From Bacteroidota bacterium (GTDB taxonomy: Bacteria; Bacteroidota; Bacteroidia; Bacteroidales; FEN-979), in the NCBI GenBank assembly GCA_026391805.1, contig JAPLDJ010000011.1, positions 2,219-66,218 on the forward strand: a stretch of 64,000 nucleotides of DNA, written 5' to 3'. Shown in pieces: positions 1-64,000 of this stretch. The position numbers and the translations under genes were made by a program. The notes below the pieces were generated by a model. That model saw only the letters and a program-made list of their open reading frames with translations. It ran no database searches and was not told the DNA's origin. How positions within the stretch are numbered: the first letter of the stretch is position 1; each line of letters begins with the position of its first letter.

Positions 1-1
1 C

Positions 2-124
2 ACGACCCTGGACCGGGTAATGATAATCCCGGAATTTTTCGGGCTGGGCCTGGCTCCACCCTTGCAGCTGAATAAGATTCAGGAGAAGGGCGACAAGGAT
101 GATGATGGATCTGAATTTTCTCAT
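2..124 (-). CDS. Partial CDS (5' end only) of a secreted protein, running off the window
   Basis: ATG at 124 gives MRKFRSIIILVALLLNLIQLQGWSQAQPEK..., a signal-peptide-like N-terminus that is open to the window edge. Confidence 0.65.
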   Translation of the reverse strand, partial: MRKFRSIIILVALLLNLIQLQGWSQAQPEKFRDYHYPVQGR

Positions 125-129
125 ATGCC

Positions 130-218
130 AAGTGCAAAATCTGAAATGCAAGATGCAAAATGCAAAGTTACAAATTCACCTCACCCCCCGGCCCCCTCTC
201 CTGAAGGCGAGGGGGAGG
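130..218. repeat. TGCAAAA-like heptamer run followed by a CTCACCCC...CCCCTCTCC-n-GAGGGGG hairpin repeat
   Basis: agtgcaaaa..tgcaagatgcaaaatgcaaag, then cctcaccccccggccccctctcctgaaggcgaggggg. Confidence 0.7.
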
Positions 219-281
219 CATTCGTTAAAAACGGGCGCCAGCAGACCAACTATGCATTCCCGCATTCATAATTCCTAATTC

Positions 282-647
282 CTAATTGTGTTTCTTTGCG
301 TCTTTCTTGCAGCACGGCGGCAGTTTGTCGTATGCGGTTTTATCGGCAGGGATTGAATCTGCGTCGTAGCCCAGCTTTGAAATGGCGTTCCGGATCTCGC
401 CGGGTGTTGTTTTTGAAGAATTGTACTTTATCGTGGCGATCTTCGTATCCACGTCCAGCGAAACGTCCTTTATTCCTTTTTCATAAGCCATGCCCTGCTC
501 AATACGGTCTTTGCACATCCCGCATACAGCGGAGGTTTTGATCTTGATCTCTGTGTTTTTTTTATCCTCCGCGAAAGATCCGCTGATGATAAAAGAGACA
601 AGAATTATCGTCAGGAAAAAAACTTTTAAATCGATTTTTGTTTTCAT
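282..647 (-). CDS. Heavy-metal-associated (HMA) domain periplasmic protein
   Basis: Signal peptide, CGMC metal-binding motif and C-terminal YDKLPPCC; start taken at MKTK (647). Confidence 0.88.
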   Translation of the reverse strand: MKTKIDLKVFFLTIILVSFIISGSFAEDKKNTEIKIKTSAVCGMCKDRIEQGMAYEKGIKDVSLDVDTKIATIKYNSSKTTPGEIRNAISKLGYDADSIPADKTAYDKLPPCCKKDAKKHN

Positions 648-702
648 GTTTTTATAAATTAGTTGTTCTTGAATTAATTTTCGTTTATTATCCACCATTT
701 TC

Positions 703-749
703 TTTTTCACCACAGATTACACGGATTACACAGATTAAGGCACAGATTA
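703..749. repeat. 9-bp CACAGATTA tandem repeats (type A, no palindrome insert)
   Basis: ttttcaccacagattacacggattacacagattaaggcacagatt. Confidence 0.85.
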
Positions 750-790
750 TTTACTCACGGTAATTTTATTTTTCAGGGGTGTTCGTGAAG

Positions 791-827
791 GCTTCGCCTT
801 TCGCTTTTCGCCTTTCGCTTTTCGCTA
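791..827 (-). repeat. Heptamer array (AAAGCGA/AAGGCGA on the sense strand) starting at the TonB receptor stop codon
   Basis: gcttcgcctttcgcttttcgcctttcgcttttcgcta. Confidence 0.85.
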
Positions 828-3161
828 CTTAATTGTCAATCTGATTCCTCCATAAATCGTGATACCGGTGACCGGTCCCCAGACCATCGAGGCATCAAAG
901 TGGGTGTGGAAGGGTTTCCAGTATTCAACGATCCGGTTATCCTGGGTAAAATTAGTCAGATTCTCGCCGCCGAGATAGATGTCGAAGATTTTAAATTTCT
1001 TCGTGATCTGTCCCAGCAACTGGAACCAGACTGGAGAATGACCCGGGCGCTGCAGTTTTGCCGGCATCTTTTCTGAATCCGGGATCCTGGCAGGACCGTT
1101 CAGCTGGCCGGTCAGGTCGAATTTCCATTTCTCGAACTTCGTGGCATAGGAAAGTGTAAGCAGGCCCTTGTAAAGATTGACAAATGCTTTTTCACGCAAA
1201 ACTCCCCCTTCCGTTACATGCACATCATTGACCCTGAAGGCTGCCGTAATCGTGAACCTTGTCGCCGGTTCCAGGATAAACTGCGCCTGGATGCTGTTGG
1301 CATAAGACTGGCCGTGGAGGTTGGAGAAGAAGACTGCTGTCGGCAGACTGTCAGCATCTACCACCACCTGGTTGAAGAAGCTGGTGCGGTAGGCATCGAT
1401 GTCGAATGTCGCCTTGTGATGGAAGAGTTTGAACTCCTTCGTGAAATTCAGACCAAAATTAACCGCCTCTTCCTGTTTCAGCTTTTCGCTGAAGACCAGG
1501 GAGCGCTGGCTGATGAAAAATGCACTGTTCTCTGCGAGTACATTGGCTGTGCGGTATCCCATCCCGATCGAACCTCTAAGGAAAGTCGTCTCGTTGAACT
1601 TATACCGGAGATGGAGGCGCGGCATGGCAAAGAATCCCCAGAGGTTATCATAATCTCCTCTCAGCCCAACGATCATCGTGAATTTATCTTTCAGTTTCAG
1701 CGTATACTCAAAAAAGGCCCCGGGGACCCATTCTGTCCGGTTCATATCAAACTGAACGTATTTTGAACCTACCAGTGTGAAGAGATCCCTGTCCGTGCTG
1801 CCGCCATTGACCTGGTAAAGGTAAGTCAGCGAATCCTGATCGAAATTCTCAACGAAATCATCCAGGAGATAACTCAGGCCTGCTGCGATCTTATGAGTGT
1901 TGTTCTTCATCGAGGTATTGAAGATGAGATTGGCATAGAGGCTCCGCTCATGACCGTAATACTTGTTCAACCCGTAGTATCCTGTTTGTTCGTGATTGAC
2001 ACCCGACAGAATGAGACCGATACTGGCCTGCGGGTGGTTCTGCAGGAAGAAGCCATTTTTCCAGAATCCTTCCAGGCGTTTTGTATGGATGTCGAACCCA
2101 TATTTTTTTGTATCGTTCGTGATCCCGGTCGTATCAAAATTCATGGTTTCCTTGTCGAAATCCATTTGTCCGCCCGTACGGGTCTCATCCAGGTATTTGA
2201 TCCCCAGCTTGGAAACCATCTTTCCGGGGTTGATGTAATCCCAGCGGTTAAAGATGTTGTATGTCATCAGTTTGGGAAGATCCATGAAACCGTCACTGTT
2301 CCTGTCGAACTTGTTTGCGAACTGGTCGCCATGGATCATCAGCATGGTGCTGAATTTGTCGTTCAGCTTAATGGAGCCGTTGAAGTTCTCCTCCACCCTG
2401 AGGTTGCTGTTCATATACAGGTTCATATAGAACTTGTCGCTGTTTTCCGGTTTCTTGTATTCAACGTTGATCTGGCCGGTGGTCGATTCGTACCCGTTCA
2501 CCACAGAAGCCGTACCCTTTGAGATCTGGATCGATTCCATCCATGGACCCGGGATGTAGTTCAGCCCGTAGCTGCTGGCAAGGCCGCGGATGAGGGGGAT
2601 GTTCTCTGTCATGATCTGGCTGTAGATGCCCGAAAGTCCCAGCAACTGGATCTGCTTTGCGCCCGTAACGGCATCGCTGTAAGAGACATCGACCGATGCA
2701 TTGGTTTCAAAACTTTCTGCCAGGTTGCAGCAGGCGGCCCGCTGCAGCTCCCCGATGTTGATCACCTGTGTTTGCCGGGCGTTCAGTTTTGAGATGAGTG
2801 AATTGTCCTGCTTCTCCTTTATCTCCACCGTTTGAAGCTCGGTTTTGACCGGATGCATTTCAATGTCGAGATGGGCTACGTTGGCAGTGACCATCAGCGT
2901 ATCCTGCCGGTATCCCAGGAACCGGACCACGATCCGGCGGTCCCGGATCCCCTGCATGGAAAGCTGGAATTTCCCCGCATTGTCACTGACCGTTCCCTTC
3001 GTGGTCTTTACCCACTGAACGGTCACACCGGGAAGCGGTGATTTTGAATTTTCATCCTGTTTCTCAAATATGAAGCCCGAAATCGTTTGTGAAAAACCCC
3101 GGGAAGCAATAAGAAGCAGGAATAGGAATATTCCGAAAAAATATTTTTTGCTGTAGTGCAT
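825..3161 (-). CDS. TonB-dependent receptor, probably metal-related
   Basis: CarboxypepD-like N-domain, plug with AACCNLAESFETNASVDV, beta-barrel C-terminus; lies between HYC_CC_PP and HMA genes. Confidence 0.9.
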   Translation of the reverse strand: MHYSKKYFFGIFLFLLLIASRGFSQTISGFIFEKQDENSKSPLPGVTVQWVKTTKGTVSDNAGKFQLSMQGIRDRRIVVRFLGYRQDTLMVTANVAHLDIEMHPVKTELQTVEIKEKQDNSLISKLNARQTQVINIGELQRAACCNLAESFETNASVDVSYSDAVTGAKQIQLLGLSGIYSQIMTENIPLIRGLASSYGLNYIPGPWMESIQISKGTASVVNGYESTTGQINVEYKKPENSDKFYMNLYMNSNLRVEENFNGSIKLNDKFSTMLMIHGDQFANKFDRNSDGFMDLPKLMTYNIFNRWDYINPGKMVSKLGIKYLDETRTGGQMDFDKETMNFDTTGITNDTKKYGFDIHTKRLEGFWKNGFFLQNHPQASIGLILSGVNHEQTGYYGLNKYYGHERSLYANLIFNTSMKNNTHKIAAGLSYLLDDFVENFDQDSLTYLYQVNGGSTDRDLFTLVGSKYVQFDMNRTEWVPGAFFEYTLKLKDKFTMIVGLRGDYDNLWGFFAMPRLHLRYKFNETTFLRGSIGMGYRTANVLAENSAFFISQRSLVFSEKLKQEEAVNFGLNFTKEFKLFHHKATFDIDAYRTSFFNQVVVDADSLPTAVFFSNLHGQSYANSIQAQFILEPATRFTITAAFRVNDVHVTEGGVLREKAFVNLYKGLLTLSYATKFEKWKFDLTGQLNGPARIPDSEKMPAKLQRPGHSPVWFQLLGQITKKFKIFDIYLGGENLTNFTQDNRIVEYWKPFHTHFDASMVWGPVTGITIYGGIRLTIK

Positions 3162-3247
3162 GATTTCCTGTTATTGGAATGAATGATTTGAATGCTGAGC
3201 GGAAACAGTCCTCCCGTGAGGAAAAATTTCCCAAGAAATTGTTCAAA

Positions 3248-3715
3248 TCAACAAACAGGAGCGGGTATCCTGATCTGGTGGAGAAAATGGACCAGGCGTA
3301 TGCCGGATAAGGGTGGTGGTGAATGATCGAGGAACGGTATGAAGGAGGCCTTTGAATCCAGCACCTGCTCACTTCGGAGAAGTGCAAAGTCAGGGAAAAG
3401 GGTGATCCCTGTTTCAGGAATCGTGATCTTTTCCAAGACTGGTAAGGCCGTGAATGACGCTTTTACAAAAAGATGCGAGATCCTGCAGCAATCATCATCG
3501 TTGAATTCAGAGCCTGAAGAAGCCGGCATTCTTTCAGAGGGGTTTTCTTCACAGCAGCAGGCCATCTGCTGATGAAATATTTCCCGGAAAACAAAAACAT
3601 CTTTCTTATGGGTGCTTCCGCAGGTATGGACAAAAAAGGAGATCCCCGTATTCCCGGCAAGAAAAAACAGTAACAGAATCAAGACTGATGCGGTATGAAG
3701 GATTTTTGACAACAT
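3248..3715 (-). CDS. HYC_CC_PP-like protein
   Basis: HTC, CCC, DCC and HSPPP motifs; upstream of the TonB receptor; start uncertain. Confidence 0.75.
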   Translation of the reverse strand: MLSKILHTASVLILLLFFLAGNTGISFFVHTCGSTHKKDVFVFREIFHQQMACCCEENPSERMPASSGSEFNDDDCCRISHLFVKASFTALPVLEKITIPETGITLFPDFALLRSEQVLDSKASFIPFLDHSPPPLSGIRLVHFLHQIRIPAPVC

Positions 3716-3952
3716 AGAAAGAATAATCTCCTTTTTCAACATACAAAAATACGACAATATCACATATAAGATACTGCATATTAAAAATATCTTCCGGAGG
3801 TGATCCTTAAAATTGCCCGGCTGAGTTCTTCTTGCCTGTAAATCAGCGCATCACTTTATATTGTTAAAAATTCAAAAATTATGGATTAAAAGAAAATATC
3901 AAATGGTTTTTCCATTAATTTTGTTCCAAACTGTCAACTTAAATCCTGTTCC

Positions 3953-6900
3953 ATGAAAAAAATCTCCCTTGCATTATTTTTAGGAATTCTAAGTATTGCA
4001 GCCTTTTCGCAGAGCAATTCTGAAAAGATTATTCTTCCCCCGAATTACCAGCCCGACACCCGTATCGATAATATGGGGTACTGGTCCAAGATGGCCGAAA
4101 TGGGCCTTGTTCCTGTTCAGCCGATGTACAAACCCGCACCAGCCACTTTCACAGGCACAAAGGTGTTCAACAACAAAGGCATCCTGATCAGTGACTCCCC
4201 GGATGTTCCTGTCACGACAAATGTGAACACGGAAAGTGAAAATTCCATTGTGGTTGACATGGCAAATGATGAACATGTCCTGAACTCGAACAATTCAACG
4301 CCACAGCCCAGCCCCGGAAGCACATACGGTGCCGACTGGTACCATTCCATGGACGGAGCCGCAACATGGAGCGGAACCTACCAGGGTGCAGGTGCAAACA
4401 ATTCCGGCGACCCTGTTGCCCTCATCAATTACACCGGCAGGTATTTTGTCGGTTATATTGATGCTGCCTACGGCCAGAGTGTAGCCTATTCTGACAACCA
4501 GGGAACGTCCTGGACAGTGGCAAAGGTTGCGAACGGCAGCATGTTCAATATGTTGGACAAAAACCATTTATGGGTGGATAACAGCGCAGCCAGCCCATAC
4601 AAAGGATATCTTTATGATGGCTGGATGCAAAACAACCAGATCACCATTTCCAGGTCCATCACGAATGGTGCCTCCTGGGAGCCAAGTTTTTCCATCAGCG
4701 CCGGGACGGCTGCCGGCAGTCACAACCAGGGAGAGAATTTCAAGACCGGTCCCGACGGCGAAGCATATTGTGCATGGTCGGTATACGACAGCTGGCCTTC
4801 CAATGAAAAAGCCATCGGCTTTTCCAAATCCCTTGATGGTGGAGTCACCTGGAGTACAGCAACGCGGATCATCAACAATTTAAAGGGTATCCGGACCGCC
4901 GGCGTGAGCCAGAACATGCGTGTCAATTCATTCCCTTCCATGGCCTGCGACATCAGCAACAGTCCTCACCGGGGCAACCTCTACATTGTCTGGTCGAACA
5001 TTGGCGTTCCGGGCGTAAACAGCGGCACAACTGCAGATGTCTACATGATCAAGTCAACCGACAAGGGCGCCACCTGGTCAACTCCGATCAGGATCAACCA
5101 GAATGCACCCGACAGCAAGAATCATTACCTGCCATGGATCGCCTGCGACCCGGCCAACGGATACCTCAGCGTGGTGTTTTACGACGGAAGGAATGTCCCT
5201 TCAAACCAGGCCGAAGCCTTTGTGGCTTATTCCACCGATGGCGGTGATACCTGGGAGGACATGAAGGTGAGTGATGTTGCCTTTACTCCCGCCCCCATCG
5301 CCAACATGGCGACCGGGTACATGGGAGATTACCTTGCCATCGATGCCTATAACGGTAAAGTATATCCCTGCTGGACAGATAACCGCCTTGGCTACTGCAT
5401 GGCCTATGTATCACCTTTAACCCTTATTGTTCCCATGGGTTTCGTTGGTGTTACCGCCAACATCCTGAATGATACCACCTATGGAAACGCAAACGGCAAG
5501 ATGGATTACAATGAAACCGAATTGCTCGGACTCACCATGCAGAATACCGGTACGGCTCAAGCCGACAGCGTCACTGTTACGGTCACCGCGCTTTCACCTT
5601 ACATCACGATGGAAGACAGCACTGAATTCTATGGAGACTTTTTGATCGGACAGTCGAAGACACTTCGTAATGTCTTTAAATTCCATGTTGCCGACTCCAT
5701 ACCTCACGGACTGAATGTAACGTTCCAGGTAAGCGCAAGGGATAAGATCGACACTGTCTGGACAACTTCCTTCATCCTTACGTCACATGCACCTGCCGTA
5801 ACCATTATTTCAAAAAGCATCAGTGACCCGGCACCGGGCGGAAACGGAAACGGACGCCTTGATCCGGGAGAGACCGTCACCCTGAATATGCTGACACAAA
5901 ATACCGGTGACTATGATGCCGTGAATGCCATCAGCGACCTTTTCAGGAACAACCCCTATGTCACCATTACCAATCCCAGCCAGAACCTGGGTACGCTGAT
6001 ACCGGGACAGTCGGTAACCGTACCGTTCAACCTTATTGTTGATCCCACCGCTGCAATCGGTTCCGCCGTCGGTTTCATGAACTATGCCCATGCCGTGACA
6101 CAGCATGACACGAAGATCTGGACAGAGAAGATAGGGCTGATCGTTGAAGACTGGGAGACCGGAGACTTCTCAAAATTCGCATGGCAATTCCCGGATGTTC
6201 CCTGGACGATCTGCGATTCGTTACCCTGGGAAAAACTGTATTGTGCACAATCAGGTCATCTCACAACAACAGGGTCAACATCAGGATTAACATTACAGTA
6301 CAACGTTTTGTACGATGACAGCATTTCATTCCACAGGAGAATACGGTCACAGCCACTGGTCGACAGGATGAAATTCTACATCGACGGAGCGATGGTAGGA
6401 CAATGGACAGGCCAGCAACCAGACTGGGGCTACAGCGCATTTCCGGTACTTGCAGGACCTCATACCTTCAAATGGGAATTCATCAAGAGTGATAACCTTC
6501 CAACCAATAATTTTGCAAGCTGGACCGATTTCATTGTTTTCCCGCCGGAATACAGGACTACTGTGAACGCCGGGGGAAATGCCGCGACCTGTGCCGGATC
6601 GTCATACCAGTGCAACGGAATGGCTCTTGCCTATGATTCACTGTTATGGACCACAACCGGAACCGGAATCTTCAGCGATACGAAGATCCTTAACCCGACC
6701 TATACACCGAGTCCCGGCGACATCACTGCAGGAGTTGTCGATCTCACCCTGCATGCCTACAGCGCACTCGGACATGATACCACCAATACCATGACGCTGA
6801 CCATCGCCCAACCTCCGGTTGGGAATGCCGGCGGAGCACAGGATGTTTGTGTAAATGCTGCATATACCGCTTCAGCCGCCACTGCATCCAATTACGATGT

Positions 6901-7591
6901 GATTGCCTGGACGACAAGCGGGGACGGAACATTTAACGATGCCACCATCCTTCACCCTGTCTATACTCCGGGGGCAAACGATCTGCTGAACGGAAATGCA
7001 TACCTGAAAATGTCGCTGACCCCGCTGGCAAGCGGTTGCCCGGTGACTGCCGACAGCCTGCTGCTGACCATCAATGCACTTCCTCTTGTAAAACTCGGGA
7101 ACGACACCGCGATCTGTGCCGACAAGCACATCGTTCTTGACCCGAAAGTGACGGACGGCGTGAGTTACGTGTGGCATCCATCAGGAGCAACCACTTCAAC
7201 GCTTACGGTTGATTCAACCGGGACAGGACTGCATGTTGCCACCATTTCCGTCGACGTGACCAATTCCAAAACCTGTGTAGGATCAGGAACCATCCACATC
7301 ACATTCAAGAACTGCGCCGGTATCGGAGAGCTGCAGAATGTGACCTTCCGGATGTACCCGAACCCGAACAACGGTATCTTCACCATCGAGTTCAATGCAA
7401 TGCAGAAAAAGACGATCTCCATCGATGTCCTGAATAATTCAGGCGTCAATGTCTTCTCCTTAAGCAATGTTGAAGTCTCAGGATTTGTTTCGAAAAAGAT
7501 GGACCTTGGTACGCTGCCGGATGGCGCATACCTGGTAAGGGTTTCTTCCGGGAATGAAGCAACGCTGAGAAAAATTGTGATTAAGAAATAG
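3953..7591 (+). CDS. T9SS-secreted multidomain protein (Asp-box/BNR beta-propeller, Ig-like repeats, type A CTD)
   Basis: Six SxDxGxTW-type boxes, two GN(A/G)NG.(M/L)D..ET repeats, two WTT.G.G.F...P.YTP repeats, and a YPNPNNG...GAYLVRV...KIVIK CTD. Confidence 0.88.
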   Translation: MKKISLALFLGILSIAAFSQSNSEKIILPPNYQPDTRIDNMGYWSKMAEMGLVPVQPMYKPAPATFTGTKVFNNKGILISDSPDVPVTTNVNTESENSIVVDMANDEHVLNSNNSTPQPSPGSTYGADWYHSMDGAATWSGTYQGAGANNSGDPVALINYTGRYFVGYIDAAYGQSVAYSDNQGTSWTVAKVANGSMFNMLDKNHLWVDNSAASPYKGYLYDGWMQNNQITISRSITNGASWEPSFSISAGTAAGSHNQGENFKTGPDGEAYCAWSVYDSWPSNEKAIGFSKSLDGGVTWSTATRIINNLKGIRTAGVSQNMRVNSFPSMACDISNSPHRGNLYIVWSNIGVPGVNSGTTADVYMIKSTDKGATWSTPIRINQNAPDSKNHYLPWIACDPANGYLSVVFYDGRNVPSNQAEAFVAYSTDGGDTWEDMKVSDVAFTPAPIANMATGYMGDYLAIDAYNGKVYPCWTDNRLGYCMAYVSPLTLIVPMGFVGVTANILNDTTYGNANGKMDYNETELLGLTMQNTGTAQADSVTVTVTALSPYITMEDSTEFYGDFLIGQSKTLRNVFKFHVADSIPHGLNVTFQVSARDKIDTVWTTSFILTSHAPAVTIISKSISDPAPGGNGNGRLDPGETVTLNMLTQNTGDYDAVNAISDLFRNNPYVTITNPSQNLGTLIPGQSVTVPFNLIVDPTAAIGSAVGFMNYAHAVTQHDTKIWTEKIGLIVEDWETGDFSKFAWQFPDVPWTICDSLPWEKLYCAQSGHLTTTGSTSGLTLQYNVLYDDSISFHRRIRSQPLVDRMKFYIDGAMVGQWTGQQPDWGYSAFPVLAGPHTFKWEFIKSDNLPTNNFASWTDFIVFPPEYRTTVNAGGNAATCAGSSYQCNGMALAYDSLLWTTTGTGIFSDTKILNPTYTPSPGDITAGVVDLTLHAYSALGHDTTNTMTLTIAQPPVGNAGGAQDVCVNAAYTASAATASNYDVIAWTTSGDGTFNDATILHPVYTPGANDLLNGNAYLKMSLTPLASGCPVTADSLLLTINALPLVKLGNDTAICADKHIVLDPKVTDGVSYVWHPSGATTSTLTVDSTGTGLHVATISVDVTNSKTCVGSGTIHITFKNCAGIGELQNVTFRMYPNPNNGIFTIEFNAMQKKTISIDVLNNSGVNVFSLSNVEVSGFVSKKMDLGTLPDGAYLVRVSSGNEATLRKIVIKK

Positions 7592-7615
7592 AGTTTTTTC
7601 CAACTTCCCATAGTC

Positions 7616-7650
7616 AGAAGCCGTTTCAGCAATGAAGCGGCTTCTTTCAT
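7616..7650 (+). terminator. Rho-independent terminator
   Basis: AGAAGCCGTTTCA-GCAA-TGAAGCGGCTTCT followed by T-rich bases, just after the CDS. Confidence 0.8.
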
Positions 7651-7695
7651 TTGCCACAAAGACAGGGAATCTTCCAATAAACTCACCCCCTCAAT

Positions 7696-7866
7696 GGGGT
7701 TGACTAAAAAGAAAAAGTATGCTGAATATTATCCTTTGTGCGACTTTGTGTGTACCTGCCTGCCGGTAGGCAGGCTTCGTGTCCTTTGTGGTTCAATCAC
7801 TTAATATTTAACTACAAAGGCCACAAAGGGCTTCACAAAGGCGAATAAGTATTTTTTGTCAGCCCC
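7696..7866 (+). mobile_element. MITE-like element, copy 1 (171 bp)
   Basis: Terminal IRs GGGGTTGACTAAAA / TTTTTGTCAGCCCC; near-identical inverted copy at 17988-18109. Confidence 0.75.
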
Positions 7867-7948
7867 AAGCCGAAGGCTGGGGTGAGTTCATTAAAATGAA
7901 CCGCAGATGATCTATCTTTGATGCAGTAAAATAACTTCCCTTAATTCC

Positions 7949-9217
7949 ATGAATGAATACGATGTCATCGTTGTAGGTGCCGGTGCCGCAGGATTAATCG
8001 CTGCCGGCAGGGCTGCCGAACTTGGGGGAAAGGTCCTTCTGCTCGAGAAGATGGAACGTGCAGGCCGAAAACTCCTGATCACCGGGAAAGGCCGCTGCAA
8101 CATCACCAACGATGCACCGCAAAGCGAATTTTATGATCACATCTACCCGAATGCCCGGTTCCTGAAACATGCATTCGGCACCTTTTTCTCCCATGATATT
8201 ATCAGTTTGCTTGAAAAGAACGGCCTGGAAACCGTTGTGGAACGCGGGGGAAGGGTATTTCCGGCAACAAACAGCTCGGCCGATGTGGTGAATGCCTTAC
8301 TAAAATGGGTGAATTCATCTCATGTTGAGATCAGGTACGGGCAGAAGGTAGATCGCCTTATTCTTGCCGACGGAGAGGCGAAAGGGATTGATGTTGATTT
8401 CGGTGGCAGGCATTCTGATATTCTGGCGAAGAAGATCATCATCTGCACCGGGGGATGTTCATACCCGGCCACCGGATCCACCGGCGACGGTCACCGGATG
8501 GCAGCCAAAGCAGGTCATTCGGTCGAAACACCACGGCCTGCTCTCGTTCCTGTTGAAACAGAAGGAAAGCTTGCACAGCGACTCCAGGGGCTGAGCCTGA
8601 AGAATGTGAGAGCTGTGGTATGGGTGAACGGAAAGAAGCTGAAGGATGAATTCGGTGAAATGCTTTTTACTCACTTCGGACTTACAGGCCCCATTATTCT
8701 TAGCCTTAGCCGGTTTGTTGTGGACGAACTGATGAAGAAAAATTTTGTGGAAATTTCTGTCGACCTGAAACCCGCGCTGGATGAGGTCAAACTCGACAAA
8801 CGGCTGCTCCGCGACCTGGATGAGAACGGCAAACGGAAGCTGGAAAATATTTTCAGGCTCTGGCTCCCCTCCTCCATGATCCCGGTATTCCTTGAAGAAC
8901 TGGGCATCGACGGGCAAAAGGAAGGACACCAGGTGAACGGGAAAGAACGGAGAAAGATCATGCTTATGATGAAGAACCTCCGGTTCAGGGTCAGCGGTTA
9001 CCGTTCGTTCAAAGAGGCGATCATTACTGCCGGCGGTATTCCCACCAGCGAGATCGATTCAAAGACGATGGAGTCGAAAGTTGTTAAGAACCTTTATTTT
9101 GCGGGAGAAGTGATCGACCTCGACGCCGATACCGGCGGGTTCAACCTCCAGATCGCATTCTCGACTGCATGGCTGGCAGCACAATCCTGTATGAGGCAGG
9201 ATGATGTTACTTCCTGA
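7949..9217 (+). CDS. HI0933/BaiN-family flavoprotein (NAD(P)/FAD-dependent oxidoreductase)
   Basis: GAGAAG, GRKLLITGKGRCNITN, GEMLFTHFGLTGP, DADTGGFNLQ. Confidence 0.93.
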   Translation: MNEYDVIVVGAGAAGLIAAGRAAELGGKVLLLEKMERAGRKLLITGKGRCNITNDAPQSEFYDHIYPNARFLKHAFGTFFSHDIISLLEKNGLETVVERGGRVFPATNSSADVVNALLKWVNSSHVEIRYGQKVDRLILADGEAKGIDVDFGGRHSDILAKKIIICTGGCSYPATGSTGDGHRMAAKAGHSVETPRPALVPVETEGKLAQRLQGLSLKNVRAVVWVNGKKLKDEFGEMLFTHFGLTGPIILSLSRFVVDELMKKNFVEISVDLKPALDEVKLDKRLLRDLDENGKRKLENIFRLWLPSSMIPVFLEELGIDGQKEGHQVNGKERRKIMLMMKNLRFRVSGYRSFKEAIITAGGIPTSEIDSKTMESKVVKNLYFAGEVIDLDADTGGFNLQIAFSTAWLAAQSCMRQDDVTS

Positions 9218-10739
9218 CAAGGTTCATGGCAATCTTTATTCCGTCCGCAGCGCTCGACACAATTCCCCCGGCATAGCCGCTTCCTTCCCCGGCCAGGAAA
9301 AGATTATCAAACCCGCTACACAAGCCATTCTGTTCACGTATCACCTGGATGGGCGAAGAGGTCTTGCTTTCGAGCCCCATCAGGTTGCCTTTTTCATATC
9401 CTTTGATCTTGCGGGAAAAATCAGCCAGCCCTTTTCTTATGGAAGCAGTGACCGTGGGAGGAAGCATATTCCAGAGCAGAGCTGGTTTGAGACCGAGCGG
9501 ATAACTTGTTTCAGGGATCCGGTGCGGTTCTTTTGAATTCAGGAAATCTTCAATGCTGCAGAACGGGGCGCGGTATCCTTCAGAAAAGGCATAGAACGAA
9601 TGTTCGAGATCTTCCAGCCATTGCAGCGCCTCCAGGGGCGTTACTTTCCGGCCGGCCAGCTCGTCGGGGTGAACACCTGCAACACAACCGGCATTTGAAA
9701 ACCGGCCATCCCTGCTGTACTGGCTCATTCCGTTTACTGTGTTGGTGTGGCTGTAAGTCGCAGCCGGAACAACAATCCCGCCCGGGCACATACAGAATGA
9801 ATAGACCGGATGTTTGCCATCTCCGTCTGATGTCACACGGTACTCCGCAGCTTTAACACCCGGAAGCTGGCCGGTCCCCCATTGTGCCCGGTTGATATCG
9901 GTTTGCAGATGCTCGGCCCTGCAGCCCAGTGCAAAACCTTTCGTTCTGAATGCAACTCCTTTTTTCATCAGCATCCGGTAGGTCTCGTACGACGAATGTC
10001 CGGGTGCGATGATGAAATGGTCTGCACGGATGGCTTCCGAACCTGTTATGGCCTCCGTGATCTTTCCATTCTCAATTGACAGATCAAGAAGCTCTGTTTC
10101 AAAACGGATCTCCCCTCCCATCTCTTTGTACTTTTCCCGGAGGTTTTGTACAACGATCTTCAGGTTATCGCTTCCCACATGCGGATGTGTCATGTAACGG
10201 ATCTCTTCCGGGGCGCCGGCTTCCACATAGGTCTGCAGGAAAAATTCCCGTTCGGGAGAGATGTGCTTTGAGCGGGATGTCAGCTTGCCGTCTGAAAATG
10301 TCCCGGCACCGCCTTCCCCGAAAGAATAGTTGGCCACAGGATTGAATTCACCGGTCTTTTCAAAATTCTCAATTCCTTCAGCACGCCTGTTCACCTCAGC
10401 ACCGCGCTCAAGAATAATGGTTTCAAAACCTGTTTTCTGTAAAACATATGCTGCAAAGAACCCTGCAGGACCACTGCCCGCAATGACCACACGCTCATTC
10501 CGTTTACGGTAAGGTATTTCGAGCACCGCACATGGATCCTGCTCAGCTCCGGGAAGTTCTTTAGAGGTCACCGCAATCCTCAGCAGCCAGTGAATGTTAC
10601 CTTTTTTGCGGGCATCGAGGCTTTTCGCATCGATCTGCCAGGTAAATTCCTTCAGGTGCAACTCTTTCGCAATCTTCGATCGGATTTCCGTGTCGGTATA
10701 ATCGGGCGGAACCTTTATTTCAACGATTTTATAACCCAT
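9207..10739 (-). CDS. Uncharacterised FAD-dependent dehydrogenase (COG2509-like)
   Basis: GSGPAG, FGEGGAGTFSDGKL, SFCMCPGG, GEGSGYAGGIVSSAADG; start at MGYK because the upstream extension is repeat-derived. Confidence 0.88.
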   Translation of the reverse strand: MGYKIVEIKVPPDYTDTEIRSKIAKELHLKEFTWQIDAKSLDARKKGNIHWLLRIAVTSKELPGAEQDPCAVLEIPYRKRNERVVIAGSGPAGFFAAYVLQKTGFETIILERGAEVNRRAEGIENFEKTGEFNPVANYSFGEGGAGTFSDGKLTSRSKHISPEREFFLQTYVEAGAPEEIRYMTHPHVGSDNLKIVVQNLREKYKEMGGEIRFETELLDLSIENGKITEAITGSEAIRADHFIIAPGHSSYETYRMLMKKGVAFRTKGFALGCRAEHLQTDINRAQWGTGQLPGVKAAEYRVTSDGDGKHPVYSFCMCPGGIVVPAATYSHTNTVNGMSQYSRDGRFSNAGCVAGVHPDELAGRKVTPLEALQWLEDLEHSFYAFSEGYRAPFCSIEDFLNSKEPHRIPETSYPLGLKPALLWNMLPPTVTASIRKGLADFSRKIKGYEKGNLMGLESKTSSPIQVIREQNGLCSGFDNLFLAGEGSGYAGGIVSSAADGIKIAMNLVRK

Positions 10740-10860
10740 CCGTACAAAGATAAACAGATTACGGATTACGACGCCTTTGTGTCCTTTGTGAATCCTTTGT
10801 GTTCCTTTGTGGTTCATTAATGTCAAAATGACATAAACAACCAATAGCAATTAGTTCAGG

Positions 10861-10904
10861 GTAGCTATACTATAACTATACTGTAACTATACTGTAGCTA
10901 TACT
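10861..10904. repeat. Four tandem 11-bp repeats, RTARCTATACT
   Basis: gtagctatact-ataactatact-gtaactatact-gtagctatact. Confidence 0.9.
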
Positions 10905-10962
10905 CTAAATAGTGCTGGATTTTTTCTGCAAAATTGGCATAAATCAATATTGATTAAAATTA

Positions 10963-11095
10963 CTCTGTGAACCTTCGTGTCTTCTCAGTGAACCTCAGTG
11001 AAACAAAATCAGAACACGGATGACACGGAGTAAACGCCCGCCTGCCGGCGAGGCAGGGAAAAATCACAGTGGGTTTTCCGTGTATTCCGAGTTCC
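10963..11095. repeat. Repeat mosaic with a degenerate GC palindrome at 11037-11057
   Basis: ctctgtg/ctcagtg units, cacgga...tccgtg inverted units, cccgcctgccggcgaggcagg. Confidence 0.7.
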
Positions 11096-11130
11096 AATAA
11101 CTAGCCATAATCGAAATTTCCGTAATTTGC

Positions 11131-12204
11131 ATGGCAGAAAAGGAAACCATGAAGCGTGCCGGATTTGAAGGAGAGGTTGTTCAGCGCCGTGAACCCTGCA
11201 GGATCTGCGGTTCCATGGAAGGGCTGAAGATCGCGGAAGTTGAATTCTGGGACCTGCAGCAATCAGATCTTGTGCAATGCAAATCATGCAACCTGATCCA
11301 GCTCGATCCGATGATCACGCCGGGGAACACGGCTACCGGATGCCATGCCTATTATCTTAAGGAGATCCTTGAAACGCCGGTTCATGAACAAAAGCGGAAC
11401 CTTGTGCGGAATTACCGTCGGGGGATTGTCTTTGCCAATTCACTGAAAAGAAAAGGATATCATCCTGAACTTATCCTTGAATTCGGCCCCGGCTCGGGAT
11501 ATTTTTCGGCAGGCGTCCGGTTCATCTTTCCTGATGCAAGGATTACTGTTGTGGATATTGTGGACGATGTTTTGAAGATGAACGAGAAGACCCACGGTTT
11601 CACAGCCTATAGCGGAAGTCCAGAAGATATTCATCTGTTTAAAGAAAAGAAATTCGACCTGGTCATCGCACGCGATATCCTGGAACATGTCACCGATATC
11701 GGAAAGGTTATCCGGAATATTGCGGCATTGCTGAACCCGGGCGGATTGCTCCATTTCATCACACCAAACGGAAAGGAAGATGTTTGGGGACATTACATGA
11801 ACCATGAATTCCGAAAGAAACCCTCCGAACTGCTGATCAACCATGTCAACTATTTTGACGGAACCGGTTTGCTGAAATGCCTGACGGATTCAGGGTTTTC
11901 AAAAGTTGAATACTACACTTACCAGGTCAAATATTTTTTACGTGGAATAGGCTGGAGGCAAAGCGAAAAACTAGCCGTTCCGGTTTCCGAAAGAAAGTCT
12001 GCGGATGAATTAATCCGGAAACAGGACCAAAAAGATCCCACGTCTTTTCAAAAAGAAGATGTCCTGAATGGTTTCATTTTCCAGACAAAGATCGTCCGGC
12101 TCATCAGCTTCTACTGCTGGTTGAAGCACCACTGGATCTTCCGGCTTGATCCCCGAAGAAATATCGGGCATGAAGTTCATGGAATTTTCAGGAAGGCTGG
12201 ATGA
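11131..12204 (+). CDS. Class I SAM-dependent methyltransferase with N-terminal Zn ribbon
   Basis: CRIC...CKSC; ILEFGPGSG; FDLVIARDILEHV; LNPGG. Confidence 0.85.
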   Translation: MAEKETMKRAGFEGEVVQRREPCRICGSMEGLKIAEVEFWDLQQSDLVQCKSCNLIQLDPMITPGNTATGCHAYYLKEILETPVHEQKRNLVRNYRRGIVFANSLKRKGYHPELILEFGPGSGYFSAGVRFIFPDARITVVDIVDDVLKMNEKTHGFTAYSGSPEDIHLFKEKKFDLVIARDILEHVTDIGKVIRNIAALLNPGGLLHFITPNGKEDVWGHYMNHEFRKKPSELLINHVNYFDGTGLLKCLTDSGFSKVEYYTYQVKYFLRGIGWRQSEKLAVPVSERKSADELIRKQDQKDPTSFQKEDVLNGFIFQTKIVRLISFYCWLKHHWIFRLDPRRNIGHEVHGIFRKAG

Positions 12205-12225
12205 GTTTGTAAGGACACCTTTTTA

Positions 12226-12325
12226 TTACACGAAGATCACGAAGCCTGCCTGCCGGCAGGCAGGAAGACACGAAGAACCACGAAGAAAAACTCACCAGTT
12301 CACAAGTTCGCCAATTCGCCAGTTA
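12226..12325. repeat. CACGAAG array (type B) containing the 20-bp palindrome (12245-12264), then 8-mer CCARTTCG units
   Basis: ttacacgaagatcacgaag[cctgcctgccggcaggcagg]aagacacgaagaaccacgaag. Confidence 0.85.
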
Positions 12326-12421
12326 TCGGCTCATCAGCCATTCTTTAAATTACACGAATAATTCTTGCCTGTTTCCATCTTCTTTCGTAATATTGAGACT
12401 GCAAACCCATCCCTTGATCCC

Positions 12422-14686
12422 ATGAAAAAAATCTACATCCTCTTCGTCCTGGCACTGCTCTTTGCCGTCTCCTGTTCAACAGAAAAAAAAGAAACCCTAG
12501 TTGACCTGAACATTCCCTGGAAATTCCATCCCGGTGATGATATGAAATGGGCTGCCCCTGCCTTCGACGATTCGAAGTGGGTCACGCTTCTTCCTTCAAA
12601 AGTATGGGAAGACCAGGGCTACGAAAAGCTCAACGGCTATGCCTGGTACCGGATCCGGTTCATGCTGCCTTCTTCCCTGAAGGAAAGCGGCATTACGAAA
12701 GACAGCCTACAGTTCCTGCTGGGCCGCATCGACGACTGCGACCAGGTATTTCTCAATGGCGAAATGATCGGTGAGAACACGAAAACCATTTTGGAGAAAA
12801 CCACTCCGAATAATGACTTCATCAAGGCACAAGGGATCTGGTATACCGAGCGGCGGTATGTGCTCGGCATACAGGATCCGCGACTGCTCTGGGACAAGGA
12901 GAATGTGATCGCCATCCGGGTCTTCGACCAGGACGGACTTGGCGGATTGTTCTCAAAACCATTTGCCGTTTCGATGATCAACCTGTGTGACTATGTAAAG
13001 TATGATTTCACCAAGAGCACCTTTGTTTTCGGCGACAGTAGCCGAATCGGCCGGAAATTCATTCTTGAGAACCGTTCAGTGAAGGATGATTTCGCAGGTA
13101 TCCTTTCATGGAAGGTCATCAACTATACCGATGGAAATATCATTTCTCAGAAAGATTCTGCGTTCAGCCTTCTGAAGAACACAAAACCGGAAAGCGGGAT
13201 TTCTTTTAAGGTGGATCCTTCGATAGCGGCTTACATTGAATTTACCTTTAAGGAAAACAAATCAGGACAAACAGTCTGCGAAACTGTGGAATTACCCTAT
13301 ATACAAACACCTCCCGTTAGTAAGGAACCAAGGATCAACGGTGCAAAAGTATTCGGCGTTCGGCCCTGGGCGCCATTCCTGTTCAAGGTTGCAGCCACCG
13401 GCGAAGCTCCTTTAACGTATTATGCAAAGGATCTCCCGGAAGGACTTTCCATCGATTCGACCAATGGCGTGATCACAGGTGTTGTAAAGAAAAAAGGCGA
13501 TTATACTGTTGAGATTAAGGTTAAGAATGCCGTGGGATGTGTTGTACGGAACCTGAAGATCGTCTGCGGAAAAACGATCTCCCTTACCCCGCCGCTCGGC
13601 TGGAACAGCTGGAACTGCTGGGGACTGAGCGTCAGCGATGAAAAGGTACGGCAGTCGGCAGATGCCATGATGTCGAGCGGGCTGATCGATCACGGATGGA
13701 CCTACATGAACATCGATGATGGCTGGGAATACCAGCACGACAAGGACGGCAAGATTCTCACCAATTCGAAATTCCCAAATATGTACGCGCTTTGTGCTTA
13801 TGTGCATTCGCTGGGACTGAAGATCGGCATCTATTCATCGCCCGGACCCAAGACCTGCGGCGGATATGAGGGCAGTTACACCTTCGAGGAAAAGGATGTC
13901 GCAGCATACGCCGCATGGGGCATCGACTACCTGAAATACGACTGGTGTTCTTACGGGCATATTGCTCCGAACCCGACACTTGAACAGATGAAACATCCCT
14001 ACCAGGTTATGAAAAAAGCCCTGCATGCGGTGAACCGCGACATTCATTTCAGCCTGTGCCAGTATGGAATGGGAAAGGTGTGGGAATGGGGAGCCGAAGT
14101 TGACGGTAATTCATGGCGGACAACCGGCGACATCGAGGACAGCTGGGAAAGCCTTTCATCGATCGGCTTCAGCCAGGGAAAGTGTTCTCCGTTTTCGGCC
14201 CCCGGCCGCTGGAACGACCCGGATATGCTGGTGGTCGGCTGGGTGGGCTGGGGACCTGCCCTTCATTATACGCGTCTGACGCCCAGCGAGCAATATACCC
14301 ACATTTCCCTCTGGAGTCTATTGTCATCGCCGTTGCTCATCGGCTGCGACCTCAGCCAGCTTGATCCTTTCACACTGAACCTGCTTACAAATGACGAAGT
14401 TCTCGCCATCAACCAGGATCCGCTGGGCAAAGGGGCAACACAGGCCAAAGCAAATGAATCCTACCAGGTTTGGGTAAAGGATCTCGAAGATGGCAGCAAG
14501 GCCATCGGTCTTTTCAACCTCACCGAAAAACTGCTAAACATCCCGGTGGATATGAAGGAGTTGAATCTGAAAGGGAGCTGGCAACTAAGGGATCTCTGGA
14601 AACAGAAGGACCTTGGCCAGGTGGAAACGCATTTCGAAATGAACGTGCTGCCGCACGGGGTAAGACTCGTTAAAATAGCGAAGTAG
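12422..14686 (+). CDS. GH27 alpha-galactosidase, lipoprotein with N-terminal sugar-binding and Ig-like domains
   Basis: Lipobox AVSC; TPPLGWNSWN, NIDDGW, DYLKYDWC, SWRTTGDI, WNDPDML. Confidence 0.92.
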   Translation: MKKIYILFVLALLFAVSCSTEKKETLVDLNIPWKFHPGDDMKWAAPAFDDSKWVTLLPSKVWEDQGYEKLNGYAWYRIRFMLPSSLKESGITKDSLQFLLGRIDDCDQVFLNGEMIGENTKTILEKTTPNNDFIKAQGIWYTERRYVLGIQDPRLLWDKENVIAIRVFDQDGLGGLFSKPFAVSMINLCDYVKYDFTKSTFVFGDSSRIGRKFILENRSVKDDFAGILSWKVINYTDGNIISQKDSAFSLLKNTKPESGISFKVDPSIAAYIEFTFKENKSGQTVCETVELPYIQTPPVSKEPRINGAKVFGVRPWAPFLFKVAATGEAPLTYYAKDLPEGLSIDSTNGVITGVVKKKGDYTVEIKVKNAVGCVVRNLKIVCGKTISLTPPLGWNSWNCWGLSVSDEKVRQSADAMMSSGLIDHGWTYMNIDDGWEYQHDKDGKILTNSKFPNMYALCAYVHSLGLKIGIYSSPGPKTCGGYEGSYTFEEKDVAAYAAWGIDYLKYDWCSYGHIAPNPTLEQMKHPYQVMKKALHAVNRDIHFSLCQYGMGKVWEWGAEVDGNSWRTTGDIEDSWESLSSIGFSQGKCSPFSAPGRWNDPDMLVVGWVGWGPALHYTRLTPSEQYTHISLWSLLSSPLLIGCDLSQLDPFTLNLLTNDEVLAINQDPLGKGATQAKANESYQVWVKDLEDGSKAIGLFNLTEKLLNIPVDMKELNLKGSWQLRDLWKQKDLGQVETHFEMNVLPHGVRLVKIAK

Positions 14687-14710
14687 GGGCGATTCATTAA
14701 TCGCCCCTAC
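14683..14710. repeat. GTAG-type REP palindrome overlapping the stop codon
   Basis: GTAGGGGCGATTCATTAATCGCCCCTAC between convergent genes. Confidence 0.75.
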
Positions 14711-14753
14711 CCTGCACCCACCCGAAGGCGGGGTGAGTTCATTGAATTATCAA

Positions 14754-16217
14754 TTACTTCGCCTTTTTGATCTCCTCTATCGTCCAGTCAAGCGCAGACT
14801 GGATCATCTCCATGGGTGGGGGGGCTATAAATCCGTTATCCATCAACGACTTGGTCAGGCTTCTTGCATGGTCGATATCTTGCTTTGCCTTGTCAAAGGC
14901 TTCCTGCCAGGTCATGTTCACCCGTGCCACACCATCTTTTATTGCCTGCATGGCAACATCGGCAGCTTCCTGCGGGAAAACGGCGGCTTCCTGCATGGTC
15001 GGAACAATATCTTCAACATTGATCCCTCTCTTTTCGGCATAGTTGGCAAGCGAATGGGCGGCGGCAATGGCCATGGTATCGGTGATCTTGCGGGCACGCA
15101 CCAGCAATGCGCCTTTCAGGATACCCGGGAACCCGATGGAGTTGTTCACCTGGTTGGGAAAATCGCCCCTTCCTGTAGCTACGATATAAGCACCTGCTTC
15201 CTTGGCAGCATAGGGATAAATCTCCGGAACCGGGTTAGCGCAGGCGAACACAACCGACTTTTCCGCCATGACTCTGACCCAATCCTGCTTGATGACATCC
15301 GGACCCGGCGTTGAAAGGGAAATCAGGACATCGGCCCCTTTCATCGCCTCTTCCATCGTCAGTACCTTATCCGGGTTGGTGGTTTCGCACAATTCCCATT
15401 TCCGGTAAAACCGTGCGTCTGCCTTGATGTCGTCGCGGCCGGCGTGAAGCGAGCCCTTGGTGTCGAACATAATGATCTTTGCAGGATCGACACCATCGGT
15501 GATCAGCAACCGGGCGATCGTGGTGTTGGATGCACCCGCGCCATAAAGCACGACCTTGACATCCTTCATCTTTTTACCTGCTAGCTTAAGGGCATTGATC
15601 AGCCCGGCCAGGGTAACGCATGCGGTTCCCTGTGCATCATCGTGCCAAACGGGGATATCGCACTCTTCCCTCAGCACATCGAGAACGCGGAAACAGTTCG
15701 GCTGGGAAATATCCTCGAGGTTGACGGCGCCAAAGCTTGGCTGAAGCATCTTTACAAACTGGATGATCCTTTCGGTATCATTTTTTCCGTTCTCATCACG
15801 GCTGTCGACACAAAGCGCTACGGCATCAACACCTCCGAGGTATTTCATCAGGAATGCCTTGCCTTCCATGACACCGAGGCCACCCGGGGGTGTACAATCC
15901 CCGTCACCCAGAACCCTGGTCGAATCGCTGACAACAGCTACAAAATTCCCCCTGTTGGTAAGTTCAAAGGAGCTGTCATTATTTTCCCGGATGTCGGTCG
16001 ACACCTTGGAAACGCCGGGCGTGTACCAAACGTTGAACCAGTTGAACCCGGGCACCGGCGCTTTCGGGATGGTCTGGATCTTGCCCGAATAGAAACGATG
16101 CGCCTCCTGTGACAGTTTTTTCAGAAAAAGGGTTTTCGCCTTTGCGATCTGTCCCTGTGTAAAATCAGACGGAAAAACCTTGTTCAGGTTCTCCAGGTTT
16201 TGTAAGATCTTTTCCAT
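14754..16217 (-). CDS. Malic enzyme (NAD(P)-dependent, short prokaryotic type without PTA domain)
   Basis: YTPGV, VMEGKA, NLEDI, HDDAQGT, GAGAS, FACANPVPEI, ATGRGDFPNQVNN. Confidence 0.92.
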   Translation of the reverse strand: MEKILQNLENLNKVFPSDFTQGQIAKAKTLFLKKLSQEAHRFYSGKIQTIPKAPVPGFNWFNVWYTPGVSKVSTDIRENNDSSFELTNRGNFVAVVSDSTRVLGDGDCTPPGGLGVMEGKAFLMKYLGGVDAVALCVDSRDENGKNDTERIIQFVKMLQPSFGAVNLEDISQPNCFRVLDVLREECDIPVWHDDAQGTACVTLAGLINALKLAGKKMKDVKVVLYGAGASNTTIARLLITDGVDPAKIIMFDTKGSLHAGRDDIKADARFYRKWELCETTNPDKVLTMEEAMKGADVLISLSTPGPDVIKQDWVRVMAEKSVVFACANPVPEIYPYAAKEAGAYIVATGRGDFPNQVNNSIGFPGILKGALLVRARKITDTMAIAAAHSLANYAEKRGINVEDIVPTMQEAAVFPQEAADVAMQAIKDGVARVNMTWQEAFDKAKQDIDHARSLTKSLMDNGFIAPPPMEMIQSALDWTIEEIKKAK

Positions 16218-16393
16218 TTTTTTATTTTTTTAGAATGACCAAGGACTTGTCCGGGGAAACCGGGTTGATTAATTATCCTTCACACTATCAATAAATGCTG
16301 GTTATATGCACAATTCATGATGTGATTGATTTTCTGTAAAAATAAAGAATAATTGCATTCTTCTTTTAAAAAAAATAATTTTTTGAATTATGT

Positions 16394-16423
16394 TTTGATT
16401 TATCAAATTATATTTTACCTTTG
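16394..16423 (+). promoter_or_regulatory. Bacteroidota housekeeping-sigma promoter for the cold-shock gene
   Basis: TTTG (16394) and TACCTTTG (16416) match the -33/-7 consensus. Confidence 0.55.
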
Positions 16424-16450
16424 GTTGCTTAATTTTAATATATTAATGTT

Positions 16451-16642
16451 ATGTCAACAGGTAAAGTAAAGTTTTTCAACGAGAGAAAAGGATTTGGTTT
16501 TATCGTAGATGATGAAACCCAGGAAGACATTTTCGTACATGTCAGTGGTTTAATTGACCGGGTACGGGAAAATGACCAGGTCTCTTTTGATATCACGGAA
16601 GACAAAAGAGGAAAGAAAGCGATCAATGTAAAAAAGGAGTAG
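16451..16642 (+). CDS. Cold-shock domain protein
   Basis: GKVKFFN..KGFGFI and DIFVH (RNP1/RNP2). Confidence 0.95.
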   Translation: MSTGKVKFFNERKGFGFIVDDETQEDIFVHVSGLIDRVRENDQVSFDITEDKRGKKAINVKKE

Positions 16643-16670
16643 TCACCTTTCCTGCATTGTGACGCAAAAG

Positions 16671-16703
16671 AAAGAAGCCGCCCGATGGGTGGCTTCTTTT
16701 TTT
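16671..16703. terminator. Bidirectional terminator between csp and dnaN
   Basis: AAAGAAGCCGCCC-GAT-GGGTGGCTTCTTTTTTT. Confidence 0.85.
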
Positions 16704-16719
16704 ATTAGGTTGACAAGTG

Positions 16720-17844
16720 TCATTTATTCAGCATAACCGGCATGACCAGCATCAGGATATCCTCATCTTTATTTTCAGGGTTCACCGGAAGCAGGATCCC
16801 GGCCCTGTTCGGGGCTGACATCTCCAGCCGCACCTCATCCGTATCGATGTTGTTCAGCATTTCGATCAGGAATTTCGAGTTGAACCCGATCTCGAGGTCG
16901 TCGCCTTCATAATCGCAGGTAAGACGGTCTTTCGACTCTTTCGAGAAATCAAGGTCTTCCGAAGAAAGAACCAGCTCCTTTCCCGATAATTTAAAGCGAA
17001 CCTGGTGGGTCGACTGGTTTGCGAAAATGGCAACACGGCGGATCGTGGTCAGCAATGCATTCCTGTCAATGGTCAGCTTATTGGGATTCTCGGTCGGGAT
17101 GACGGCGTCGTAATTCGGGTATTTGCCATCGATCAGCCGGCAAACCAGGTGAACGTTCTGGAACGAGAAAAATGCGTTGGTACGGTTGTATTCAATGCTT
17201 ACCGGCATATCCTGTCCGCCCAGGATGTTCTTCAGAAGGTTGAGCGGTTTTTTCGGAAGGATGAATGAAGCCGACTCATTTGATTTGGCATCGGTTCGCT
17301 TGTATTTGACCAGCTTATGGGCATCGGTGGCGACAAAGGTGATGTCTTCCGGGGAGAGCTCGCAGAAAACGCCCGACAACACCAACCTGAGCTCATCATT
17401 CCCGGTTGCAAAGAGCGTTTTGTTGATGGCCTGCGACACCAGCGAAGAGGTCAGTTCTATGGAGGTGGTGCTTTCCAGCGAAGGGATCCTGGGATATTCA
17501 TCACTTTTGTGGCCGGCCATTTTGTATTTACCGTCCCCGGCAGAGATCTCAACCCCCTGGTTATCTTCATTGATGCTGAACGAAACAGGGATATCGGCAA
17601 AGGTTTTCAGCGTATCCACAAGGATCTTGGCAGGAATTGCGATACTTCCGTTCTCCACGGCTTTATCCGGTTTCAGGGTCACGCTCATGGTGGTTTCCAG
17701 GTCTGAGGAGGTAATGATAAGGTCATCACCCTTCAGATCAAAAAGAAAATCATCCAGGATTGGGAGGGTATTGCTGGCATTGATCACACCGAGAATGGAT
17801 TGCAGGTTCTTGAGTAAAAGGGAACTGGAAACAATGAATTTCAT
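16720..17844 (-). CDS. dnaN: DNA polymerase III beta clamp
   Basis: TLPIL, VATDAHKL, RLIDGKYPNY, IGFNSKFL, LVMPV. Confidence 0.97.
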   Translation of the reverse strand: MKFIVSSSLLLKNLQSILGVINASNTLPILDDFLFDLKGDDLIITSSDLETTMSVTLKPDKAVENGSIAIPAKILVDTLKTFADIPVSFSINEDNQGVEISAGDGKYKMAGHKSDEYPRIPSLESTTSIELTSSLVSQAINKTLFATGNDELRLVLSGVFCELSPEDITFVATDAHKLVKYKRTDAKSNESASFILPKKPLNLLKNILGGQDMPVSIEYNRTNAFFSFQNVHLVCRLIDGKYPNYDAVIPTENPNKLTIDRNALLTTIRRVAIFANQSTHQVRFKLSGKELVLSSEDLDFSKESKDRLTCDYEGDDLEIGFNSKFLIEMLNNIDTDEVRLEMSAPNRAGILLPVNPENKDEDILMLVMPVMLNK

Positions 17845-17987
17845 AATGAGGTCATTTTTGTTTTACATACTGAATAGTTCTTCTTCAGCCTTGATTTTGA
17901 GTCGAAATTTTTGTCAAATATACAATAATTAATTTCTATTTCAAATAATCAAAAGAGCGGTAATTTGCCTGATCACCCCACCCCGTT

Positions 17988-18109
17988 GGGGTTGACTAAA
18001 TAGTCCTTATTCGCCTTTGTGAAGACCTTTGTGGCCTTTGTGGTTAAATTTTAAGTGATTGAACCACAAAGGAAAATATTCTGCATACTTTTTCTTGTTA
18101 GTTAACCCC
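17988..18109 (-). mobile_element. MITE-like element, copy 2 (122 bp, inverted)
   Basis: GGGGTTGACTAAA...TTAGTTAACCCC; its reverse complement aligns to 7696-7866 without the 50-bp segment. Confidence 0.75.
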
Positions 18110-18155
18110 GAAGGTGGAGGGGTCAGATGAGATTTTAATCCAAAACTAACAATTA

Positions 18156-18812
18156 TTACCTGTTTCCTATCTCAGTTTCCTTCTTCTTCCTTCGGAAATC
18201 AAATTTGTTCTCCTCCCCTTTCAGCAGCCGCCTGATATTTTTTATGTGTGTTAACGGGATGAAGATGGCGACGACGATGGCAAGGATGACGAGGCCCGGA
18301 TGATACTGCCGTGTGGCAAAGATGACGATGAACGGGAAGCAGATACCGCAGAGTACCGATGACAGTGATACATATCTCGTAATAGCAATTGTAAGGATAA
18401 ACAGCCCCAGGACAACCAGCAGTGCAATTGGATAAAGGGCAATGGCTGCTCCTGCAAGTGTGCCTACTCCCTTTCCTCCCTTGAACCCGGCAAATATCGG
18501 AAACACATGTCCAAGGACAGCCGCAAAGGCCATCCCGATCCGGATGTAGGTGATATAATCTTCGGTCAGACCGGCGTGCGGGAACAGGAACACTACCTGG
18601 ACTGCCGCCCAGCCCTTGAAGACATCAAAGAGAAGCACCGGTATGCCAGCCTTGTATCCCAGCACACGGATCACATTGGTGGCGCCGGCATTCCCGCTGC
18701 CATGCTGCCTTACATCGGTATGGTAAAATATTTTCCCGATCCAGACGGCGCTGGGGACGGAACCGATGAGGTAGGCAATTATTATTAAGAGAGCGATTAG
18801 AAATGGAGACAT
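18156..18812 (-). CDS. plsY: Glycerol-3-phosphate acyltransferase PlsY
   Basis: YLIGS.P, GSGNAGATN, GHVFP, FKGGKGV, HIKNIRRL. Confidence 0.95.
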   Translation of the reverse strand: MSPFLIALLIIIAYLIGSVPSAVWIGKIFYHTDVRQHGSGNAGATNVIRVLGYKAGIPVLLFDVFKGWAAVQVVFLFPHAGLTEDYITYIRIGMAFAAVLGHVFPIFAGFKGGKGVGTLAGAAIALYPIALLVVLGLFILTIAITRYVSLSSVLCGICFPFIVIFATRQYHPGLVILAIVVAIFIPLTHIKNIRRLLKGEENKFDFRRKKKETEIGNR

Positions 18813-18858
18813 AGAGAGAAATTATGAATTATGATTGTCAATTATCAATTTTCAATTT

Positions 18859-21800
18859 TCAATTACTCGGGTGTTTCCTCAAAAAATCCTGCTTCTTGCG
18901 ATCCGTGGCGATGGTATAGCGGTATCCTTTGACAAGTTTGCCGATGCGTTTCAACTCATTTGAGTTTTTCGTGCCTGCTTCCACTGATTCGTTGAAGGAT
19001 GCGTTGGAGCTGAGCGCCATCAGGATGTTGTTGCGGTAATTGAAGAAATACCACTCACCCTTGATCAGCTCAAAATAGAAGGTAAAATCATCCCCGTTCT
19101 TTTTCTTCGAGAACTCAATGATCCCGTTCACATACTTGTTCACCTGTGTCTTTCCCACGCATCCGATACCGATGTTCCCGTGCGATACCCAGGCCTTGGT
19201 AATCGTATCCCAGCGGAGTTTTACATCGGCCAGGAAAAGGGTCCGGATCAGCTCATCCGGGAATCGCCTGAATTTGCCCACCATCTCCATTTCCGATTTT
19301 GCCTTGTCAAACTCCTTTTTAGTGAGAAGGGTCTTCATGGCCTCAACATAAGGAGATGTCGTAAACACAAGACCGGCCAGGTTTGTAGCCCCCAGCGCCG
19401 TCGTGAATTTGGTCATGGCATCGTCGTTGAAGGGGAAATTGAGTCCGATGGCAACCCGTGCATGCGTCGAGTCGGGAATGACAAAATGATCAAGTGTTCC
19501 ATAGCTTTCCAGCTTCAGGGCGCCGGAATTCAGCACCAGGTTGATCCTGCCACTGCCATGAAGGACGCAGTCGGAGGTGGTTAGTGCCAGTGTATTGCCG
19601 GGAATCGTTGGATCTTTCCTGCGGTCCATCTCCATGATCCGGAATGCCTGGCCCGACGGATCATAATCGATCTTCCCGAGGGATGAGATCATGGTGGAAT
19701 CGCTGTACGATTTCTTTGAAGAGAAGAAGGCCGGGTAGATCCGGTTGGCAGTATTTGAGAACATGATCCCGAGTGCCAGTTTCTGGAAACGGGTATCCCT
19801 CAGCGGATCTTCCAGCGGGATCATCACCTGCATCGGGTTGATGTCGCTCCTGAAGAGCGTCCAGGGCCGGTTTCCGGTAAAACAATCATTCACCGGCTTA
19901 AATCCGCCATCGAAGGTAAGGTTGCGCTGTGATGCCCGCAGATCAATGACGCCCTTGAACTCAAATTCGGGGCTCAGGAAGAACCGGACCGAATCTGCAG
20001 CAGCCCCTTCGGCAACTGTTTCGCCAAGGGTATCCACCGAAATCCTGCTGAAGTTTATCTGTTCCCGCTTGCCTTCGCGGTCGATGTAATCGTAGAGTCC
20101 GTTCCCGGTATATTTTTTCCGTGAAGCGATGTTCAGACTGCAGTTATAGAACCGGTGGAACTTGTTGTTGGTATTGGCAATGATCCCCGCCCGGTTCAGC
20201 TGCTGCATTTTGGCCTCCTTCAGGATGTATACCTTCGACGAATCCGGGAAAATGGCGGCATCCGCAACCCGGATCACTTTGACATCCTCGGCGCTGATGA
20301 TGTTGGTGTTCAGGTCGTATTTCGCCCTCGACGAATAAAACCGCAACGAATCCTGCTGCGGATGGGTAGAGACGAATTCGGTCCCCGGGAATTTATAATT
20401 CACAAGCTTGTCCATGCTCAGGGTATCCGCTATTTCCGCCTGCTTGCTGCGGTCGTTGTAAAGCATGATGGCCCGTTTATCCACAAGCCAGTCGAACCGG
20501 TCCATGGAGCAGATGTACTGGTTGATCGGAAAATCGACCTTTGAGATTCCCTTGCTCGAAATGAACTCGCCCTTGAGGGCGTCAAAATCAAAATGGGTGC
20601 GGTAATTCCGCGTCGAAATGCTGAGGTCGTTAAGGTTCATCGATTTGATGCGGAAGACATCCACAGTCGCATCAAATGTACGGTGCTTGAATTCAAACAT
20701 AAAAGCATCCATTTCTGCATCCCTGATCTTCAGGGTCCCCTGGCCGGTAAGCCCGGCCGGCGTCAGGTTCAGGCTTCCCGACAGAAAAGATTCCTTATTG
20801 TACATCGCAATGTCCTTCCTGACGCTGGAAACTTTCAGGATGTTCCTGTAGGGTTTCCAGAATTCAAAAACAGAATCGCCCTGTACGATGGGACATTCAA
20901 CGCTACCGGCCAGCTCAGAGGTACTGAAGGAACGGGCCATGGTTTTCATCGAATCGGGGTAAAAGATAAAATCATTGGAAAGCGTGGTGGAATTGAGATA
21001 AATGAGCTTCCCGTCACCCCTCAGCCCCTGGTTGCTCATATCGATCTTTGAATAGAAGGTTCCCTTCCCTCCATAGGCAGGCAACCCGTTTTCACCTGTA
21101 TTGGCTGTTATACCGAAGGAATAATCCGGTCGTACCGTGAGCGGTTCACGGATATCCGGAAAGATCCCGCATGAAACAAGGATACCCTTGAACTTAAGGC
21201 TGTCGGTCGGAAATGTACCCATGCTTTTAAGCGTGAACGGGTCGAGGCCGAAAAAGAACTTGTCCTTTTTATAAACCCCGCTCTGCACAATTCGCTTATC
21301 CCAGTTCGCATAAGAAACATTCTTGCTGTTGAAAATGGGATATTCCGGGAACTTTTTCAGTCCCGATTTGTTTTTCGGATCGTCGATCAGCAGGTCACCC
21401 GAGAGGTTGTTGATGTAGGTCCTGACCTTGACCAGCGAGTAGGTCTGTGTTTTCGGATCTTTCTTATGGCTCTTTACGTAAACAGCCATCGAATCGATGT
21501 AAGGGAGGTTGAGCTTGAATTTATTGTATTCGAAGGAGCTCGCCTTGGTGTAATAATCGAAAAGGCCTGCTTCCACCTTCCCCGAGAAGAGGAAATCGCC
21601 ATCCTTCTTCAGAATGACCTGTTCCCTTGCCGGGTAGATATAGACCTGCTGGGAATCGCTGAGAAAGACCTTGGGACAGCCCTGGATCACCAGGTCGAAA
21701 CTGTCGAGGCTGAGGATACCGTTGCTCTTGGACGTCACAGTGGAATTGAAAAAGATCACGTCATAGTCGACCTTCGCATCACGGGCCTTTACATAGTTGA

Positions 21801-23358
21801 TCAGCTTATCCTTGATCCTGCCTGCTTTGTCATCGGGATCGTAGATCAGGAAACCTTTGTAGGAAAGCGTCAGCAGTTGCGCCTCCACCTGTTCCGGTGG
21901 CCGTTGGAAGAACGTCACGATCTGATCGAGTGTGAAGTTCCGTGTTTTGTATTTTTCAGAGAATTTCCGGAGGATGTACAGCGGGTTGAATTCATCAATT
22001 CCCTGCAGCTTATCGTACCGCTGCATCGAGAAATAGTTGGCCGATTCAAACACGGCCCGTCCTTCCTGGTTCGGTCCTTTCATCATCTCGAAGTTCATGC
22101 GCGGCTCGTTCGTCTTCCAGGTCAGCTGTTCGCAATAGATCTCGATCTGGTGCCAGGAATCGTACCAGGGACTGATCAGTGTCACACGTTCATCCTTGGT
22201 CAGCGTCAGTTCCTTCTTTTCATCGATGTACTTCATTGTCAGCACCGGGTTGTAAATGGAATCATTCTCATGGTAAATGGTGATGGAAGCCTTGGCCGAA
22301 TTTATGCGGTCGGTCCGGATGACGAACAGCTTCGAAAAGATCCGGATAAACTCCTTGTTGTTTCTCCTGAACACAAGCCGCGCATTCGCCGCCGAGGTAC
22401 CCGTACCGAGGATCTTGGCGCCTTCCATGGCGAATCCTCCCATGTAGTCTGCATTCTTAAAGATGTTCTTGATCCCGATCGTTTTATCATAGGAATTAAA
22501 GGTCGGATACTGTGCCTTATCCTCTGTAACATTGGCAAGAACCTTATCGCTGTATTTCCCGAACAGCGAAAAAGCAAAGAACTTTTTATTGAAAAACTCG
22601 ACGGAATCGGCCTCGAAATTTGCGAATTTCAGCTGGATCCGGTAATTTTTAAGGTTTGCAAAAACCTTCTCGGGATCGAGACCGGCACGTTGCCAGTCGA
22701 CACGGCCGCCGCTGCCTTTCCAGAGCTGGACAATCGGGAATAGCGTTCCGGTGGTCCTGTAAATCACAAGACTGTCGTTGTTGGAATAACAGACCAGCGT
22801 TGTCTGCTTGAACGTAAGCACCGGTACAGAATCAAACTTAATGTGGTAATCGGGATTGATCACCTTCCACCTGGCCGATGCTGATTTATAGATGAGATTT
22901 TCCCCGAAAAGGTCGATGGATTGCGAAACAAATAAAACGAAATGACGGGTGTATTTCCCCTTGATCAGCCCTTTCAGTGCAGTAAAATATTCAACGAACA
23001 ATTCATCCGGCTGATTGGAATCAATGAAGACATTGAGGGCGGTGATGTAATTGTAGAAGTCGGGATATGGCTTCAGACCCCGTTGAAGCATCATGTTCCC
23101 GATATCGTAAATGCGTTTCTTTTTTGACGGATCGTATTTCTCTGCATTCCATTTCTGGATGAAATCCTTCATCAGGGTTTCACTCATCTTCTCCTCATTG
23201 GCTACGAGGGGAAGAAAGATGGTATTCAGTTCGCCGATAAATTTGGTAGAATCGCCGGAAAAGCGCGTGATCTTCTGAGCACCGGTAAAATCTGAGAACA
23301 GTAAGAGGAAGACCGGTATCAATAGAAAAAGGGCCGGCCTGTAAAAATGTTTCATCAT
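18859..23358 (-). CDS. Large (~1500 aa) secreted beta-rich hypothetical protein
   Basis: Long ORF with signal peptide; ATGA overlap with the prmA stop. Confidence 0.85.
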   Translation of the reverse strand: MMKHFYRPALFLLIPVFLLLFSDFTGAQKITRFSGDSTKFIGELNTIFLPLVANEEKMSETLMKDFIQKWNAEKYDPSKKKRIYDIGNMMLQRGLKPYPDFYNYITALNVFIDSNQPDELFVEYFTALKGLIKGKYTRHFVLFVSQSIDLFGENLIYKSASARWKVINPDYHIKFDSVPVLTFKQTTLVCYSNNDSLVIYRTTGTLFPIVQLWKGSGGRVDWQRAGLDPEKVFANLKNYRIQLKFANFEADSVEFFNKKFFAFSLFGKYSDKVLANVTEDKAQYPTFNSYDKTIGIKNIFKNADYMGGFAMEGAKILGTGTSAANARLVFRRNNKEFIRIFSKLFVIRTDRINSAKASITIYHENDSIYNPVLTMKYIDEKKELTLTKDERVTLISPWYDSWHQIEIYCEQLTWKTNEPRMNFEMMKGPNQEGRAVFESANYFSMQRYDKLQGIDEFNPLYILRKFSEKYKTRNFTLDQIVTFFQRPPEQVEAQLLTLSYKGFLIYDPDDKAGRIKDKLINYVKARDAKVDYDVIFFNSTVTSKSNGILSLDSFDLVIQGCPKVFLSDSQQVYIYPAREQVILKKDGDFLFSGKVEAGLFDYYTKASSFEYNKFKLNLPYIDSMAVYVKSHKKDPKTQTYSLVKVRTYINNLSGDLLIDDPKNKSGLKKFPEYPIFNSKNVSYANWDKRIVQSGVYKKDKFFFGLDPFTLKSMGTFPTDSLKFKGILVSCGIFPDIREPLTVRPDYSFGITANTGENGLPAYGGKGTFYSKIDMSNQGLRGDGKLIYLNSTTLSNDFIFYPDSMKTMARSFSTSELAGSVECPIVQGDSVFEFWKPYRNILKVSSVRKDIAMYNKESFLSGSLNLTPAGLTGQGTLKIRDAEMDAFMFEFKHRTFDATVDVFRIKSMNLNDLSISTRNYRTHFDFDALKGEFISSKGISKVDFPINQYICSMDRFDWLVDKRAIMLYNDRSKQAEIADTLSMDKLVNYKFPGTEFVSTHPQQDSLRFYSSRAKYDLNTNIISAEDVKVIRVADAAIFPDSSKVYILKEAKMQQLNRAGIIANTNNKFHRFYNCSLNIASRKKYTGNGLYDYIDREGKREQINFSRISVDTLGETVAEGAAADSVRFFLSPEFEFKGVIDLRASQRNLTFDGGFKPVNDCFTGNRPWTLFRSDINPMQVMIPLEDPLRDTRFQKLALGIMFSNTANRIYPAFFSSKKSYSDSTMISSLGKIDYDPSGQAFRIMEMDRRKDPTIPGNTLALTTSDCVLHGSGRINLVLNSGALKLESYGTLDHFVIPDSTHARVAIGLNFPFNDDAMTKFTTALGATNLAGLVFTTSPYVEAMKTLLTKKEFDKAKSEMEMVGKFRRFPDELIRTLFLADVKLRWDTITKAWVSHGNIGIGCVGKTQVNKYVNGIIEFSKKKNGDDFTFYFELIKGEWYFFNYRNNILMALSSNASFNESVEAGTKNSNELKRIGKLVKGYRYTIATDRKKQDFLRKHPSN

Positions 23359-24164
23359 TTTATAAATCGGGCGGCGACCCACCGGTTTTTCATCCTGGAA
23401 TGATCGAATCTGAACGAATGAAGCGCTGCCGCTTCACGGATCATCTCCAGGTCTTCCTCATAGAACCCGCTCATGAGCAGTTCTCCCGTTCTTATCTTCT
23501 TTGAATATTCTGGAATGTGCTGAAGGAGTACATTCCTGTTGATGTTAGCCAGGATGACATCGTATTCCTCACCGGCCGCATCCACATCTCCGATTTTGAC
23601 AGTTATTCCTGAACTGTTGTTTTTAACAATATTTTCAGATGAATTGTCAAAGGCCCAGCTGTCGTTGTCGATGGCCATCACATCCGCGGTACCCATCTTG
23701 TCCGCAAGAATGGCCAGGATACCTGTCCCGCAACCCATATCCAGCAAATGTTTTCCCTTCAGATCCATTTCCAGCATCTCTTCGATCATCATGGCGGTGG
23801 TTTCGTGGTGGGCCGTACCGAACGACATTTTCGGCTCGATGATGATCTCGTAAGGAAATTCAGGTTTTGGTGAATGGAATGGCGCGCGGATAGAACATTT
23901 CCCGGCAATGACCACAGGCTCGAAATTCTTCTCCCATTCTGTATTCCAGTTCTGGTCGGGGATGTGCTCTTCGGTGAATTCAACCTTTAAATCCCTGCAA
24001 AGCTGCAATGTTTGTTCACGGTCATAGAGCGGCGCCTGCACATAGGCCAGCAGCTCTGTTTCGTTTTCCGAAAAGCTTTCAAAGCCTGCTTCCGCCATCA
24101 GGGAAACCAGGATCTCCCGGGTCTCTTCCGGGATATGAGGAATGCAGATTTCGAAATAATCCAT
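23355..24164 (-). CDS. prmA: Ribosomal protein L11 methyltransferase
   Basis: IEPKMSFGTAHHETT, LDMGCGTGIL, ILANIN. Confidence 0.95.
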   Translation of the reverse strand: MDYFEICIPHIPEETREILVSLMAEAGFESFSENETELLAYVQAPLYDREQTLQLCRDLKVEFTEEHIPDQNWNTEWEKNFEPVVIAGKCSIRAPFHSPKPEFPYEIIIEPKMSFGTAHHETTAMMIEEMLEMDLKGKHLLDMGCGTGILAILADKMGTADVMAIDNDSWAFDNSSENIVKNNSSGITVKIGDVDAAGEEYDVILANINRNVLLQHIPEYSKKIRTGELLMSGFYEEDLEMIREAAALHSFRFDHSRMKNRWVAARFIK

Positions 24165-24165
24165 C

Positions 24166-24924
24166 TCAGAAAGAAGTTACGATCTTAAGGAATTCATCGG
24201 CTTTCAGTGATGCCCCGCCGATCAGTCCGCCATCGACATCGGGTTGGGAAAAGAGTTCGCGTGCATTGGCCGAAGTACAGCTTCCTCCGTAAAGGATACT
24301 GGTTTCTTCAGCAAGTGCGGGATCATACGCTTTTGATATCAGCCCACGGATGTAGGCATGCATCTCCTGCGCCTGCGCGGGTGTGGCATTGACACCCGTA
24401 CCGATGGCCCAAACAGGTTCATAGGCAATGACAACCTGCCGCAACTGTTCGGCGTTAAGGTGAAAGAGCGATTCGTCGAGCTGCCGTTTGACCACTTCAA
24501 AATGCTTCCCTGCCTCCCTTTCCGGCAAAACCTCGCCGCAGCAGAAGATCGGCCGGATGTTGCTGCGCAGCGCGGCATCCACCTTTTTCGCCAGCAATTC
24601 ATGTCCTTCCCCGAAGTATTTTCTCCGTTCAGAATGACCAATGATGCAGAATTCGACATCCATCGATTCGAGCATGGGACCAGAGATCTCACCGGTATAA
24701 GCGCCGCTGTCGTTCTCATTGATGTTCTGGGCACCCACGCTGAACACCGAGTCTTCCCCGATGTCGGTGGCCATTTCCAGGTAGACATAGGGAGGACAGA
24801 GGATCACGTCCTGATGTCCGGTATCCATCACTTCCAGCTTATCAGCGATCTCGGCAACAAGATCTTCGGCCTCGCCGAAGGTCTTGTTCATTTTCCAGTT
24901 TCCTGCAACAATTTTTCTTCTCAT
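24166..24924 (-). CDS. tpiA: Triosephosphate isomerase
   Basis: AGNWKMN, GHSERR, AYEPVWAIGTG, YGGS, GGASL. Confidence 0.98.
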   Translation of the reverse strand: MRRKIVAGNWKMNKTFGEAEDLVAEIADKLEVMDTGHQDVILCPPYVYLEMATDIGEDSVFSVGAQNINENDSGAYTGEISGPMLESMDVEFCIIGHSERRKYFGEGHELLAKKVDAALRSNIRPIFCCGEVLPEREAGKHFEVVKRQLDESLFHLNAEQLRQVVIAYEPVWAIGTGVNATPAQAQEMHAYIRGLISKAYDPALAEETSILYGGSCTSANARELFSQPDVDGGLIGGASLKADEFLKIVTSF

Positions 24925-24993
24925 GATACAAAAATAATGAACCCCACCGGAGTTCGGTGAATATACCATAAATAAACTCTGACCAGGCAGAAA

Positions 24994-26076
24994 TTATTGC
25001 ACCCTGACCCTCGGATCCAGCATGCCGTAAATGATATCGACCAGGATGTTGATAATGACCAGGATGATGGATATGAACAGCACTGCTCCCATCAGTACGG
25101 GGAAGTCATATTTTTCGAGGGCGTTGACGATGACCAGGCCGATGCCTTTCCAGTCGAAAATGTACTCGATGAAAACGGCACCCGCCAGCAGAGAAGCCAG
25201 CCAGCCCGACATAGCGGTGACAATGGGATTCATTGCATTCTTCAGCGCATGCCGCATCAGGATACGGAAATTGCTTAATCCCTTGGCCTTCGCCGTGCGG
25301 ATGTAGTCCTGCGAAAGTACCTCCAGCAGGGAATTCCGCGTCAGTTCAACAACGATCGCCAGGGGGCGGATACCCAGCGTAATGGCAGGCAGGATCAGGT
25401 TTTTCAGGTCAAGGTATTCGCCGCGGCCGAAATCATCCACGGAAAAGAGGCTGCCGGTCATGTTCAGACCGGTATATCTTCCCAGCAGAAAAGCAAAGAT
25501 CCAGGCCATCAGGATCGCCGCGAAGAAAGATGGCAATGACATGCCGAGCACGGAAAAGACCAGCGATGCCCGGTCGATGAAGCTGTTTTTCTTCACTGCA
25601 CAGATGATCCCGATGATGATCCCGAAAAAGATGGCAAAGGCCATCGCGACAACAGCCAGTATAATGGTATTGACAAACCCTTCCATAAGGATCTCCCCGA
25701 CCTGTTTCTTCGATTGGTAGGATCTTCGCAGGTAAGGTTCTTTCAGGACGAGGACCGAGCTTTTCGAGACCGGGATCAGCTTTATGAATGCGGTATATTT
25801 CTGCGGATCAAGGTACCAGTAGCTTTCCGGATTCTTTGCATTGTGAATGGAAAGCGGCGAAAGGTCATTCAGGTAGTTGAAGAACTGCGTCAGGACCGGC
25901 TTGTCCCTTCCCAGGTCTTTGTTGATCGCTTCCACCGAGGCAATGTCAGCCCGCTGGCCGAGCATCATCCGTGCAGGATCGCCGGGCAGGATGTTGAAGA
26001 GGAAGAAATTGATAACGATCACCCCGATCAGCACGAGAAACCCGTAAAATATACGTTTCAGAAGAAACTGTCCCAT
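24994..26076 (-). CDS. ABC transporter permease (DppB/OppB-like)
   Basis: PGDPA, DYIRTAKAKGL...HALKNA, DIIYGMLDPR. Confidence 0.93.
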   Translation of the reverse strand: MGQFLLKRIFYGFLVLIGVIVINFFLFNILPGDPARMMLGQRADIASVEAINKDLGRDKPVLTQFFNYLNDLSPLSIHNAKNPESYWYLDPQKYTAFIKLIPVSKSSVLVLKEPYLRRSYQSKKQVGEILMEGFVNTIILAVVAMAFAIFFGIIIGIICAVKKNSFIDRASLVFSVLGMSLPSFFAAILMAWIFAFLLGRYTGLNMTGSLFSVDDFGRGEYLDLKNLILPAITLGIRPLAIVVELTRNSLLEVLSQDYIRTAKAKGLSNFRILMRHALKNAMNPIVTAMSGWLASLLAGAVFIEYIFDWKGIGLVIVNALEKYDFPVLMGAVLFISIILVIINILVDIIYGMLDPRVRVQ

Positions 26077-26105
26077 GATGATCCTCTTAAATCAAGTCAA
26101 GCCTG

Positions 26106-27212
26106 TTATGGTTTCCTGAATTTTTCCATCGCCTCCGCATAAGAGGGGAAATCCCGGAACGGCCATTTGGCCAGCACGATCCCGTCGCGGATCAGAAGAA
26201 GCCCCGGATTTGACCGTACCATCGTTTTCAGCACTACATCATCAGCATTGTAAAAGCTGAATGCTACCCCGTTTGCCATCCTGAATTTTGCGATCTCATC
26301 CTGCAGCGAACTGGTAAGGCAGATGAATGAATAGCCATCGGCCTCTGCGCTCTTTGCGAAAGGCAATATCCTGTGAAAAGCAGCCGTATCGGTTTTTGAA
26401 AGATCATAGGCCACCAGGATGAAGTGAAAGTCGGGGTTATCGACAATGGAAGCGGTGATATCGGATCCCTTTTCATCTTCCACCCTTAACGACATGACCT
26501 GGCCCTTTTCAGGATCTTCAGACCGCTGGCTCTTGAATTTCCATTGCGACATCCAGACAGAATCATTCCATGGATAGTTGGGTGTAAGGTATTCCTTCTC
26601 CTCTCCCGTTGTTTTGTTCACATACGTTACAAAGAATTTCAGCGGTTTTGTGGGCTTGTTGATCTTTTTCCCGGCCCTGAATTCCATAAAGTCGATGAAC
26701 GGAAGGTGGCGGTAGCAGTAAACAGAAGTTCCGGCAAAGAGCAGGAAAAAGATCAGCAGGAAGATCTTCTGCGCCTTCACCGGCGCCCAGCCTTTGAACT
26801 TCATTCTTCCTGCAAAAACAGGGATGACAAATATAAATAAGATGATGTTCTTGAGGAAGGTCTGCAGGTTGGTCAGTTTTATGGCATCGCCGAAGCAGCC
26901 ACAATCGGGAACGAGGTTGTAAAAGGCATCAAAAAAGGTAAGGACGGTAAAGAAGATCATCATGGCCAGCAGGGCCCAGGCGGATACCCTGATCCAGATG
27001 TTCAGCAACAGGCTGATCCCGATGACGAATTCCAGGGCACAGAGGAAAATCGTGAGGTAAAGTGCGAAAGGCGCTGCCCATGGCATGCCGAAGACCTGGA
27101 AATAATCTCCCAGGCGGTAGGAAAATCCGAGCGGATCAATCCCTTTGACAAAACCGGAGAAAATAAAAACAAGTCCTACGAGGATTCGGCTGACGATGCG
27201 GAAGATTTTCAT
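26106..27212 (-). CDS. DoxX/MauE-like membrane protein (BT_3928 type)
   Basis: FSGFVKGIDPLG, DCGCFGDA, VRSNPGL. Confidence 0.85.
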   Translation of the reverse strand: MKIFRIVSRILVGLVFIFSGFVKGIDPLGFSYRLGDYFQVFGMPWAAPFALYLTIFLCALEFVIGISLLLNIWIRVSAWALLAMMIFFTVLTFFDAFYNLVPDCGCFGDAIKLTNLQTFLKNIILFIFVIPVFAGRMKFKGWAPVKAQKIFLLIFFLLFAGTSVYCYRHLPFIDFMEFRAGKKINKPTKPLKFFVTYVNKTTGEEKEYLTPNYPWNDSVWMSQWKFKSQRSEDPEKGQVMSLRVEDEKGSDITASIVDNPDFHFILVAYDLSKTDTAAFHRILPFAKSAEADGYSFICLTSSLQDEIAKFRMANGVAFSFYNADDVVLKTMVRSNPGLLLIRDGIVLAKWPFRDFPSYAEAMEKFRKP

Positions 27213-27266
27213 GGTAAGATTATAGAGTGTTTGCTGGATTCTTCATTCATGGAAGCTGCCCCGGCT

Positions 27267-27815
27267 TCATCCTTCCCCCAGTTTGATCAGTGCAAAAATT
27301 GAGTAATTGATGATGTCCTGGTACCCTGCGTCAATCCCTTCGGAGATGAAGGTTTTGCCCATGTTGTCCTCGATCTGCTTGATGCGCATCAGCTTCATCA
27401 GGATGATGTCGGTGAGCGAACCCAGGCGCATATCACGCCAGATCTCGTTGTAATCATGATTCTTGTTCAGCATGAGGTCCCTCGTGGCATAAATGTGCTT
27501 GTTGAATAGTTTTTCACCTTCTTCCGGGGTGAGGTTCAGGTCGCCTTCTTCACCGACTTCCATCTGGATCAGTGCGATGACGGAATAATTCACCATGCCG
27601 ATGTATTCAGGAATAACCCCTTCATCCACCTTGCGCGTTCCTTTTGATTCGATGCTGCGGATGCGGTTGGCCTTGATCATGATCTGGTCGGTGAGCGACG
27701 GGATCCTGAGGATCCGCCAGGAACTGCCGTAATCCTTCATCTTTGTAAGAAAGATCTCCCGGCATTTCCCGATGACCAATTCAAATTGCTGTTCCGTTTT
27801 GCCTGTCTCGCTCAT
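27267..27815 (-). CDS. DUF1599 domain protein
   Basis: Duplicated K..DYG..WR / KNHDY..WR motifs; usual position divergent from folP. Confidence 0.85.
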   Translation of the reverse strand: MSETGKTEQQFELVIGKCREIFLTKMKDYGSSWRILRIPSLTDQIMIKANRIRSIESKGTRKVDEGVIPEYIGMVNYSVIALIQMEVGEEGDLNLTPEEGEKLFNKHIYATRDLMLNKNHDYNEIWRDMRLGSLTDIILMKLMRIKQIEDNMGKTFISEGIDAGYQDIINYSIFALIKLGEG

Positions 27816-27919
27816 ATCGTCCGCAGTAGTCTGATTTTATCGGCTAAAGGTAAGAACTATTTGAATTTTGATCGTACTTTTGATTTTTCTTTTTTTAATT
27901 TAATGGTGTTGAAAAAGAT

Positions 27920-28126
27920 GAGGTCTGAGGACAGATGTCAGAGGTCGGAAGATGGAGGATGGAGGATAGAGAATGGATTCTGTGACTTAATCTGTGTAAT
28001 CCCTGCCTGCGGCGGGCAGGTGTGAAATCTGTGGTGAAAAAAGAATTACACGAAATTCCACGAAGAAGACACAAAGAACACGAAAAACAAGATAAAAAAC
28101 TCCTTTATGAACTTTACAAACTTTCT
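27920..28126 (+). repeat. Composite repeat mosaic upstream of folP (GAGGTCG-like 7-mers, type A with palindrome at 28002-28020, type B, AACTTTA)
   Basis: Shares long segments with the reverse complement of 32084-32217. Confidence 0.85.
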
Positions 28127-28129
28127 ACT

Positions 28130-28960
28130 TTGCCTTCATTCGAATTAAACTGTTCAGGTAAAATTCTTAGTCTGAGAAAGCCGGTAGTGATGGGGATCCT
28201 GAACATCACGCCAGACTCATTTTACGACGGGGGTGCATTCACCTTGCCTGTCGAACAATTGAAGCAGGTTGAGAAGATGATCGGTGAGGGTGCATCCATC
28301 ATTGATATCGGGGCCACATCCACCCGCCCGGGAGCTGATCTGCTGAGTGAGAAAGAAGAGTTGGGTCGTCTCATCCCCTGCCTGACAGCTGTAAAAAGTC
28401 ATTTTGCCGAAGTCATTATTTCTGTTGACACATTCCGTTCACCTGTTGCAAAAGCAGCCATCGACCATGGGGCATCCATGATCAACGATATCTGCGGCGG
28501 ACGGTTCGACGGGGAAATGTTTGAACTGGTCGCCGGAAAAAACATCCCCTACATCATGATGCACATGCAGGGCATGCCCGACACGATGCAGATGAACCCT
28601 CATTATACAGATCTTATCGGAGAGATCCATGAATTCTTCCGTACCAGGCTTGCATTAATGCCGCAAGGATTCAGCCAGGTGATCCTCGATCCGGGATTCG
28701 GTTTCGGCAAGACCGTGGAGGACAATTTCCGGCTTCTGAACCATTTCGAATCCTTCTATGAATTTGGTTATCCCTTGCTTGCCGGACTTTCCCGGAAATC
28801 GATGATCAACCGGGTGCTGAAGATAAAACCTTCGGAAGCCCTGAACGGGACCAACGTTCTGAATACGGTCGCTCTGCTTAAGGGGGCGAACATCCTCAGG
28901 GTGCATGATGTTAAGGAAGCAGTGGAAGCGATAAATCTAATACATGCAATGAGAGAATGA
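28130..28960 (+). CDS. folP: Dihydropteroate synthase
   Basis: MGILNITPDSFYDGG, ISVDTF, LDPGFGFGK, GLSRKS, RVHDV; TTG start at 28130 assumed because the longer N-terminus is repeat-derived. Confidence 0.95.
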   Translation: MPSFELNCSGKILSLRKPVVMGILNITPDSFYDGGAFTLPVEQLKQVEKMIGEGASIIDIGATSTRPGADLLSEKEELGRLIPCLTAVKSHFAEVIISVDTFRSPVAKAAIDHGASMINDICGGRFDGEMFELVAGKNIPYIMMHMQGMPDTMQMNPHYTDLIGEIHEFFRTRLALMPQGFSQVILDPGFGFGKTVEDNFRLLNHFESFYEFGYPLLAGLSRKSMINRVLKIKPSEALNGTNVLNTVALLKGANILRVHDVKEAVEAINLIHAMRE

Positions 28961-28967
28961 TTCTGGA

Positions 28968-29060
28968 ATTTTCTGTGTTTAATCCGTGTAAATCTGTGTA
29001 AATCTGCGGTGAATTTATTATTACACGAAAATCCACGAAGAAGACACGAAAATCCACGAA
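28968..29060 (+). repeat. Left arm of the 93-bp inverted repeat bracketing cdaA
   Basis: First 83 bp are identical to the reverse complement of the right arm; 2 mismatches in 93 bp. Confidence 0.93.
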
Positions 29061-29145
29061 AACTTTAACAGCAACAGCTGAAAAGCAAATAGCGATAGTA
29101 TCGTTTCTTTTGGTTAATTTTGCCTCGTTCTCATAACTACACCTT

Positions 29146-29937
29146 TTGCCTCTACTCGCCATCACCGGACTTTTCGACCTGCGGATCACCGATATCATTG
29201 ATGTGATCCTTTTTTCGGTTCTGCTTTATATGATCTACAACCTGGTAAAAGGCACAGCCGCCATCCGGATCTTTATCGGCATCATTGCCGTTTACTTGAT
29301 CTGGAAGATCGTAAAAGCCTTCCAGATGCAACTCCTGAGCGAGATCCTCGGGCAGTTTATCAGCGTCGGGTTCATTGCGCTGATCGTGGTATTTCAGCCT
29401 GAGATCCGGCAATTCCTATTACTGGTTGGAAATACGAGGATCATCAAGAACACGCGAAAACGTTTCCTTTTCTGGAAAATCCAGGTAGACGACCCGATGC
29501 ACCATCACATCGATACGATCGTGAAGGCCTGCCAGAAGATGGCAGATACCCGTACCGGCGCCCTGATCGTGATCACCGGGCAGAATGAACTGAGAAGTTA
29601 TATTGAAACCGGGCAGGTGGTTGATGGGAAGATCTCAGAGTTTCTTATCGAAACGATCTTCTTCAAGAACAGTCCGCTGCACGACGGGGCTGTGATCATT
29701 CACGGCGGGATCATCCGTGCAGCCCGCTGCATCCTTCCGGTCAGCAGCAACCCGGAGATCCCTGCAAATTACGGACTCCGTCACCGCGCGGCCGTCGGGA
29801 TCACGGAGAAATCAGATTCCCTCGCGATCATCGTTTCCGAAGAACGCGGGAAAATCTCTTATTGTTATGAAGGGAAACTGTCGAAAGAGGTGACGCCATC
29901 CGAGCTTTCAAATGCGATGGAGAAGTTTTTTAAATAG
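29146..29937 (+). CDS. cdaA: Diadenylate cyclase CdaA/DacA
   Basis: Three TM helices, VFQPEIR, SPLHDGA, GLRHRAA, VSEERG. Confidence 0.95.
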   Translation: MPLLAITGLFDLRITDIIDVILFSVLLYMIYNLVKGTAAIRIFIGIIAVYLIWKIVKAFQMQLLSEILGQFISVGFIALIVVFQPEIRQFLLLVGNTRIIKNTRKRFLFWKIQVDDPMHHHIDTIVKACQKMADTRTGALIVITGQNELRSYIETGQVVDGKISEFLIETIFFKNSPLHDGAVIIHGGIIRAARCILPVSSNPEIPANYGLRHRAAVGITEKSDSLAIIVSEERGKISYCYEGKLSKEVTPSELSNAMEKFFK

Positions 29938-29976
29938 CTGATGAGCTAATGAGCTGACGAATTAGCAAAATTTCCC

Positions 29977-30069
29977 TTCGTGGTTCTTCGTGTCTTCTTC
30001 GTGGATTTTCGTGTAATAATAAATTCACCGCAGATTTACACAGATTTACACGGATTAAACACAGAAAAT
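29977..30069 (-). repeat. Right arm of the 93-bp inverted repeat bracketing cdaA
   Basis: Reverse complement of 28968-29060. Confidence 0.93.
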
Positions 30070-31446
30070 GAGGTTGTCTATTTTTTAGTTGAAATTTGAA
30101 TGGCTAAGGTTCGTCGATTCATTTCTTTTTTAATCGCTTCCTGGAATTCATCTAGTCTTCCAAAGTTATTTATTTTTATCATTTTACGTTCAATTTCAAG
30201 TAAGGCTGATGCAATCCAGCGGTACCGTTCATTTGAGACGTTCCAATTTTTTACTTTGCCAACATATTTTTTTAGTTGTGAGTTCAAATTCTCAATGCAG
30301 TTTGTTGTCGAAAAACTTCGTCCGAATTCGACATTCAACCCGATTTTATGTAACGTGAGAATATCTTCCAATGCCTCATCCAAGGATCTTGCAGCGCTCA
30401 AATTAAGGGATTTAAGATCGGTTTTTAATTGGACAAGTTCAGCTTTTGCATCTTCATATTTTTCCCGATTAATCGCATGTTGATATTGACGTTTAACGAT
30501 TTCATGGTGTTTTTCCGGAAGATATTTCAAGATATTCTCCTGCTTATGCCACGTACATCGCTGTATGATAGCCTTTTCACCAAAAGAGTCCTCAACAGCT
30601 TTTCGTATTCCTTTACTGCCATCAATAACACAAAGCAGTCCATCAGAATAATCAAGTCCTCGCTCCTTCAATCCTTCAAACATATCCTTGATCGGTTCAG
30701 AGTTCTCCGTTGCAGCCTGGATGAAACACAATGGAATTTTATCTCCCTGAAGGGTCACTCCCAGACAAATAATTATTTGTTCTTTCGAAAGATATTTTCC
30801 ATCAATGAAGAGAGCGATGATTTTGTGATGAGCAATTGGCCGTGTTTCAAATTCATGAAGTTTTTCTTCAGTTCGTTCTATGAAAGATCGGGATACTGAA
30901 CTTTTCGACAAACCAAATCCTTCTCCCAAATGATCTATAACACCTCCGTAATCACGCATACTCAGACCCAAGAGAACACCTTTGATCAGCTGATCTGTGG
31001 GTTCGGGGAGATCTTTCATTTCTTCATACCGCTGAAGCGGAGTGTTATTTTCATCAACATTATCAAATAGCCGTGGAACGTCAATTTTCAACTTTTGGTC
31101 ACCAATCTTTACGCTACCTGGATTATAGCCCCATCGACTATAACGGCCATTATCCGGCTTTTGACGACAATACCGGGGTCCGGCTCTTTCTATTACTTCT
31201 TCTTCAAGTAACTCGTTTATCATTATCTGGCAAATACTCAGATGGTTTTGTAACAAACCGATCTTTAAGTCAACCGACTGTTCTTTCAGCCAGGTCAAGT
31301 TCTTTCGATTTAATTCATTACTTTTATTCTTTGGTTCCATATTATATTGTTTTTCGCAATTCAATATTACGGAACCTTAGCGAAGGACCAGCTATGTCTG
31401 GTTCTTCCTTTTTAAACTATATTTCAACTAAGTTTGGGACAAGATC
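30070..31446 (-). mobile_element. IS256-family insertion sequence (1377 bp)
   Basis: Imperfect TIRs GAGGTTGTCTATTTTTTAGTTGAAAT / GATCTTGTCCCAAACTTAGTTGAAAT; 8-bp TSD CAGAAAAT at 30062-30069 and 31447-31454; AT-richer than the flanks. Confidence 0.92.
30078..31340 (-). CDS. IS256/Mutator-family transposase
   Basis: GLSMRD, FIDG, IDGSKGI, QRCTWHK..N, TTNCIENLN (DDE plus CxxH). Confidence 0.93.
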   Translation of the reverse strand: MEPKNKSNELNRKNLTWLKEQSVDLKIGLLQNHLSICQIMINELLEEEVIERAGPRYCRQKPDNGRYSRWGYNPGSVKIGDQKLKIDVPRLFDNVDENNTPLQRYEEMKDLPEPTDQLIKGVLLGLSMRDYGGVIDHLGEGFGLSKSSVSRSFIERTEEKLHEFETRPIAHHKIIALFIDGKYLSKEQIIICLGVTLQGDKIPLCFIQAATENSEPIKDMFEGLKERGLDYSDGLLCVIDGSKGIRKAVEDSFGEKAIIQRCTWHKQENILKYLPEKHHEIVKRQYQHAINREKYEDAKAELVQLKTDLKSLNLSAARSLDEALEDILTLHKIGLNVEFGRSFSTTNCIENLNSQLKKYVGKVKNWNVSNERYRWIASALLEIERKMIKINNFGRLDEFQEAIKKEMNRRTLAIQISTKK

Positions 31447-31486
31447 CAGAAAATTCCCGGATTCGCATATTTTACCCAACCTCAGT

Positions 31487-32068
31487 CTACTTCTTCTTCG
31501 TCTTCTTTACAAGTTTGAGACCAGCCAGTGAATCTGCCACCCGGATGCTGTCCGCTTTCTGTTTTGCTTCAAATTCACGGACCATCTGTTCGGGGGATTT
31601 CCCGAGGTTCTCCATTGCGACACGTGCATCGTTGGCAAAATCGCTGTTCGGGTATTTCTCGACGAACTGGAGGTACAACTCTTTTGCCTTGTCGAGGTTC
31701 TTCAGCTGGTTTTCATAAATGTAGGCCTTGAAGAACATAGAGACGGATGCTTTCGGGTTGTCGGGATATTTTTCCATGAACTTGTCGAAAAGTTCAATGG
31801 CTTTGGCTGAATTATTCAAGTTCATCGCCAGGTTTGCAGCCTTGAAAGAAAATTTCAGGGACAGTGAATCATCCGGGAATCGTTTAACAAACAATTCATA
31901 AGCTGCCAGCAGGCTGTCGGCCTTTGCCTGATCAAAACCTGTGCTCATAGGCGAAAAGAGCCGTTTTTCCAGACCATCAATATTACTGGCTGATTTTTCC
32001 CTCGAGGGACCACAGCCGGAAAGAATGGCAACAAGTAGAACAAGCGTGAGGTAAGTTAATTTTTTCAT
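31487..32068 (-). CDS. TPR-containing lipoprotein
   Basis: Lipobox LSGC; repeated F...(F/Y)P..S helical TPR-like units. Confidence 0.85.
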   Translation of the reverse strand: MKKLTYLTLVLLVAILSGCGPSREKSASNIDGLEKRLFSPMSTGFDQAKADSLLAAYELFVKRFPDDSLSLKFSFKAANLAMNLNNSAKAIELFDKFMEKYPDNPKASVSMFFKAYIYENQLKNLDKAKELYLQFVEKYPNSDFANDARVAMENLGKSPEQMVREFEAKQKADSIRVADSLAGLKLVKKTKKK

Positions 32069-32083
32069 ATAGATTCTGTTTTT

Positions 32084-32217
32084 ATTTACGGTTTACGATT
32101 TAATTTTCGCTATTTCGCTTTTCGCTATTTGTTTTTTCACCACAGATTTCACACCTGCCCGCCGCAGGCAGGGATTACACAGATTTCTCTATCCTCCGTC
32201 TTCCGACCTCAGACCTC
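32084..32217 (-). repeat. Composite repeat mosaic starting at the def stop, with palindrome at 32154-32172
   Basis: Sense strand: gaggtctgaggtcggaagacggagg...aatctgtgtaatc[cctgcctgcggcgggcagg]tgtgaaatctgtggtgaaaaaa...aatagcgaaaagcgaaatagcg. Confidence 0.85.
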
Positions 32218-32790
32218 TTATTTTTTTCCCTTCTTCTGCAACGGAAACGTCATCCTGTAAAACACATCGATGTTCCCCTTTGAGATATCGGTGAGTTTGC
32301 CCTTCAGCAACATCTTACGGAGTGCGCTCATTTTATCGACAAACAGTTTCCCCTGCGTATGATCGTATTCGTGCTGGATCACACGGGCAACAATGCCTTC
32401 GAACCGTTCATCATGCGAATGAAAATGCTCATCCTGGTACTTCATATAGATGAACGGTTTCCGCATGATATCCTCACGCACGCCCGGGAAACTCAGGCAA
32501 CCTTCATTAAAGGCCCACTCCTCTCCCTCCTCTTTATAGATGGAGGGATTGATAAAAACCTTTTTAAAACCCTGGGCTTCCGGGTATTTATCGGCGTAAG
32601 GCGATACATCCATGATGAAAAGGCGGATGGACTGGTTGACCTGGGGGGCGGCAAGTCCGACCCCGTCAGACTGGTACATGGTTTCAAACATATCCGCGAT
32701 GAACTGTTCCAGGTCGGGATGGTCCGGCTGAACCTCTTTAGCAACCTTTCTCAGTGTTGGGTGACCATATGCTACAACAGGTAAAATCAT
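32218..32790 (-). CDS. def: Peptide deformylase
   Basis: GVGLAAPQ, EGCLS, QHEYDH. Confidence 0.97.
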   Translation of the reverse strand: MILPVVAYGHPTLRKVAKEVQPDHPDLEQFIADMFETMYQSDGVGLAAPQVNQSIRLFIMDVSPYADKYPEAQGFKKVFINPSIYKEEGEEWAFNEGCLSFPGVREDIMRKPFIYMKYQDEHFHSHDERFEGIVARVIQHEYDHTQGKLFVDKMSALRKMLLKGKLTDISKGNIDVFYRMTFPLQKKGKK

Positions 32791-32811
32791 AGGAACAATC
32801 TAAAATAAATG

Positions 32812-33258
32812 TTAACTGACTTCCGGACGATGGAAACCGGGTCCGATCGTCCTCTTCTCCATAAACGACTGCAGTATGATCACGGCGCTGACGGTATCAA
32901 CCAGCGATTTGTCCTGCCGGGCTTTCTTTTTCGCACCGGATTCCCGGATGGCCCTTGTAGCCATCAGGGAGGTGAACCGTTCATCGATCCGCTCGATGGG
33001 AATGGCCGGAAATTCTTCCCTCAGCCTCCGTACAAAGGGTTCGATAAATTTAGCTGATTCCGAATCCCTGTTGTTCATCTGCCTGGCTTCTCCCACAACA
33101 AAGCATTCCACGGCATTCTTTGAAGCATATTCTTTCAGGAATGCAATGGTGTCACCTGCCGGCACCGTAGTCAATGCCGTAGCAATGATCTGGAGTTCAT
33201 CCGTCACTGCAAGCCCGGCTCGCTTTTGTCCGTAATCGATCGCGATTATCCTGCCCAT
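32812..33258 (-). CDS. ruvX: RuvX/YqgF resolvase-like pre-16S rRNA nuclease
   Basis: AIDYGQKRAG.A, DERFTS, VDTVSAVIILQ. Confidence 0.93.
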   Translation of the reverse strand: MGRIIAIDYGQKRAGLAVTDELQIIATALTTVPAGDTIAFLKEYASKNAVECFVVGEARQMNNRDSESAKFIEPFVRRLREEFPAIPIERIDERFTSLMATRAIRESGAKKKARQDKSLVDTVSAVIILQSFMEKRTIGPGFHRPEVS

Positions 33259-33355
33259 CGTTAAAAAACCGGTGCAAAGTTAAGCATGATTCGGGTACGG
33301 GCGGTGAAGGGATGTTATTAATTCCTTACTTTTGATCTTTCATTAAAGGAAGAAA

Positions 33356-34174
33356 ATGGATCCGGACATCCGAAAAATAATTGAAAATGCCTGGGATAAC
33401 CGGGAATTGCTCAAAGAAGCCGAAGTTCAGAACGCCATCCGGGATGTGATCGGGATGCTGGATAAAGGGGAACTCCGCGTTGCAGAACCCTCCGGGCAGG
33501 AATGGAACGTAAATGAATGGATCAAGAAAGCGGTGATCCTCTATTTCCCGATCCAGAAGATGGAAACCACCGCGGTTGGCCCGTTTGAATTTCATGACAA
33601 GATCCCGCTGAAGAAAGGGTATGAAGCCCTCGGCATCCGGGTTGTACCGCATGCCATCGCACGGTACGGTTCATATATTGGGAAAGGCGTCATTCTGATG
33701 CCCTCGTATGTAAACATCGGCGCATACGTCGGCAGCGGAACCATGGTGGATACCTGGGCCACTGTCGGATCCTGTGCACAGGTCGGGAAGAATGTTCACC
33801 TCAGCGGCGGCGTAGGCTTGGGTGGTGTGCTAGAACCGGTGCAGGCAGCCCCGGTGATCATCGAGGATGATTGCTTTCTCGGGTCACGCTGCATCGTCGT
33901 TGAAGGTGTCAGGATCGGAAAAGAGGCAGTCCTTGGTGCCAACGTTACGCTGACCGGTTCAACAAAGATCATCGATGTTTCAGGATCTTCTCCTGTTGAA
34001 CTGCAGGGATATATTCCGCAGCGTTCTGTTGTGATCCCGGGAACCGTGGAAAAGCAGTTCCCGGCAGGCAGGTTCAATGTTACCTGCGCCCTGATCATCG
34101 GCCAGCGTAAGGCGTCCACCGACCTGAAGACTTCACTGAACCAGGCACTGAGAGAGTTTAACGTGAGTGTTTAG
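33356..34174 (+). CDS. dapD: Tetrahydrodipicolinate N-succinyltransferase
   Basis: WIKKAVILYF, MVDTWATVGSCAQVG, GGVLEP. Confidence 0.96.
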   Translation: MDPDIRKIIENAWDNRELLKEAEVQNAIRDVIGMLDKGELRVAEPSGQEWNVNEWIKKAVILYFPIQKMETTAVGPFEFHDKIPLKKGYEALGIRVVPHAIARYGSYIGKGVILMPSYVNIGAYVGSGTMVDTWATVGSCAQVGKNVHLSGGVGLGGVLEPVQAAPVIIEDDCFLGSRCIVVEGVRIGKEAVLGANVTLTGSTKIIDVSGSSPVELQGYIPQRSVVIPGTVEKQFPAGRFNVTCALIIGQRKASTDLKTSLNQALREFNVSV

Positions 34175-35165
34175 AGCGACATTGAAAAAAATCCTTGTCA
34201 TACAAACTGCTTCCATCGGGGATGTGATCCTCACTACACCGGTGATCGAGGCATTGCATCATTCCTTCCCGGACGCATCCATCGATATCCTTGTCAAGAG
34301 CGGAATGGAAGGCCTTTTCCGCAGTCATCCTTTTCTTCATGAAATTCTTGTCTGGAATAAGAAAAACAAAAAACTGCAGAATTTTCTCCGTATCCTCTGC
34401 AAGACAAGGAAAACAAAGTACGACGCCGTTATCAATGTGCAGCGCTTTGCCCTGACCGGGATTCTGACCTCACTTTCAGGATCAAAGGTCCGGATCGGCT
34501 TCTCAAAGAACCCGTTCTCGATCTTCTTCACACAATCCATTCTTCATATTATAAAAAAAGGGATGCATGAGACCGAACGGAACCTGATGCTGACCGAACC
34601 GCTGACCGGGCCGTCAAAGGAAAAACCGCGTCTTTACCCCATAGCCACCGACACTGCAAAAACGGCGGGTTACAAATCAGGAATTTATTATACGATCTCA
34701 CCTGCATCGCTCTGGTTTACCAAGCAATATCCGGCTGAAAAATGGATTGAATTCATCAGTTACATCCCTCATTCCTGTAAGGTATATTTCCTTGGTTCAT
34801 CTGAAGATGCAACACTTTGTGAGAACATCATCCGTCAGTCGGGACATCCGGGTTGTATCAGCCTGGCGGGAAAGCTCGGGTTCCTGGAATCCGCCTCCCT
34901 CATGAAAGATGCCAGGATGAATTTCACCAATGACTCCGCTCCCATGCACCTTGCATCTGCGGTGAATGCACCGGTTACCGTGATCTATTGCTCGACGGTC
35001 CCGGAATTCGGATTCGGCCCGCTGTCGGATGAATCCAGGATCGTTGAGATAAAAGATCCTCTCTCCTGCCGCCCCTGCGGTTTGCATGGATACAGATCCT
35101 GCCCTGAAAAACACTTCCGGTGTGCCACAGATATCGACGTGGATCAACTTGCTTCAGGACTCTGA
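34167..35165 (+). CDS. Glycosyltransferase family 9 (heptosyltransferase-like)
   Basis: IGDVILTTP, NDSAPMHLA, CRPCGLHG. Confidence 0.92.
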   Translation: MFRATLKKILVIQTASIGDVILTTPVIEALHHSFPDASIDILVKSGMEGLFRSHPFLHEILVWNKKNKKLQNFLRILCKTRKTKYDAVINVQRFALTGILTSLSGSKVRIGFSKNPFSIFFTQSILHIIKKGMHETERNLMLTEPLTGPSKEKPRLYPIATDTAKTAGYKSGIYYTISPASLWFTKQYPAEKWIEFISYIPHSCKVYFLGSSEDATLCENIIRQSGHPGCISLAGKLGFLESASLMKDARMNFTNDSAPMHLASAVNAPVTVIYCSTVPEFGFGPLSDESRIVEIKDPLSCRPCGLHGYRSCPEKHFRCATDIDVDQLASGL

Positions 35166-35274
35166 AAGCTGAATTTGAATTCTCATACAATTTAATAGGA
35201 TTTTTAGCGTAATTTTGCTGCACTGAAAGGAAAAAACGAACATCCTTTCATCCCTAACAATTCTTGTTCCTGTT

Positions 35275-35838
35275 ATGGAAAATGAAGTAAAAAATTGCCT
35301 GAAGGTACTTAAGAGCGGAGGGATCATCCTTTACCCGACTGATACGATCTGGGGAATCGGATGTGATGCGACGAATCCGAAGGCAATTGAAAAGGTGTAC
35401 CGTCTTAAAAAACGGGCCGACATTAAAAGCCTGATCATCCTCCTGGCCAGTGCCAGAGATCTGGAGACCTATGTTGCAAAGGTCCCGGCGATTGCAAATG
35501 ATCTCATGAAAAACGTTGAGAAACCGCTGACCATCATTTACCCGAATGCGCAGAACCTTCCGAAAAATGTTATCGCGGAAGACAATTCCATTGCCATCCG
35601 GATCGTCAGGAATGAGTTCTGCATCAGGCTGATCAAGGCTTTCGGCAAACCGATCGTATCCACATCTGCAAACATTTCAGGGGATATAGCCCCCATGGTC
35701 TTCAAATGTGTTTCGAAGGAGATTATCGATGGGGCCGACTACGTTGTAAACCTTTACCAGGATGACATCCAGGATGTGAAACCCTCAAGGATCATCAAAC
35801 TGTTCGCGAACGGAGAATTTAAAGTGATCAGGGCATGA
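35275..35838 (+). CDS. tsaC: L-threonylcarbamoyladenylate synthase (TsaC/YrdC)
   Basis: YPTDTIWGIGCD, LKKR, STSANISG. Confidence 0.93.
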   Translation: MENEVKNCLKVLKSGGIILYPTDTIWGIGCDATNPKAIEKVYRLKKRADIKSLIILLASARDLETYVAKVPAIANDLMKNVEKPLTIIYPNAQNLPKNVIAEDNSIAIRIVRNEFCIRLIKAFGKPIVSTSANISGDIAPMVFKCVSKEIIDGADYVVNLYQDDIQDVKPSRIIKLFANGEFKVIRA

Positions 35839-37910
35839 CGACAAACAAGTTCAAACAGCTGGCCATCCGAAGGGAAGACAAAGAATATACGATCAAAAGC
35901 ACCGGAAAGGAAACGCTGCAGAAATGGTTTTCGTTGCTTACACTTGGCCGCAAACTGGACGAGAAAGCCCCGAATTACCTGAAGCAGGCGCTGGGATGGT
36001 CGTACCATGCACCATACGCCGGGCATGACGGGATCCAGTTAGCCATCGGACAGATCTTCGACCGGAATACCGATCACCTCTTTCCTTATTACCGTGACAT
36101 GCTAACGGTGATATCGGCAGGCCTGACGGCCGAAGAGATCATCCTCAACGGACTTTCGAAAGCACAGGATGTTGCCAGCGGGGGACGGCATATGTCGAAC
36201 CATTTTGCCAAGCCCGGATGGAACATTCACAACGTTTCTTCCAGCACCGGGAACCATACACTGCATGCAGTCGGCGTTGCAAGAGCCATTAAATATTATG
36301 GCAGCAAGGGAGTGGCCATCAGTTCCCAGGGAGAATCTTCGGTTTCCGAAGGATATGTATATGAAGCCATCAACGGGGCGAGCCGGGAAGAACTCCCGGT
36401 GATCTTTGTTTTCCAGGATAATGGCTACGGGATCTCGGTGCCGAAATCCGATCAGACCGCCAATCCCAGGGCAGCCGATAACTTTCTTGCGTTCAAAAAC
36501 CTGGGTGTGATATACTGCAACGGCAAGGACATGTTCAATTCCATGAATGCCATGCACAAGGCCAAACAGACCGTCCTGGAAACGGGCAAGCCGGTGATTG
36601 TCCATGCCAACTGCATCCGCATCGGATCCCATTCGAACAGCGACCGGCAGGAGCTTTACCGCGGTCCTGAAGAGTTGCAGGAGGCCCGCATGCTCGATCC
36701 CCTGGCAAAATTCAGAAAGATGCTGTTCTATTCCGGGAAGTTCACAGAGGAAGAACTTGCTGCCGTTGAAGAGGAAGCCACTCAGATCATTTCAGCCGCC
36801 CATAAAAAAGCGCTGGCAGCGCCTGATCCCGATCCGAAAACCATTCTTGATTTTGTGACGGCCTCACCCTATTCCCCGGTAAAATATCCCGAAGGAATAC
36901 CGGATGGAAGCGGGCCGAAGAAGCGGCTGATCGAAGCCCTCAATGAAACGCTGAAAGCTGAATTCCGTCATAATCCCGACACTTTTATGTGGGGACAGGA
37001 TATGGCCGCTGGTGAAAAAGGCGGGATTTTTAATGTTTCAAAAGGACTGCAGAAGGAATTCGGGCCGCAGCGCATCTTCAATGCCCCGATTGCAGAGGAT
37101 TACATTGTTGGTACGGCCAACGGGATGAGCCGGTTCAATGAAAAGATCCGCATTGTTATTGAAGGCGCCGAGTTTGCCGACTACTTCTGGCCGGCCATGG
37201 AACAGCTGGTCGAACTGTCGCATGATTTCTGGCGCAGCAACGGACAATTCGCACCGAACGTTACCATCCGGCTCGCATCCGGCGGGTATATCGGCGGTGG
37301 TCTTTACCATTCACAGAACATTGAAGCTTCATTGTCGACCTTCCCGGGCCTGAGGATCGTTTATCCGTCATTTGCAGATGATGCGGCCGGTTTGCTGCGA
37401 ACCTGCATACGATCAAAAGGTCCGTCGGTCTTCATGGAACCAAAAGCACTTTACAACGATCCTCTTGCAGAAGCCAATGTCCCGGATGATTTTGAGGTAC
37501 CGTTCGGCAAGGCAAGGATCCGCAGGGAGGGCGACCGCCTGACGCTGATCACGTACGGGAACACCACCCACATGTGTCTGCGCGTGGCTGAAAGGATCGC
37601 GAAGGAAAATAACATCCAGGTTGAAGTGATCGACCTGCGTTCGATCCTCCCGCTGGATAAGGAAACCATCATCCGGTCGGTAAAAAAGACAAACCGCGCA
37701 CTCGTTGTCCACGAAGACAAGGTATTTTCCGGTTTCGGAGCCGAAGTTTCAGCCATGATCCAGGAAGAGGTTTTCCGATACCTGGATGCGCCGGTGAAAC
37801 GTGTCGGAGCTACTTTCACGCCGGTGGGCTTCAACAGGATCCTTGAAAAAGCGATCCTTCCGGATGACGACAAGATATATATTGCTGCCAAAGAGATCCT
37901 GGCATTCTGA
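35835..37910 (+). CDS. 2-oxoacid (probably branched-chain) dehydrogenase E1, fused alpha+beta
   Basis: PYYRD, TPP-binding GESS...DNGYGIS, HSNSD, FNAPIAE, YHSQ, VIDLRS. Confidence 0.9.
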   Translation: MTTNKFKQLAIRREDKEYTIKSTGKETLQKWFSLLTLGRKLDEKAPNYLKQALGWSYHAPYAGHDGIQLAIGQIFDRNTDHLFPYYRDMLTVISAGLTAEEIILNGLSKAQDVASGGRHMSNHFAKPGWNIHNVSSSTGNHTLHAVGVARAIKYYGSKGVAISSQGESSVSEGYVYEAINGASREELPVIFVFQDNGYGISVPKSDQTANPRAADNFLAFKNLGVIYCNGKDMFNSMNAMHKAKQTVLETGKPVIVHANCIRIGSHSNSDRQELYRGPEELQEARMLDPLAKFRKMLFYSGKFTEEELAAVEEEATQIISAAHKKALAAPDPDPKTILDFVTASPYSPVKYPEGIPDGSGPKKRLIEALNETLKAEFRHNPDTFMWGQDMAAGEKGGIFNVSKGLQKEFGPQRIFNAPIAEDYIVGTANGMSRFNEKIRIVIEGAEFADYFWPAMEQLVELSHDFWRSNGQFAPNVTIRLASGGYIGGGLYHSQNIEASLSTFPGLRIVYPSFADDAAGLLRTCIRSKGPSVFMEPKALYNDPLAEANVPDDFEVPFGKARIRREGDRLTLITYGNTTHMCLRVAERIAKENNIQVEVIDLRSILPLDKETIIRSVKKTNRALVVHEDKVFSGFGAEVSAMIQEEVFRYLDAPVKRVGATFTPVGFNRILEKAILPDDDKIYIAAKEILAF

Positions 37911-37933
37911 TTTAATCATTTTAACTCGCTCGA

Positions 37934-40297
37934 ATGAAACAGTACCTTTTCCTGTTCCTGCTGATAAGTATTATCCTGATCAGCCTGCCGGTATCCGCTC
38001 AGAAAGAGAAGCCTAAAACCCATACCATCAGCGGGAGAGTAACCGATTCCCAGAATGGGGAAAGCCTCATCGGGGCCACGATCTATGTCAGTGAAATGAA
38101 AACCGGGGCGGTGTCCGATATCTACGGAAATTATTCCGTTACACTGCCTGTGGGGCAATATACCGTTGTGATCTCCTATATCGGTTATAGCACAGTTCAG
38201 AAAACCATAACCCTGGATAAAGATGTAACGCTGAAAGTGGAACTCTCCGTCCGGCAGGAAAACCTGAAGGAGGTTGAGATCTCAAGCGAGCGAAATAATA
38301 AAAATGTGCTGAGGCCGGAGATGAGCACCTTCAAGATGGACATCAAGACCATCGAAACCATTCCTGCACTTTTCGGTGAAGTGGATATCATTAAGGCCAT
38401 CCAGCTGCTTCCCGGGGTGCAGTCGGTCAGCGAAGGATCGAGCGGTTTCAGCGTGCGGGGCGGCGCACCGGATCAGAACCTTATCCTTCTCGACGGGGCC
38501 AATGTTTACAATGCCTCCCACATGCTCGGATTTTTTTCAGTGTTCAACAATGATGCAATCAAAGATGTTAAGCTTTACAAAGGTGATATTCCCCCGGCCT
38601 ACGGCGGCAGGCTCTCATCGGTGCTTGACATCCATATGGAAGAGGGCAATTCAAAGAAACTGGAGATCAACGGCGGTATCGGACTAATCTCCAGCCGGCT
38701 CACCATTGAAGCCCCCATCCTCAAAGACCGCTGTTCATTCATCGTTTCCGGCCGCAGGACCTATGCCGACCTTTATCTTCCCCTTTCCTCCAACAAGGCG
38801 CTGCAGAATAACAAGCTTTACTTCTATGATCTGAATGCCAAGATCAATTATAAGTTCGGAGACAAAGACCAGATCTTCCTTTCAGGATATTTCGGGAGGG
38901 ATGTATTTAAAAACCAGTTCGCCGGTATGCAATGGGGCAACGGCACCGGTACCCTGCGTTGGAACCACTTGTTCACGAAAAAGCTCTTTGGTAACTTTTC
39001 TGCCGTTTACAGTGATTACCGGTACCGGATCGACGGCGGAAGCGGCAGCGAAAGCGATGTTACGGCCTTTCAGTGGAACGCCAGCCTGAAGGATATCGGG
39101 GTGAAAGGAGATTTCAGCTATTTCGCGAATACCAAAAATACGATCAAATTCGGCGTGTCAGCCACCTACCATATCATCGATCCCGGCGTTGCAAAGGGCA
39201 CAGGTTCATCGGTGTTTAATGAAATCAGTGTTCAGCACAATTATGCACTTGAAACCGGGCTTTACGCCGGCAATGAAGAGCGCCTCGGAGATTATTTCAC
39301 CTTAAAATACGGACTGCGGTTCTCCATGTTCCAGAATGTCGGCCCGGATACCGTCTTTCAGTATGACGCCAATTACAATACCAGCGGAAATACGGCCTAC
39401 AACTCAGGAACATTTTATCATACCTATTACGGACTTGAACCCCGGGTGGGATTGCTTTTCTCCGTCAATGACAAATCTTCCGTAAAAGCCAGCTATTCCA
39501 GGACCAACCAGTACATGCAGCTCGCCCAGAATTCAACGGTCGGTACACCATTGGATATCTGGTTTCCTGCCAGTCCGAACGTAAAGCCCCAGATCAGCGA
39601 CCAGGTTGCACTGGGATATTTCAGGAATTTCAGGAGGAATACGATTGAAACCTCCTGCGAGGTCTATTACAAATGGATGCAGCATGTGATCGATTTCAAG
39701 GATTATGCGGTTCTGCTGCTCAACGACACGCTGGAAGGGCAGTTGAGAATTGGGAAAGCATGGTCGTATGGCGCAGAGTTCCTTGTCAGGCTGAATGAAA
39801 AGAAGCTGAACGGCTGGGTCAGTTATACCTATTCAAGGGTATTCCGGCAGGTGGCTGAGATTAACAACGGAAACTTCTATCCGGCGCCTTATGACAAGCC
39901 GCACAACGTTGCCATCGTTTTAAATTACAGGATCTCGAAGAGGTTCCTTGTTTCCGCGAACTGGGTCTATTCCACGGGGAATCCGTTGACGTTCCCCATT
40001 GGCAGGGCCGAGATCGGCGGAAAAATCTTTCCCATCTATTCTGATCGCAATGCTTACCGTTACCAGGCCTATCACCGACTGGACCTATCCATGACCTTTT
40101 ATTCGAAGCAGAAGCCCGGGCGGAAATTCGCCTGGGATCTGAATGCCTCCATCTACAATGTTTACAACCGGCATAACACCTGGTCCATTGAATTCGTGCA
40201 GGATAAGGTGAATCCGAATGTGACCAGTGCTGAAAGAGTCTATTTATTCGGGATCATACCCTCCGTCACCTTTAATTTCCATTTCAACAATGAATAA
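37934..40297 (+). CDS. TonB-dependent receptor
   Basis: GESLIGAT, IQLLPGV, VRGG..DQNLILLDG, YGGRLSSV, YHRLDLS. Confidence 0.92.
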   Translation: MKQYLFLFLLISIILISLPVSAQKEKPKTHTISGRVTDSQNGESLIGATIYVSEMKTGAVSDIYGNYSVTLPVGQYTVVISYIGYSTVQKTITLDKDVTLKVELSVRQENLKEVEISSERNNKNVLRPEMSTFKMDIKTIETIPALFGEVDIIKAIQLLPGVQSVSEGSSGFSVRGGAPDQNLILLDGANVYNASHMLGFFSVFNNDAIKDVKLYKGDIPPAYGGRLSSVLDIHMEEGNSKKLEINGGIGLISSRLTIEAPILKDRCSFIVSGRRTYADLYLPLSSNKALQNNKLYFYDLNAKINYKFGDKDQIFLSGYFGRDVFKNQFAGMQWGNGTGTLRWNHLFTKKLFGNFSAVYSDYRYRIDGGSGSESDVTAFQWNASLKDIGVKGDFSYFANTKNTIKFGVSATYHIIDPGVAKGTGSSVFNEISVQHNYALETGLYAGNEERLGDYFTLKYGLRFSMFQNVGPDTVFQYDANYNTSGNTAYNSGTFYHTYYGLEPRVGLLFSVNDKSSVKASYSRTNQYMQLAQNSTVGTPLDIWFPASPNVKPQISDQVALGYFRNFRRNTIETSCEVYYKWMQHVIDFKDYAVLLLNDTLEGQLRIGKAWSYGAEFLVRLNEKKLNGWVSYTYSRVFRQVAEINNGNFYPAPYDKPHNVAIVLNYRISKRFLVSANWVYSTGNPLTFPIGRAEIGGKIFPIYSDRNAYRYQAYHRLDLSMTFYSKQKPGRKFAWDLNASIYNVYNRHNTWSIEFVQDKVNPNVTSAERVYLFGIIPSVTFNFHFNNE

Positions 40298-41135
40298 GCG
40301 CTTCCTATACATCCTGGTTCTTGCAGCGGCAGCAGCATCCTGCACAGAGAAGATCGACCTGAAACTGGATTCGACCTATACGCGTCTTGTGGTCGACGGA
40401 CACATCACCTCCGATTCCATGGCTCACTTTATCAGCCTGACCAAAACCTCGGATTATTTTTCCAACCAGCCTTCGCCAAGGGTCACAAATGCGACACTGT
40501 CACTCAGTGACGGAACAAATACATTTCCTCTTACAGAGACCGTTCCGGGTCAGTCAGGCATTTACAGCACCGACCCGAAATTTGCAGGGATTATCGGGAA
40601 GACTTACACCCTGAATATCTCACTGCCGGAAGTCATTGCAGGCACGACTGAATACACCGCATCCTCCGAACTTATCGGGGTTACAAAGCTTGATTCGATT
40701 CAGGCTGTTTTCCGTTCAGATATCGGCAAGGATGGAATCTGGCAGGTGAAGGTATTTGCCCAGGATCCCCCTGGAAGCAGAAATTATTACATGATGAACC
40801 TTTACCGGAACCATAAGCTCTGGTCCGACACCATCACAAAAGTCGGGATCACCGATAACCAGTTCTTCGCCGGAAATTACATCCCGGGCGCCGATGCTTT
40901 TTACATCAACAACAGCAACAAGTGGGAAACCCTCTACCCCGGAGATACTGTCACGCTTGAGTTATCCGCGGTTACGAAAGAATATTATGATTTTATCGGC
41001 CAGGTCCAGTTCGCAGGCATCAGCATTCCTTTCTTCAGCGGCCCCCCCGCCAATGTTGTGGGTAATATCAGCAATGAAGGGGTTGGGTTCTTTGCGGCGT
41101 ACTCAAGCAGTTTTGCCTCGTGCATTGTTAAATAG
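40290..41135 (+). CDS. DUF4249-family lipoprotein
   Basis: Lipobox AASC, LVVDG, P.NVVGNI..GFF.A; follows a TonB receptor. Confidence 0.85.
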   Translation: MNKRFLYILVLAAAAASCTEKIDLKLDSTYTRLVVDGHITSDSMAHFISLTKTSDYFSNQPSPRVTNATLSLSDGTNTFPLTETVPGQSGIYSTDPKFAGIIGKTYTLNISLPEVIAGTTEYTASSELIGVTKLDSIQAVFRSDIGKDGIWQVKVFAQDPPGSRNYYMMNLYRNHKLWSDTITKVGITDNQFFAGNYIPGADAFYINNSNKWETLYPGDTVTLELSAVTKEYYDFIGQVQFAGISIPFFSGPPANVVGNISNEGVGFFAAYSSSFASCIVK

Positions 41136-41299
41136 CGAAATGGCGAGATAGCGAAAAGTCATAGGTCATGTGTCAAAAGTTGGAAAATATAGTCTGTGAC
41201 TAATCCCTGCCTGCGGCAGGCAGGTGTGAACATCTGTGTAATCTGTGGTGAAAAAAGAAACTTTAAGAACTTTATGAACTTTATGAACTTTATAAACTT
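41130..41299 (+). repeat. Composite mosaic: 8-mer, 7-mer, type A with palindrome (41206-41224), 9-mer AACTTTATG
   Basis: Same module order as 47446-47645. Confidence 0.88.
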
Positions 41300-42758
41300 A
41301 AAGAGAACCATCTTAGGCCTGTTTATACTGATTTCTTTTGAGGGTTTTTCACAATCGAAAGAGATGATTGAGAAGATCAAAGGCTCGTGGGCAGGACCTC
41401 TGAAAGTCGGGGCGGCAGAACTTACTGTTGTGATCAACATCACGGCGAATGAAAAAGACAGCCTGATCGTCACCATCGACAGTCCCGACCAGAGTGTTAA
41501 CGGCATTGCCACTTCGAAGGTCCGTGTCACCGGAGATTCGCTGATCGTCAAATCAAAAGTCCTGAAGGCGACTTACAAGGGTGCGTTCGGAAGTGATTTC
41601 ACGGAGTTAAAAGGCACCTGGACACAGTCTTTTACCGAATTTCCCCTGAATCTTCATCATTCCTTTGAGAAATACAGCGTCAAACGGCCGCAGGAGCCTA
41701 AACCTCCTTATCCGTACATTGAAAAAGAGGTTGTCATTAAAAACGAAAAAGCGGGTGTTGACCTCGCCGGGACCCTGACCCTGCCGGAACAGGGCGGACC
41801 TTTTCCTGCAGTGATCCTGATCACCGGATCGGGGACTCAGAACCGGGATGAGGAGATGATGGGGCATAAGCCATTTCTCCTTCTGGCAGATTATCTTACA
41901 CGAAGAGGGATCGCCGTGCTGCGTTGTGATGACCGTGGTTTTGGTAAATCAACCGGGACGATGAATGCCGGGACGACCCTTGATTTTGTCTCCGATGTTG
42001 TTGCTGAATTTAATTTCCTGAAGATGCAGAAGGAGATCGATACCACGCGGATTGGTCTTGCCGGTCACAGTGAAGGCGGGCTGATTGCTCCTATCGTGGC
42101 CTCAAAGCAAAAGGATGTGGCTTTTATCATACTTCTTGCAGGGCCGGGCGTTACGGGCGAACAGATCCTTCTGCTGCAAACGGCGCTGTTAAACCGAAAA
42201 GCCGGGTTGAGCGAAAAAGACATTGAATTCGAGGCCAAACTGAGAACAAAGATCTATACTGCGATCAGGAAGAACAACGATAATGAAAAAGCCGCCAAAC
42301 AGATCAAACTGATCCTGAAGTCTGCCAAAAAGAAAAACCCAGATGGGAATGGCCTCGTTAAGATCACGGATCAGCAAGCCGACCTTTTTATCCAGCAATG
42401 CACCACGCCATGGTTCAGGATGTTCCTTGTCCTGGATCCGGTCGATTACCTTTCACAAACGAAATGTCCCGTTCTGGCGCTGAATGGTTCGCTGGATCTC
42501 CAGGTCCCGGCAAAGGAGAACCTCAAGGCCATTGAGAAAGCGCTGATATACGGCGGAAATTCACAATACACCATCGAAGAGATTCCGGGGCTCAACCATC
42601 TCTTCCAGCATGCCACAACCGGAAACATAGATGAATACGGGAAGATTGAAGAAACAATGTCGCCGGAGGTGCTGGAGAAGGTTGCCGACTGGATCAGCAA
42701 AATAGCGAAAAGCGAAATAGTGAAAAGCTCTGTGAGCCTCTGTGTCTTCTCTGTGTAA
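41274..42758 (+). CDS. Secreted alpha/beta hydrolase (serine peptidase/esterase-like)
   Basis: RPQEP, GSG.QNRDE, GHSEGG nucleophile, NGSLDLQV, NHLFQ; start at 41274 or 41283. Confidence 0.9.
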   Translation: MNFMNFINLKRTILGLFILISFEGFSQSKEMIEKIKGSWAGPLKVGAAELTVVINITANEKDSLIVTIDSPDQSVNGIATSKVRVTGDSLIVKSKVLKATYKGAFGSDFTELKGTWTQSFTEFPLNLHHSFEKYSVKRPQEPKPPYPYIEKEVVIKNEKAGVDLAGTLTLPEQGGPFPAVILITGSGTQNRDEEMMGHKPFLLLADYLTRRGIAVLRCDDRGFGKSTGTMNAGTTLDFVSDVVAEFNFLKMQKEIDTTRIGLAGHSEGGLIAPIVASKQKDVAFIILLAGPGVTGEQILLLQTALLNRKAGLSEKDIEFEAKLRTKIYTAIRKNNDNEKAAKQIKLILKSAKKKNPDGNGLVKITDQQADLFIQQCTTPWFRMFLVLDPVDYLSQTKCPVLALNGSLDLQVPAKENLKAIEKALIYGGNSQYTIEEIPGLNHLFQHATTGNIDEYGKIEETMSPEVLEKVADWISKIAKSEIVKSSVSLCVFSV

Positions 42759-42783
42759 CTCTGTGTAATAATTTTTATAGAAA

Positions 42784-42815
42784 AAAAGAGGCCAACATTT
42801 CTGAAGGCCTCTTTT
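42784..42815. terminator. Probable bidirectional terminator
   Basis: AAAAGAGGCC...GGCCTCTTTT between convergent genes. Confidence 0.65.
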
Positions 42816-42835
42816 GCTTTTAAATAAGTTTCCGG

Positions 42836-44950
42836 TTATTTCACAACGATCATTTTGCGGGTGAGTTTTCCGGTGGAAGATTGCAGGGTGTAATAATAAA
42901 CTCCTGCATTAAAACCGGAAATGGACACTGTCACGTTGCTGGTTCCTGCCGGGTAAACGCCGTCACTGATATGGCTGATCATTCTGCCATTCACATCATA
43001 CAGATCCAGCGAAATGCGGTCAGACGCCGGAAGTGAGAAGGAGATGACGGTCTGGTCAGCGGCCGGATTCGGCATGTTCTGGCTAAGTGTAACATTTCCT
43101 TTCGAAGAATTTTCATTCACCCCGACGGCATAATCCATGAACCAGTGCCATGCCCTGTTGATGACATCGTTGGCTACAGCGGTGGTCTGGATCATCTCCA
43201 GGCCGAAGCCGAAGTAACATATTTTCGCGCCATTCTTCACAGTGCGGATGGCAGAAATTTTCGACAGTGCCGTATTGTAATAGAATGTTGTTGTTGCATC
43301 TGCCAGGGGCGCAATCTGGTCGGGGTACATGTATCCTCCAAACACATCCACGACATTCGATGTAGCTACCATTCCGAAAACAGAATCGCTCACATTTGCG
43401 ACCATCTTGTTGTTGGCTGTGCTTCCGTCGTCGATCCATTGTGCCTCCAGGTAGTTGGTATAGAGGTCCTGGGTTGCTGTGGTTCCGTGGCTTCCGCTCT
43501 GTCCGCTCATGATGTCCCAGCCAATATCCTGTCCTGCGACCAGTACATCCCCTCCCCCATTGATAAAGGCTTTCAGCGCAGTGGCTTCCGGATCGGTGAA
43601 GGCAGGGAAGGTCCAGGATACGTTGTAAAAAATATCCTTTACCTCGGTAAGAATTGCAGCATGTGATGCCCTGACAAAAAGATCGGATGCCATCACCGCA
43701 TTGTAGGTGCTTCCGGCGGCCAACAGTCCGTTCACATAAACTGCCTGGTGTTGCTTTGCAATACCATCGCCGGCAGCATTAACCAGCAGGGTATTCACGT
43801 TCGACAGAACATAAACAGTAAAATATTTGGTCGGCGCATTCGGATTGTTCACCGATCTCATCTCCAGCGTGTAGGAATAAAATCCAGAAGTATCACCGGG
43901 TATGACCTCCAGTTCGAAATCCTTTGCCGTTCCTTTTACAAGGTTCATGGCAACACTGTCGGGATAGGGATTGGCATCCACGGTGAGGTGTGCGCTCCAG
44001 TCCGACGGTGCATTTGAAACCAGTTTGACAATGAATGGCTCACTCCCCGTCAGGTTGCTGTTGGCCTGAAGTGAAAATACAGTACTGGTTGCGGGGTGAC
44101 CCAGCGCCATTGTGCTGTCGGAGGTTGTGATATCTCCTACGTAAAGGTTCGTTCCGCCGATGGCATCAACAACATCGCCGGAGAGAATTTCCTGGTGGCT
44201 TTCGGTAACAAATGCAACCACCTGGCATTTTGAAACGATGCAGGGAATACTGTTATAATCTGCAGGAACTGTATAAGTGTAAGTTTTCTCCACCAGAGAA
44301 CCTGTTGTGGTCGTCGTGACTGCATCGCCCCATTGCCCAGTGATCAGGTAACGCAGCATATGCATATGTTCATAATTGTTGCCTGCGCCGCCACCGGTTT
44401 GCGGACCAAAGATATGATCCTGGATCAAAGCAACGTTGATGTAATTCGTTGTAGTGGCGCTGTTCCCGGTATAGTAAAGCTCAACATGCACAGTAAGTTC
44501 GCGGGTTAAACTGTCGAAACCGGAGGTGATCCCCACGTTAACCGGCGAAACCTGTCCGAGAATGATGTTTGAAGAATTTGTCCAGTCCCCCCTGCCGAGG
44601 GCGGTTATTCCTCCCATGAAAACATGCCGGTTGACGGTCCCGGAAGGATAGCCTGAGAGGCCTGTCTGCGCTGCAAGCGGATCGCCGAAAGGGGTACGAT
44701 AGTCAGGCTCACTTCCGCTCGGGACGGCATAAGAACCCTGGTGAACGGAAATCACCGCTGCCCTGCCGGGATTGTTGTTAAGGATCGCCTGTGCGATCAC
44801 ATGTCCCTCCGGACAGTACTGGCAATGGATCCCGGTATAGTCTTCAAGGACGACATTTTTGTTCAGCGTGTTCGTGGTCACGAGGGTCTGCCCGCTCGCC
44901 GCGAAGAAAAAGGCAATAATTAAGGAGAATGTGGTAAAAATCTTTTTCAT
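42836..44950 (-). CDS. Omp28-related protein with T9SS type A CTD
   Basis: VVLEDYTGIHCQYCP, GYPSGTVNR, HMHMLR; QNMPNPA...GVYYY...KMIV. Confidence 0.88.
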   Translation of the reverse strand: MKKIFTTFSLIIAFFFAASGQTLVTTNTLNKNVVLEDYTGIHCQYCPEGHVIAQAILNNNPGRAAVISVHQGSYAVPSGSEPDYRTPFGDPLAAQTGLSGYPSGTVNRHVFMGGITALGRGDWTNSSNIILGQVSPVNVGITSGFDSLTRELTVHVELYYTGNSATTTNYINVALIQDHIFGPQTGGGAGNNYEHMHMLRYLITGQWGDAVTTTTTGSLVEKTYTYTVPADYNSIPCIVSKCQVVAFVTESHQEILSGDVVDAIGGTNLYVGDITTSDSTMALGHPATSTVFSLQANSNLTGSEPFIVKLVSNAPSDWSAHLTVDANPYPDSVAMNLVKGTAKDFELEVIPGDTSGFYSYTLEMRSVNNPNAPTKYFTVYVLSNVNTLLVNAAGDGIAKQHQAVYVNGLLAAGSTYNAVMASDLFVRASHAAILTEVKDIFYNVSWTFPAFTDPEATALKAFINGGGDVLVAGQDIGWDIMSGQSGSHGTTATQDLYTNYLEAQWIDDGSTANNKMVANVSDSVFGMVATSNVVDVFGGYMYPDQIAPLADATTTFYYNTALSKISAIRTVKNGAKICYFGFGLEMIQTTAVANDVINRAWHWFMDYAVGVNENSSKGNVTLSQNMPNPAADQTVISFSLPASDRISLDLYDVNGRMISHISDGVYPAGTSNVTVSISGFNAGVYYYTLQSSTGKLTRKMIVVK

Positions 44951-45095
44951 GGTGAAGGATTTTGATTTCAGTTTAGATTCATGACAAAAGTACAATTATT
45001 CATCAACCGTCGGACTGATGGAATTCCAATTTTTACTAACTTTGATTACTTTTAAAAGCGAACAGTGAATACTGAACAAATAACAACTAACAGCT

Positions 45096-46445
45096 ATGGC
45101 GAGTTCTTTGGATGCAATCTCCCCCATTGACGGACGCTACCGGAAAGTGACGGAGCCGCTGGCGGCTTTTTTTTCCGAATCCGCGGTCATCCGTTACCGT
45201 ATCCTTGTGGAAGTGGAATATTTCATCTCCCTTTGTTCGATTCCTCTTCCGCAACTGAAAGGATTCAATAAGAAGTTCTTCCCGGAACTGAGGTCGCTTT
45301 ACAAGCAATTCCAGCCGGAATATGCTGTCAGGGTAAAGGAAATCGAAAAGATTACAAACCATGATGTGAAAGCCATTGAATACATCCTGCGGGAGAAATT
45401 CGATGAGTTCGGGATCGGTCAGTACAAGGAATTCATTCATTTCGGGCTGACATCGCAGGACATCAACAACACGGCGTTTCCGCTTGCGCTGAAAGAGGCT
45501 TTCCTTGATGTTTACAAGCCGATGCTGGACGAGATCCTCGCAGTGCTGAAGCAGAAAAGCAAAGAATGGAAAAAGGTTCCGATGCTGGCGCGTACGCACG
45601 GGCAGCCGGCATCGCCCACCACGATCGGGAAAGAACTGTATGTTTTTGCAGAGCGGCTGGAAAAGCAGATGAACCTGCTGGAGACGATCCCTTCTTCGGC
45701 AAAATTCGGCGGGGCCACCGGAAATTTCAATGCCCACCATGTGGCGTATCCTTCCATCGACTGGATCGGGTTTGCGGACAAGTTTGTGCAGGAATCGCTG
45801 GGACTTGAGCGGTCGACCACTACCACCCAGATCGAGCATTACGACAATCTGGCCGCCCTGTTCGATAACCTGAAACGGATCAACACCATCCTGATCGATT
45901 TTTCAAGGGATATCTGGACCTACATCTCGATGGATTATTTCCGGCAGAAGGTAAAAAAGAGTGAAGTCGGCTCATCAGCCATGCCACACAAGGTGAACCC
46001 GATCGATTTTGAGAATGCGGAGGGAAACCTCGGGATGGCCAATGCCATCTTTGAACACCTGTCGGCCAAGCTGCCGGTATCGCGCCTGCAGCGCGACCTT
46101 ACCGATTCCACCGTGATCCGGAATACAGGAGTGCCACTGGCCCATTCGGTGATCGCCTTCCGTTCGCTGCTCAAGGGCATCGACAAGCTGATCCTTCATG
46201 AAGAAAAGATGGAAAAGGACCTTGACGAGAACTGGGCCGTGGTTTCAGAAGCCATCCAGACCATCCTCAGGCGGGAGAATTACCCTGACCCCTTCGAAGC
46301 ACTGAAAGGGCTGACCCGTGGAAAATCGAAAATCGATAAAAAGATGCTGCATAAATTCATCGACGGACTCGACGTTCCCGTCAAAATAAAAAATGAATTA
46401 AAGAAGATCACACCGGCCAACTATACCGGGATCATCCCGTTCTGA
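45096..46445 (+). CDS. purB: Adenylosuccinate lyase
   Basis: SPIDGRY, TNHDVKA, RTHGQ, GSSAMPHKVNPIDFEN. Confidence 0.97.
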   Translation: MASSLDAISPIDGRYRKVTEPLAAFFSESAVIRYRILVEVEYFISLCSIPLPQLKGFNKKFFPELRSLYKQFQPEYAVRVKEIEKITNHDVKAIEYILREKFDEFGIGQYKEFIHFGLTSQDINNTAFPLALKEAFLDVYKPMLDEILAVLKQKSKEWKKVPMLARTHGQPASPTTIGKELYVFAERLEKQMNLLETIPSSAKFGGATGNFNAHHVAYPSIDWIGFADKFVQESLGLERSTTTTQIEHYDNLAALFDNLKRINTILIDFSRDIWTYISMDYFRQKVKKSEVGSSAMPHKVNPIDFENAEGNLGMANAIFEHLSAKLPVSRLQRDLTDSTVIRNTGVPLAHSVIAFRSLLKGIDKLILHEEKMEKDLDENWAVVSEAIQTILRRENYPDPFEALKGLTRGKSKIDKKMLHKFIDGLDVPVKIKNELKKITPANYTGIIPF

Positions 46446-46470
46446 TTCAGAAGTATCTTTACATATTTGA

Positions 46471-46560
46471 TAAGCGATAAGCGATAAGCGATAGGCGATA
46501 GGCGATAGGCGATAGGCGATAAGCGAAAAGCGAAAAGCGAAAAGCGAAAAGTGAAAAGTC
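46471..46560 (+). repeat. 12-unit heptamer array
   Basis: (TAAGCGA)3(TAGGCGA)4(TAAGCGA)(AAAGCGA)3(AAAGTGA). Confidence 0.95.
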
Positions 46561-46587
46561 AAAAAAATTAATACAGGCATAGGAAGG

Positions 46588-47460
46588 ATGAAAGTCAGTG
46601 GCTTCACCATTGTCAGAAATGCCATTAAATACGATTACCCGGTGGTGGAGTCGATCTGCTCGATCCTTCCCCTGTGCGACGAAATGGTTGTTGCCGTTGG
46701 AAATTCTGATGACGGCACACGGGTGCTGGTGGAATCGATTGGTTCTGACAAGATCCGGATCCTCGATACCGTGTGGGACGAATCGCTGCGGAAAGGAGGC
46801 GAGGTCCTTGCCGTCGAAACAAACAAGGCCTTTGATGCCATTTCCCCCGAAAGCACATGGGCCGTTTACATCCAGGCCGACGAGGTTTTGCATGAAGCAT
46901 CTTATGAAATTTTGCGAAAGGCAATGGAAACCCGTAAAGATCATCCTGAAGTAGAAGGCTTTGTTTTTGATTACCGGCACTTCTTCGGTTCGTATGATTT
47001 CATCGCCGATTCACGCGACTGGTACCGGCGGGAAGTCCGGATCATCAGGAACAACAAGGCAATCCGCTCCTATAAAGATGCACAGGGATTCCGCAGGGAA
47101 GGGAAGAAACTTAATGTGAAAACCACCTGCGCCGTGATGTGCCATTACGGATGGGTCAAGCCTCCTGAATCGATTCGGTCGAAACTGGAATACTTCCATA
47201 CACTCTGGCACGATAAAGAATGGATGGAGAAGAACAGGGAGCAGGCGGGTTCGTTTGATTATTCCCAGATCGATTCACTTTCAAGGTTCAATGGAACTCA
47301 TCCCGAAACCATGAAGAAAAGAATAGCGGAAAAGAACTGGGAATTCACCTTCGACCCGACAAAGAAAAAGTTCCCGCCAGTCGCAAGAATGTTGCATGCG
47401 ATTGAGAAGGTGACAGGCTGGAGGGTTGGGGAGTACAAGAATTATAAAATAGCGAAGTAG
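46588..47460 (+). CDS. Glycosyltransferase family 2
   Basis: SGFTIVRNA, GNSDDGT, YIQADE, HYGWV. Confidence 0.88.
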   Translation: MKVSGFTIVRNAIKYDYPVVESICSILPLCDEMVVAVGNSDDGTRVLVESIGSDKIRILDTVWDESLRKGGEVLAVETNKAFDAISPESTWAVYIQADEVLHEASYEILRKAMETRKDHPEVEGFVFDYRHFFGSYDFIADSRDWYRREVRIIRNNKAIRSYKDAQGFRREGKKLNVKTTCAVMCHYGWVKPPESIRSKLEYFHTLWHDKEWMEKNREQAGSFDYSQIDSLSRFNGTHPETMKKRIAEKNWEFTFDPTKKKFPPVARMLHAIEKVTGWRVGEYKNYKIAK

Positions 47461-47645
47461 CGAAATAGCGAAAAGTCATATGTCATATGTCATATGTCAT
47501 AAGGTCTCAAAGTTTGTCTGTGACTAATCCCTGCCTGCGGCAGGCAGGTGTGAAAATCTGTGGAATCTGTGGTGAAAAACAAATAGCTAAATCGTGAAAT
47601 TGAGAAATAGCGAAAGAAAGAACTTTACAAACTTTATAAACTAAA
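47446..47645 (+). repeat. Composite mosaic: 8-mer, GTCATAT 7-mer, type A with palindrome (47530-47548), 8-mer, AACTTTA
   Basis: Aligns with 41130-41299. Confidence 0.88.
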
Positions 47646-47705
47646 CCCCTTATTTCATAAACATTTTAGGGATAATCTTCTTAAATTTGTAAAAAATATC
47701 ACTCT

Positions 47706-48266
47706 ATGGATCTAAGTAAGATTTTATCGATCTCGGGTAAGCACGGATTGTTTAAGGTTGTTTCGCAGCTGAAGAATGCAGTCCTTGTTGAATCAATCAT
47801 TGACCAGAAAAGGTTTCCGGCATTCGCACATGAGAAGATCAGCTCGCTGGAAGAGATCGCTGTGTTTACTGCAACGGAAGACAAGCCGCTGAAGGATATC
47901 CTGAAGGCCATGTACGAGAAGCAGGAAGGGAAACCTGGCCCCGATGTAAAATCAGACAATAAGGTACTGCAGGCATTTTTCCAGGAAGTGGTTCCGGATT
48001 ATGACACGGAAAGGGTTTACGTTTCCGACATCCGGAAGATCATTGGCTGGTATAATCTCCTGGCAGAAAATAATCTGCTCGATTTTACCGAAAAAGAGGA
48101 GGGAAAAGCGGAAGAAAAAGCACCGGAACCGGCCGAAACTGCAGAAGAACCTGTGAAGGAGAGTCCAAAGAAAAGGAAAGCTGCAGAAGTAAAGGAAGAA
48201 ACGAGTGAACCGGAGAAGAAGAAAGCGCCTGCTGCAAAGAAAAAATCTAAACCGGATCAGTCATAA
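47706..48266 (+). CDS. DUF5606-like conserved protein
   Basis: ILSISGK.GLFK, ISSLEEIA, PDYD.ERVYVSDI.K...WYNLL; low-complexity tail. Confidence 0.85.
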   Translation: MDLSKILSISGKHGLFKVVSQLKNAVLVESIIDQKRFPAFAHEKISSLEEIAVFTATEDKPLKDILKAMYEKQEGKPGPDVKSDNKVLQAFFQEVVPDYDTERVYVSDIRKIIGWYNLLAENNLLDFTEKEEGKAEEKAPEPAETAEEPVKESPKKRKAAEVKEETSEPEKKKAPAAKKKSKPDQS

Positions 48267-48307
48267 ATTATCCCGGGAATAAATTCCAGCCATAATAACC
48301 AACGTAG

Positions 48308-49081
48308 ATGAGCGTCAAGAAGCTCCTTCACGACCTCGTTGTCCTGAAGAATGAACACCTGAACCGACGGCATTTTGTTTTGGAGTTGAAAGCTCCGGAA
48401 CCCCTGCCGGAAATTCTTCCGGGGCAGTTTGTTCAGGTGCTGGTGGAGGATTCTCCAACAACTTTTTTACGGCGTCCTTTTTCGATCCACGGATATGATC
48501 CTGCAAACAATACTTTCCAGCTCCTGATCCAGATCAAAGGCAAAGGAACACATCATCTTTCCCTTTTAAAAGAAGGAGACAAGCTGAACGTGATGTATCC
48601 GCTGGGTAATTCATTTTCATTTCCCGGCGGGAAGAATGTGCTGCTTGTTGGCGGCGGCTGCGGGGTTGCACCCCTCCTGTTCCTGGGACAATGGCTGAAA
48701 GCCGCGGGGGTGAATGTCACACTCCTTACCGGCTGGAAACGAAAAGAAGATATTTTCGAAGAAGAGGCTTACCGTGCCTGTGGGGAGCTGCTTGTCACAA
48801 CCGAAGACGGTTCTGCAGGTGAAAAGGGAATGGTGACCGGTCATTCAGTATTCAAATCAGGCCGGGCATTTGACCGTATCTATTCCTGCGGCCCCGACCG
48901 GATGATGAAAGCCGTAGCACACATCGCCACACGGAAAGGCATTGAATGCGAGGTCTCGCTTGAAAACACGATGGCCTGCGGCTTCGGCGTCTGCCTCTGC
49001 TGCATCACCCCGACTAATCACGGGAATCAGCGGGTTTGCATCGAAGGGCCGGTGTTTGATGCCAAGGAACTGGGATGGTAA
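48308..49081 (+). CDS. pyrK: Dihydroorotate dehydrogenase electron-transfer subunit
   Basis: PGQF, LRRPFS, GGGCGVAP, CGP, MACGFGVCLCC, C..GPVF. Confidence 0.93.
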   Translation: MSVKKLLHDLVVLKNEHLNRRHFVLELKAPEPLPEILPGQFVQVLVEDSPTTFLRRPFSIHGYDPANNTFQLLIQIKGKGTHHLSLLKEGDKLNVMYPLGNSFSFPGGKNVLLVGGGCGVAPLLFLGQWLKAAGVNVTLLTGWKRKEDIFEEEAYRACGELLVTTEDGSAGEKGMVTGHSVFKSGRAFDRIYSCGPDRMMKAVAHIATRKGIECEVSLENTMACGFGVCLCCITPTNHGNQRVCIEGPVFDAKELGW

Positions 49082-49089
49082 AAGGTTGA

Positions 49090-49177
49090 CAAGTACGAAG
49101 TACAAAGTAAGAATGAAGGACAAAGTATAAAGTACATATTATGATTGCGTATGACATATGACGTATGACGTCTGACA
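49090..49177 (+). repeat. Two heptamer families between pyrK and pyrD (AAGTAC-like, then TATGACR)
   Basis: aagtacgaagtacaaagt...aaagtataaagtac; gtatgacatatgacgtatgacgtctgac. Confidence 0.8.
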
Positions 49178-49187
49178 AATTATAGAA

Positions 49188-50099
49188 ATGACTGACCTCT
49201 CAATAAACATCGGCAACCTCAAACTGAAAAACCCCGTCATGACGGCGTCGGGGACGTTCGGCTACGGGGAGGAGTTCCGGGATTTTATCGACCTGGGGCG
49301 GCTGGGAGGGATCGTGGTAAAGGCGGTGACCGGGAACAACCGCGATGGCAATGCCTACCCGCGCATGGCGGAAACTCCAGCCGGGATGCTGAATTCGGTC
49401 GGACTGCAGAACAAAGGGGTGGATCATTTTGTAAAGGAGATCTATCCAAAAATAAAGGATTTCGATACCGTCATCATTGTCAATGTATCCGGTTCAACGA
49501 TTGATGAATATATTGAAGTTGCCGAACGGATCAATGAGCTGGAGAAGATCCCGGCCATCGAGCTGAACATCTCCTGTCCGAATGTAAAACAGGGCGGAAT
49601 GGCCTTCGGCACCATTCCTTCCACTGCCACGGAAGTCACGGCAGCAGTAAAAAAAGTATATAAAAAAGATCTCATCGTAAAGCTCTCCCCCAACGTAACC
49701 TCGATCGGAGAGATGGCAAAAGCTGTTGTTGACGGTGGTGCCGATATGATCTCCCTCATCAACACCCTGCTCGGGATGGCCATTGATGCCGAAAAGCGGA
49801 CGCCGGTGCTTTCCACCATCACCGGCGGATTGTCAGGCCCAGCCATCAAGCCCGTTGCCCTGCGGATGGTTTACCAGGTTTCAAAAGCAGTAAAGGTTCC
49901 TGTTATCGGCATGGGCGGCATCATGAACGCTACCGACGCCATCGAGTTCATGCTGGCAGGCGCCTCCGCCGTACAGGTTGGCACCGCCAATTTCATCGAT
50001 CCGACGGTCACCATGAAGATCATCGATGGGATTGACGCCTACTGCAGGCTCCATAAAATTGCCGCCGCACGGGATCTGATCTTCGCGTTAAATACGTAA
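49188..50099 (+). CDS. pyrD: Dihydroorotate dehydrogenase (class 1B)
   Basis: [37 protein letters not shown]. Confidence 0.96.
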
Positions 50100-50125
50100 A
50101 AGAAAGGTTAATCTCCGATTTCCTC

Positions 50126-50205
50126 TTTAACCACAATAGACACAATAGAACACATTAGTATTTCACATATTCTATTGTGCCCTAATGTGCCTAATGTGGT
50201 GAAAA
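50126..50205. repeat. Inverted pair of 9/10-bp CACAWTAG arrays (long imperfect hairpin)
   Basis: ccacaatagacacaatagaacacattag ... ctattgtgccctaatgtgcctaatgtgg. Confidence 0.85.
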
Positions 50206-50259
50206 AGAATTACCATTCTCTTTAGTTAAAAACCCTAATTTTATCTTTTTAAAATACAA

Positions 50260-51060
50260 ATGGCCATGATCCTCAATGCAGGCTATGTCCAAACCGATCC
50301 ACTGTTCGGCCAAAAGGAGAAGAACTTCGCACAGGTTGAAGACCTTCTTACCAGCGTTAAAGCCGACCTGATCGTTCTTCCTGAATTGTTCGCAACCGGT
50401 TACACCTTTACCTCAAAAGATGAGGTCAGATCGCTGGCCGAAGAAGCGAGTCCCGGGAGTGATACATTTCGATTCCTCAGCCGACTTTCGATTCAAACAG
50501 GAGCAATCATTGTAGCAGGATTCATTGAAAAGGAAGATGATTCCATTTACAATGCCTCGATGATGGTCAGCAACAACGAACTGATTGGCGTTTACCGGAA
50601 GATTCATCTTTTCAACAAAGAAAAGCTCTGGTTCTCACACGGAAACAAACCGCTAAGGACCTGGAAGGTCCGTAATCTCAATATAGGGATGATGATCTGT
50701 TTCGACTGGATCTACCCCGAGGTTTGCAGGTCGCTGGCGCTGCAGGGCGCTGAAGTCATTGCACATCCCTCCAACCTTGTGATGCCTTATTGCCAGGCTG
50801 CCATGGTAACCCGCTGCCTCGAAAACCGGGTCTTTGCAATCACCGCAAACAGGATCGGGAAAGAACAGCGCGGTGATGACCATTTCATCTTCACCGGAGA
50901 AAGCCAGATAACTGCACCCGACGGATCGATCCTCTCAAAATCCGCTACCTGCAAGACTTCTGTAGAATTTATTCAACTCGACGTTAGCAAGGCTACCGAC
51001 AAAAAGATCAATCCTTTCAACGACCTGCTCAACGACCGGAGGCCGGAACTTTATTCGTGA
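50260..51060 (+). CDS. Carbon-nitrogen hydrolase (nitrilase family)
   Basis: LPELF.TGY, YRKIHLF, ICFDW (E-K-C triad). Confidence 0.92.
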   Translation: MAMILNAGYVQTDPLFGQKEKNFAQVEDLLTSVKADLIVLPELFATGYTFTSKDEVRSLAEEASPGSDTFRFLSRLSIQTGAIIVAGFIEKEDDSIYNASMMVSNNELIGVYRKIHLFNKEKLWFSHGNKPLRTWKVRNLNIGMMICFDWIYPEVCRSLALQGAEVIAHPSNLVMPYCQAAMVTRCLENRVFAITANRIGKEQRGDDHFIFTGESQITAPDGSILSKSATCKTSVEFIQLDVSKATDKKINPFNDLLNDRRPELYS

Positions 51061-51065
51061 CAAAT

Positions 51066-51190
51066 GACAGGTTACAGGTTACGAGTATCACGCAAAGACC
51101 GCAAAGATGAAACGCAAAGTTCGCAAAGGGATTGATTTCTGGTAGTTACTCTCTGCGTTCTTTTCGAAATTCTTTGCGTTCTTTGCGAGA
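51066..51190. repeat. GTTACAG 7-mers, then an inverted pair of CGCAAAG arrays
   Basis: cgcaaag x4 ... ctctgcg/ctttgcg. Confidence 0.8.
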
Positions 51191-51248
51191 AACGCACTTT
51201 TAAGACAAGTCCCGATGAAATGGCACTACTGATAAACCATATTCCCGT

Positions 51249-51409
51249 GATCCCCATCGGGGATCCATTATTGTAAAAATAACGTTGACCAATATCATCA
51301 CATCCCTGGAGGGGATGCATAATCCTGCTATTCCATTATGGATTTCCTACGGAAATTTGATTGTGGCTTTTCTCCGTTCTACTACAAAAATGGATTTCCT
51401 GCGGAAATC
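51249..51409. repeat. Four short REP-like hairpins arranged as two pairs
   Basis: gatccccatcggggatc, catccctggaggggatg, atttcctacggaaat, gatttcctgcggaaatc. Confidence 0.7.
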
Positions 51410-51529
51410 TTTACCTCACAATAGTAATGGCCTTCAACCAAAAAATAATTAAAAATTCTGTTTCGTGAACCGTGTTCCGAAATCGCTTTTACAACGTAGT
51501 GTAGCAATCAAAGAAGATCGGTCAGCAAA

Positions 51530-53680
51530 CTACTTCCCGTCAGTAACTTTAATAAATTTCCCGTACCGGCCGTTAAGACCGTTTGAATCAGTTAATCTTA
51601 CAAGGTAGATGCCCGGGGTCAGGCCCGAAACATCGATTTCCTTTTTATCACTTTGTTCAATCAATACCTTCCCTTCCGGAGAGTACAACGTCACCATGAA
51701 ATATCCTTCACCGGTTTCAAGGAATATATGGTCAGAAGCCGGGTTGGGATAGATCGTAAAGTCACCCGCTATCGTTTTGTGACCGGTTCCTGCAATAACA
51801 TCCCGGAGCAGGAAGGCGGGATGAAGGTTCTGTGAAGTTGTGTTCCCGACCGAATCCATCAGCATCACCATCAGATCGATCAGGGCAGAATCAGAATAGC
51901 TGTTCATCACCGGTGTGAGATCCGCTTCATAAGGCATTCCGCAGGTTGAGTCCAGCTTTGCCGGGATGGAATTCACGGGAAGTGAGGTCCATGTTGTCTC
52001 GTCATAATTTTTATAGAAAAGCTGGACATCAGCCAAGGAATGGTAAATGCGCTGATACGATGGAGTATATTCCCAATCCGCAGCTGTAAAGCTGACTTTG
52101 GCCGGGTAACCGCGTACAATCTCTGGGGACACATTATCTCCCTGCTGCACCTTAAATGCCATCATGGTCGGAGAACAGGCATCCGTGGGGTTCGCCAGGT
52201 CGAACGTCAGAGTGGTCTGGAGGAAACCCTGCTTCCCGTAAAAGAGGTAGTTGCTGTCGTTCAGGATAACGCTGTAAATACCGGTGCCGGGAGTATAATA
52301 ATAGATCTCAAAACTGTTGCGCGCAGAGTCCTGGTAAATCATAATGTTTTCATCCCATATCTGATAGGTGCACAAGGGAACATCCACATACCGTCTTTCG
52401 TTGCTCTGCCCTCGAAAATGGGAATAAATATCGATAAATGGTTGTCCGGGCTTGTTGACCTGCCACGTGACGTTGAACGGGGCGGTGTTCCCAACCGTCA
52501 CCGCTTCACCGGGCGATATCCGGTAATCGGATTCCACCGGCGGATAGTTGCCCTGGGTGCTGAATATAAGATCATTGGTTTTATACAGATAGGTAATCGG
52601 GGTCATGATATCGGTCATGTGTGTTGTGGACATGGGATTCAGGCCGAGATGATCGATAAATGTTGCAAAAAAGGATTTGTTGGAATCGACGGGAGACTGG
52701 TTCAGGTATAGGATCACTGAATCGGTTTCCGAGCTGGGATAGTCATCCCATAGAAATGCCCCCACAAATGTGTCCACGGATCCGGTCAGGGAATCATTTG
52801 AAACAGGGCCATAGCCCCAGGCCAGGTAAAAGTCCTTCCCCGACGGCGCGGAATTCAGGATCTGCATCGAGTGCTTCATTTCCGAAGGATCGCTCGTCAG
52901 CGCAGTATCACTGGTTACTCCGCTCAGGACAGGATATGTGATAGAATATTGTTGATAAAGCTTCTTTTTCGTGACAAAGATCCTGTTCATCAGGATCTTC
53001 ATATTGGGTGGGATATCGGACACCATGATGGAGTCCGGCACAAACCCGGAGTAACAATAGGAAGAATACGGTACCTTGGAAGGCTCATCAAATTCCACAT
53101 TGACACCAAAACCATCTCCTGAATCCCCAGACTGCCCCTGCAGGGTATCGCCATACTCGTCAAGGGCAACGAGCCGGATCTGGTGATTTGCGGATGAAGA
53201 CAGGATGGTCGTATCCATATCCGTGTACACAAGAAAATGACCGTCGAAAATATAACGTTGGACAATAAATCCATCCATAGAGCAAAAAAGCTGATAGTAT
53301 CCGGCGGGCATGTCAGCCTCAAGCGTCGTGGAATTGACCCAATTCATGTTATAGTTGCTTAAGAACATAGTGTCAGCATTCACGCAAAGCAGATCATTAA
53401 AACCGTTTGCCTGATCAAAATGGAAAACGATATGGTTTGTCTGTAAGGGCTTTTTGCTCCCAGCAAGAAGTTTCGCTTCCCTTGCGTCACGATCATTTTG
53501 GAAGGGATTATAATACCTTGCCGGCTTGCCGGCATGCCGGGCGACGGAATGAGAATACTTTCCGTTGGCAAGCCGGTGAATGTCTGAAACCGTTTGAACA
53601 TTGGATAAATTGGTTTGGAACTGTGCGGCTGTGAGGCAGGAGATGGAGATAAGGCAAAGGATCAGGAAGGAGGTTTTCAT
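51530..53680 (-). CDS. T9SS type A CTD-containing hypothetical protein
   Basis: Signal peptide; IYPNPASD...IDVSGLTPGIYLV...KFIK. Confidence 0.85.
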   Translation of the reverse strand: MKTSFLILCLISISCLTAAQFQTNLSNVQTVSDIHRLANGKYSHSVARHAGKPARYYNPFQNDRDAREAKLLAGSKKPLQTNHIVFHFDQANGFNDLLCVNADTMFLSNYNMNWVNSTTLEADMPAGYYQLFCSMDGFIVQRYIFDGHFLVYTDMDTTILSSSANHQIRLVALDEYGDTLQGQSGDSGDGFGVNVEFDEPSKVPYSSYCYSGFVPDSIMVSDIPPNMKILMNRIFVTKKKLYQQYSITYPVLSGVTSDTALTSDPSEMKHSMQILNSAPSGKDFYLAWGYGPVSNDSLTGSVDTFVGAFLWDDYPSSETDSVILYLNQSPVDSNKSFFATFIDHLGLNPMSTTHMTDIMTPITYLYKTNDLIFSTQGNYPPVESDYRISPGEAVTVGNTAPFNVTWQVNKPGQPFIDIYSHFRGQSNERRYVDVPLCTYQIWDENIMIYQDSARNSFEIYYYTPGTGIYSVILNDSNYLFYGKQGFLQTTLTFDLANPTDACSPTMMAFKVQQGDNVSPEIVRGYPAKVSFTAADWEYTPSYQRIYHSLADVQLFYKNYDETTWTSLPVNSIPAKLDSTCGMPYEADLTPVMNSYSDSALIDLMVMLMDSVGNTTSQNLHPAFLLRDVIAGTGHKTIAGDFTIYPNPASDHIFLETGEGYFMVTLYSPEGKVLIEQSDKKEIDVSGLTPGIYLVRLTDSNGLNGRYGKFIKVTDGK

Positions 53681-53823
53681 GGGGCGGATTTATAAATTCA
53701 GATGAAGATTATCCGGGAATGAGCTGTTGGGACGAACGGAAAACCGCGCTAATGTAAAAAAAAACGTTTCCAAATTTACTTACCAACCAATTAATTCAAA
53801 AATAATAAAAATTGAATTACCCA

Positions 53824-53963
53824 GGACGGAGGTCGGAGGTCGGAAATCTGAAAAATCCGTGTAATCCCTGCCTGCGGCAGGCAGGTGTGTAATCTGTGGT
53901 AAAATTCAATCTTCATTTCCGCACAATTTCATGAGTACCTTCTTACGATTTTACGATCTTACC
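53824..53963 (+). repeat. Composite mosaic upstream of ORF6N (GGAGGTC 7-mers, type A with palindrome at 53867-53885, TTACGAT 8-mers)
   Basis: aatccgtgtaatc[cctgcctgcggcaggcagg]tgtgtaatctgtggt. Confidence 0.85.
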
Positions 53964-54028
53964 ATTTAAAAAAATTTCAAAAAACGTATTACTTTTTCCT
54001 GATTTCCGGATTAAGGATAAAACATAAA

Positions 54029-54568
54029 ATGGAAAATATTGATACGAAATCGCCCCTGCCGGCGGAGTCCATCATCAGGAAAATATATTGGGTCAGGGGA
54101 GAAAAGGTTATGCTGGATGAAGATCTGGCTGAGCTTTACGGAGTTGAAGTCAAACGTCTGAAAGAAGCTGTCAGAAGGAATCTTAAGCGGTTTCCAGCGG
54201 ATTTCTTACTCGCATTGACTTGGGAAGAGTATCATTCTTTAAGGTCGCAATATGCGTCCTTAAAGAGGGGGCAGCATTCAAAGTTCCGTCCGTTTGCCTT
54301 TACCGAGCAAGGTGTTGCAATGTTATCCTCTGTGCTGCATTCAGATGCTGCAATTCTTGTGAATATTGCCATTATAAGGGCATTTGTTTATATCAGGAAA
54401 ATTCTTGAACTGGACTCGGTGCTTCGCCTGAAAATTGATGAACTGGAAAAGAATGTGGCTTCTCATAATGAAAAAATAGAGCTTATTTTCCAGGCACTAA
54501 AACAGTTTATGGGAAAAAAAGACGAACCAAGTATACCAAGAAGAAGGATTGGGATAAAATTGAGATAG
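54029..54568 (+). CDS. ORF6N domain DNA-binding protein
   Basis: RGEKVMLD.DLAELYGV, RRN..RFP.DF, AFTEQGVAMLSSVL. Confidence 0.93.
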   Translation: MENIDTKSPLPAESIIRKIYWVRGEKVMLDEDLAELYGVEVKRLKEAVRRNLKRFPADFLLALTWEEYHSLRSQYASLKRGQHSKFRPFAFTEQGVAMLSSVLHSDAAILVNIAIIRAFVYIRKILELDSVLRLKIDELEKNVASHNEKIELIFQALKQFMGKKDEPSIPRRRIGIKLR

Positions 54569-54611
54569 ATGACCGATAAGAGTTAAACCGTATATCGTGT
54601 ACCGTGTACCG

Positions 54612-55625
54612 CTATATAACATTCACCTCGGTCTCCAGCAGAACCCCAAACTTTTGATAGACGGAATCCTTGACCTCCTGCGAGAGCTGCAGGATCTCCT
54701 GACCGGTGGCGTTTCCATAATTGACAAGCACCAGCGGCTGGTTCGGATGAACGCCGGCATCCCCTTCCCTTTTGCCTTTCCAGCCGCACGATTCGATCAG
54801 CCAGGCGGCGGCCAGTTTGATTCCATCATTTTGTGGAAAAGAGACGATGGCCAGGAACTTTTCCTTTAACTCCAGGAATTGACTTTCGGGTATGACGGGA
54901 TTTTTAAAGAAGCTTCCTGCATTGCCTGCTACCAGAGGATCGGGGAGCTTGCGGCGCCGGATGGTGCAGACAGCTTCACGCACTGCAGCGATATCCGGTT
55001 TTTCAATATTCATTGCAACAAGCTCATCTTTGATATTCCCGTAATCCAGGCAAAGAACCGGATTTTTCTTCAGACGGAAAGTCACATCCAGAATAACATA
55101 CCGGCCTTTATAAATTGTTTTGAAGATGCTGTCGCGGTATCCGAACCGGCATTCTTCATTGGTAAAGATCTTTTTCACGTTGGTCTGCAGGTCCCAGGAA
55201 GTGAGTTCAACCAACCTGTCTTTTATTTCAACTCCGTAAGCGCCGATGTTCTGAACCGGGCTGGTACCTGCATTCCCGGGGATCAGCGACATATTCTCCA
55301 GTCCGCCCCAGCCTTTCTCCACGCAAAACCTTACCAGGTCATCCCACTGCTCGCCGGCATTTGCCCTGACTAAAACTTCATCCTCATTTTCATCCGCCAC
55401 CGTGATCCCTTTTGTCGATATCTTTAATACAGTTCCGGGAAAATCCTTTGTAAAGAGCACATTGCTTCCCCCGCCAAGGATCAGCAGCGGATGCCGGGGT
55501 TCATCAGGTCCTGTGAGGAATGCGATAATCTCTTCTGTGGTCTGAGCTTCGGCAAACCAGCGCGCCTTTGCATCGATCCCGAAGGTATTATACGGTTTGA
55601 GGGAAATGTTTTCGCGGATCTGCAT
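54612..55625 (-). CDS. murB: UDP-N-acetylmuramate dehydrogenase
   Basis: YNTFGI, GGGSN, IPG..G..PVQNIGAYG, FGYRDS, NAGSFFKNP. Confidence 0.97.
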   Translation of the reverse strand: MQIRENISLKPYNTFGIDAKARWFAEAQTTEEIIAFLTGPDEPRHPLLILGGGSNVLFTKDFPGTVLKISTKGITVADENEDEVLVRANAGEQWDDLVRFCVEKGWGGLENMSLIPGNAGTSPVQNIGAYGVEIKDRLVELTSWDLQTNVKKIFTNEECRFGYRDSIFKTIYKGRYVILDVTFRLKKNPVLCLDYGNIKDELVAMNIEKPDIAAVREAVCTIRRRKLPDPLVAGNAGSFFKNPVIPESQFLELKEKFLAIVSFPQNDGIKLAAAWLIESCGWKGKREGDAGVHPNQPLVLVNYGNATGQEILQLSQEVKDSVYQKFGVLLETEVNVI

Positions 55626-55701
55626 GGCGGTTCGGAATTCCCTTCAAAATTAATTGAAATGCCTTTACCGGCGAAAGGATTTTTATTTTAGTTACTTTTG
55701 T

Positions 55702-55779
55702 ATAAACTCACCCCCCTTCCCCCTCTCTTTAAAATAAAGAGAGGGGGTGGACGCCGGAGGCGGACGGGGGTGAGTTTAT
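55702..55779. repeat. Nested hairpin element of the CTCACCCC family
   Basis: Outer ATAAACTCACCCC...GGGGTGAGTTTAT; inner CCCCCTCTCTTT-AAAAT-AAAGAGAGGGGG. Confidence 0.8.
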
Positions 55780-55789
55780 TTGATTCCTT

Positions 55790-56905
55790 GTGAAAAACGT
55801 AATAATCTCCGTCACCAACGACCTCACCACCGACCAGCGGGTGGACAGGGTGTGCAATACACTGATTAAAATGGGATTCGGGGTGCTGCTGGTGGGGAGG
55901 AAACTCAGGCAAAGCCTTCCTCTAAAACCCAGGAATTACAGGACGAAGCGAATGAAACTCCTGTTTACCAAAGGCCCCTGGTTTTATGCCGAATACAACC
56001 TCCGCCTCTTCTTCTTCCTTATTTTTCATAAAGCAGACCTCCTTGTATCCAATGACCTCGACACGCTGCTTGCCAATTACTTGGCATCAGTCCTGCGAAG
56101 GATTCCCCTGGTACATGATTGCCATGAATATTTCCGTGGTGTTCCTGAACTAAACCACAGGCCGGGAACGGTGCGTATCTGGAAACGAATTGAAGACTTC
56201 ATATTTCCGAAACTGAAGAATGTTTATGCCGTCAATGCATCCATTGCAGAAATCTACCGTAAAGAATACGGTAACGAGGTCAGGGTGATCCGGAATGTGC
56301 CGTCGCGGAAACTTCCTGGAACCATAAGGAGAAACATCATCCCTGGCATTCCTGAAGGCGCAAGGATCATCCTTTACCAGGGATCGGTGAATGTGGACCG
56401 CGGACTCGATGAAGCCATTACGGCCATGCAATTCATGAAGACAAAGGCCATCCTGCTGATCATCGGCACCGGGGATGTGATCGATAAGCTGAAGCTTTTA
56501 TCTGAAAATACCGGCGTCAGAGGAAAAGTGATCTTTACCGGGCCAATACTGCTGGAAGAGTTGCATGAATATACTGTCACGGCCGACATCGGCCTGTCGA
56601 TTGAAAAAGATGTCAGCCTGAATTATCATTACTGCCTTCCGAATAAATTCCTCGATTACATACAGGCACAGGTACCGGTATTGGTTTCGCCATTGCCGGA
56701 AATGATGGCCATTGTTGAAAAATACGGGATCGGGGAAACGATTGAAAGCCATGATCCGAAGCACCTTGCCTCAAAATTTGATGCCATGCTGAATGACCAT
56801 GACAAACTGGCCCTTTACCATGCGAACCTTGCGAAAGCTGCTTCCGACCTTTGCTGGGAAAACGAGGAACCGGAACTGATGAACATTTATCAACGATATG
56901 CCTGA
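55790..56905 (+). CDS. Glycosyltransferase family 4
   Basis: NDL.TDQRV, DCHEYF, YQG....RGL, LPNKFLDY. Confidence 0.9.
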   Translation: MKNVIISVTNDLTTDQRVDRVCNTLIKMGFGVLLVGRKLRQSLPLKPRNYRTKRMKLLFTKGPWFYAEYNLRLFFFLIFHKADLLVSNDLDTLLANYLASVLRRIPLVHDCHEYFRGVPELNHRPGTVRIWKRIEDFIFPKLKNVYAVNASIAEIYRKEYGNEVRVIRNVPSRKLPGTIRRNIIPGIPEGARIILYQGSVNVDRGLDEAITAMQFMKTKAILLIIGTGDVIDKLKLLSENTGVRGKVIFTGPILLEELHEYTVTADIGLSIEKDVSLNYHYCLPNKFLDYIQAQVPVLVSPLPEMMAIVEKYGIGETIESHDPKHLASKFDAMLNDHDKLALYHANLAKAASDLCWENEEPELMNIYQRYA

Positions 56906-58037
56906 ACTGCATCTTCATATCATCTCCTTCACCATTCCATTTCCGCCCAATTATGGCGGGGTGATCGACGTTTATTATAAGATCAGGGCATTGCATGCGG
57001 CCGGGGTCAGGATCCATCTTCACTGTTTCGCTTACGACCGGGAACCTTCGGCTGAACTTGAGAAATATTGCCATAAGGTGCACTACTACCCAAGAAAAAC
57101 AGGACTCTGGTCGGCGCTGGCATGGAAGCCCTACATCGTTTTCAGCCGCCGGTCGGACAAACTGCTGGAAACCTTGCTGAAGGATGATCACCCGATCCTT
57201 TTTGAAGGGTTGCACACCTGCTATTACCTTTCCCATCCGAAACTGAAAGAGCGGGTCCGTATTTACCGTGAAAGCAACATCGAACACCAGTACTATTTTC
57301 ACCTTTCGAAGGCTGAAACAAACCTTCCGAGAAAGGCATATTTCTTCCTTTCCAGTCTCAAGCTCCTGGCATTCGAGGGAATCCTGTCGCATGCCACTAT
57401 GATGCTGACCGTTTCAAAGGAAGATACGGATTATCTTTCGAGGAAGTTCCCGGATGTCCCGGTGGAATACCTTCCGAGCTTCCACAAAGACGATGATGTG
57501 AATATCCTTGCAGGAACCGGTGACTACGCACTTTACCAGGGGAACCTGAGCGTCGCAGAGAATGTGCAGGCGGCAGAATACCTGATGAAAGAGGTCCTGC
57601 CGGGAACGAATGTCCGGATGATTGTTTCCGGGCTGAACCCCTCGCCGGAACTGGTCCGCCTTGCCGGACGCTATCCCGATGTGACCCTGATCCCCAATCC
57701 CCCGGAAGAGACGATGAATGAGCTCATCCGTTCCGCGCAGGTCAACATCCTGGTGACATTCCAGCCGACCGGGCTGAAGCTGAAACTGCTCAATGCATTG
57801 TTTAACGGACGGTTCTGCCTCGTTAACCCGCAAATGGTGACCGGAACGGAACTTGGCGAATTGTGCGAAACCGGAACCACGGCTGCTGAACTGAAAACCA
57901 AATTAATCCGGCTGATGCACGGCTCCTTCGATGAGGAGGCGATCCGGGCACGGCGTGAGCAGCTGCTGAAATGGCATTCAAACAATAAGAATTGCAAACG
58001 ACTCACGGATTTAGTATCTTTGCAAGTCTGGCGTTAA
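56898..58037 (+). CDS. Glycosyltransferase (GT-B/GT4-like)
   Basis: PPNYGGVIDV, NIEH.YY, GLKLKLLNAL. Confidence 0.85.
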   Translation: MPELHLHIISFTIPFPPNYGGVIDVYYKIRALHAAGVRIHLHCFAYDREPSAELEKYCHKVHYYPRKTGLWSALAWKPYIVFSRRSDKLLETLLKDDHPILFEGLHTCYYLSHPKLKERVRIYRESNIEHQYYFHLSKAETNLPRKAYFFLSSLKLLAFEGILSHATMMLTVSKEDTDYLSRKFPDVPVEYLPSFHKDDDVNILAGTGDYALYQGNLSVAENVQAAEYLMKEVLPGTNVRMIVSGLNPSPELVRLAGRYPDVTLIPNPPEETMNELIRSAQVNILVTFQPTGLKLKLLNALFNGRFCLVNPQMVTGTELGELCETGTTAAELKTKLIRLMHGSFDEEAIRARREQLLKWHSNNKNCKRLTDLVSLQVWR

Positions 58038-58157
58038 TCTTTCTGAGCTTTCATCCAATACCGTCTTTATGAAACGAGCATGTTCGTTTAACGCAAACAA
58101 GGATGAAAATCTCACATGCGAGTTCCATCCAACATATAAAATCAAAATTATTTACGG

Positions 58158-59042
58158 ATGAAAAGGATCCTTGTCCCTGTTGATTTTTCCGGGCATACAG
58201 ATATCACCTGTTCTTATGCCCTTGAATTGGCCGGTGACAACGCCACAGAGATCCGTCTTTTTCACTCCTATTCCGATCCTGTCATCATGACCGACCGGAA
58301 TTTCCCCGACACCATCGACATGAGTACCATGTACAACGAGGAGTTGCTGAAGGAGGTCTTTCACCAGGCGGAAAAGAAAATGGAATTGCTGGTACAATCC
58401 ATCGGTGAAAAAATACAGAAAAGCAGCAGGAACAATATCGAACTTCAATCGACCGTCGTTGGTGGAATGATCGAACGCGAACTCAAAGACCTTTGCCTTG
58501 AATTTCATCCCGACCTGGTCGTAATGGGAACCCGCGGCTCGGGAAATACACTTCAGACGTGGGGAAAAGTATCGACCTACATCATCAAACATGCGAAAGT
58601 GCCGGTACTGGCCGTACCTGAAATAAACAAGTTTATGGGATTCAGGGAGATCATGCTTGCTGACGATCCGCTGGAACGTGTCGAAGGATCGATCCGAAAG
58701 ATACTGGAACTTTTCGCCGGGTTTACCTTTCACATCTCATGTGTTCATTTCAGGACCAGGGAAGAAAAGAAAGAGGAAAAAGAGAAGCGTGAACTGCTGC
58801 GGGAAAAATTTGAAACTGAAGTGCGTTCCGGAAAGATCAGCTTTGAAATGGTTGCCGTGAAAGGCGAGAAGCAGAAAGCCATCAGCGAAGCAGCAGAAAA
58901 AGCATCTACCGATCTGATCGCCTTCCAACAGCACAGTCACGGGCTGCTGTATAACCTCTTTACAAAAGAAATCAAGCGCAAAGACCTCCGTGCCACCAAC
59001 ATTCCTTTGCTGGCATTGCCGGATTTCGCAGTAAAAAAATAA
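58158..59042 (+). CDS. Universal stress protein
   Basis: ILVPVDFS, DLVVMGTRG, VPVLAVP. Confidence 0.92.
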   Translation: MKRILVPVDFSGHTDITCSYALELAGDNATEIRLFHSYSDPVIMTDRNFPDTIDMSTMYNEELLKEVFHQAEKKMELLVQSIGEKIQKSSRNNIELQSTVVGGMIERELKDLCLEFHPDLVVMGTRGSGNTLQTWGKVSTYIIKHAKVPVLAVPEINKFMGFREIMLADDPLERVEGSIRKILELFAGFTFHISCVHFRTREEKKEEKEKRELLREKFETEVRSGKISFEMVAVKGEKQKAISEAAEKASTDLIAFQQHSHGLLYNLFTKEIKRKDLRATNIPLLALPDFAVKK

Positions 59043-59048
59043 GCTGAA

Positions 59049-60500
59049 CTATTTGAGCAGGATCCGCTGCAGGCGGTAATTATCGAACTCGTACATTTCC
59101 CAGTACTGGTTCTCGTATCCGTTTTCCTTGCCTGAAGAAGAAAAGCGGAAATCGGTCTGAAGGGATTTCATCCGGAGTTCCGGAATGCAGTGTCCGAACG
59201 ACCGGCCGTACCTGTACAGAGCTGTCATGAAATAGTACGTAACATCGAATCCCTGGAAAGCCAGAGGATCCGGGTCGGTTTTATAACGCTCCTGGAACTG
59301 TGCCACAAATTTCTTCACCCCGGGATCATTGTAGTCGATGAAATAAGGCGCCATCACATGCGTATTCAGGTTCACCAGGTAATCGGCTTCGATATCATCG
59401 AACCGGTCCCACCTCGGCAAACCCAGCAGTGTCATGCTGAATTCGGTCCGGTGCTCATTCAGTTTCGTGACCACATCAAGTACATAGGACCTGTTGTTCG
59501 AAATCAGGATGATGATGTTCCCCTTTTTGCTTGTAAGAAGGCTGAGCACTTCGCCATATCCTTCGGCAAGGTGTGCTTCAATTTTCTTATCCTCCAGTTC
59601 GGTCATGATGCTGGTGGCCGTTGCCTTGTTGTTCCGCTGGTAATCGCTGATCACGATCACGTTGCTGTCGCTGTAAGAGGTTTCGATGAATTTGATCATT
59701 TCAGAAAACTGTGTCTTTACCGACGGCCGCACCTTGAAGATCCTTGGATTTCCGATCACGATCGAGTCGCGTTCCGAAATCGGGTTTACAATGGTGATGT
59801 TATTTTTTGCGCCAAAATCGGCCAGCATATGAAAATTCCGCTGGAACATCAGCCCGATGATCAGGTCCATGTCTTTCAGTTCGGGCTTTTGCAGAAGCTT
59901 TGCAGTTTTAGCGGTATCCCGGTCGGCATCGTAAACATGGACGTTAAGCGAAACGCCGTTTTCTTTCAGGGAATCGAGCGCCATCCTGAACCCTTCATAG
60001 AACTGGATGAACTGAAGCGACCGGTATTCCTGTACAGAGGAGGCCTGTCCCCCATCGACATCCATCTGTTCCACTTCCCCGAGGTAGAGCGGGATCAGCA
60101 GGGCTACATTATAGACCGGCTTCATTGTGGAACGGTCCTTCCCGCAGGGGAGTTGTTCTTCCGTAACCGGCTTCGGCTGCTTTTTCGCCTCCTCCTGGTT
60201 CTTCTTCGACTGCTTCTTAGGGGGTTCCTCCGACTTTCCTGTCGGGATTTTAAGTTGCATCCCTGCTTTAAGGCCCTCTTTCACTTCCGGGTTTTCCTGG
60301 ATGATATCCTTGACATCGACATCATAGGCCTTGCCGATCATGTAAAGGGTCTGGCCTTTTTTAACCGAATGGATGTAATATTCCTTTCCGTTGATTTTCT
60401 TGGTAACAGACGACCGCAACTGCTGCAGGGTTTCCTGCGCCAATAAGAAACCTGAGACAATTCCTGTAAAAAGAAGAAGCAATAAAATCGTCCTTTTCAT
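59049..60500 (-). CDS. LysM domain plus periplasmic-binding-like (PBP1) protein
   Basis: HSVKKGQTLY.I...Y.V...I...NP; VALLIPL, FYEGF.MA, GFDV; position next to guaA. Confidence 0.88.
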   Translation of the reverse strand: MKRTILLLLLFTGIVSGFLLAQETLQQLRSSVTKKINGKEYYIHSVKKGQTLYMIGKAYDVDVKDIIQENPEVKEGLKAGMQLKIPTGKSEEPPKKQSKKNQEEAKKQPKPVTEEQLPCGKDRSTMKPVYNVALLIPLYLGEVEQMDVDGGQASSVQEYRSLQFIQFYEGFRMALDSLKENGVSLNVHVYDADRDTAKTAKLLQKPELKDMDLIIGLMFQRNFHMLADFGAKNNITIVNPISERDSIVIGNPRIFKVRPSVKTQFSEMIKFIETSYSDSNVIVISDYQRNNKATATSIMTELEDKKIEAHLAEGYGEVLSLLTSKKGNIIILISNNRSYVLDVVTKLNEHRTEFSMTLLGLPRWDRFDDIEADYLVNLNTHVMAPYFIDYNDPGVKKFVAQFQERYKTDPDPLAFQGFDVTYYFMTALYRYGRSFGHCIPELRMKSLQTDFRFSSSGKENGYENQYWEMYEFDNYRLQRILLK

Positions 60501-60510
60501 AAATCTGTTC

Positions 60511-61842
<1,332 letters not shown>

Positions 61843-61868
61843 AATGCAAATGTAATTAAAAGATAAGA

Positions 61869-63596
61869 TTACCGGATAATTGTGGCCTGGTAAATGGATT
61901 CATTTCCAATACCATCCTTTACGACCATCCGGAGGTTGTTCTTGCCCACCCTGATGCGGTCGTCGAAGGCATAGATGAGACGTCCGCTTTTGGCATCAAA
62001 ATCCATCAGGATCCATTTTCCGTTCAGGGTTCCGCGGTACGATTGTATGCCGGAAAGGTTGTCCGTGATCTTAAAGGAGATATCCCTTTGCTTGCTTACA
62101 TTCTTGTTTTGGGCAACGTTGACAGGCTTTATCTGGGGTGGAACCGTATCGATTGCGATCCTGTAATCGCCGAACTCACGGATCTGAGTCTTCAGAAATC
62201 CATTTTCCATTTTCCCTCCCCTTCCTCCCAAATGACCTTCATTGTCAACCTTGACGATCAAAGCTTTTGAGGACAATGACGAGGGAATCCCATCTGCTTT
62301 AAGTGCCAGTGTGCTTGCAGAATGGATGGGTGTAAACTCGTTTTGCAGATGATAAACCCTCCCGAAAGCGCCAGGTGCTGCAGCCGATGCAGAAAAGATA
62401 AAGTCGAGGTCCTCATAAAGTGCATCAGCAGGAAGATCAAAAATGATCCCGTCGGAGGTAAAATGATTCGGTTTCCCGCACGAAAGAAGTGTTCCTTTCA
62501 GGGTTCTTTCATTCCTCATACGTCCACCCACAGGCAAATGGCTTTTTACCATGAAGGTCAGTTTCGAGGTGTTCCCGAAGGCATCTTTGACTACATAAAT
62601 AACCTTGTGCAGTTTGTTATCATTGAAGTTCACGATGCCCCGGTTTAATCCCTTTCCGTACATCGACAATTTATTATTCGGGGCAATGTACGACCGCATG
62701 ATCCGCTGGCCATTCCTCATGACCTGCGGATAATCGAGCAGGCTGTTGGCATAACGGGTCTCTGCAAATGCGAACCGTTCGAACTTCTGCGAAAAACAGA
62801 GGGCCGTATCCACGTAGAGTTCGATCAGGGAAATTCCGTCGCGGGAACCGGTATCATTGCTGAAATCGAAGGCCTGGATGCCGAAGATGATATTGCCGGA
62901 GACCTTTGTTGTATCCTTAGAAGTAACTCTGCAATCAGCACCGGAGGCATTTACAGGAAGCGTTGCCGCATTGCCGGTAAAGTTCACCATGCTCATCTCA
63001 TCCAGCGGATAGATCCTCACGTTATAGATCTTCGGCGGAGTATTATCTTTGAACGGCAGTCCGAAAAGCATCGGGTTGATGATCTCCTGTGTGGCGGCAT
63101 CCCGGATCTCGAAATGAAGGTGAGGTCCTTCCGAAAGACCTGTATTTCCTGAATAAGCGATGACATCACCCTTCTTCACCTTCAGAACACCGGGATCAAC
63201 CGGTGAATCCAAAACAAACGACTCATTTTTGTACTGCTGCTCCCTGATCCATGCTCCGATGGCAGCATTGAAACCTTTCAGGTGGCCATAAAGAGAGGTA
63301 AACCCGTTGGGATGTGTTATATAGATTGCTTTACCGAACCCTCCGGACGAAATGTTGACCCTTGACACATATCCGTCGGCGATCGCGTAAACCGGTTTTC
63401 CTTCTTCACCTCCCGTCCGGATATCGATCCCCGAGTGAAAATGATTTTTCCTGACATCCCCGAACCCGCCTGCCAGCATAATGGGGAAATCAATGGGCGA
63501 CCGGAACTGGTTCTTCGGATAGGTATTTTGGGCTCCCGGTTTTCCGGGAAATATCAACAGGAGGAAGAAGAATGGGATATAAATCAGTTGTTTCAT
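61869..63596 (-). CDS. M23-family metallopeptidase
   Basis: HSGID, YGHL, GNTG...GPHLHFEIR. Confidence 0.92.
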
Positions 63597-64000
63597 AATT
63601 TCTCGATGACCGGTGGTAATTCTTCCATGCTGTAAATGATGGCATCCGCCATGGGAAAGGATCCCGCGCGGTTTGATCTGTTGAAAAATATAGTGGATAT
63701 TCCTGCCTGTTTTGCGCCGATAATATCCTTCCCATAATTATCACCGATCATAACATAGACGGAAGGATCGGGATCAAGGCTCCTGAGTATATATGCAAAG
63801 AATTCCGGATCCGGCTTCTCAACGCCCATGTCTTTCGAGGCAAAAATGTGTGAGAAGTATCGGTCGGCACCCACCATGGCAAGCCCTTTTACGGCGTCCT
63901 TTTTATCAGATTCAGCGCCATTTGTGGCGATGCAGCAGGTAAAACGGGAAAGGGCTTTCAGCGCTTCCTCAGCGCCCGGAACCCATTCCGCAATATCCCA
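63593..64000 (-). CDS. HAD-family hydrolase (5' end outside the window)
   Basis: Frame is open to 64000; IATNG, KPDP, MIGDN...DIIGA..AG. Confidence 0.88.
   Translation of the reverse strand, partial: WDIAEWVPGAEEALKALSRFTCCIATNGAESDKKDAVKGLAMVGADRYFSHIFASKDMGVEKPDPEFFAYILRSLDPDPSVYVMIGDNYGKDIIGAKQAGISTIFFNRSNRAGSFPMADAIIYSMEELPPVIEKL

Follow-up and report, generated by a model that had tools for sequence, protein, structure and literature searches.

A 19-20-bp GC-rich palindrome inserted precisely into other repeats of a Bacteroidales genome, and its link to a tRNA-Arg cassette with a small GIY-YIG nuclease in other genomes

How does a palindrome of only 19-20 bp come to lie inside other repeats that also occur without it? 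The question is raised by the window, a stretch of 64,000 nucleotides from a Bacteroidota bacterium (contig JAPLDJ010000011.1). The palindrome, P, is CCTGCCTGC(C)GGCAGGCAGG and has an 8-bp GC stem and a loop of 3-4 nt, the 20-bp form being a perfect palindrome and the 19-bp form a near-perfect one. Seven copies are found in the window, five of the 19-bp and two of the 20-bp form, while the expectation for either form in 100 dinucleotide shuffles is zero. A reading made from the sequence alone had counted the element at 11037 as a further, degenerate copy of P; it is instead a separate 21-bp palindrome, P', which this genome contains five times in exact form, in three cases nested within P. All eight sites, those of the seven P copies and of P', are placed between long ORFs. 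The features are the following (a slash within a motif marks a junction):

7755..7774, no strand assigned: P, 20-bp form, one-base variant CCTGCCTGCCGGTAGGCAGG, at the CGAAG/TAC junction of a MITE-like host
about 7702-7866, minus strand: MITE-like host of the 7755 copy, with inverted ends of the GACTAAAAAG type and CTTTGTG and CACAAAG heptamer arms
11037..11057, no strand assigned: P', the distinct 21-bp palindrome CCCGCCTGCCGGCGAGGCAGG, elsewhere nested in the loop of P
12245..12264, no strand assigned: P, exact 20-bp form, in the middle of a CACGAAG module of four units, junction CACGAAG/AAGACACGAAG
28002..28020, plus strand: P, 19-bp form, variant ending in GCGGCGGGCAGG, in an AATC/TGTG array upstream of folP
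32154..32172, minus strand: P, 19-bp form, variant identical to that at 28002, in an AATC/TGTG array
41206..41224, plus strand: P, exact 19-bp form, behind the first unit of a AATCTGTG array
47530..47548, plus strand: P, exact 19-bp form, behind the first unit of a AATCTGTG array
53867..53885, plus strand: P, exact 19-bp form, in an AATCYGTG array of three units
703..749, minus strand: empty AATCTGTG...GGTGAAAA array, the host repeat without P
28981..29014, plus strand: empty AATCYGTG array, with an inverted twin at about 30023-30060
29034-29050, plus strand: junction of a second empty CACGAAG module
29976..30003, minus strand: empty CACGAAG/AAGACACGAAG junction, equal to the 12245 site minus P

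All five 19-mers of the window split AATC/TGTG, as the sequence-only reading had stated, and the uninterrupted arrays that it placed at 703-749 and 28981-29010 are present. Its claim that the 20-bp form follows CACGAAG is true at 12245, where deletion of P leaves an exact 28-mer that is found, as the reverse complement, at 29976-30003; it fails at 7755, where P is preceded on the minus strand by ACACGAAG and the host is the MITE-like repeat and not a plain CACGAAG array.

The coexistence of filled and empty sites, also proposed in that reading together with a genome-wide count, extends to the whole genome. By blastn, an uninterrupted paralogous 28-mer junction was found for 83 of the 106 P copies and for 0 of 106 chimeric controls. 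The MITE host (~165-190 bp) is present in 15 filled and 20 empty copies with the identical junction CGAAG/TAC, the CACGAAG modules in 10 filled and 40 empty ones, and the 170 AATCTGTG arrays are divided into 42 filled and 128 empty. Filled arrays are not longer by a unit, which means that P, as had been claimed, lies there without a target duplication. A duplication of unit length within the AATCTGTG arrays was considered and rejected, since P often has unlike units on its two sides and filled arrays contain as many units as empty ones. P behaves as a minimal insert that is non-coding and exactly bounded. Itself it lacks what defines the MITE class of transposase-derived elements, the whole element being one 19-20-bp palindrome with exact junctions and no duplication.

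On the tree of the MITE, the filled state requires 10 changes, against a shuffled mean of 10.6, a single clade of filled copies is rejected by the AU test (p=0.000335), and the most diverged copies are all empty. The filled MITE copies are therefore not descended from one composite, and P insertions have more than one origin, for which the three cases of P' nested in P and the neighbouring units that are both filled at C3:68413/68443 and C12:218784/218813 speak as well. Throughout the genome 98 of the 106 copies lie outside ORFs (92% intergenic), in at least ten host contexts. The proposal of two target-specific subtypes stood for the 19-bp form, 34 of whose 39 matches are in ATC/YGT arrays (class A), all 34 in the same orientation; the 20-bp form is promiscuous, with 20 copies in ATC/YGT arrays, 10 in CACGAAG modules (class B), 15 in the MITE and 16 elsewhere.

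Some of these regularities would also be produced by passive spread only, that is, by rare illegitimate events followed by multiplication of composite host repeats and in-register gene conversion. The 19-bp form is limited to one host class and to one orientation within it; the subtype of P tracks that of the array, three-unit arrays being favoured by the 19-bp and four-unit arrays by the 20-bp form; one array position is preferred (38 of 51), and in class B P always occupies one central junction. Gene conversion would explain the mixing of filled and empty copies on the MITE tree, no cognate enzyme gene was found in this genome, and all 6 P copies of one congener (G005) are within one composite element. 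However, passive spread needs a precise non-homologous event for each new context, of which this genome alone has at least ten, and leaves unexplained the nesting of P' in P, the identical 20-mer in dozens of unrelated contexts of many genera and phyla, and a recurrent position in the D-loop of tRNA fragments beside one nuclease clade. We consider it unlikely.

The distribution outside this genome is wide. Exact P occurs in 50 of 401 Bacteroidales genomes, belonging to 38 of 236 genera, while the reversed control gave 0 matches. It is also present in viral contigs and in records titled Patescibacteria, Omnitrophota, Planctomycetes, Proteobacteria, Nitrospirota-type, Chloroflexi and others. The flanks of P are unrelated across these genomes and share no common target sequence. 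P is thus an independent module, letter-identical across phyla.

P might also be a hairpin with a function for the host, for instance in ending transcription, stabilising RNA or binding a protein, and be kept by selection instead of selfish spread. Its stem is stable, with a predicted fold as DNA of -8 kcal/mol over the 19-20 nt (z -2.3 to -3.1), the copies are mostly intergenic, as given above, and the host arrays show an orientation bias with respect to genes, 83 against 22 in co-directional spacers. The terminator version was rejected, as no T/U run was found after P on either strand and filled and empty arrays share the same distribution over spacer types. Letter-perfect identity across phyla and sites in dead tRNA fragments are at odds with a local regulatory role, and P was found in 0 of 20 orthologous spacers of 10 congeners and in none of 739 kb of related metagenome loci. 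A host-selected function is accordingly very unlikely.

The coding DNA of the congeners is only 66-80% identical to that of this genome, and their spacers contain other heptamer arrays, so that true orthologous empty sites cannot be defined in them; the metagenome loci, reached through a neighbouring protein, were at best 81% identical and included no contigs of the same species. In the low-depth, fragmented contigs, broken at repeats, that public reads gave for window positions 27900-47650, no 19/20-nt gap or insert was seen at P sites. Single-base calls of an inserted C at 28009 and 41213 apparently stem from 20-bp copies at other loci that were cross-mapped.

In other genomes P is physically linked to a cassette in which a tRNA 5' fragment carrying P, a GIY-YIG ORF and an intact tRNA-Arg follow one another. 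There, P occupies the D-loop of the displaced tRNA 5' fragment, between positions 22 and 23, just upstream of the nuclease gene. Among 44 small GIY-YIG ORFs at 41 loci, exact P was found at most 130 nt upstream in 13 and near-variants in 3, the spacing of exact P to the gene being 18-98 nt in one set of loci; tRNA-Arg adjoins the GIY-YIG gene in 16 of 17 P-linked loci. The P-linked proteins are single-domain, of 80-95 aa, and match Pfam GIY-YIG with 59-62 bits. They cluster on the GIY tree, itself weakly resolved (7 changes against 13.3 in shuffles, 0 of 500 shuffles being as low), and other GIY-YIG clades have different palindromes at the same spot. A match to the GIY profile is present in 38 of 50 P-positive and 101 of 351 P-negative Bacteroidales genomes (hand cross-tabulation). 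Among the literature matches listed, none describes P or GIY-YIG cassettes nested at tRNA-Arg.

The small single-domain GIY-YIG gene (~80-100 aa) beside the hairpin is thus found in other genomes and not in that of the window. A profile search of this 98%-complete assembly for the cognate nuclease gene gave 0 matches at E<=1e-12, and the best tblastn matches were three other GIY-YIG genes with 31-41% identity. SRM-like repeats (GTCATTGCGAG, 114 copies here) surround two other GIY-YIG genes, and the P-linked proteins are 31-41% identical to the products of the SRM-flanked genes of this genome. A gene-less remnant of the cassette is located beside tRNA-Arg(ACG).

HUH/Y1 chemistry typically inserts hairpins without duplicating the target, and the sequence-only reading had pointed to such enzymes (RAYT or IS200/IS605 TnpA) moving P as a REP-like hairpin on ssDNA. 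The duplication-free insertion of P matches that chemistry, and the genome encodes two Y1_Tnp proteins (72 and 30 bits). But the 1.5 kb around each of the two genes contain neither P nor anything like it, the palindromes that flank them being others, and so there is no P-flanked RAYT gene in this genome; no conserved tetranucleotide or guide-like sequence flanks P here or in the other genomes, and the recurrent neighbour of P elsewhere is a GIY-YIG gene, not a Y1 gene. The link is not supported, and we regard movement by an HUH/Y1 enzyme as most improbable. REP/REPIN elements are defined by a conserved tetranucleotide at the hairpin foot and by inverted doublets, whereas P is a bare 19-20-bp perfect palindrome; its few doublets are in each case neighbouring filled units of a tandem array. 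What P and the REPs share is that they are short palindromes outside genes that have multiplied within a genome; for REPs, the available text of Bertels and Rainey (2011, PMC3116915) presumes mobilisation in trans by an enzyme encoded in single copy.

Taking into account the association with the cassette, we propose, at about an even chance, that P, as a non-autonomous nano-element of 19-20 bp, represents the solo hairpin belonging to an Ssn-like GIY-YIG cassette. The reading as a whole, with P as the free-standing form of the hairpin paired with one small GIY-YIG clade at tRNA-Arg, is in our judgement equally poised between right and wrong. According to the available text of Chenal et al. (2025, PMC11893778), hairpin repeats flank the genes of the Ssn GIY-YIG nucleases, and it is at these cognate repeats that the nucleases bind and cut ssDNA. 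By analogy, we infer that the P-linked nuclease may bind, cut or move P, and the insertion chemistry is conceived in the same way. In the model, the nuclease would act in trans, binding its cognate ssDNA hairpin and cutting beside it, and other structured repeats would receive the bare hairpin, by copying or pasting and with no duplication of the target, at exposed places: junctions of short tandem units, hairpin tips or junctions, and the D-loops of tRNA genes. Part of the ~106 copies would then be new insertions into the ten or more host contexts, while others would have been carried along through multiplication of, or conversion between, host repeats such as the arrays and the MITE. The cognate gene would have been lost from this assembly, leaving the gene-less remnant beside tRNA-Arg(ACG).

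Several observations weigh against the solo-hairpin reading. The cognate gene is absent from this assembly, and the flanks examined include a related GIY gene at no more than 3 of the 80 cross-phylum P loci and in no more than 1 of the 40 viral stretches. Neither an excision product nor a presence/absence polymorphism of P was seen. The linkage could arise from tRNA fragments simply being good targets for P, and the clustering depends on a weakly resolved tree. Neisseria SsnA requires a conserved directional flank, according to the available text, whereas P has none. Moreover, hitch-hiking or gene conversion accounts at least as well as fresh insertion for the one orientation of the class A 19-mers, the pairing of P form with unit number and the single array position.

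Other very small inserts are comparable with P. The small dispersed repeats SDR1-8 of heterocystous cyanobacteria are reportedly modules of ~20-27 nt lying precisely inside other repeats, and are said to occur also in heptamer (STRR) arrays; we know of no enzyme identified for them. P, of ~20 nt and likewise placed exactly within other repeats, short tandem arrays among them, resembles them in behaviour; it differs in its phylum, apparently in its sequence, in having a candidate enzyme partner and in being letter-identical across many phyla. The GC clusters of yeast mitochondrial DNA are likewise very small GC-rich palindromic inserts, placed in AT-richer spacers and varying in presence or absence, although they are organellar, of other sequence, and in some classes have a short target duplication; to our knowledge they have no such nuclease partner.

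The closest likeness in layout is with the SRM/Ssn systems, as described in the available text of PMC11893778: a hairpin repeat of 20-50 nt linked to a ~90-aa single-domain GIY-YIG gene, tens to hundreds of dispersed copies, nearly all intergenic, separate nuclease clades paired with separate hairpins, and an arrangement resembling an insertion sequence, the NTS-ssnA-NTS layout being called IS-like by its authors. Compared with the printed NTS consensus, P lacks the directional non-palindromic upstream part, CGTCATTCC...GGGAATC. In addition, the P-linked genes are nested at tRNA-Arg with P inside the displaced tRNA fragment, this genome has P repeats without the cognate gene, and the precise filled and empty sites in other repeats shown here are unreported in the available text of that paper.

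How very short hairpin repeats spread in bacterial genomes has long been asked and has so far been answered only for REP/RAYT. The 35-copy MITE constitutes a natural insertion assay with unusually clean filled and empty sites, and the newly described Ssn-like GIY-YIG group provides a concrete and testable enzyme candidate. That a tiny single-domain GIY-YIG nuclease on a phylum-crossing tRNA-Arg cassette cuts and pastes, or copy-pastes, a bare 20-nt hairpin (P or one of its relatives) into single-stranded loops of structured DNA, a novel transposition chemistry, is a tentative idea, possible but doubtful; if true, GIY-YIG nucleases would have an ssDNA transposition of their own, parallel to that of the HUH enzymes, and the unit moved would be the smallest known. 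If the link between P and the nuclease is true, a defined nuclease family would be connected with nano-elements of the cyanobacterial type and with the mosaics of heptamer arrays in Bacteroidales, and new hairpin/nuclease pairs would be gained for ssDNA tools.

In the window the 19-20-bp GC palindrome (P) occurs in two forms, for both of which the expected number of matches is 0 (100 dinucleotide-preserving shuffles of the window).

P and a second palindrome, P', in the window and its genome (G000; C, contig)
28002, 41206, 47530 and 53867: P, 19-bp form CCTGCCTGCGGCRGGCAGG
32154, minus strand: P, 19-bp form
12245, and 7755 on the minus strand: P, 20-bp form
11037-11057: P', 21 bp; with C23:272390, C2:3511, C23:259806 and C17:931, five exact copies

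The sequence-only reading was borne out at these sites on several points: every window 19-mer splits a unit between AATC and TGTG, CACGAAG stands directly before the 20-mers at 12245 and 7755, the arrays at 703-749 and 28981-29010 are uninterrupted, removal of P from the 12245 site leaves exactly the reverse complement of 29976-30003, and the flanks carry no target duplication. The copy at 11037, taken there for a degenerate P, is instead the separate palindrome P'. Three P' copies sit precisely within the loop of a 19-bp P, so that P itself can serve as a target; one other splits a GCTGGAT heptamer unit. The 7755 copy of P lies within a MITE-like element, of which a second copy (17994-18105) is devoid of the central part bearing the P site. 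At 30070-31446 the window also contains an insertion sequence that encodes a Mutator-family transposase (Pfam PF00872). Its ends match those of contigs C4 and C1 at 100% identity, and on either side of it lies one of two inverted copies (93 bp, 98% identical) of a module pair made up of AATCYGTG and CACGAAG.

A catalogue tolerating one mismatch per arm was built over the 3.89-Mb assembly (28 contigs, the window being C3:2219-66218). It comprises 106 copies of P, 98 of them outside the ORFs of a crude map spanning about 90% of the genome.

Host contexts of the 106 copies of P
54 copies: between ATC and YGT in AATCTGTG...GGTGAAAA arrays; 34 19-mers, all in one orientation, and 20 20-mers
10 copies: at the centre of four-unit CACGAAG modules
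15 copies: in one MITE-like family
27 copies: other contexts, namely CGCAGA, CTCTGTG or GGATGGA arrays, tips of other hairpins and a tRNA fragment

Grouping of these flanks upheld half of the proposal of two target-specific subtypes, as the 19-bp form is confined to one host class while the 20-bp form is promiscuous. Genome-wide, where spacers are co-directional, the AATCTGTG arrays run with the neighbouring genes in 83 cases and against them in 22, with a similar bias in filled arrays (bearing P) and empty ones. Outside the window, an ORF of 363 aa (C12:288570-289659) has an in-frame stretch of GGATGGA-type heptamer words and a 21-nt (7-codon) variant of P; its N-terminal residues, judged by eye, resemble those of an Old-Yellow-Enzyme-type flavin oxidoreductase.

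The reading of P as an ultra-small insert is supported by the junctions. When 14 nt of left and 14 nt of right flank were joined for each copy and searched in the genome with up to three mismatches, an uninterrupted paralogous junction was present for 83 of the 106 copies, against 0 of 106 chimeric control junctions. Both states, filled and empty, exist in each main host: 42 of 170 AATCTGTG arrays are filled, CACGAAG modules are filled in 10 cases and empty in 40, and the MITE-like element is filled in 15 and empty in 20, with P always between CGAAG and TAC and about 100 bp at 88-97% identity on each side. Unit number is equal in filled and empty arrays, hence no unit was duplicated, and at two loci P fills two neighbouring units of the same array. 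The phenomenon itself is real.

Whether P entered its hosts once or repeatedly was approached through a tree of MITE flanks with P removed (32 rows, three contig-end copies being too short for inclusion). The filled state requires 10 changes on this tree, not fewer than with shuffled labels (mean 10.6), the sole strongly supported clade is a mixture of filled and empty copies, and a single clade of filled copies is rejected by the AU test (log-likelihood difference 77, p=0.000335). Descent of all filled copies from one ancestral composite is thereby removed for the MITE host, and for that host only. Since the longest-branch copies are all empty, the empty state is probably ancestral. The mixed tree does not tell fresh insertion apart from gene conversion between MITE copies. 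The AATCTGTG arrays show signs of hitch-hiking: the 19-bp form favours arrays of three units, the 20-bp form arrays of four, and P stands two units before the end of the array in 38 of 51 cases. These signs favour the main rival explanation, a purely passive spread of P by composite amplification and gene conversion, which we consider improbable, if a serious contender.

The enzymatic proposal of the sequence-only reading, an HUH mechanism of the RAYT or IS200/IS605 TnpA kind, is not supported. G000 has two Y1_Tnp genes; neither has P within 1.5 kb, each being surrounded by other palindromes, and a RAYT/TnpA gene flanked by P was sought in this genome and not found. We hold instead, at about even confidence, that P is most likely the hairpin from a GIY-YIG/tRNA-Arg cassette in its solo state, which would have spread in trans and later multiplied along with its host repeats. 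In other genomes, tRNA-like flanks with a recurrent layout surround several copies of P. A tRNA 5′ fragment (nt 1 to about 32-42) carries P exactly between D-loop positions 22 and 23, an ORF of 80-95 aa with a Pfam GIY-YIG match of 59-62 bits begins 18-32 nt after it, and an intact tRNA follows, whose D-loop represents the empty site. The adjoining tRNA is a tRNA-Arg in 16 of 17 loci, with five different anticodons. A profile built from six P-linked proteins found relatives in 139 of 401 Bacteroidales genomes, with exact P at most 130 nt upstream of 13 of 44 GIY-YIG ORFs and a near-variant in 3 of 44 (41 best loci). P-linked proteins cluster on a weakly resolved tree (7 label changes against 13.3 in shuffles, 0 of 500 shuffles being as low), and other GIY-YIG clades have other palindromes at the same spot. 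Profile matches occur in 38 of 50 P-positive against 101 of 351 P-negative genomes of the same 401, a comparison that ignores relatedness and uses a profile that also catches sister clades.

In G000 no close homologue of the P-linked nuclease was found, and C23:176629 is a gene-less cassette: a tRNA-Arg(ACG) fragment with P, a 17-nt spacer and an intact tRNA. An example in G000 of a cassette with another palindrome, this one of 16 nt, is the tRNA-Asn cassette on C20. That locus (C20:1-1000) has three tandem tRNA-Asn(GTT) 5′ fragments, in each of which the palindrome TCCCGCACCTGCGGGA replaces the anticodon arm; behind them come an intact tRNA, then a small GIY-YIG gene, and last another tRNA-like copy that holds two inserts. 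Elsewhere (C21:419742-419963 and C13:268771-268989) two GIY-YIG genes of about 98 aa lie between SRM-like repeats (TGTCATTGCGAGG...GAAGCAA), the core of which, GTCATTGCGAG, has 114 genome copies at up to one mismatch; one repeat copy flanking these genes has a P-like core.

Small modules of this behaviour have precedents. Elhai et al. in 2008 reportedly described 21-27-nt modules inserted precisely within other cyanobacterial repeats, the small dispersed repeats (SDR), and P behaves like them; according to PMC4390886, SDR5 is inserted precisely into HIP1. P also has a candidate Ssn-like partner. Ssn proteins, as Chenal et al. 2025 (PMC11893778) show, are GIY-YIG nucleases of a single domain, about 94 aa long, which bind their cognate hairpin repeats (NTS/SRM) on ssDNA and cleave next to them; the repeats flank ssn genes and number hundreds of copies, and the order NTS-ssnA-NTS is reminiscent of an insertion sequence. 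Insertion events are not shown there. P differs from NTS on three counts: it is perfectly palindromic with no directional flank, its associated genes are nested at tRNA-Arg genes, and its sequence is identical to the last letter in different phyla.

Exact P was found in 10 of 40 relatives and in 50 of the 401 sampled Bacteroidales genomes (G000 counted; 38 of 236 genera), at 1-12 copies against 68 in G000, the reversed-sequence control giving 0 matches in all 401. It is also present in 40 viral-contig stretches and in at least 123 stretches from records titled as many different phyla. Comparison of the Bacteroidales, viral and cross-phylum flanks gave no common target sequence: they are unit junctions of tandem arrays, tips of other hairpins, SRM-like motifs and tRNA-like D-loops. 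What unites the hosts is that each is a structured repeat in its own right. Another Bacteroidales locus (G283:C26:10237-10537) has two P copies within one GTGTTCA heptamer array, and a record titled Omnitrophica has P inside a AATCTGTG-type array, the type present in G000.

Congeners are 66-80% identical in coding DNA. Their orthologous spacers are occupied by other heptamer arrays (GGTATTG, GCTGGAT, AACTTTAT and others), P being present in 0 of 20 and absent from 739 kb of related metagenome contigs, so that orthologous empty sites cannot be defined. In 10 congeners the same two spacers hold different short tandem arrays, ATTATGA and TTCATTC among them; the spacer persists while the arrays turn over. 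From the absence of P in these spacers and contigs it follows that its growth to about 100 copies is a feature of the G000 lineage alone.

Follow-up and report, generated by a model that had tools for sequence, protein, structure and literature searches.

Repeat mosaics at five intergenic loci

Within the 64-kb window (the whole stretch of DNA analysed), five spacers between unrelated gene pairs (DUF1599/folP, def/TPR, DUF4249/hydrolase, unknown/DUF5606 and T9SS-tail protein/ORF6N) carry mosaics of short tandem arrays built around one common core (Table 1). At each of them the core consists of CTGTG-type 9-mers terminating in GTGGTGAAAAA; a GC palindrome of 19 nt sits exactly at the AATC^TGTG unit junction, and its five sites account for 10 strand matches at ≤3 mismatches, with 0.01 expected. 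Two mosaics (41130-41299 and 47446-47645) share the order AGCGA 8-mers, GTCATA 7-mers, gtctgtgactaatc-(palindrome)-tgtgaa..atctgtggtgaaaaa and AACTTTA 9-mers, the latter with one extra AGCGA-like array, and the other three (27920-28126, 32084-32217 on the minus strand, and 53823-53904) lead with GAGGTC/GGAGGAT 7-mers followed by the common core. The modules are all direct, none inverted, and the core has the orientation of the downstream gene at all five loci. The mosaics are thus as described in an earlier sequence-only reading, which had reported conserved module order, orientation matching the strand of the downstream gene and unrelated housekeeping neighbours at these loci.

Six additional mosaics were found in the window, at 28972-29062, 29936-30065, 42704-42768, 46469-46551, 49091-49177 and 50132-50198. 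The two composites flanking cdaA are 97.8% identical over 93 nt and ≤88% identical to any other copy; the IS256-like transposase gene beside cdaA is absent in relatives. The unit gradient across 46469-46551 shows slippage and mutation in place. The leader motif upstream of the ORF6N gene is a separate, family-wide, promoter-like motif.

Table 1 Repeat modules and associated motifs in the window
Feature	Position	Strand
Locus 1, GAGGTC 7-mers, 3.9 units	27920..27946	+
Locus 1, GGAGGAT 7-mers, 4.4 units	27947..27977	+
Locus 1, CTGTG module, GC palindrome 28002-28020 at AATC^TGTG junction, terminus GTGGTGAAAAAA	27978..28042	+
Locus 1, CACGAA element (ttACACGAA..CCACGAAG..GACAC..)	28045..28089	+
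Locus 1, AACTTTA 9-mers, 2 units, just 5′ of folP	28105..28126	+
Composite CTGTG + CACGAA module without palindrome, 5′ of cdaA; inverted partner at 29976-30069	28968..29062	+
GATGAGCT-type array, beginning at cdaA stop codon	29936..29955	+
Inverted copy of the 28968-29062 composite, between cdaA and IS256-like transposase gene	29976..30069	-
Locus 2, start-proximal CGTAAA 7-mers (32084-32102) and AGCGA 8-mers (32105-32130)	32084..32130	-
Locus 2, CTGTG module, palindrome 32154-32172	32132..32186	-
Locus 2, GGAGGAT/GAGGTC units, beginning right after def TAA stop (32218-32220)	32187..32217	-
Locus 3, AGCGA 8-mers; DUF4249 gene TAG stop (41133-41135) within first unit	41130..41157	+
Locus 3, GTCATA 7-mers	41158..41175	+
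Locus 3, CTGTG module, palindrome 41206-41224	41192..41256	+
Locus 3, AACTTTA 9-mers, 4.6 units	41259..41299	+
7-mer array, 12 units, drifting GATAAGC > GATAGGC > GAAAAGC > GAAAAGT	46469..46551	+
Locus 4, AGCGA 8-mers; TAG of second unit (47458-47460) terminates upstream ORF	47447..47474	+
Locus 4, GTCATAT 7-mers, 3.9 units	47475..47502	+
Locus 4, CTGTG module, palindrome 47530-47548	47516..47579	+
Locus 4, AGCGA-like 8-mers (47581-47615), then AACTTTA 9-mers (47621-47642)	47581..47642	+
Spacer between pyrK and pyrD, with GTACGAAG-type units and 7-mers of TATGACA (GTCATA reversed)	49091..49177	+
Arrays of CACAATAG and CTAATGTGCC	50132..50198	+
Locus 5, GAGGTC 7-mers, 3.1 units	53823..53844	+
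Locus 5, CTGTG module, palindrome 53867-53885	53853..53904	+
Leader motif TATTACTTTTT-N11-GGATTAA, 14 nt 5′ of ORF6N gene (54029-54568)	53987..54014	+

Module order, anchoring and orientation across the genome

The five loci are ordinary cases of how nearly all intergenic spacers are built in this freshwater Bacteroidota-type genome, where about 50 recurrent families of 7-10-nt tandem arrays tile the spacers. The 372.6 kb of intergenic DNA hold 1,293 short-unit arrays, where three shuffles gave 57, 40 and 63. Period 7 dominates, with 622 arrays compared with 6, 9 and 5. A profile made from the five window cores retrieved 52 core copies from the genome at the threshold of ≥35 bits. Relative to these cores, GAGGTC (10:1) and GGAGGAT (9:1) lie upstream, and CACGAA (about 9:1), CGTAAA (7:1) and AACTTTA (3:0) downstream, the strand of each family being almost invariant. 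Across all mosaics, 231 of 259 pair orders matched the majority, as against a mean of 170.8 (sd 5.0, maximum 190) in 1,000 within-mosaic shuffles, so that module order is strongly non-random genome-wide; the pairs GAGGTC > GGAGGAT (18:0), CTGTG > CACGAA (19:0), GAGGTC > CTGTG (16:0) and CTGTG > CGTAAA (11:0) were without exception.

From stop to start codon, the ranking runs from AGCGA, GAGGTC, GGTGA and other stop-abutting families through a second tier of GGAGGAT and GTCATA to the central ~60-nt CTGTG module, and past it through CACGAA and CACAATAG to the start-proximal CGTAAA and AACTTTA. AGCGA arrays (n=58) lie at a median of 2 nt past the stop, 69% of them no more than 10 nt away, GAGGTC arrays (n=27) at a median of 0 nt from it, with 70% in that range, and CGTAAA arrays lie at a median of 5 nt 5′ of the start (n=32). 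Much of the conserved order thus follows from the fixed place of each family relative to stop and start codons rather than from shuffling. The sequence-only reading had suggested blocks copied or shuffled between loci; copying stands, since multi-module blocks of 60-128 nt can be aligned between loci and the CTGTG block is lineage-specific, whereas shuffling does not account for much of the order.

Co-orientation with the downstream gene was found for 35 of the 52 cores and 123 of the 174 CTGTG modules (97:24 in tandem gene contexts). The orientation rule is therefore a tendency, not a law, and holds genome-wide in that form only. Core co-orientation (28:7) was independent of GC skew (23:29).

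A palindrome-bearing module with a lineage-specific distribution

The CTGTG module occurs in about 174-197 copies in this genome and in none of 12 congeners. Its terminal signature was found 197 times, 46 of them with palindrome, and its exact pattern gave 56 matches here and none in the 12 congeners; of 18 other relatives searched, 2 together had 6. These counts indicate a recent, lineage-specific burst of the module. The exact core is present in 40 copies here, one in congener G012 and none in 59 other relatives. The exact 27-28-nt core also recurs at 79 loci, mostly between housekeeping genes, in records whose phylum-level labels number about a dozen.

Roughly one CTGTG module in four holds the 19/20-nt GC palindrome, inserted exactly at the AATC^TGTG unit junction. 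The palindrome itself is present in 106 copies and at least five recurrent array contexts, including AATC/TGTG (49), CGAAG/TACACACAAAG (14) and CACGAAG/RAGACACGAA (8-9). Joining both palindrome flanks restores the array unit, and paralogous modules were found with and without the palindrome at the same position. Among 400 sampled genomes of the phylum it occurs patchily in 50, this genome being the richest; a reversed-pattern control gave 0. By the counts of its exact pattern, the central CTGTG block, with or without palindrome and CACGAA, is a copied, lineage-specific element.

Orthologous spacers in relatives

At two sites, orthologous spacers could be aligned in 12 and 15 of 16 relatives; the remaining sites were alignable in 4-5 of 5 congeners. 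Congeners bear arrays there too, of different families, and some have none; only stop- or start-adjacent arrays are kept, with altered unit counts. The AACTTTA array 5′ of folP, for example, is kept in four species, with 2 units here and 4, 12 and 5 in three congeners. In the alignable relatives no cargo gene lay between modules at the examined sites, every spacer being ≤372 nt, contrary to the earlier expectation that relatives might carry small genes there. The closest relatives share only 72-78% gene identity, too little for an empty site or a target duplication to be cleanly defined. As no insertion event or empty/filled pair was caught among the relatives compared, mobility of the elements is inferred.

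Proposed selfish copying and its alternatives

The ordered repeats and their hairpin look more like selfish copied DNA than gene regulation. We consider it slightly better than an even bet that the mosaics are selfish copied repeat DNA, REP/BIME-like and STRR/SDR-like, and related to heptamer-armed IVS-like cassettes that carry four-helix-bundle/GxxExxY genes. Composite blocks would be copied between loci, the repeats would arise or be tolerated at certain positions only and in a single orientation, with transcription acting as the filter on orientation, and slippage would later alter unit numbers. The GxxExxY nuclease-like or four-helix-bundle proteins may play a role. Several findings count against selfish copying, besides the missing insertion events: no candidate for an enzyme tracking the elements was found; of 8 congeners searched, 7 have GxxExxY genes, and none of these has the core; and the folP array persists in four species. 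Y1 transposase genes in this genome are not flanked by the elements, and their homologues occur in congeners without the palindrome; G067, which is rich in the palindrome, yielded none.

A host function would likewise give strict gene-end anchoring, the 4:1 transcription bias and arrays that persist in the same spacers from species to species. The arrays would then be host-selected RNA-level elements, 3′/5′-UTR modules whose order reflects function: insulators bearing stop codons near the upstream stop, spacers for leaders or promoters near the start and, in the centre, a GC hairpin protecting or punctuating the transcript like E. coli REPs. This reading, which we regard as rather unlikely, accommodates an orientation that tracks transcription and not replication, the fixed places of families at stop and start codons, arrays in the same spacers of most congeners, and the near-identity of the 93-nt inverted arms around cdaA to each other. 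Among 341 arrays ≤10 nt from a stop, 170 have a unit stop codon on the gene strand and 71 on the opposite strand, an enrichment that is partly circular because ORF ends are set by the first stop. However, array families are replaced between congeners at orthologous spacers or missing altogether, and the central module is missing in 12 congeners although the flanking housekeeping genes are conserved. At the RNA level, the 8-bp hairpin is the only fold seen (z -0.25 to -2.5), Rfam gave zero matches even at E=1, the palindromes are without a T-run terminator, and the sense-strand G>C bias of the arrays is weak (427:369).

The link to small-gene cassettes, drawn in the sequence-only reading for four-helix-bundle (TIGR02436) and GxxExxY (TIGR04256) genes, is borne out in this genome, where inverted arrays of mosaic families bracket 10 of the 11 genes concerned (6 and 5, respectively), with an arm vocabulary including GAGGTC, GCTGGAT, AGCGA, CACGAA and CTGTG. 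CTGTG arms with the same GTGGTGAAGAA terminus enclose one GxxExxY gene (G000:C21:403041-403391), PDDEXK_3 genes lie ≤250 nt from the core at 3 of 79 loci in other genomes, and of 79 inverted pairs of same-family arrays, 36 are ≤50 nt apart and amount to gene-less hairpins. That the mosaics are themselves scars of departed cassettes, or landing pads for them, as the same reading had proposed, is nonetheless improbable and fails at these sites, where the alignable relatives hold no cargo and the modules are direct. Only 2 outward-facing pairs of cassette type were found among the 174 CTGTG modules, and genes with inverted flanks (16), which include the housekeeping cdaA and dtd, are no commoner than those with direct flanks (17).

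Neutral simple-sequence repeats (long SSRs sensu Mrazek 2007), arising by polymerase slippage on favoured heptamers independently in each spacer, are highly improbable as the sole source: the dominance of period 7, the varying orthologous unit counts and the gradient at 46469-46551 fit such slippage, but it does not yield the same multi-family order, as had been argued from the window, or explain an exact core across about a dozen phyla and a ~190-copy module missing in congeners, and it survives only as a process altering unit number.

Comparison with known repeat systems

Three features are new here: the rule governing module order, the insertion of the palindrome and the burst within this lineage. 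The STRR heptamer arrays of cyanobacteria and the SDR of Nostoc reportedly comprise many intergenic tandem-heptamer families, and SDR is said to be a ~20-27-nt hairpin element within such arrays that spreads in lineage-specific bursts, both as seen here; phylum and sequences differ. To our knowledge, accounts of these repeats mention neither a rank order from stop to start nor a 4:1 orientation with transcription.

The E. coli REP/BIME and REPIN/RAYT systems (PMC3116915; PMC3733652) resemble the mosaics in having a short, extragenic, GC-rich, high-copy palindrome (106 copies here), set in ordered mosaics of other short motifs, lying between convergent or co-oriented genes and patchy among relatives. 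They differ in that the palindrome here has flanks AATC and TGTG instead of a GTAG/CGTC tag, is mostly single rather than in inverted doublets and flanks no Y1/RAYT gene, while its companion motifs are tandem 7-10-mers and its exact core is common to several phyla.

The heptamer direct repeats found in Beggiatoaceae, Cyanobacteria and a few Bacteroidetes, TAACTGA among them (PMC4679880), are likewise intergenic and 'forward' to the downstream ORF, some directly before start codons, with a patchy phyletic spread that suggests horizontal transfer; in Gramella and Aequorivita, spacers contain several different heptamer repeats missing in close relatives. That study followed one heptamer and proposed translational regulation, and its consulted sections report neither multi-family order nor a palindrome insert or a small-gene cassette link. 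In long SSRs (Mrazek 2007, as summarised in PMC4679880), heptamers also dominate, units whose length is not a multiple of three occur in non-coding DNA only and slippage alters copy number, whereas order, orientation, common composite blocks and an identical cross-phylum core are unexpected from slippage.

The intervening sequence of Coxiella 23S rRNA (PMC4990558) has a small PF05635-type (S23p/four-helix-bundle) ORF in a loop of inverted terminal repeats, with 2-3 strain-variable copies of the tandem heptamer GACAGAT just 5′ of the ORF. Unlike it, the five loci lie between protein genes rather than in rRNA and are without ORF or inverted arms. GACAGAT looks like CTGTG-type units read on the reverse strand, and the cassettes elsewhere in this genome share the design of the Coxiella element.

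Five mosaics share a palindrome-bearing core

Re-reading of the five repeat mosaics in the window showed that their description by the sequence-only reading was correct almost to the base. Common to all five loci were CTGTG-type 9-mers and a 19-nt GC palindrome, CCTGCCTGCGGCAGGCAGG or a variant carrying one G>A change, followed by tgtgaaatctgtggtgaaaaa, and the window contained five such palindrome sites versus 0.01 expected. Two loci carried AGCGA 8-mers and GTCATA 7-mers upstream of this core and AACTTTA 9-mers downstream, and three carried GAGGTC and GGAGGAT 7-mers upstream (these and similar labels name families of short tandem arrays). Pfam matches confirmed the proposal that the neighboring genes are unrelated (DUF1599/folP, def/TPR, DUF4249/alpha-beta hydrolase, unknown/DUF5606-DUF6852 and T9SS-tail protein/ORF6N), and the core pointed in the direction of the downstream gene at 5/5 loci, also as proposed. 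At the three tandem-gene loci, the stop codon of the upstream gene was abutted by the first array or lay inside it.

Coordinates of mosaics and related features in the window
Feature	Positions	Strand	Remark
Mosaic	27920-28126		
Mosaic	32084-32217	minus	
Mosaic	41130-41299		
Mosaic	47447-47642		
Mosaic	53823-53904		
TAG stop	41133-41135		within first AGCGA unit
TAG stop	47458-47460		within second unit of array
TAA stop of def	32218-32220		GAGGTC starts directly after
Unit gradient	46469-46551		
CTGTG + CACGAA composite	28968-29062		palindrome-free
cdaA	29146-29937		
CTGTG + CACGAA composite	29976-30069		palindrome-free
IS256-like Mutator-family transposase gene	30078-31364		adjoins cdaA arms
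Hairpin, ~120 nt	51085-51207		arms of GCAAAG sub-repeats
Repeat, ~200 nt	51209-51414		several short hairpins
Leader motif	53987-54014		

The consensus of the CTGTG unit is AATCTGTG(T), and the core reads AATC-palindrome-TGTG, so that taking the palindrome out restores a unit. Conservation around the palindrome extended over ~15–20 nt upstream and 22 nt downstream, with TGGTGA at +11/12 in 30 of 49 copies, which delimits a module of ~60 nt, the CTGTG module, whose 3′ end is defined. Its terminal signature occurred 197 times in the genome, 46 times with and 151 times without the palindrome. Among the 174 intergenic copies of the module, 124 had an array of another family within 130 nt upstream and 84 had one within 60 nt downstream. 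The GC palindrome itself (19/20 nt, 8-bp stem) was present in 106 copies, intergenic and flanked by AATC and TGTG in 49 of them and by other array units in the remainder; it occupied at least five recurrent array types, in each of which joining the flanks restored the local unit. Most copies in this genome were single, with two direct doublets on contigs C3 and C12, and inverted doublets were found at some Thermodesulfobacteriota loci.

Some local features accompanied these modules. The element ccccttctccttcaggagaaggggccgggggatgaggtgg, itself a hairpin, recurred at many loci of the genome, often directly upstream of CTGTG modules (for example, at C1:103283, C2:41470 and C4:110572), and in two places the GC palindrome lay inside it. 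A profile built from the five cores detected 52 genome copies; contig C3, which contains the window (at C3:2219-66218) and makes up 2.8% of the 3.89-Mb, 28-contig genome, held 8 of them versus about 1.5 expected, a local clustering.

Module order largely follows position between stop and start codons

Tandem Repeats Finder identified 1,360 intergenic arrays of period 6–12, including 651 of period 7. When intergenic DNA alone (372.6 kb) was analyzed, 1,293 arrays were found versus 57, 40 and 63 in shuffled sequence. Data-driven clustering yielded ~50 recurrent families, and by a rough estimate the arrays make up about a tenth of the non-coding DNA of the genome. Stretches of ≥60 nt in common with another spacer, at ≥85% identity, were found in 386 of 1,721 spacers.

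The arrays kept to characteristic sides of the core. GAGGTC (10:1), GGAGGAT (9:1) and GTCATA-type arrays (6:0) lay upstream, CACGAA (~9:1), CGTAAA (7:1) and AACTTTA (3:0) lay downstream, and AGCGA was found on either side (4:4), the strand of each array relative to the core being almost fixed. Across all mosaics, GAGGTC preceded GGAGGAT in 18:0 and CTGTG in 16:0 cases, and CTGTG preceded CACGAA in 19:0 and CGTAAA in 11:0. The majority order was observed in 231 of 259 pairs compared with 170.8 ± 5.0 (maximum 190) in 1,000 within-mosaic shuffles, so the earlier claim of a non-random module order stood.

Each family occupies a particular position in the interval from stop to start codon, and this accounts for much of the order shared by unrelated loci. 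Because the gene calls (2,958 genes, 90% coding) came from a crude ORF-based caller made for this analysis, start distances are approximate. AGCGA arrays started at a median of 2 nt past the stop codon (69% within 10 nt) and GAGGTC arrays at a median of 0 nt (70% within 10 nt); GGAGGAT and GTCATA came next at about 30–40 nt, CTGTG occupied the middle of the spacer, AACTTTA ended ~15 nt ahead of the next start and CGTAAA at a median of 5 nt ahead of it. Stop-adjacent arrays were enriched in stop codons, by a partly circular measure. The unit gradient at one site in the window shows that slippage alters unit numbers later, after copying.

Several families were co-oriented with genes at ~3:1 in tandem gene contexts, as were the cores (28:7) and the CTGTG modules (97:24), and the strand of the cores showed no relation to GC skew (23:29). 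The combination of co-orientation with genes and indifference to GC skew indicates that the bias follows transcription, not replication. The same 23:29 ratio disposes of replication-oriented insertion as in IS200/IS605, and avoidance of C-rich, Rho-loading sense RNA was rejected as a weak effect (G exceeded C in 427 arrays and C exceeded G in 369).

Anchoring to gene ends gives real support to a host function of the mosaics in UTRs, the main rival to their reading as selfish DNA, and the orientation with transcription also favors it. The structure and terminator features looked for were not found, which counts against such a function. Across 27800-47750, 22 terminator-like sites were found, and not one coincided with the four palindromes located there, where the tail is TGTGAAATCTGTGG; a scan for canonical terminators and σ70 signals returned nothing at the palindromes; and Rfam 15 gave no match at the gathering score and, over 27700-54200, none at E up to 1.

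Array families turn over in congeners and the core recurs in distant phyla

Congeners (genomes of the same genus) are syntenic with this genome at 72–78% gene identity. Most of them likewise had arrays, of other families, in the DUF4249/hydrolase and DUF5606 spacers, and some species had almost none. Stop-adjacent AGCGA was the only shared array, found in one species at the DUF4249/hydrolase spacer and in three at the DUF5606 spacer, and neither a core nor a small gene was present at these two spacers in any congener compared. The folP-cdaA-TPR-def region gave the same picture, with an AACTTTA array kept before folP in 2, 4, 12 and 5 units. In congeners (relatives L030 and L031), the spacer after folP held hairpins of GCTGGAT arrays, a loop and reverse GCTGGAT arrays, and inverted GGTATT arrays lay on both sides of folP in another genome (G004).

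The exact core had 40 copies here; a single relative (G012) carried one copy, and the 59 others compared had none. The CTGTG module pattern gave 56 matches here and 0 in 12 congeners. The persistence of arrays at their sites speaks for a host UTR function, and the turnover of families between congeners together with the absence of the central module from them speaks against it.

In a species-representative collection, the exact 27–28-nt core was detected at 79 loci, one of them a duplicate of a locus in the present genome. Their records span about a dozen phylum-level labels, including Bacillota, Thermodesulfobacteriota, Elusimicrobia, Omnitrophota, Patescibacteria, Planctomycetes, Nitrospirota, WOR-3, Stahlbacteria, Auribacterota, a gammaproteobacterium and Bacteroidota. 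Most of these loci lay between housekeeping genes, often surrounded by GATTACACAGAT/ATCTGTGTAATC units. Within the phylum, the palindrome was present in 50 of 400 sampled genomes (reversed-pattern control, 0), with a patchy distribution in which this genome was the richest. Self-copying DNA that spreads horizontally leaves just this signature, a lineage-specific burst alongside an identical sequence in distant phyla.

Small-gene cassettes use the same arrays

The sequence-only reading had noted that similar arrays flank four-helix-bundle (TIGR02436/PF05635-type) and GxxExxY (TIGR04256/PDDEXK_3) genes and had suggested that the mosaics might be scars or landing pads for such cargo. This link was borne out, as inverted arrays of the same vocabulary surrounded 10 of the 11 genes in this genome (6 TIGR02436 and 5 TIGR04256). 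The suggestion of cargo failed at these sites: no PF05635 or PDDEXK_3 ORF was found at the five loci or at the orthologous sites in relatives.

The cassettes, with a small gene between inverted arrays, have the same design as the Coxiella 23S rRNA intervening sequence (IVS), for which the published account describes terminal inverted repeats whose loop holds an S23p ORF, with GACAGAT heptamers in variable number ahead of the ORF (PMC4990558). The five loci differ from this type in that ORF and pairing inverted arms are absent; their arrays are all direct, and RNA folds gave the GC hairpin only (z −0.25 to −2.5).

One GxxExxY gene (C21:403041-403391) had CTGTG arms ending in the module terminus, and the 174 modules formed only one other outward-facing pair. 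Outside this genome, 3 of the 79 core loci had a PDDEXK_3 gene within 250 nt (150 of 265 ORF fragments scanned). The GxxExxY gene did not predict the core, being present in 7 of 8 congeners searched, all without core, and bracketing of genes by inverted flanks was not a general pattern (at a score of 25 or more, 16 genes had inverted and 17 had direct flanks). Palindrome-free CTGTG + CACGAA composites also flanked cdaA, a housekeeping gene found in synteny in five congeners. These 93-nt composites are inverted and 97.8% identical to each other, with ≤88% identity to any other copy, which may reflect a recent local copy, gene conversion or chance; the five congeners lack the adjoining transposase gene.

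Comparison with known systems and interpretation

The spacers of heterocystous cyanobacteria contain tandem heptamer families, with a small hairpin element inserted in the arrays (STRR/SDR). STRR were reportedly described by Mazel in 1990 and SDR by Elhai in 2008. By this definition, heptamer families in spacers with an inserted small hairpin are found here as well. Neither this core nor a grammar that orders arrays of several families was found in the literature searched, and details of the STRR/SDR work may bear on novelty. Closest in print are heptamer repeats in Beggiatoaceae, cyanobacteria and a few Bacteroidetes, with several heptamers absent from relatives in some spacers (PMC4679880), REPINs (PMC3116915) and the Coxiella IVS.

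The palindrome resembles the imperfect palindromes of REP/REPIN-RAYT systems (20–40 nt) in being short, extragenic and of high copy number. REPs are marked on one side by a conserved tetranucleotide, GTAG or CGTC (PMC3733652), a tag that the palindrome here lacks. As for MITEs, the 3′ end of the CTGTG module is defined (GTGGTGAAAAA), and no inverted 5′ end is present. Target-site duplications were not seen by eye in the signature copies examined, in which array edges were fuzzy. Mobilization by Y1/RAYT was rejected: the three Y1_Tnp genes lack palindrome or array flanks, homologues occur in palindrome-free congeners, and none was found in another, palindrome-rich genome (G067). A reverse-transcriptase origin was dismissed on the lack of RVT_1 matches in the 98%-complete genome.

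In our reading, the mosaics are selfish, putatively mobile repeat DNA that belongs with REP/BIME and STRR/SDR elements and is akin to IVS-like cassettes. If mobile, the modules would be among the smallest mobile units known, with a positional and orientation rule explained by no described transposition mechanism; if functional instead, they would represent a modular UTR code in a phylum with poorly understood translation and termination signals. A wider proposal, which we regard as speculative and rather improbable, is a pan-bacterial, horizontally spreading micro-element system, in which a 19–20-nt GC palindrome would insert at unit junctions of tandem arrays, and single "arms" of IVS-like, nuclease-associated cassettes (here, the ~60-nt CTGTG module) would colonize spacers by hundreds, in one orientation to transcription, stacking from stop to start. 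Such a system would add a class of mobile DNA not described before, one that follows insertion rules of its own and links heptamer repeats and rRNA intervening sequences with the orphan GxxExxY and four-helix-bundle families.

The arrays also have practical consequences. Freshwater metagenome contigs aligned to 27800-47799 broke at arrays and piled up there, with depth bins up to 418–575; no RNA run containing the window was listed among public runs. Arrays break short-read assemblies, and they extend or end ORFs because stop codons lie inside array units, both effects being misleading for annotation.

A conserved leader and other repeats in the window

A conserved leader, TATTACYTTT-N10-14-GATTAA, was located 8–30 nt ahead of start codons at one position in the window and at 34–36 places genome-wide. 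The 34 strict copies compare with ~0.02 expected by chance (our own estimate) and 0–1 for a reversed-pattern control. The leader preceded four-helix-bundle, GxxExxY, three Y1_Tnp, two ORF6N, GIY-YIG, RhuM, RadC and ComEC genes, as well as genes for a ComM-like Mg-chelatase ATPase, an XerC-like integrase, an Exo_endo_phos_3 nuclease, an LTD/CHU_C protein and a sigma-70-region-2 protein (C1:218205-218786). It was present in 12/12 congeners (3–32 copies) and in two other genera of the family (41 and 16 copies), whereas other families of the order seldom carried it. The leader resembles the promoter of an alternative sigma regulon that is specific to the family and covers DNA uptake and processing genes, with the selfish small genes riding on it.

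Two further repeats adjoin each other in the window: the ~120-nt hairpin, with several copies elsewhere, and the separate ~200-nt repeat, to which five other copies align at 86–92% identity.
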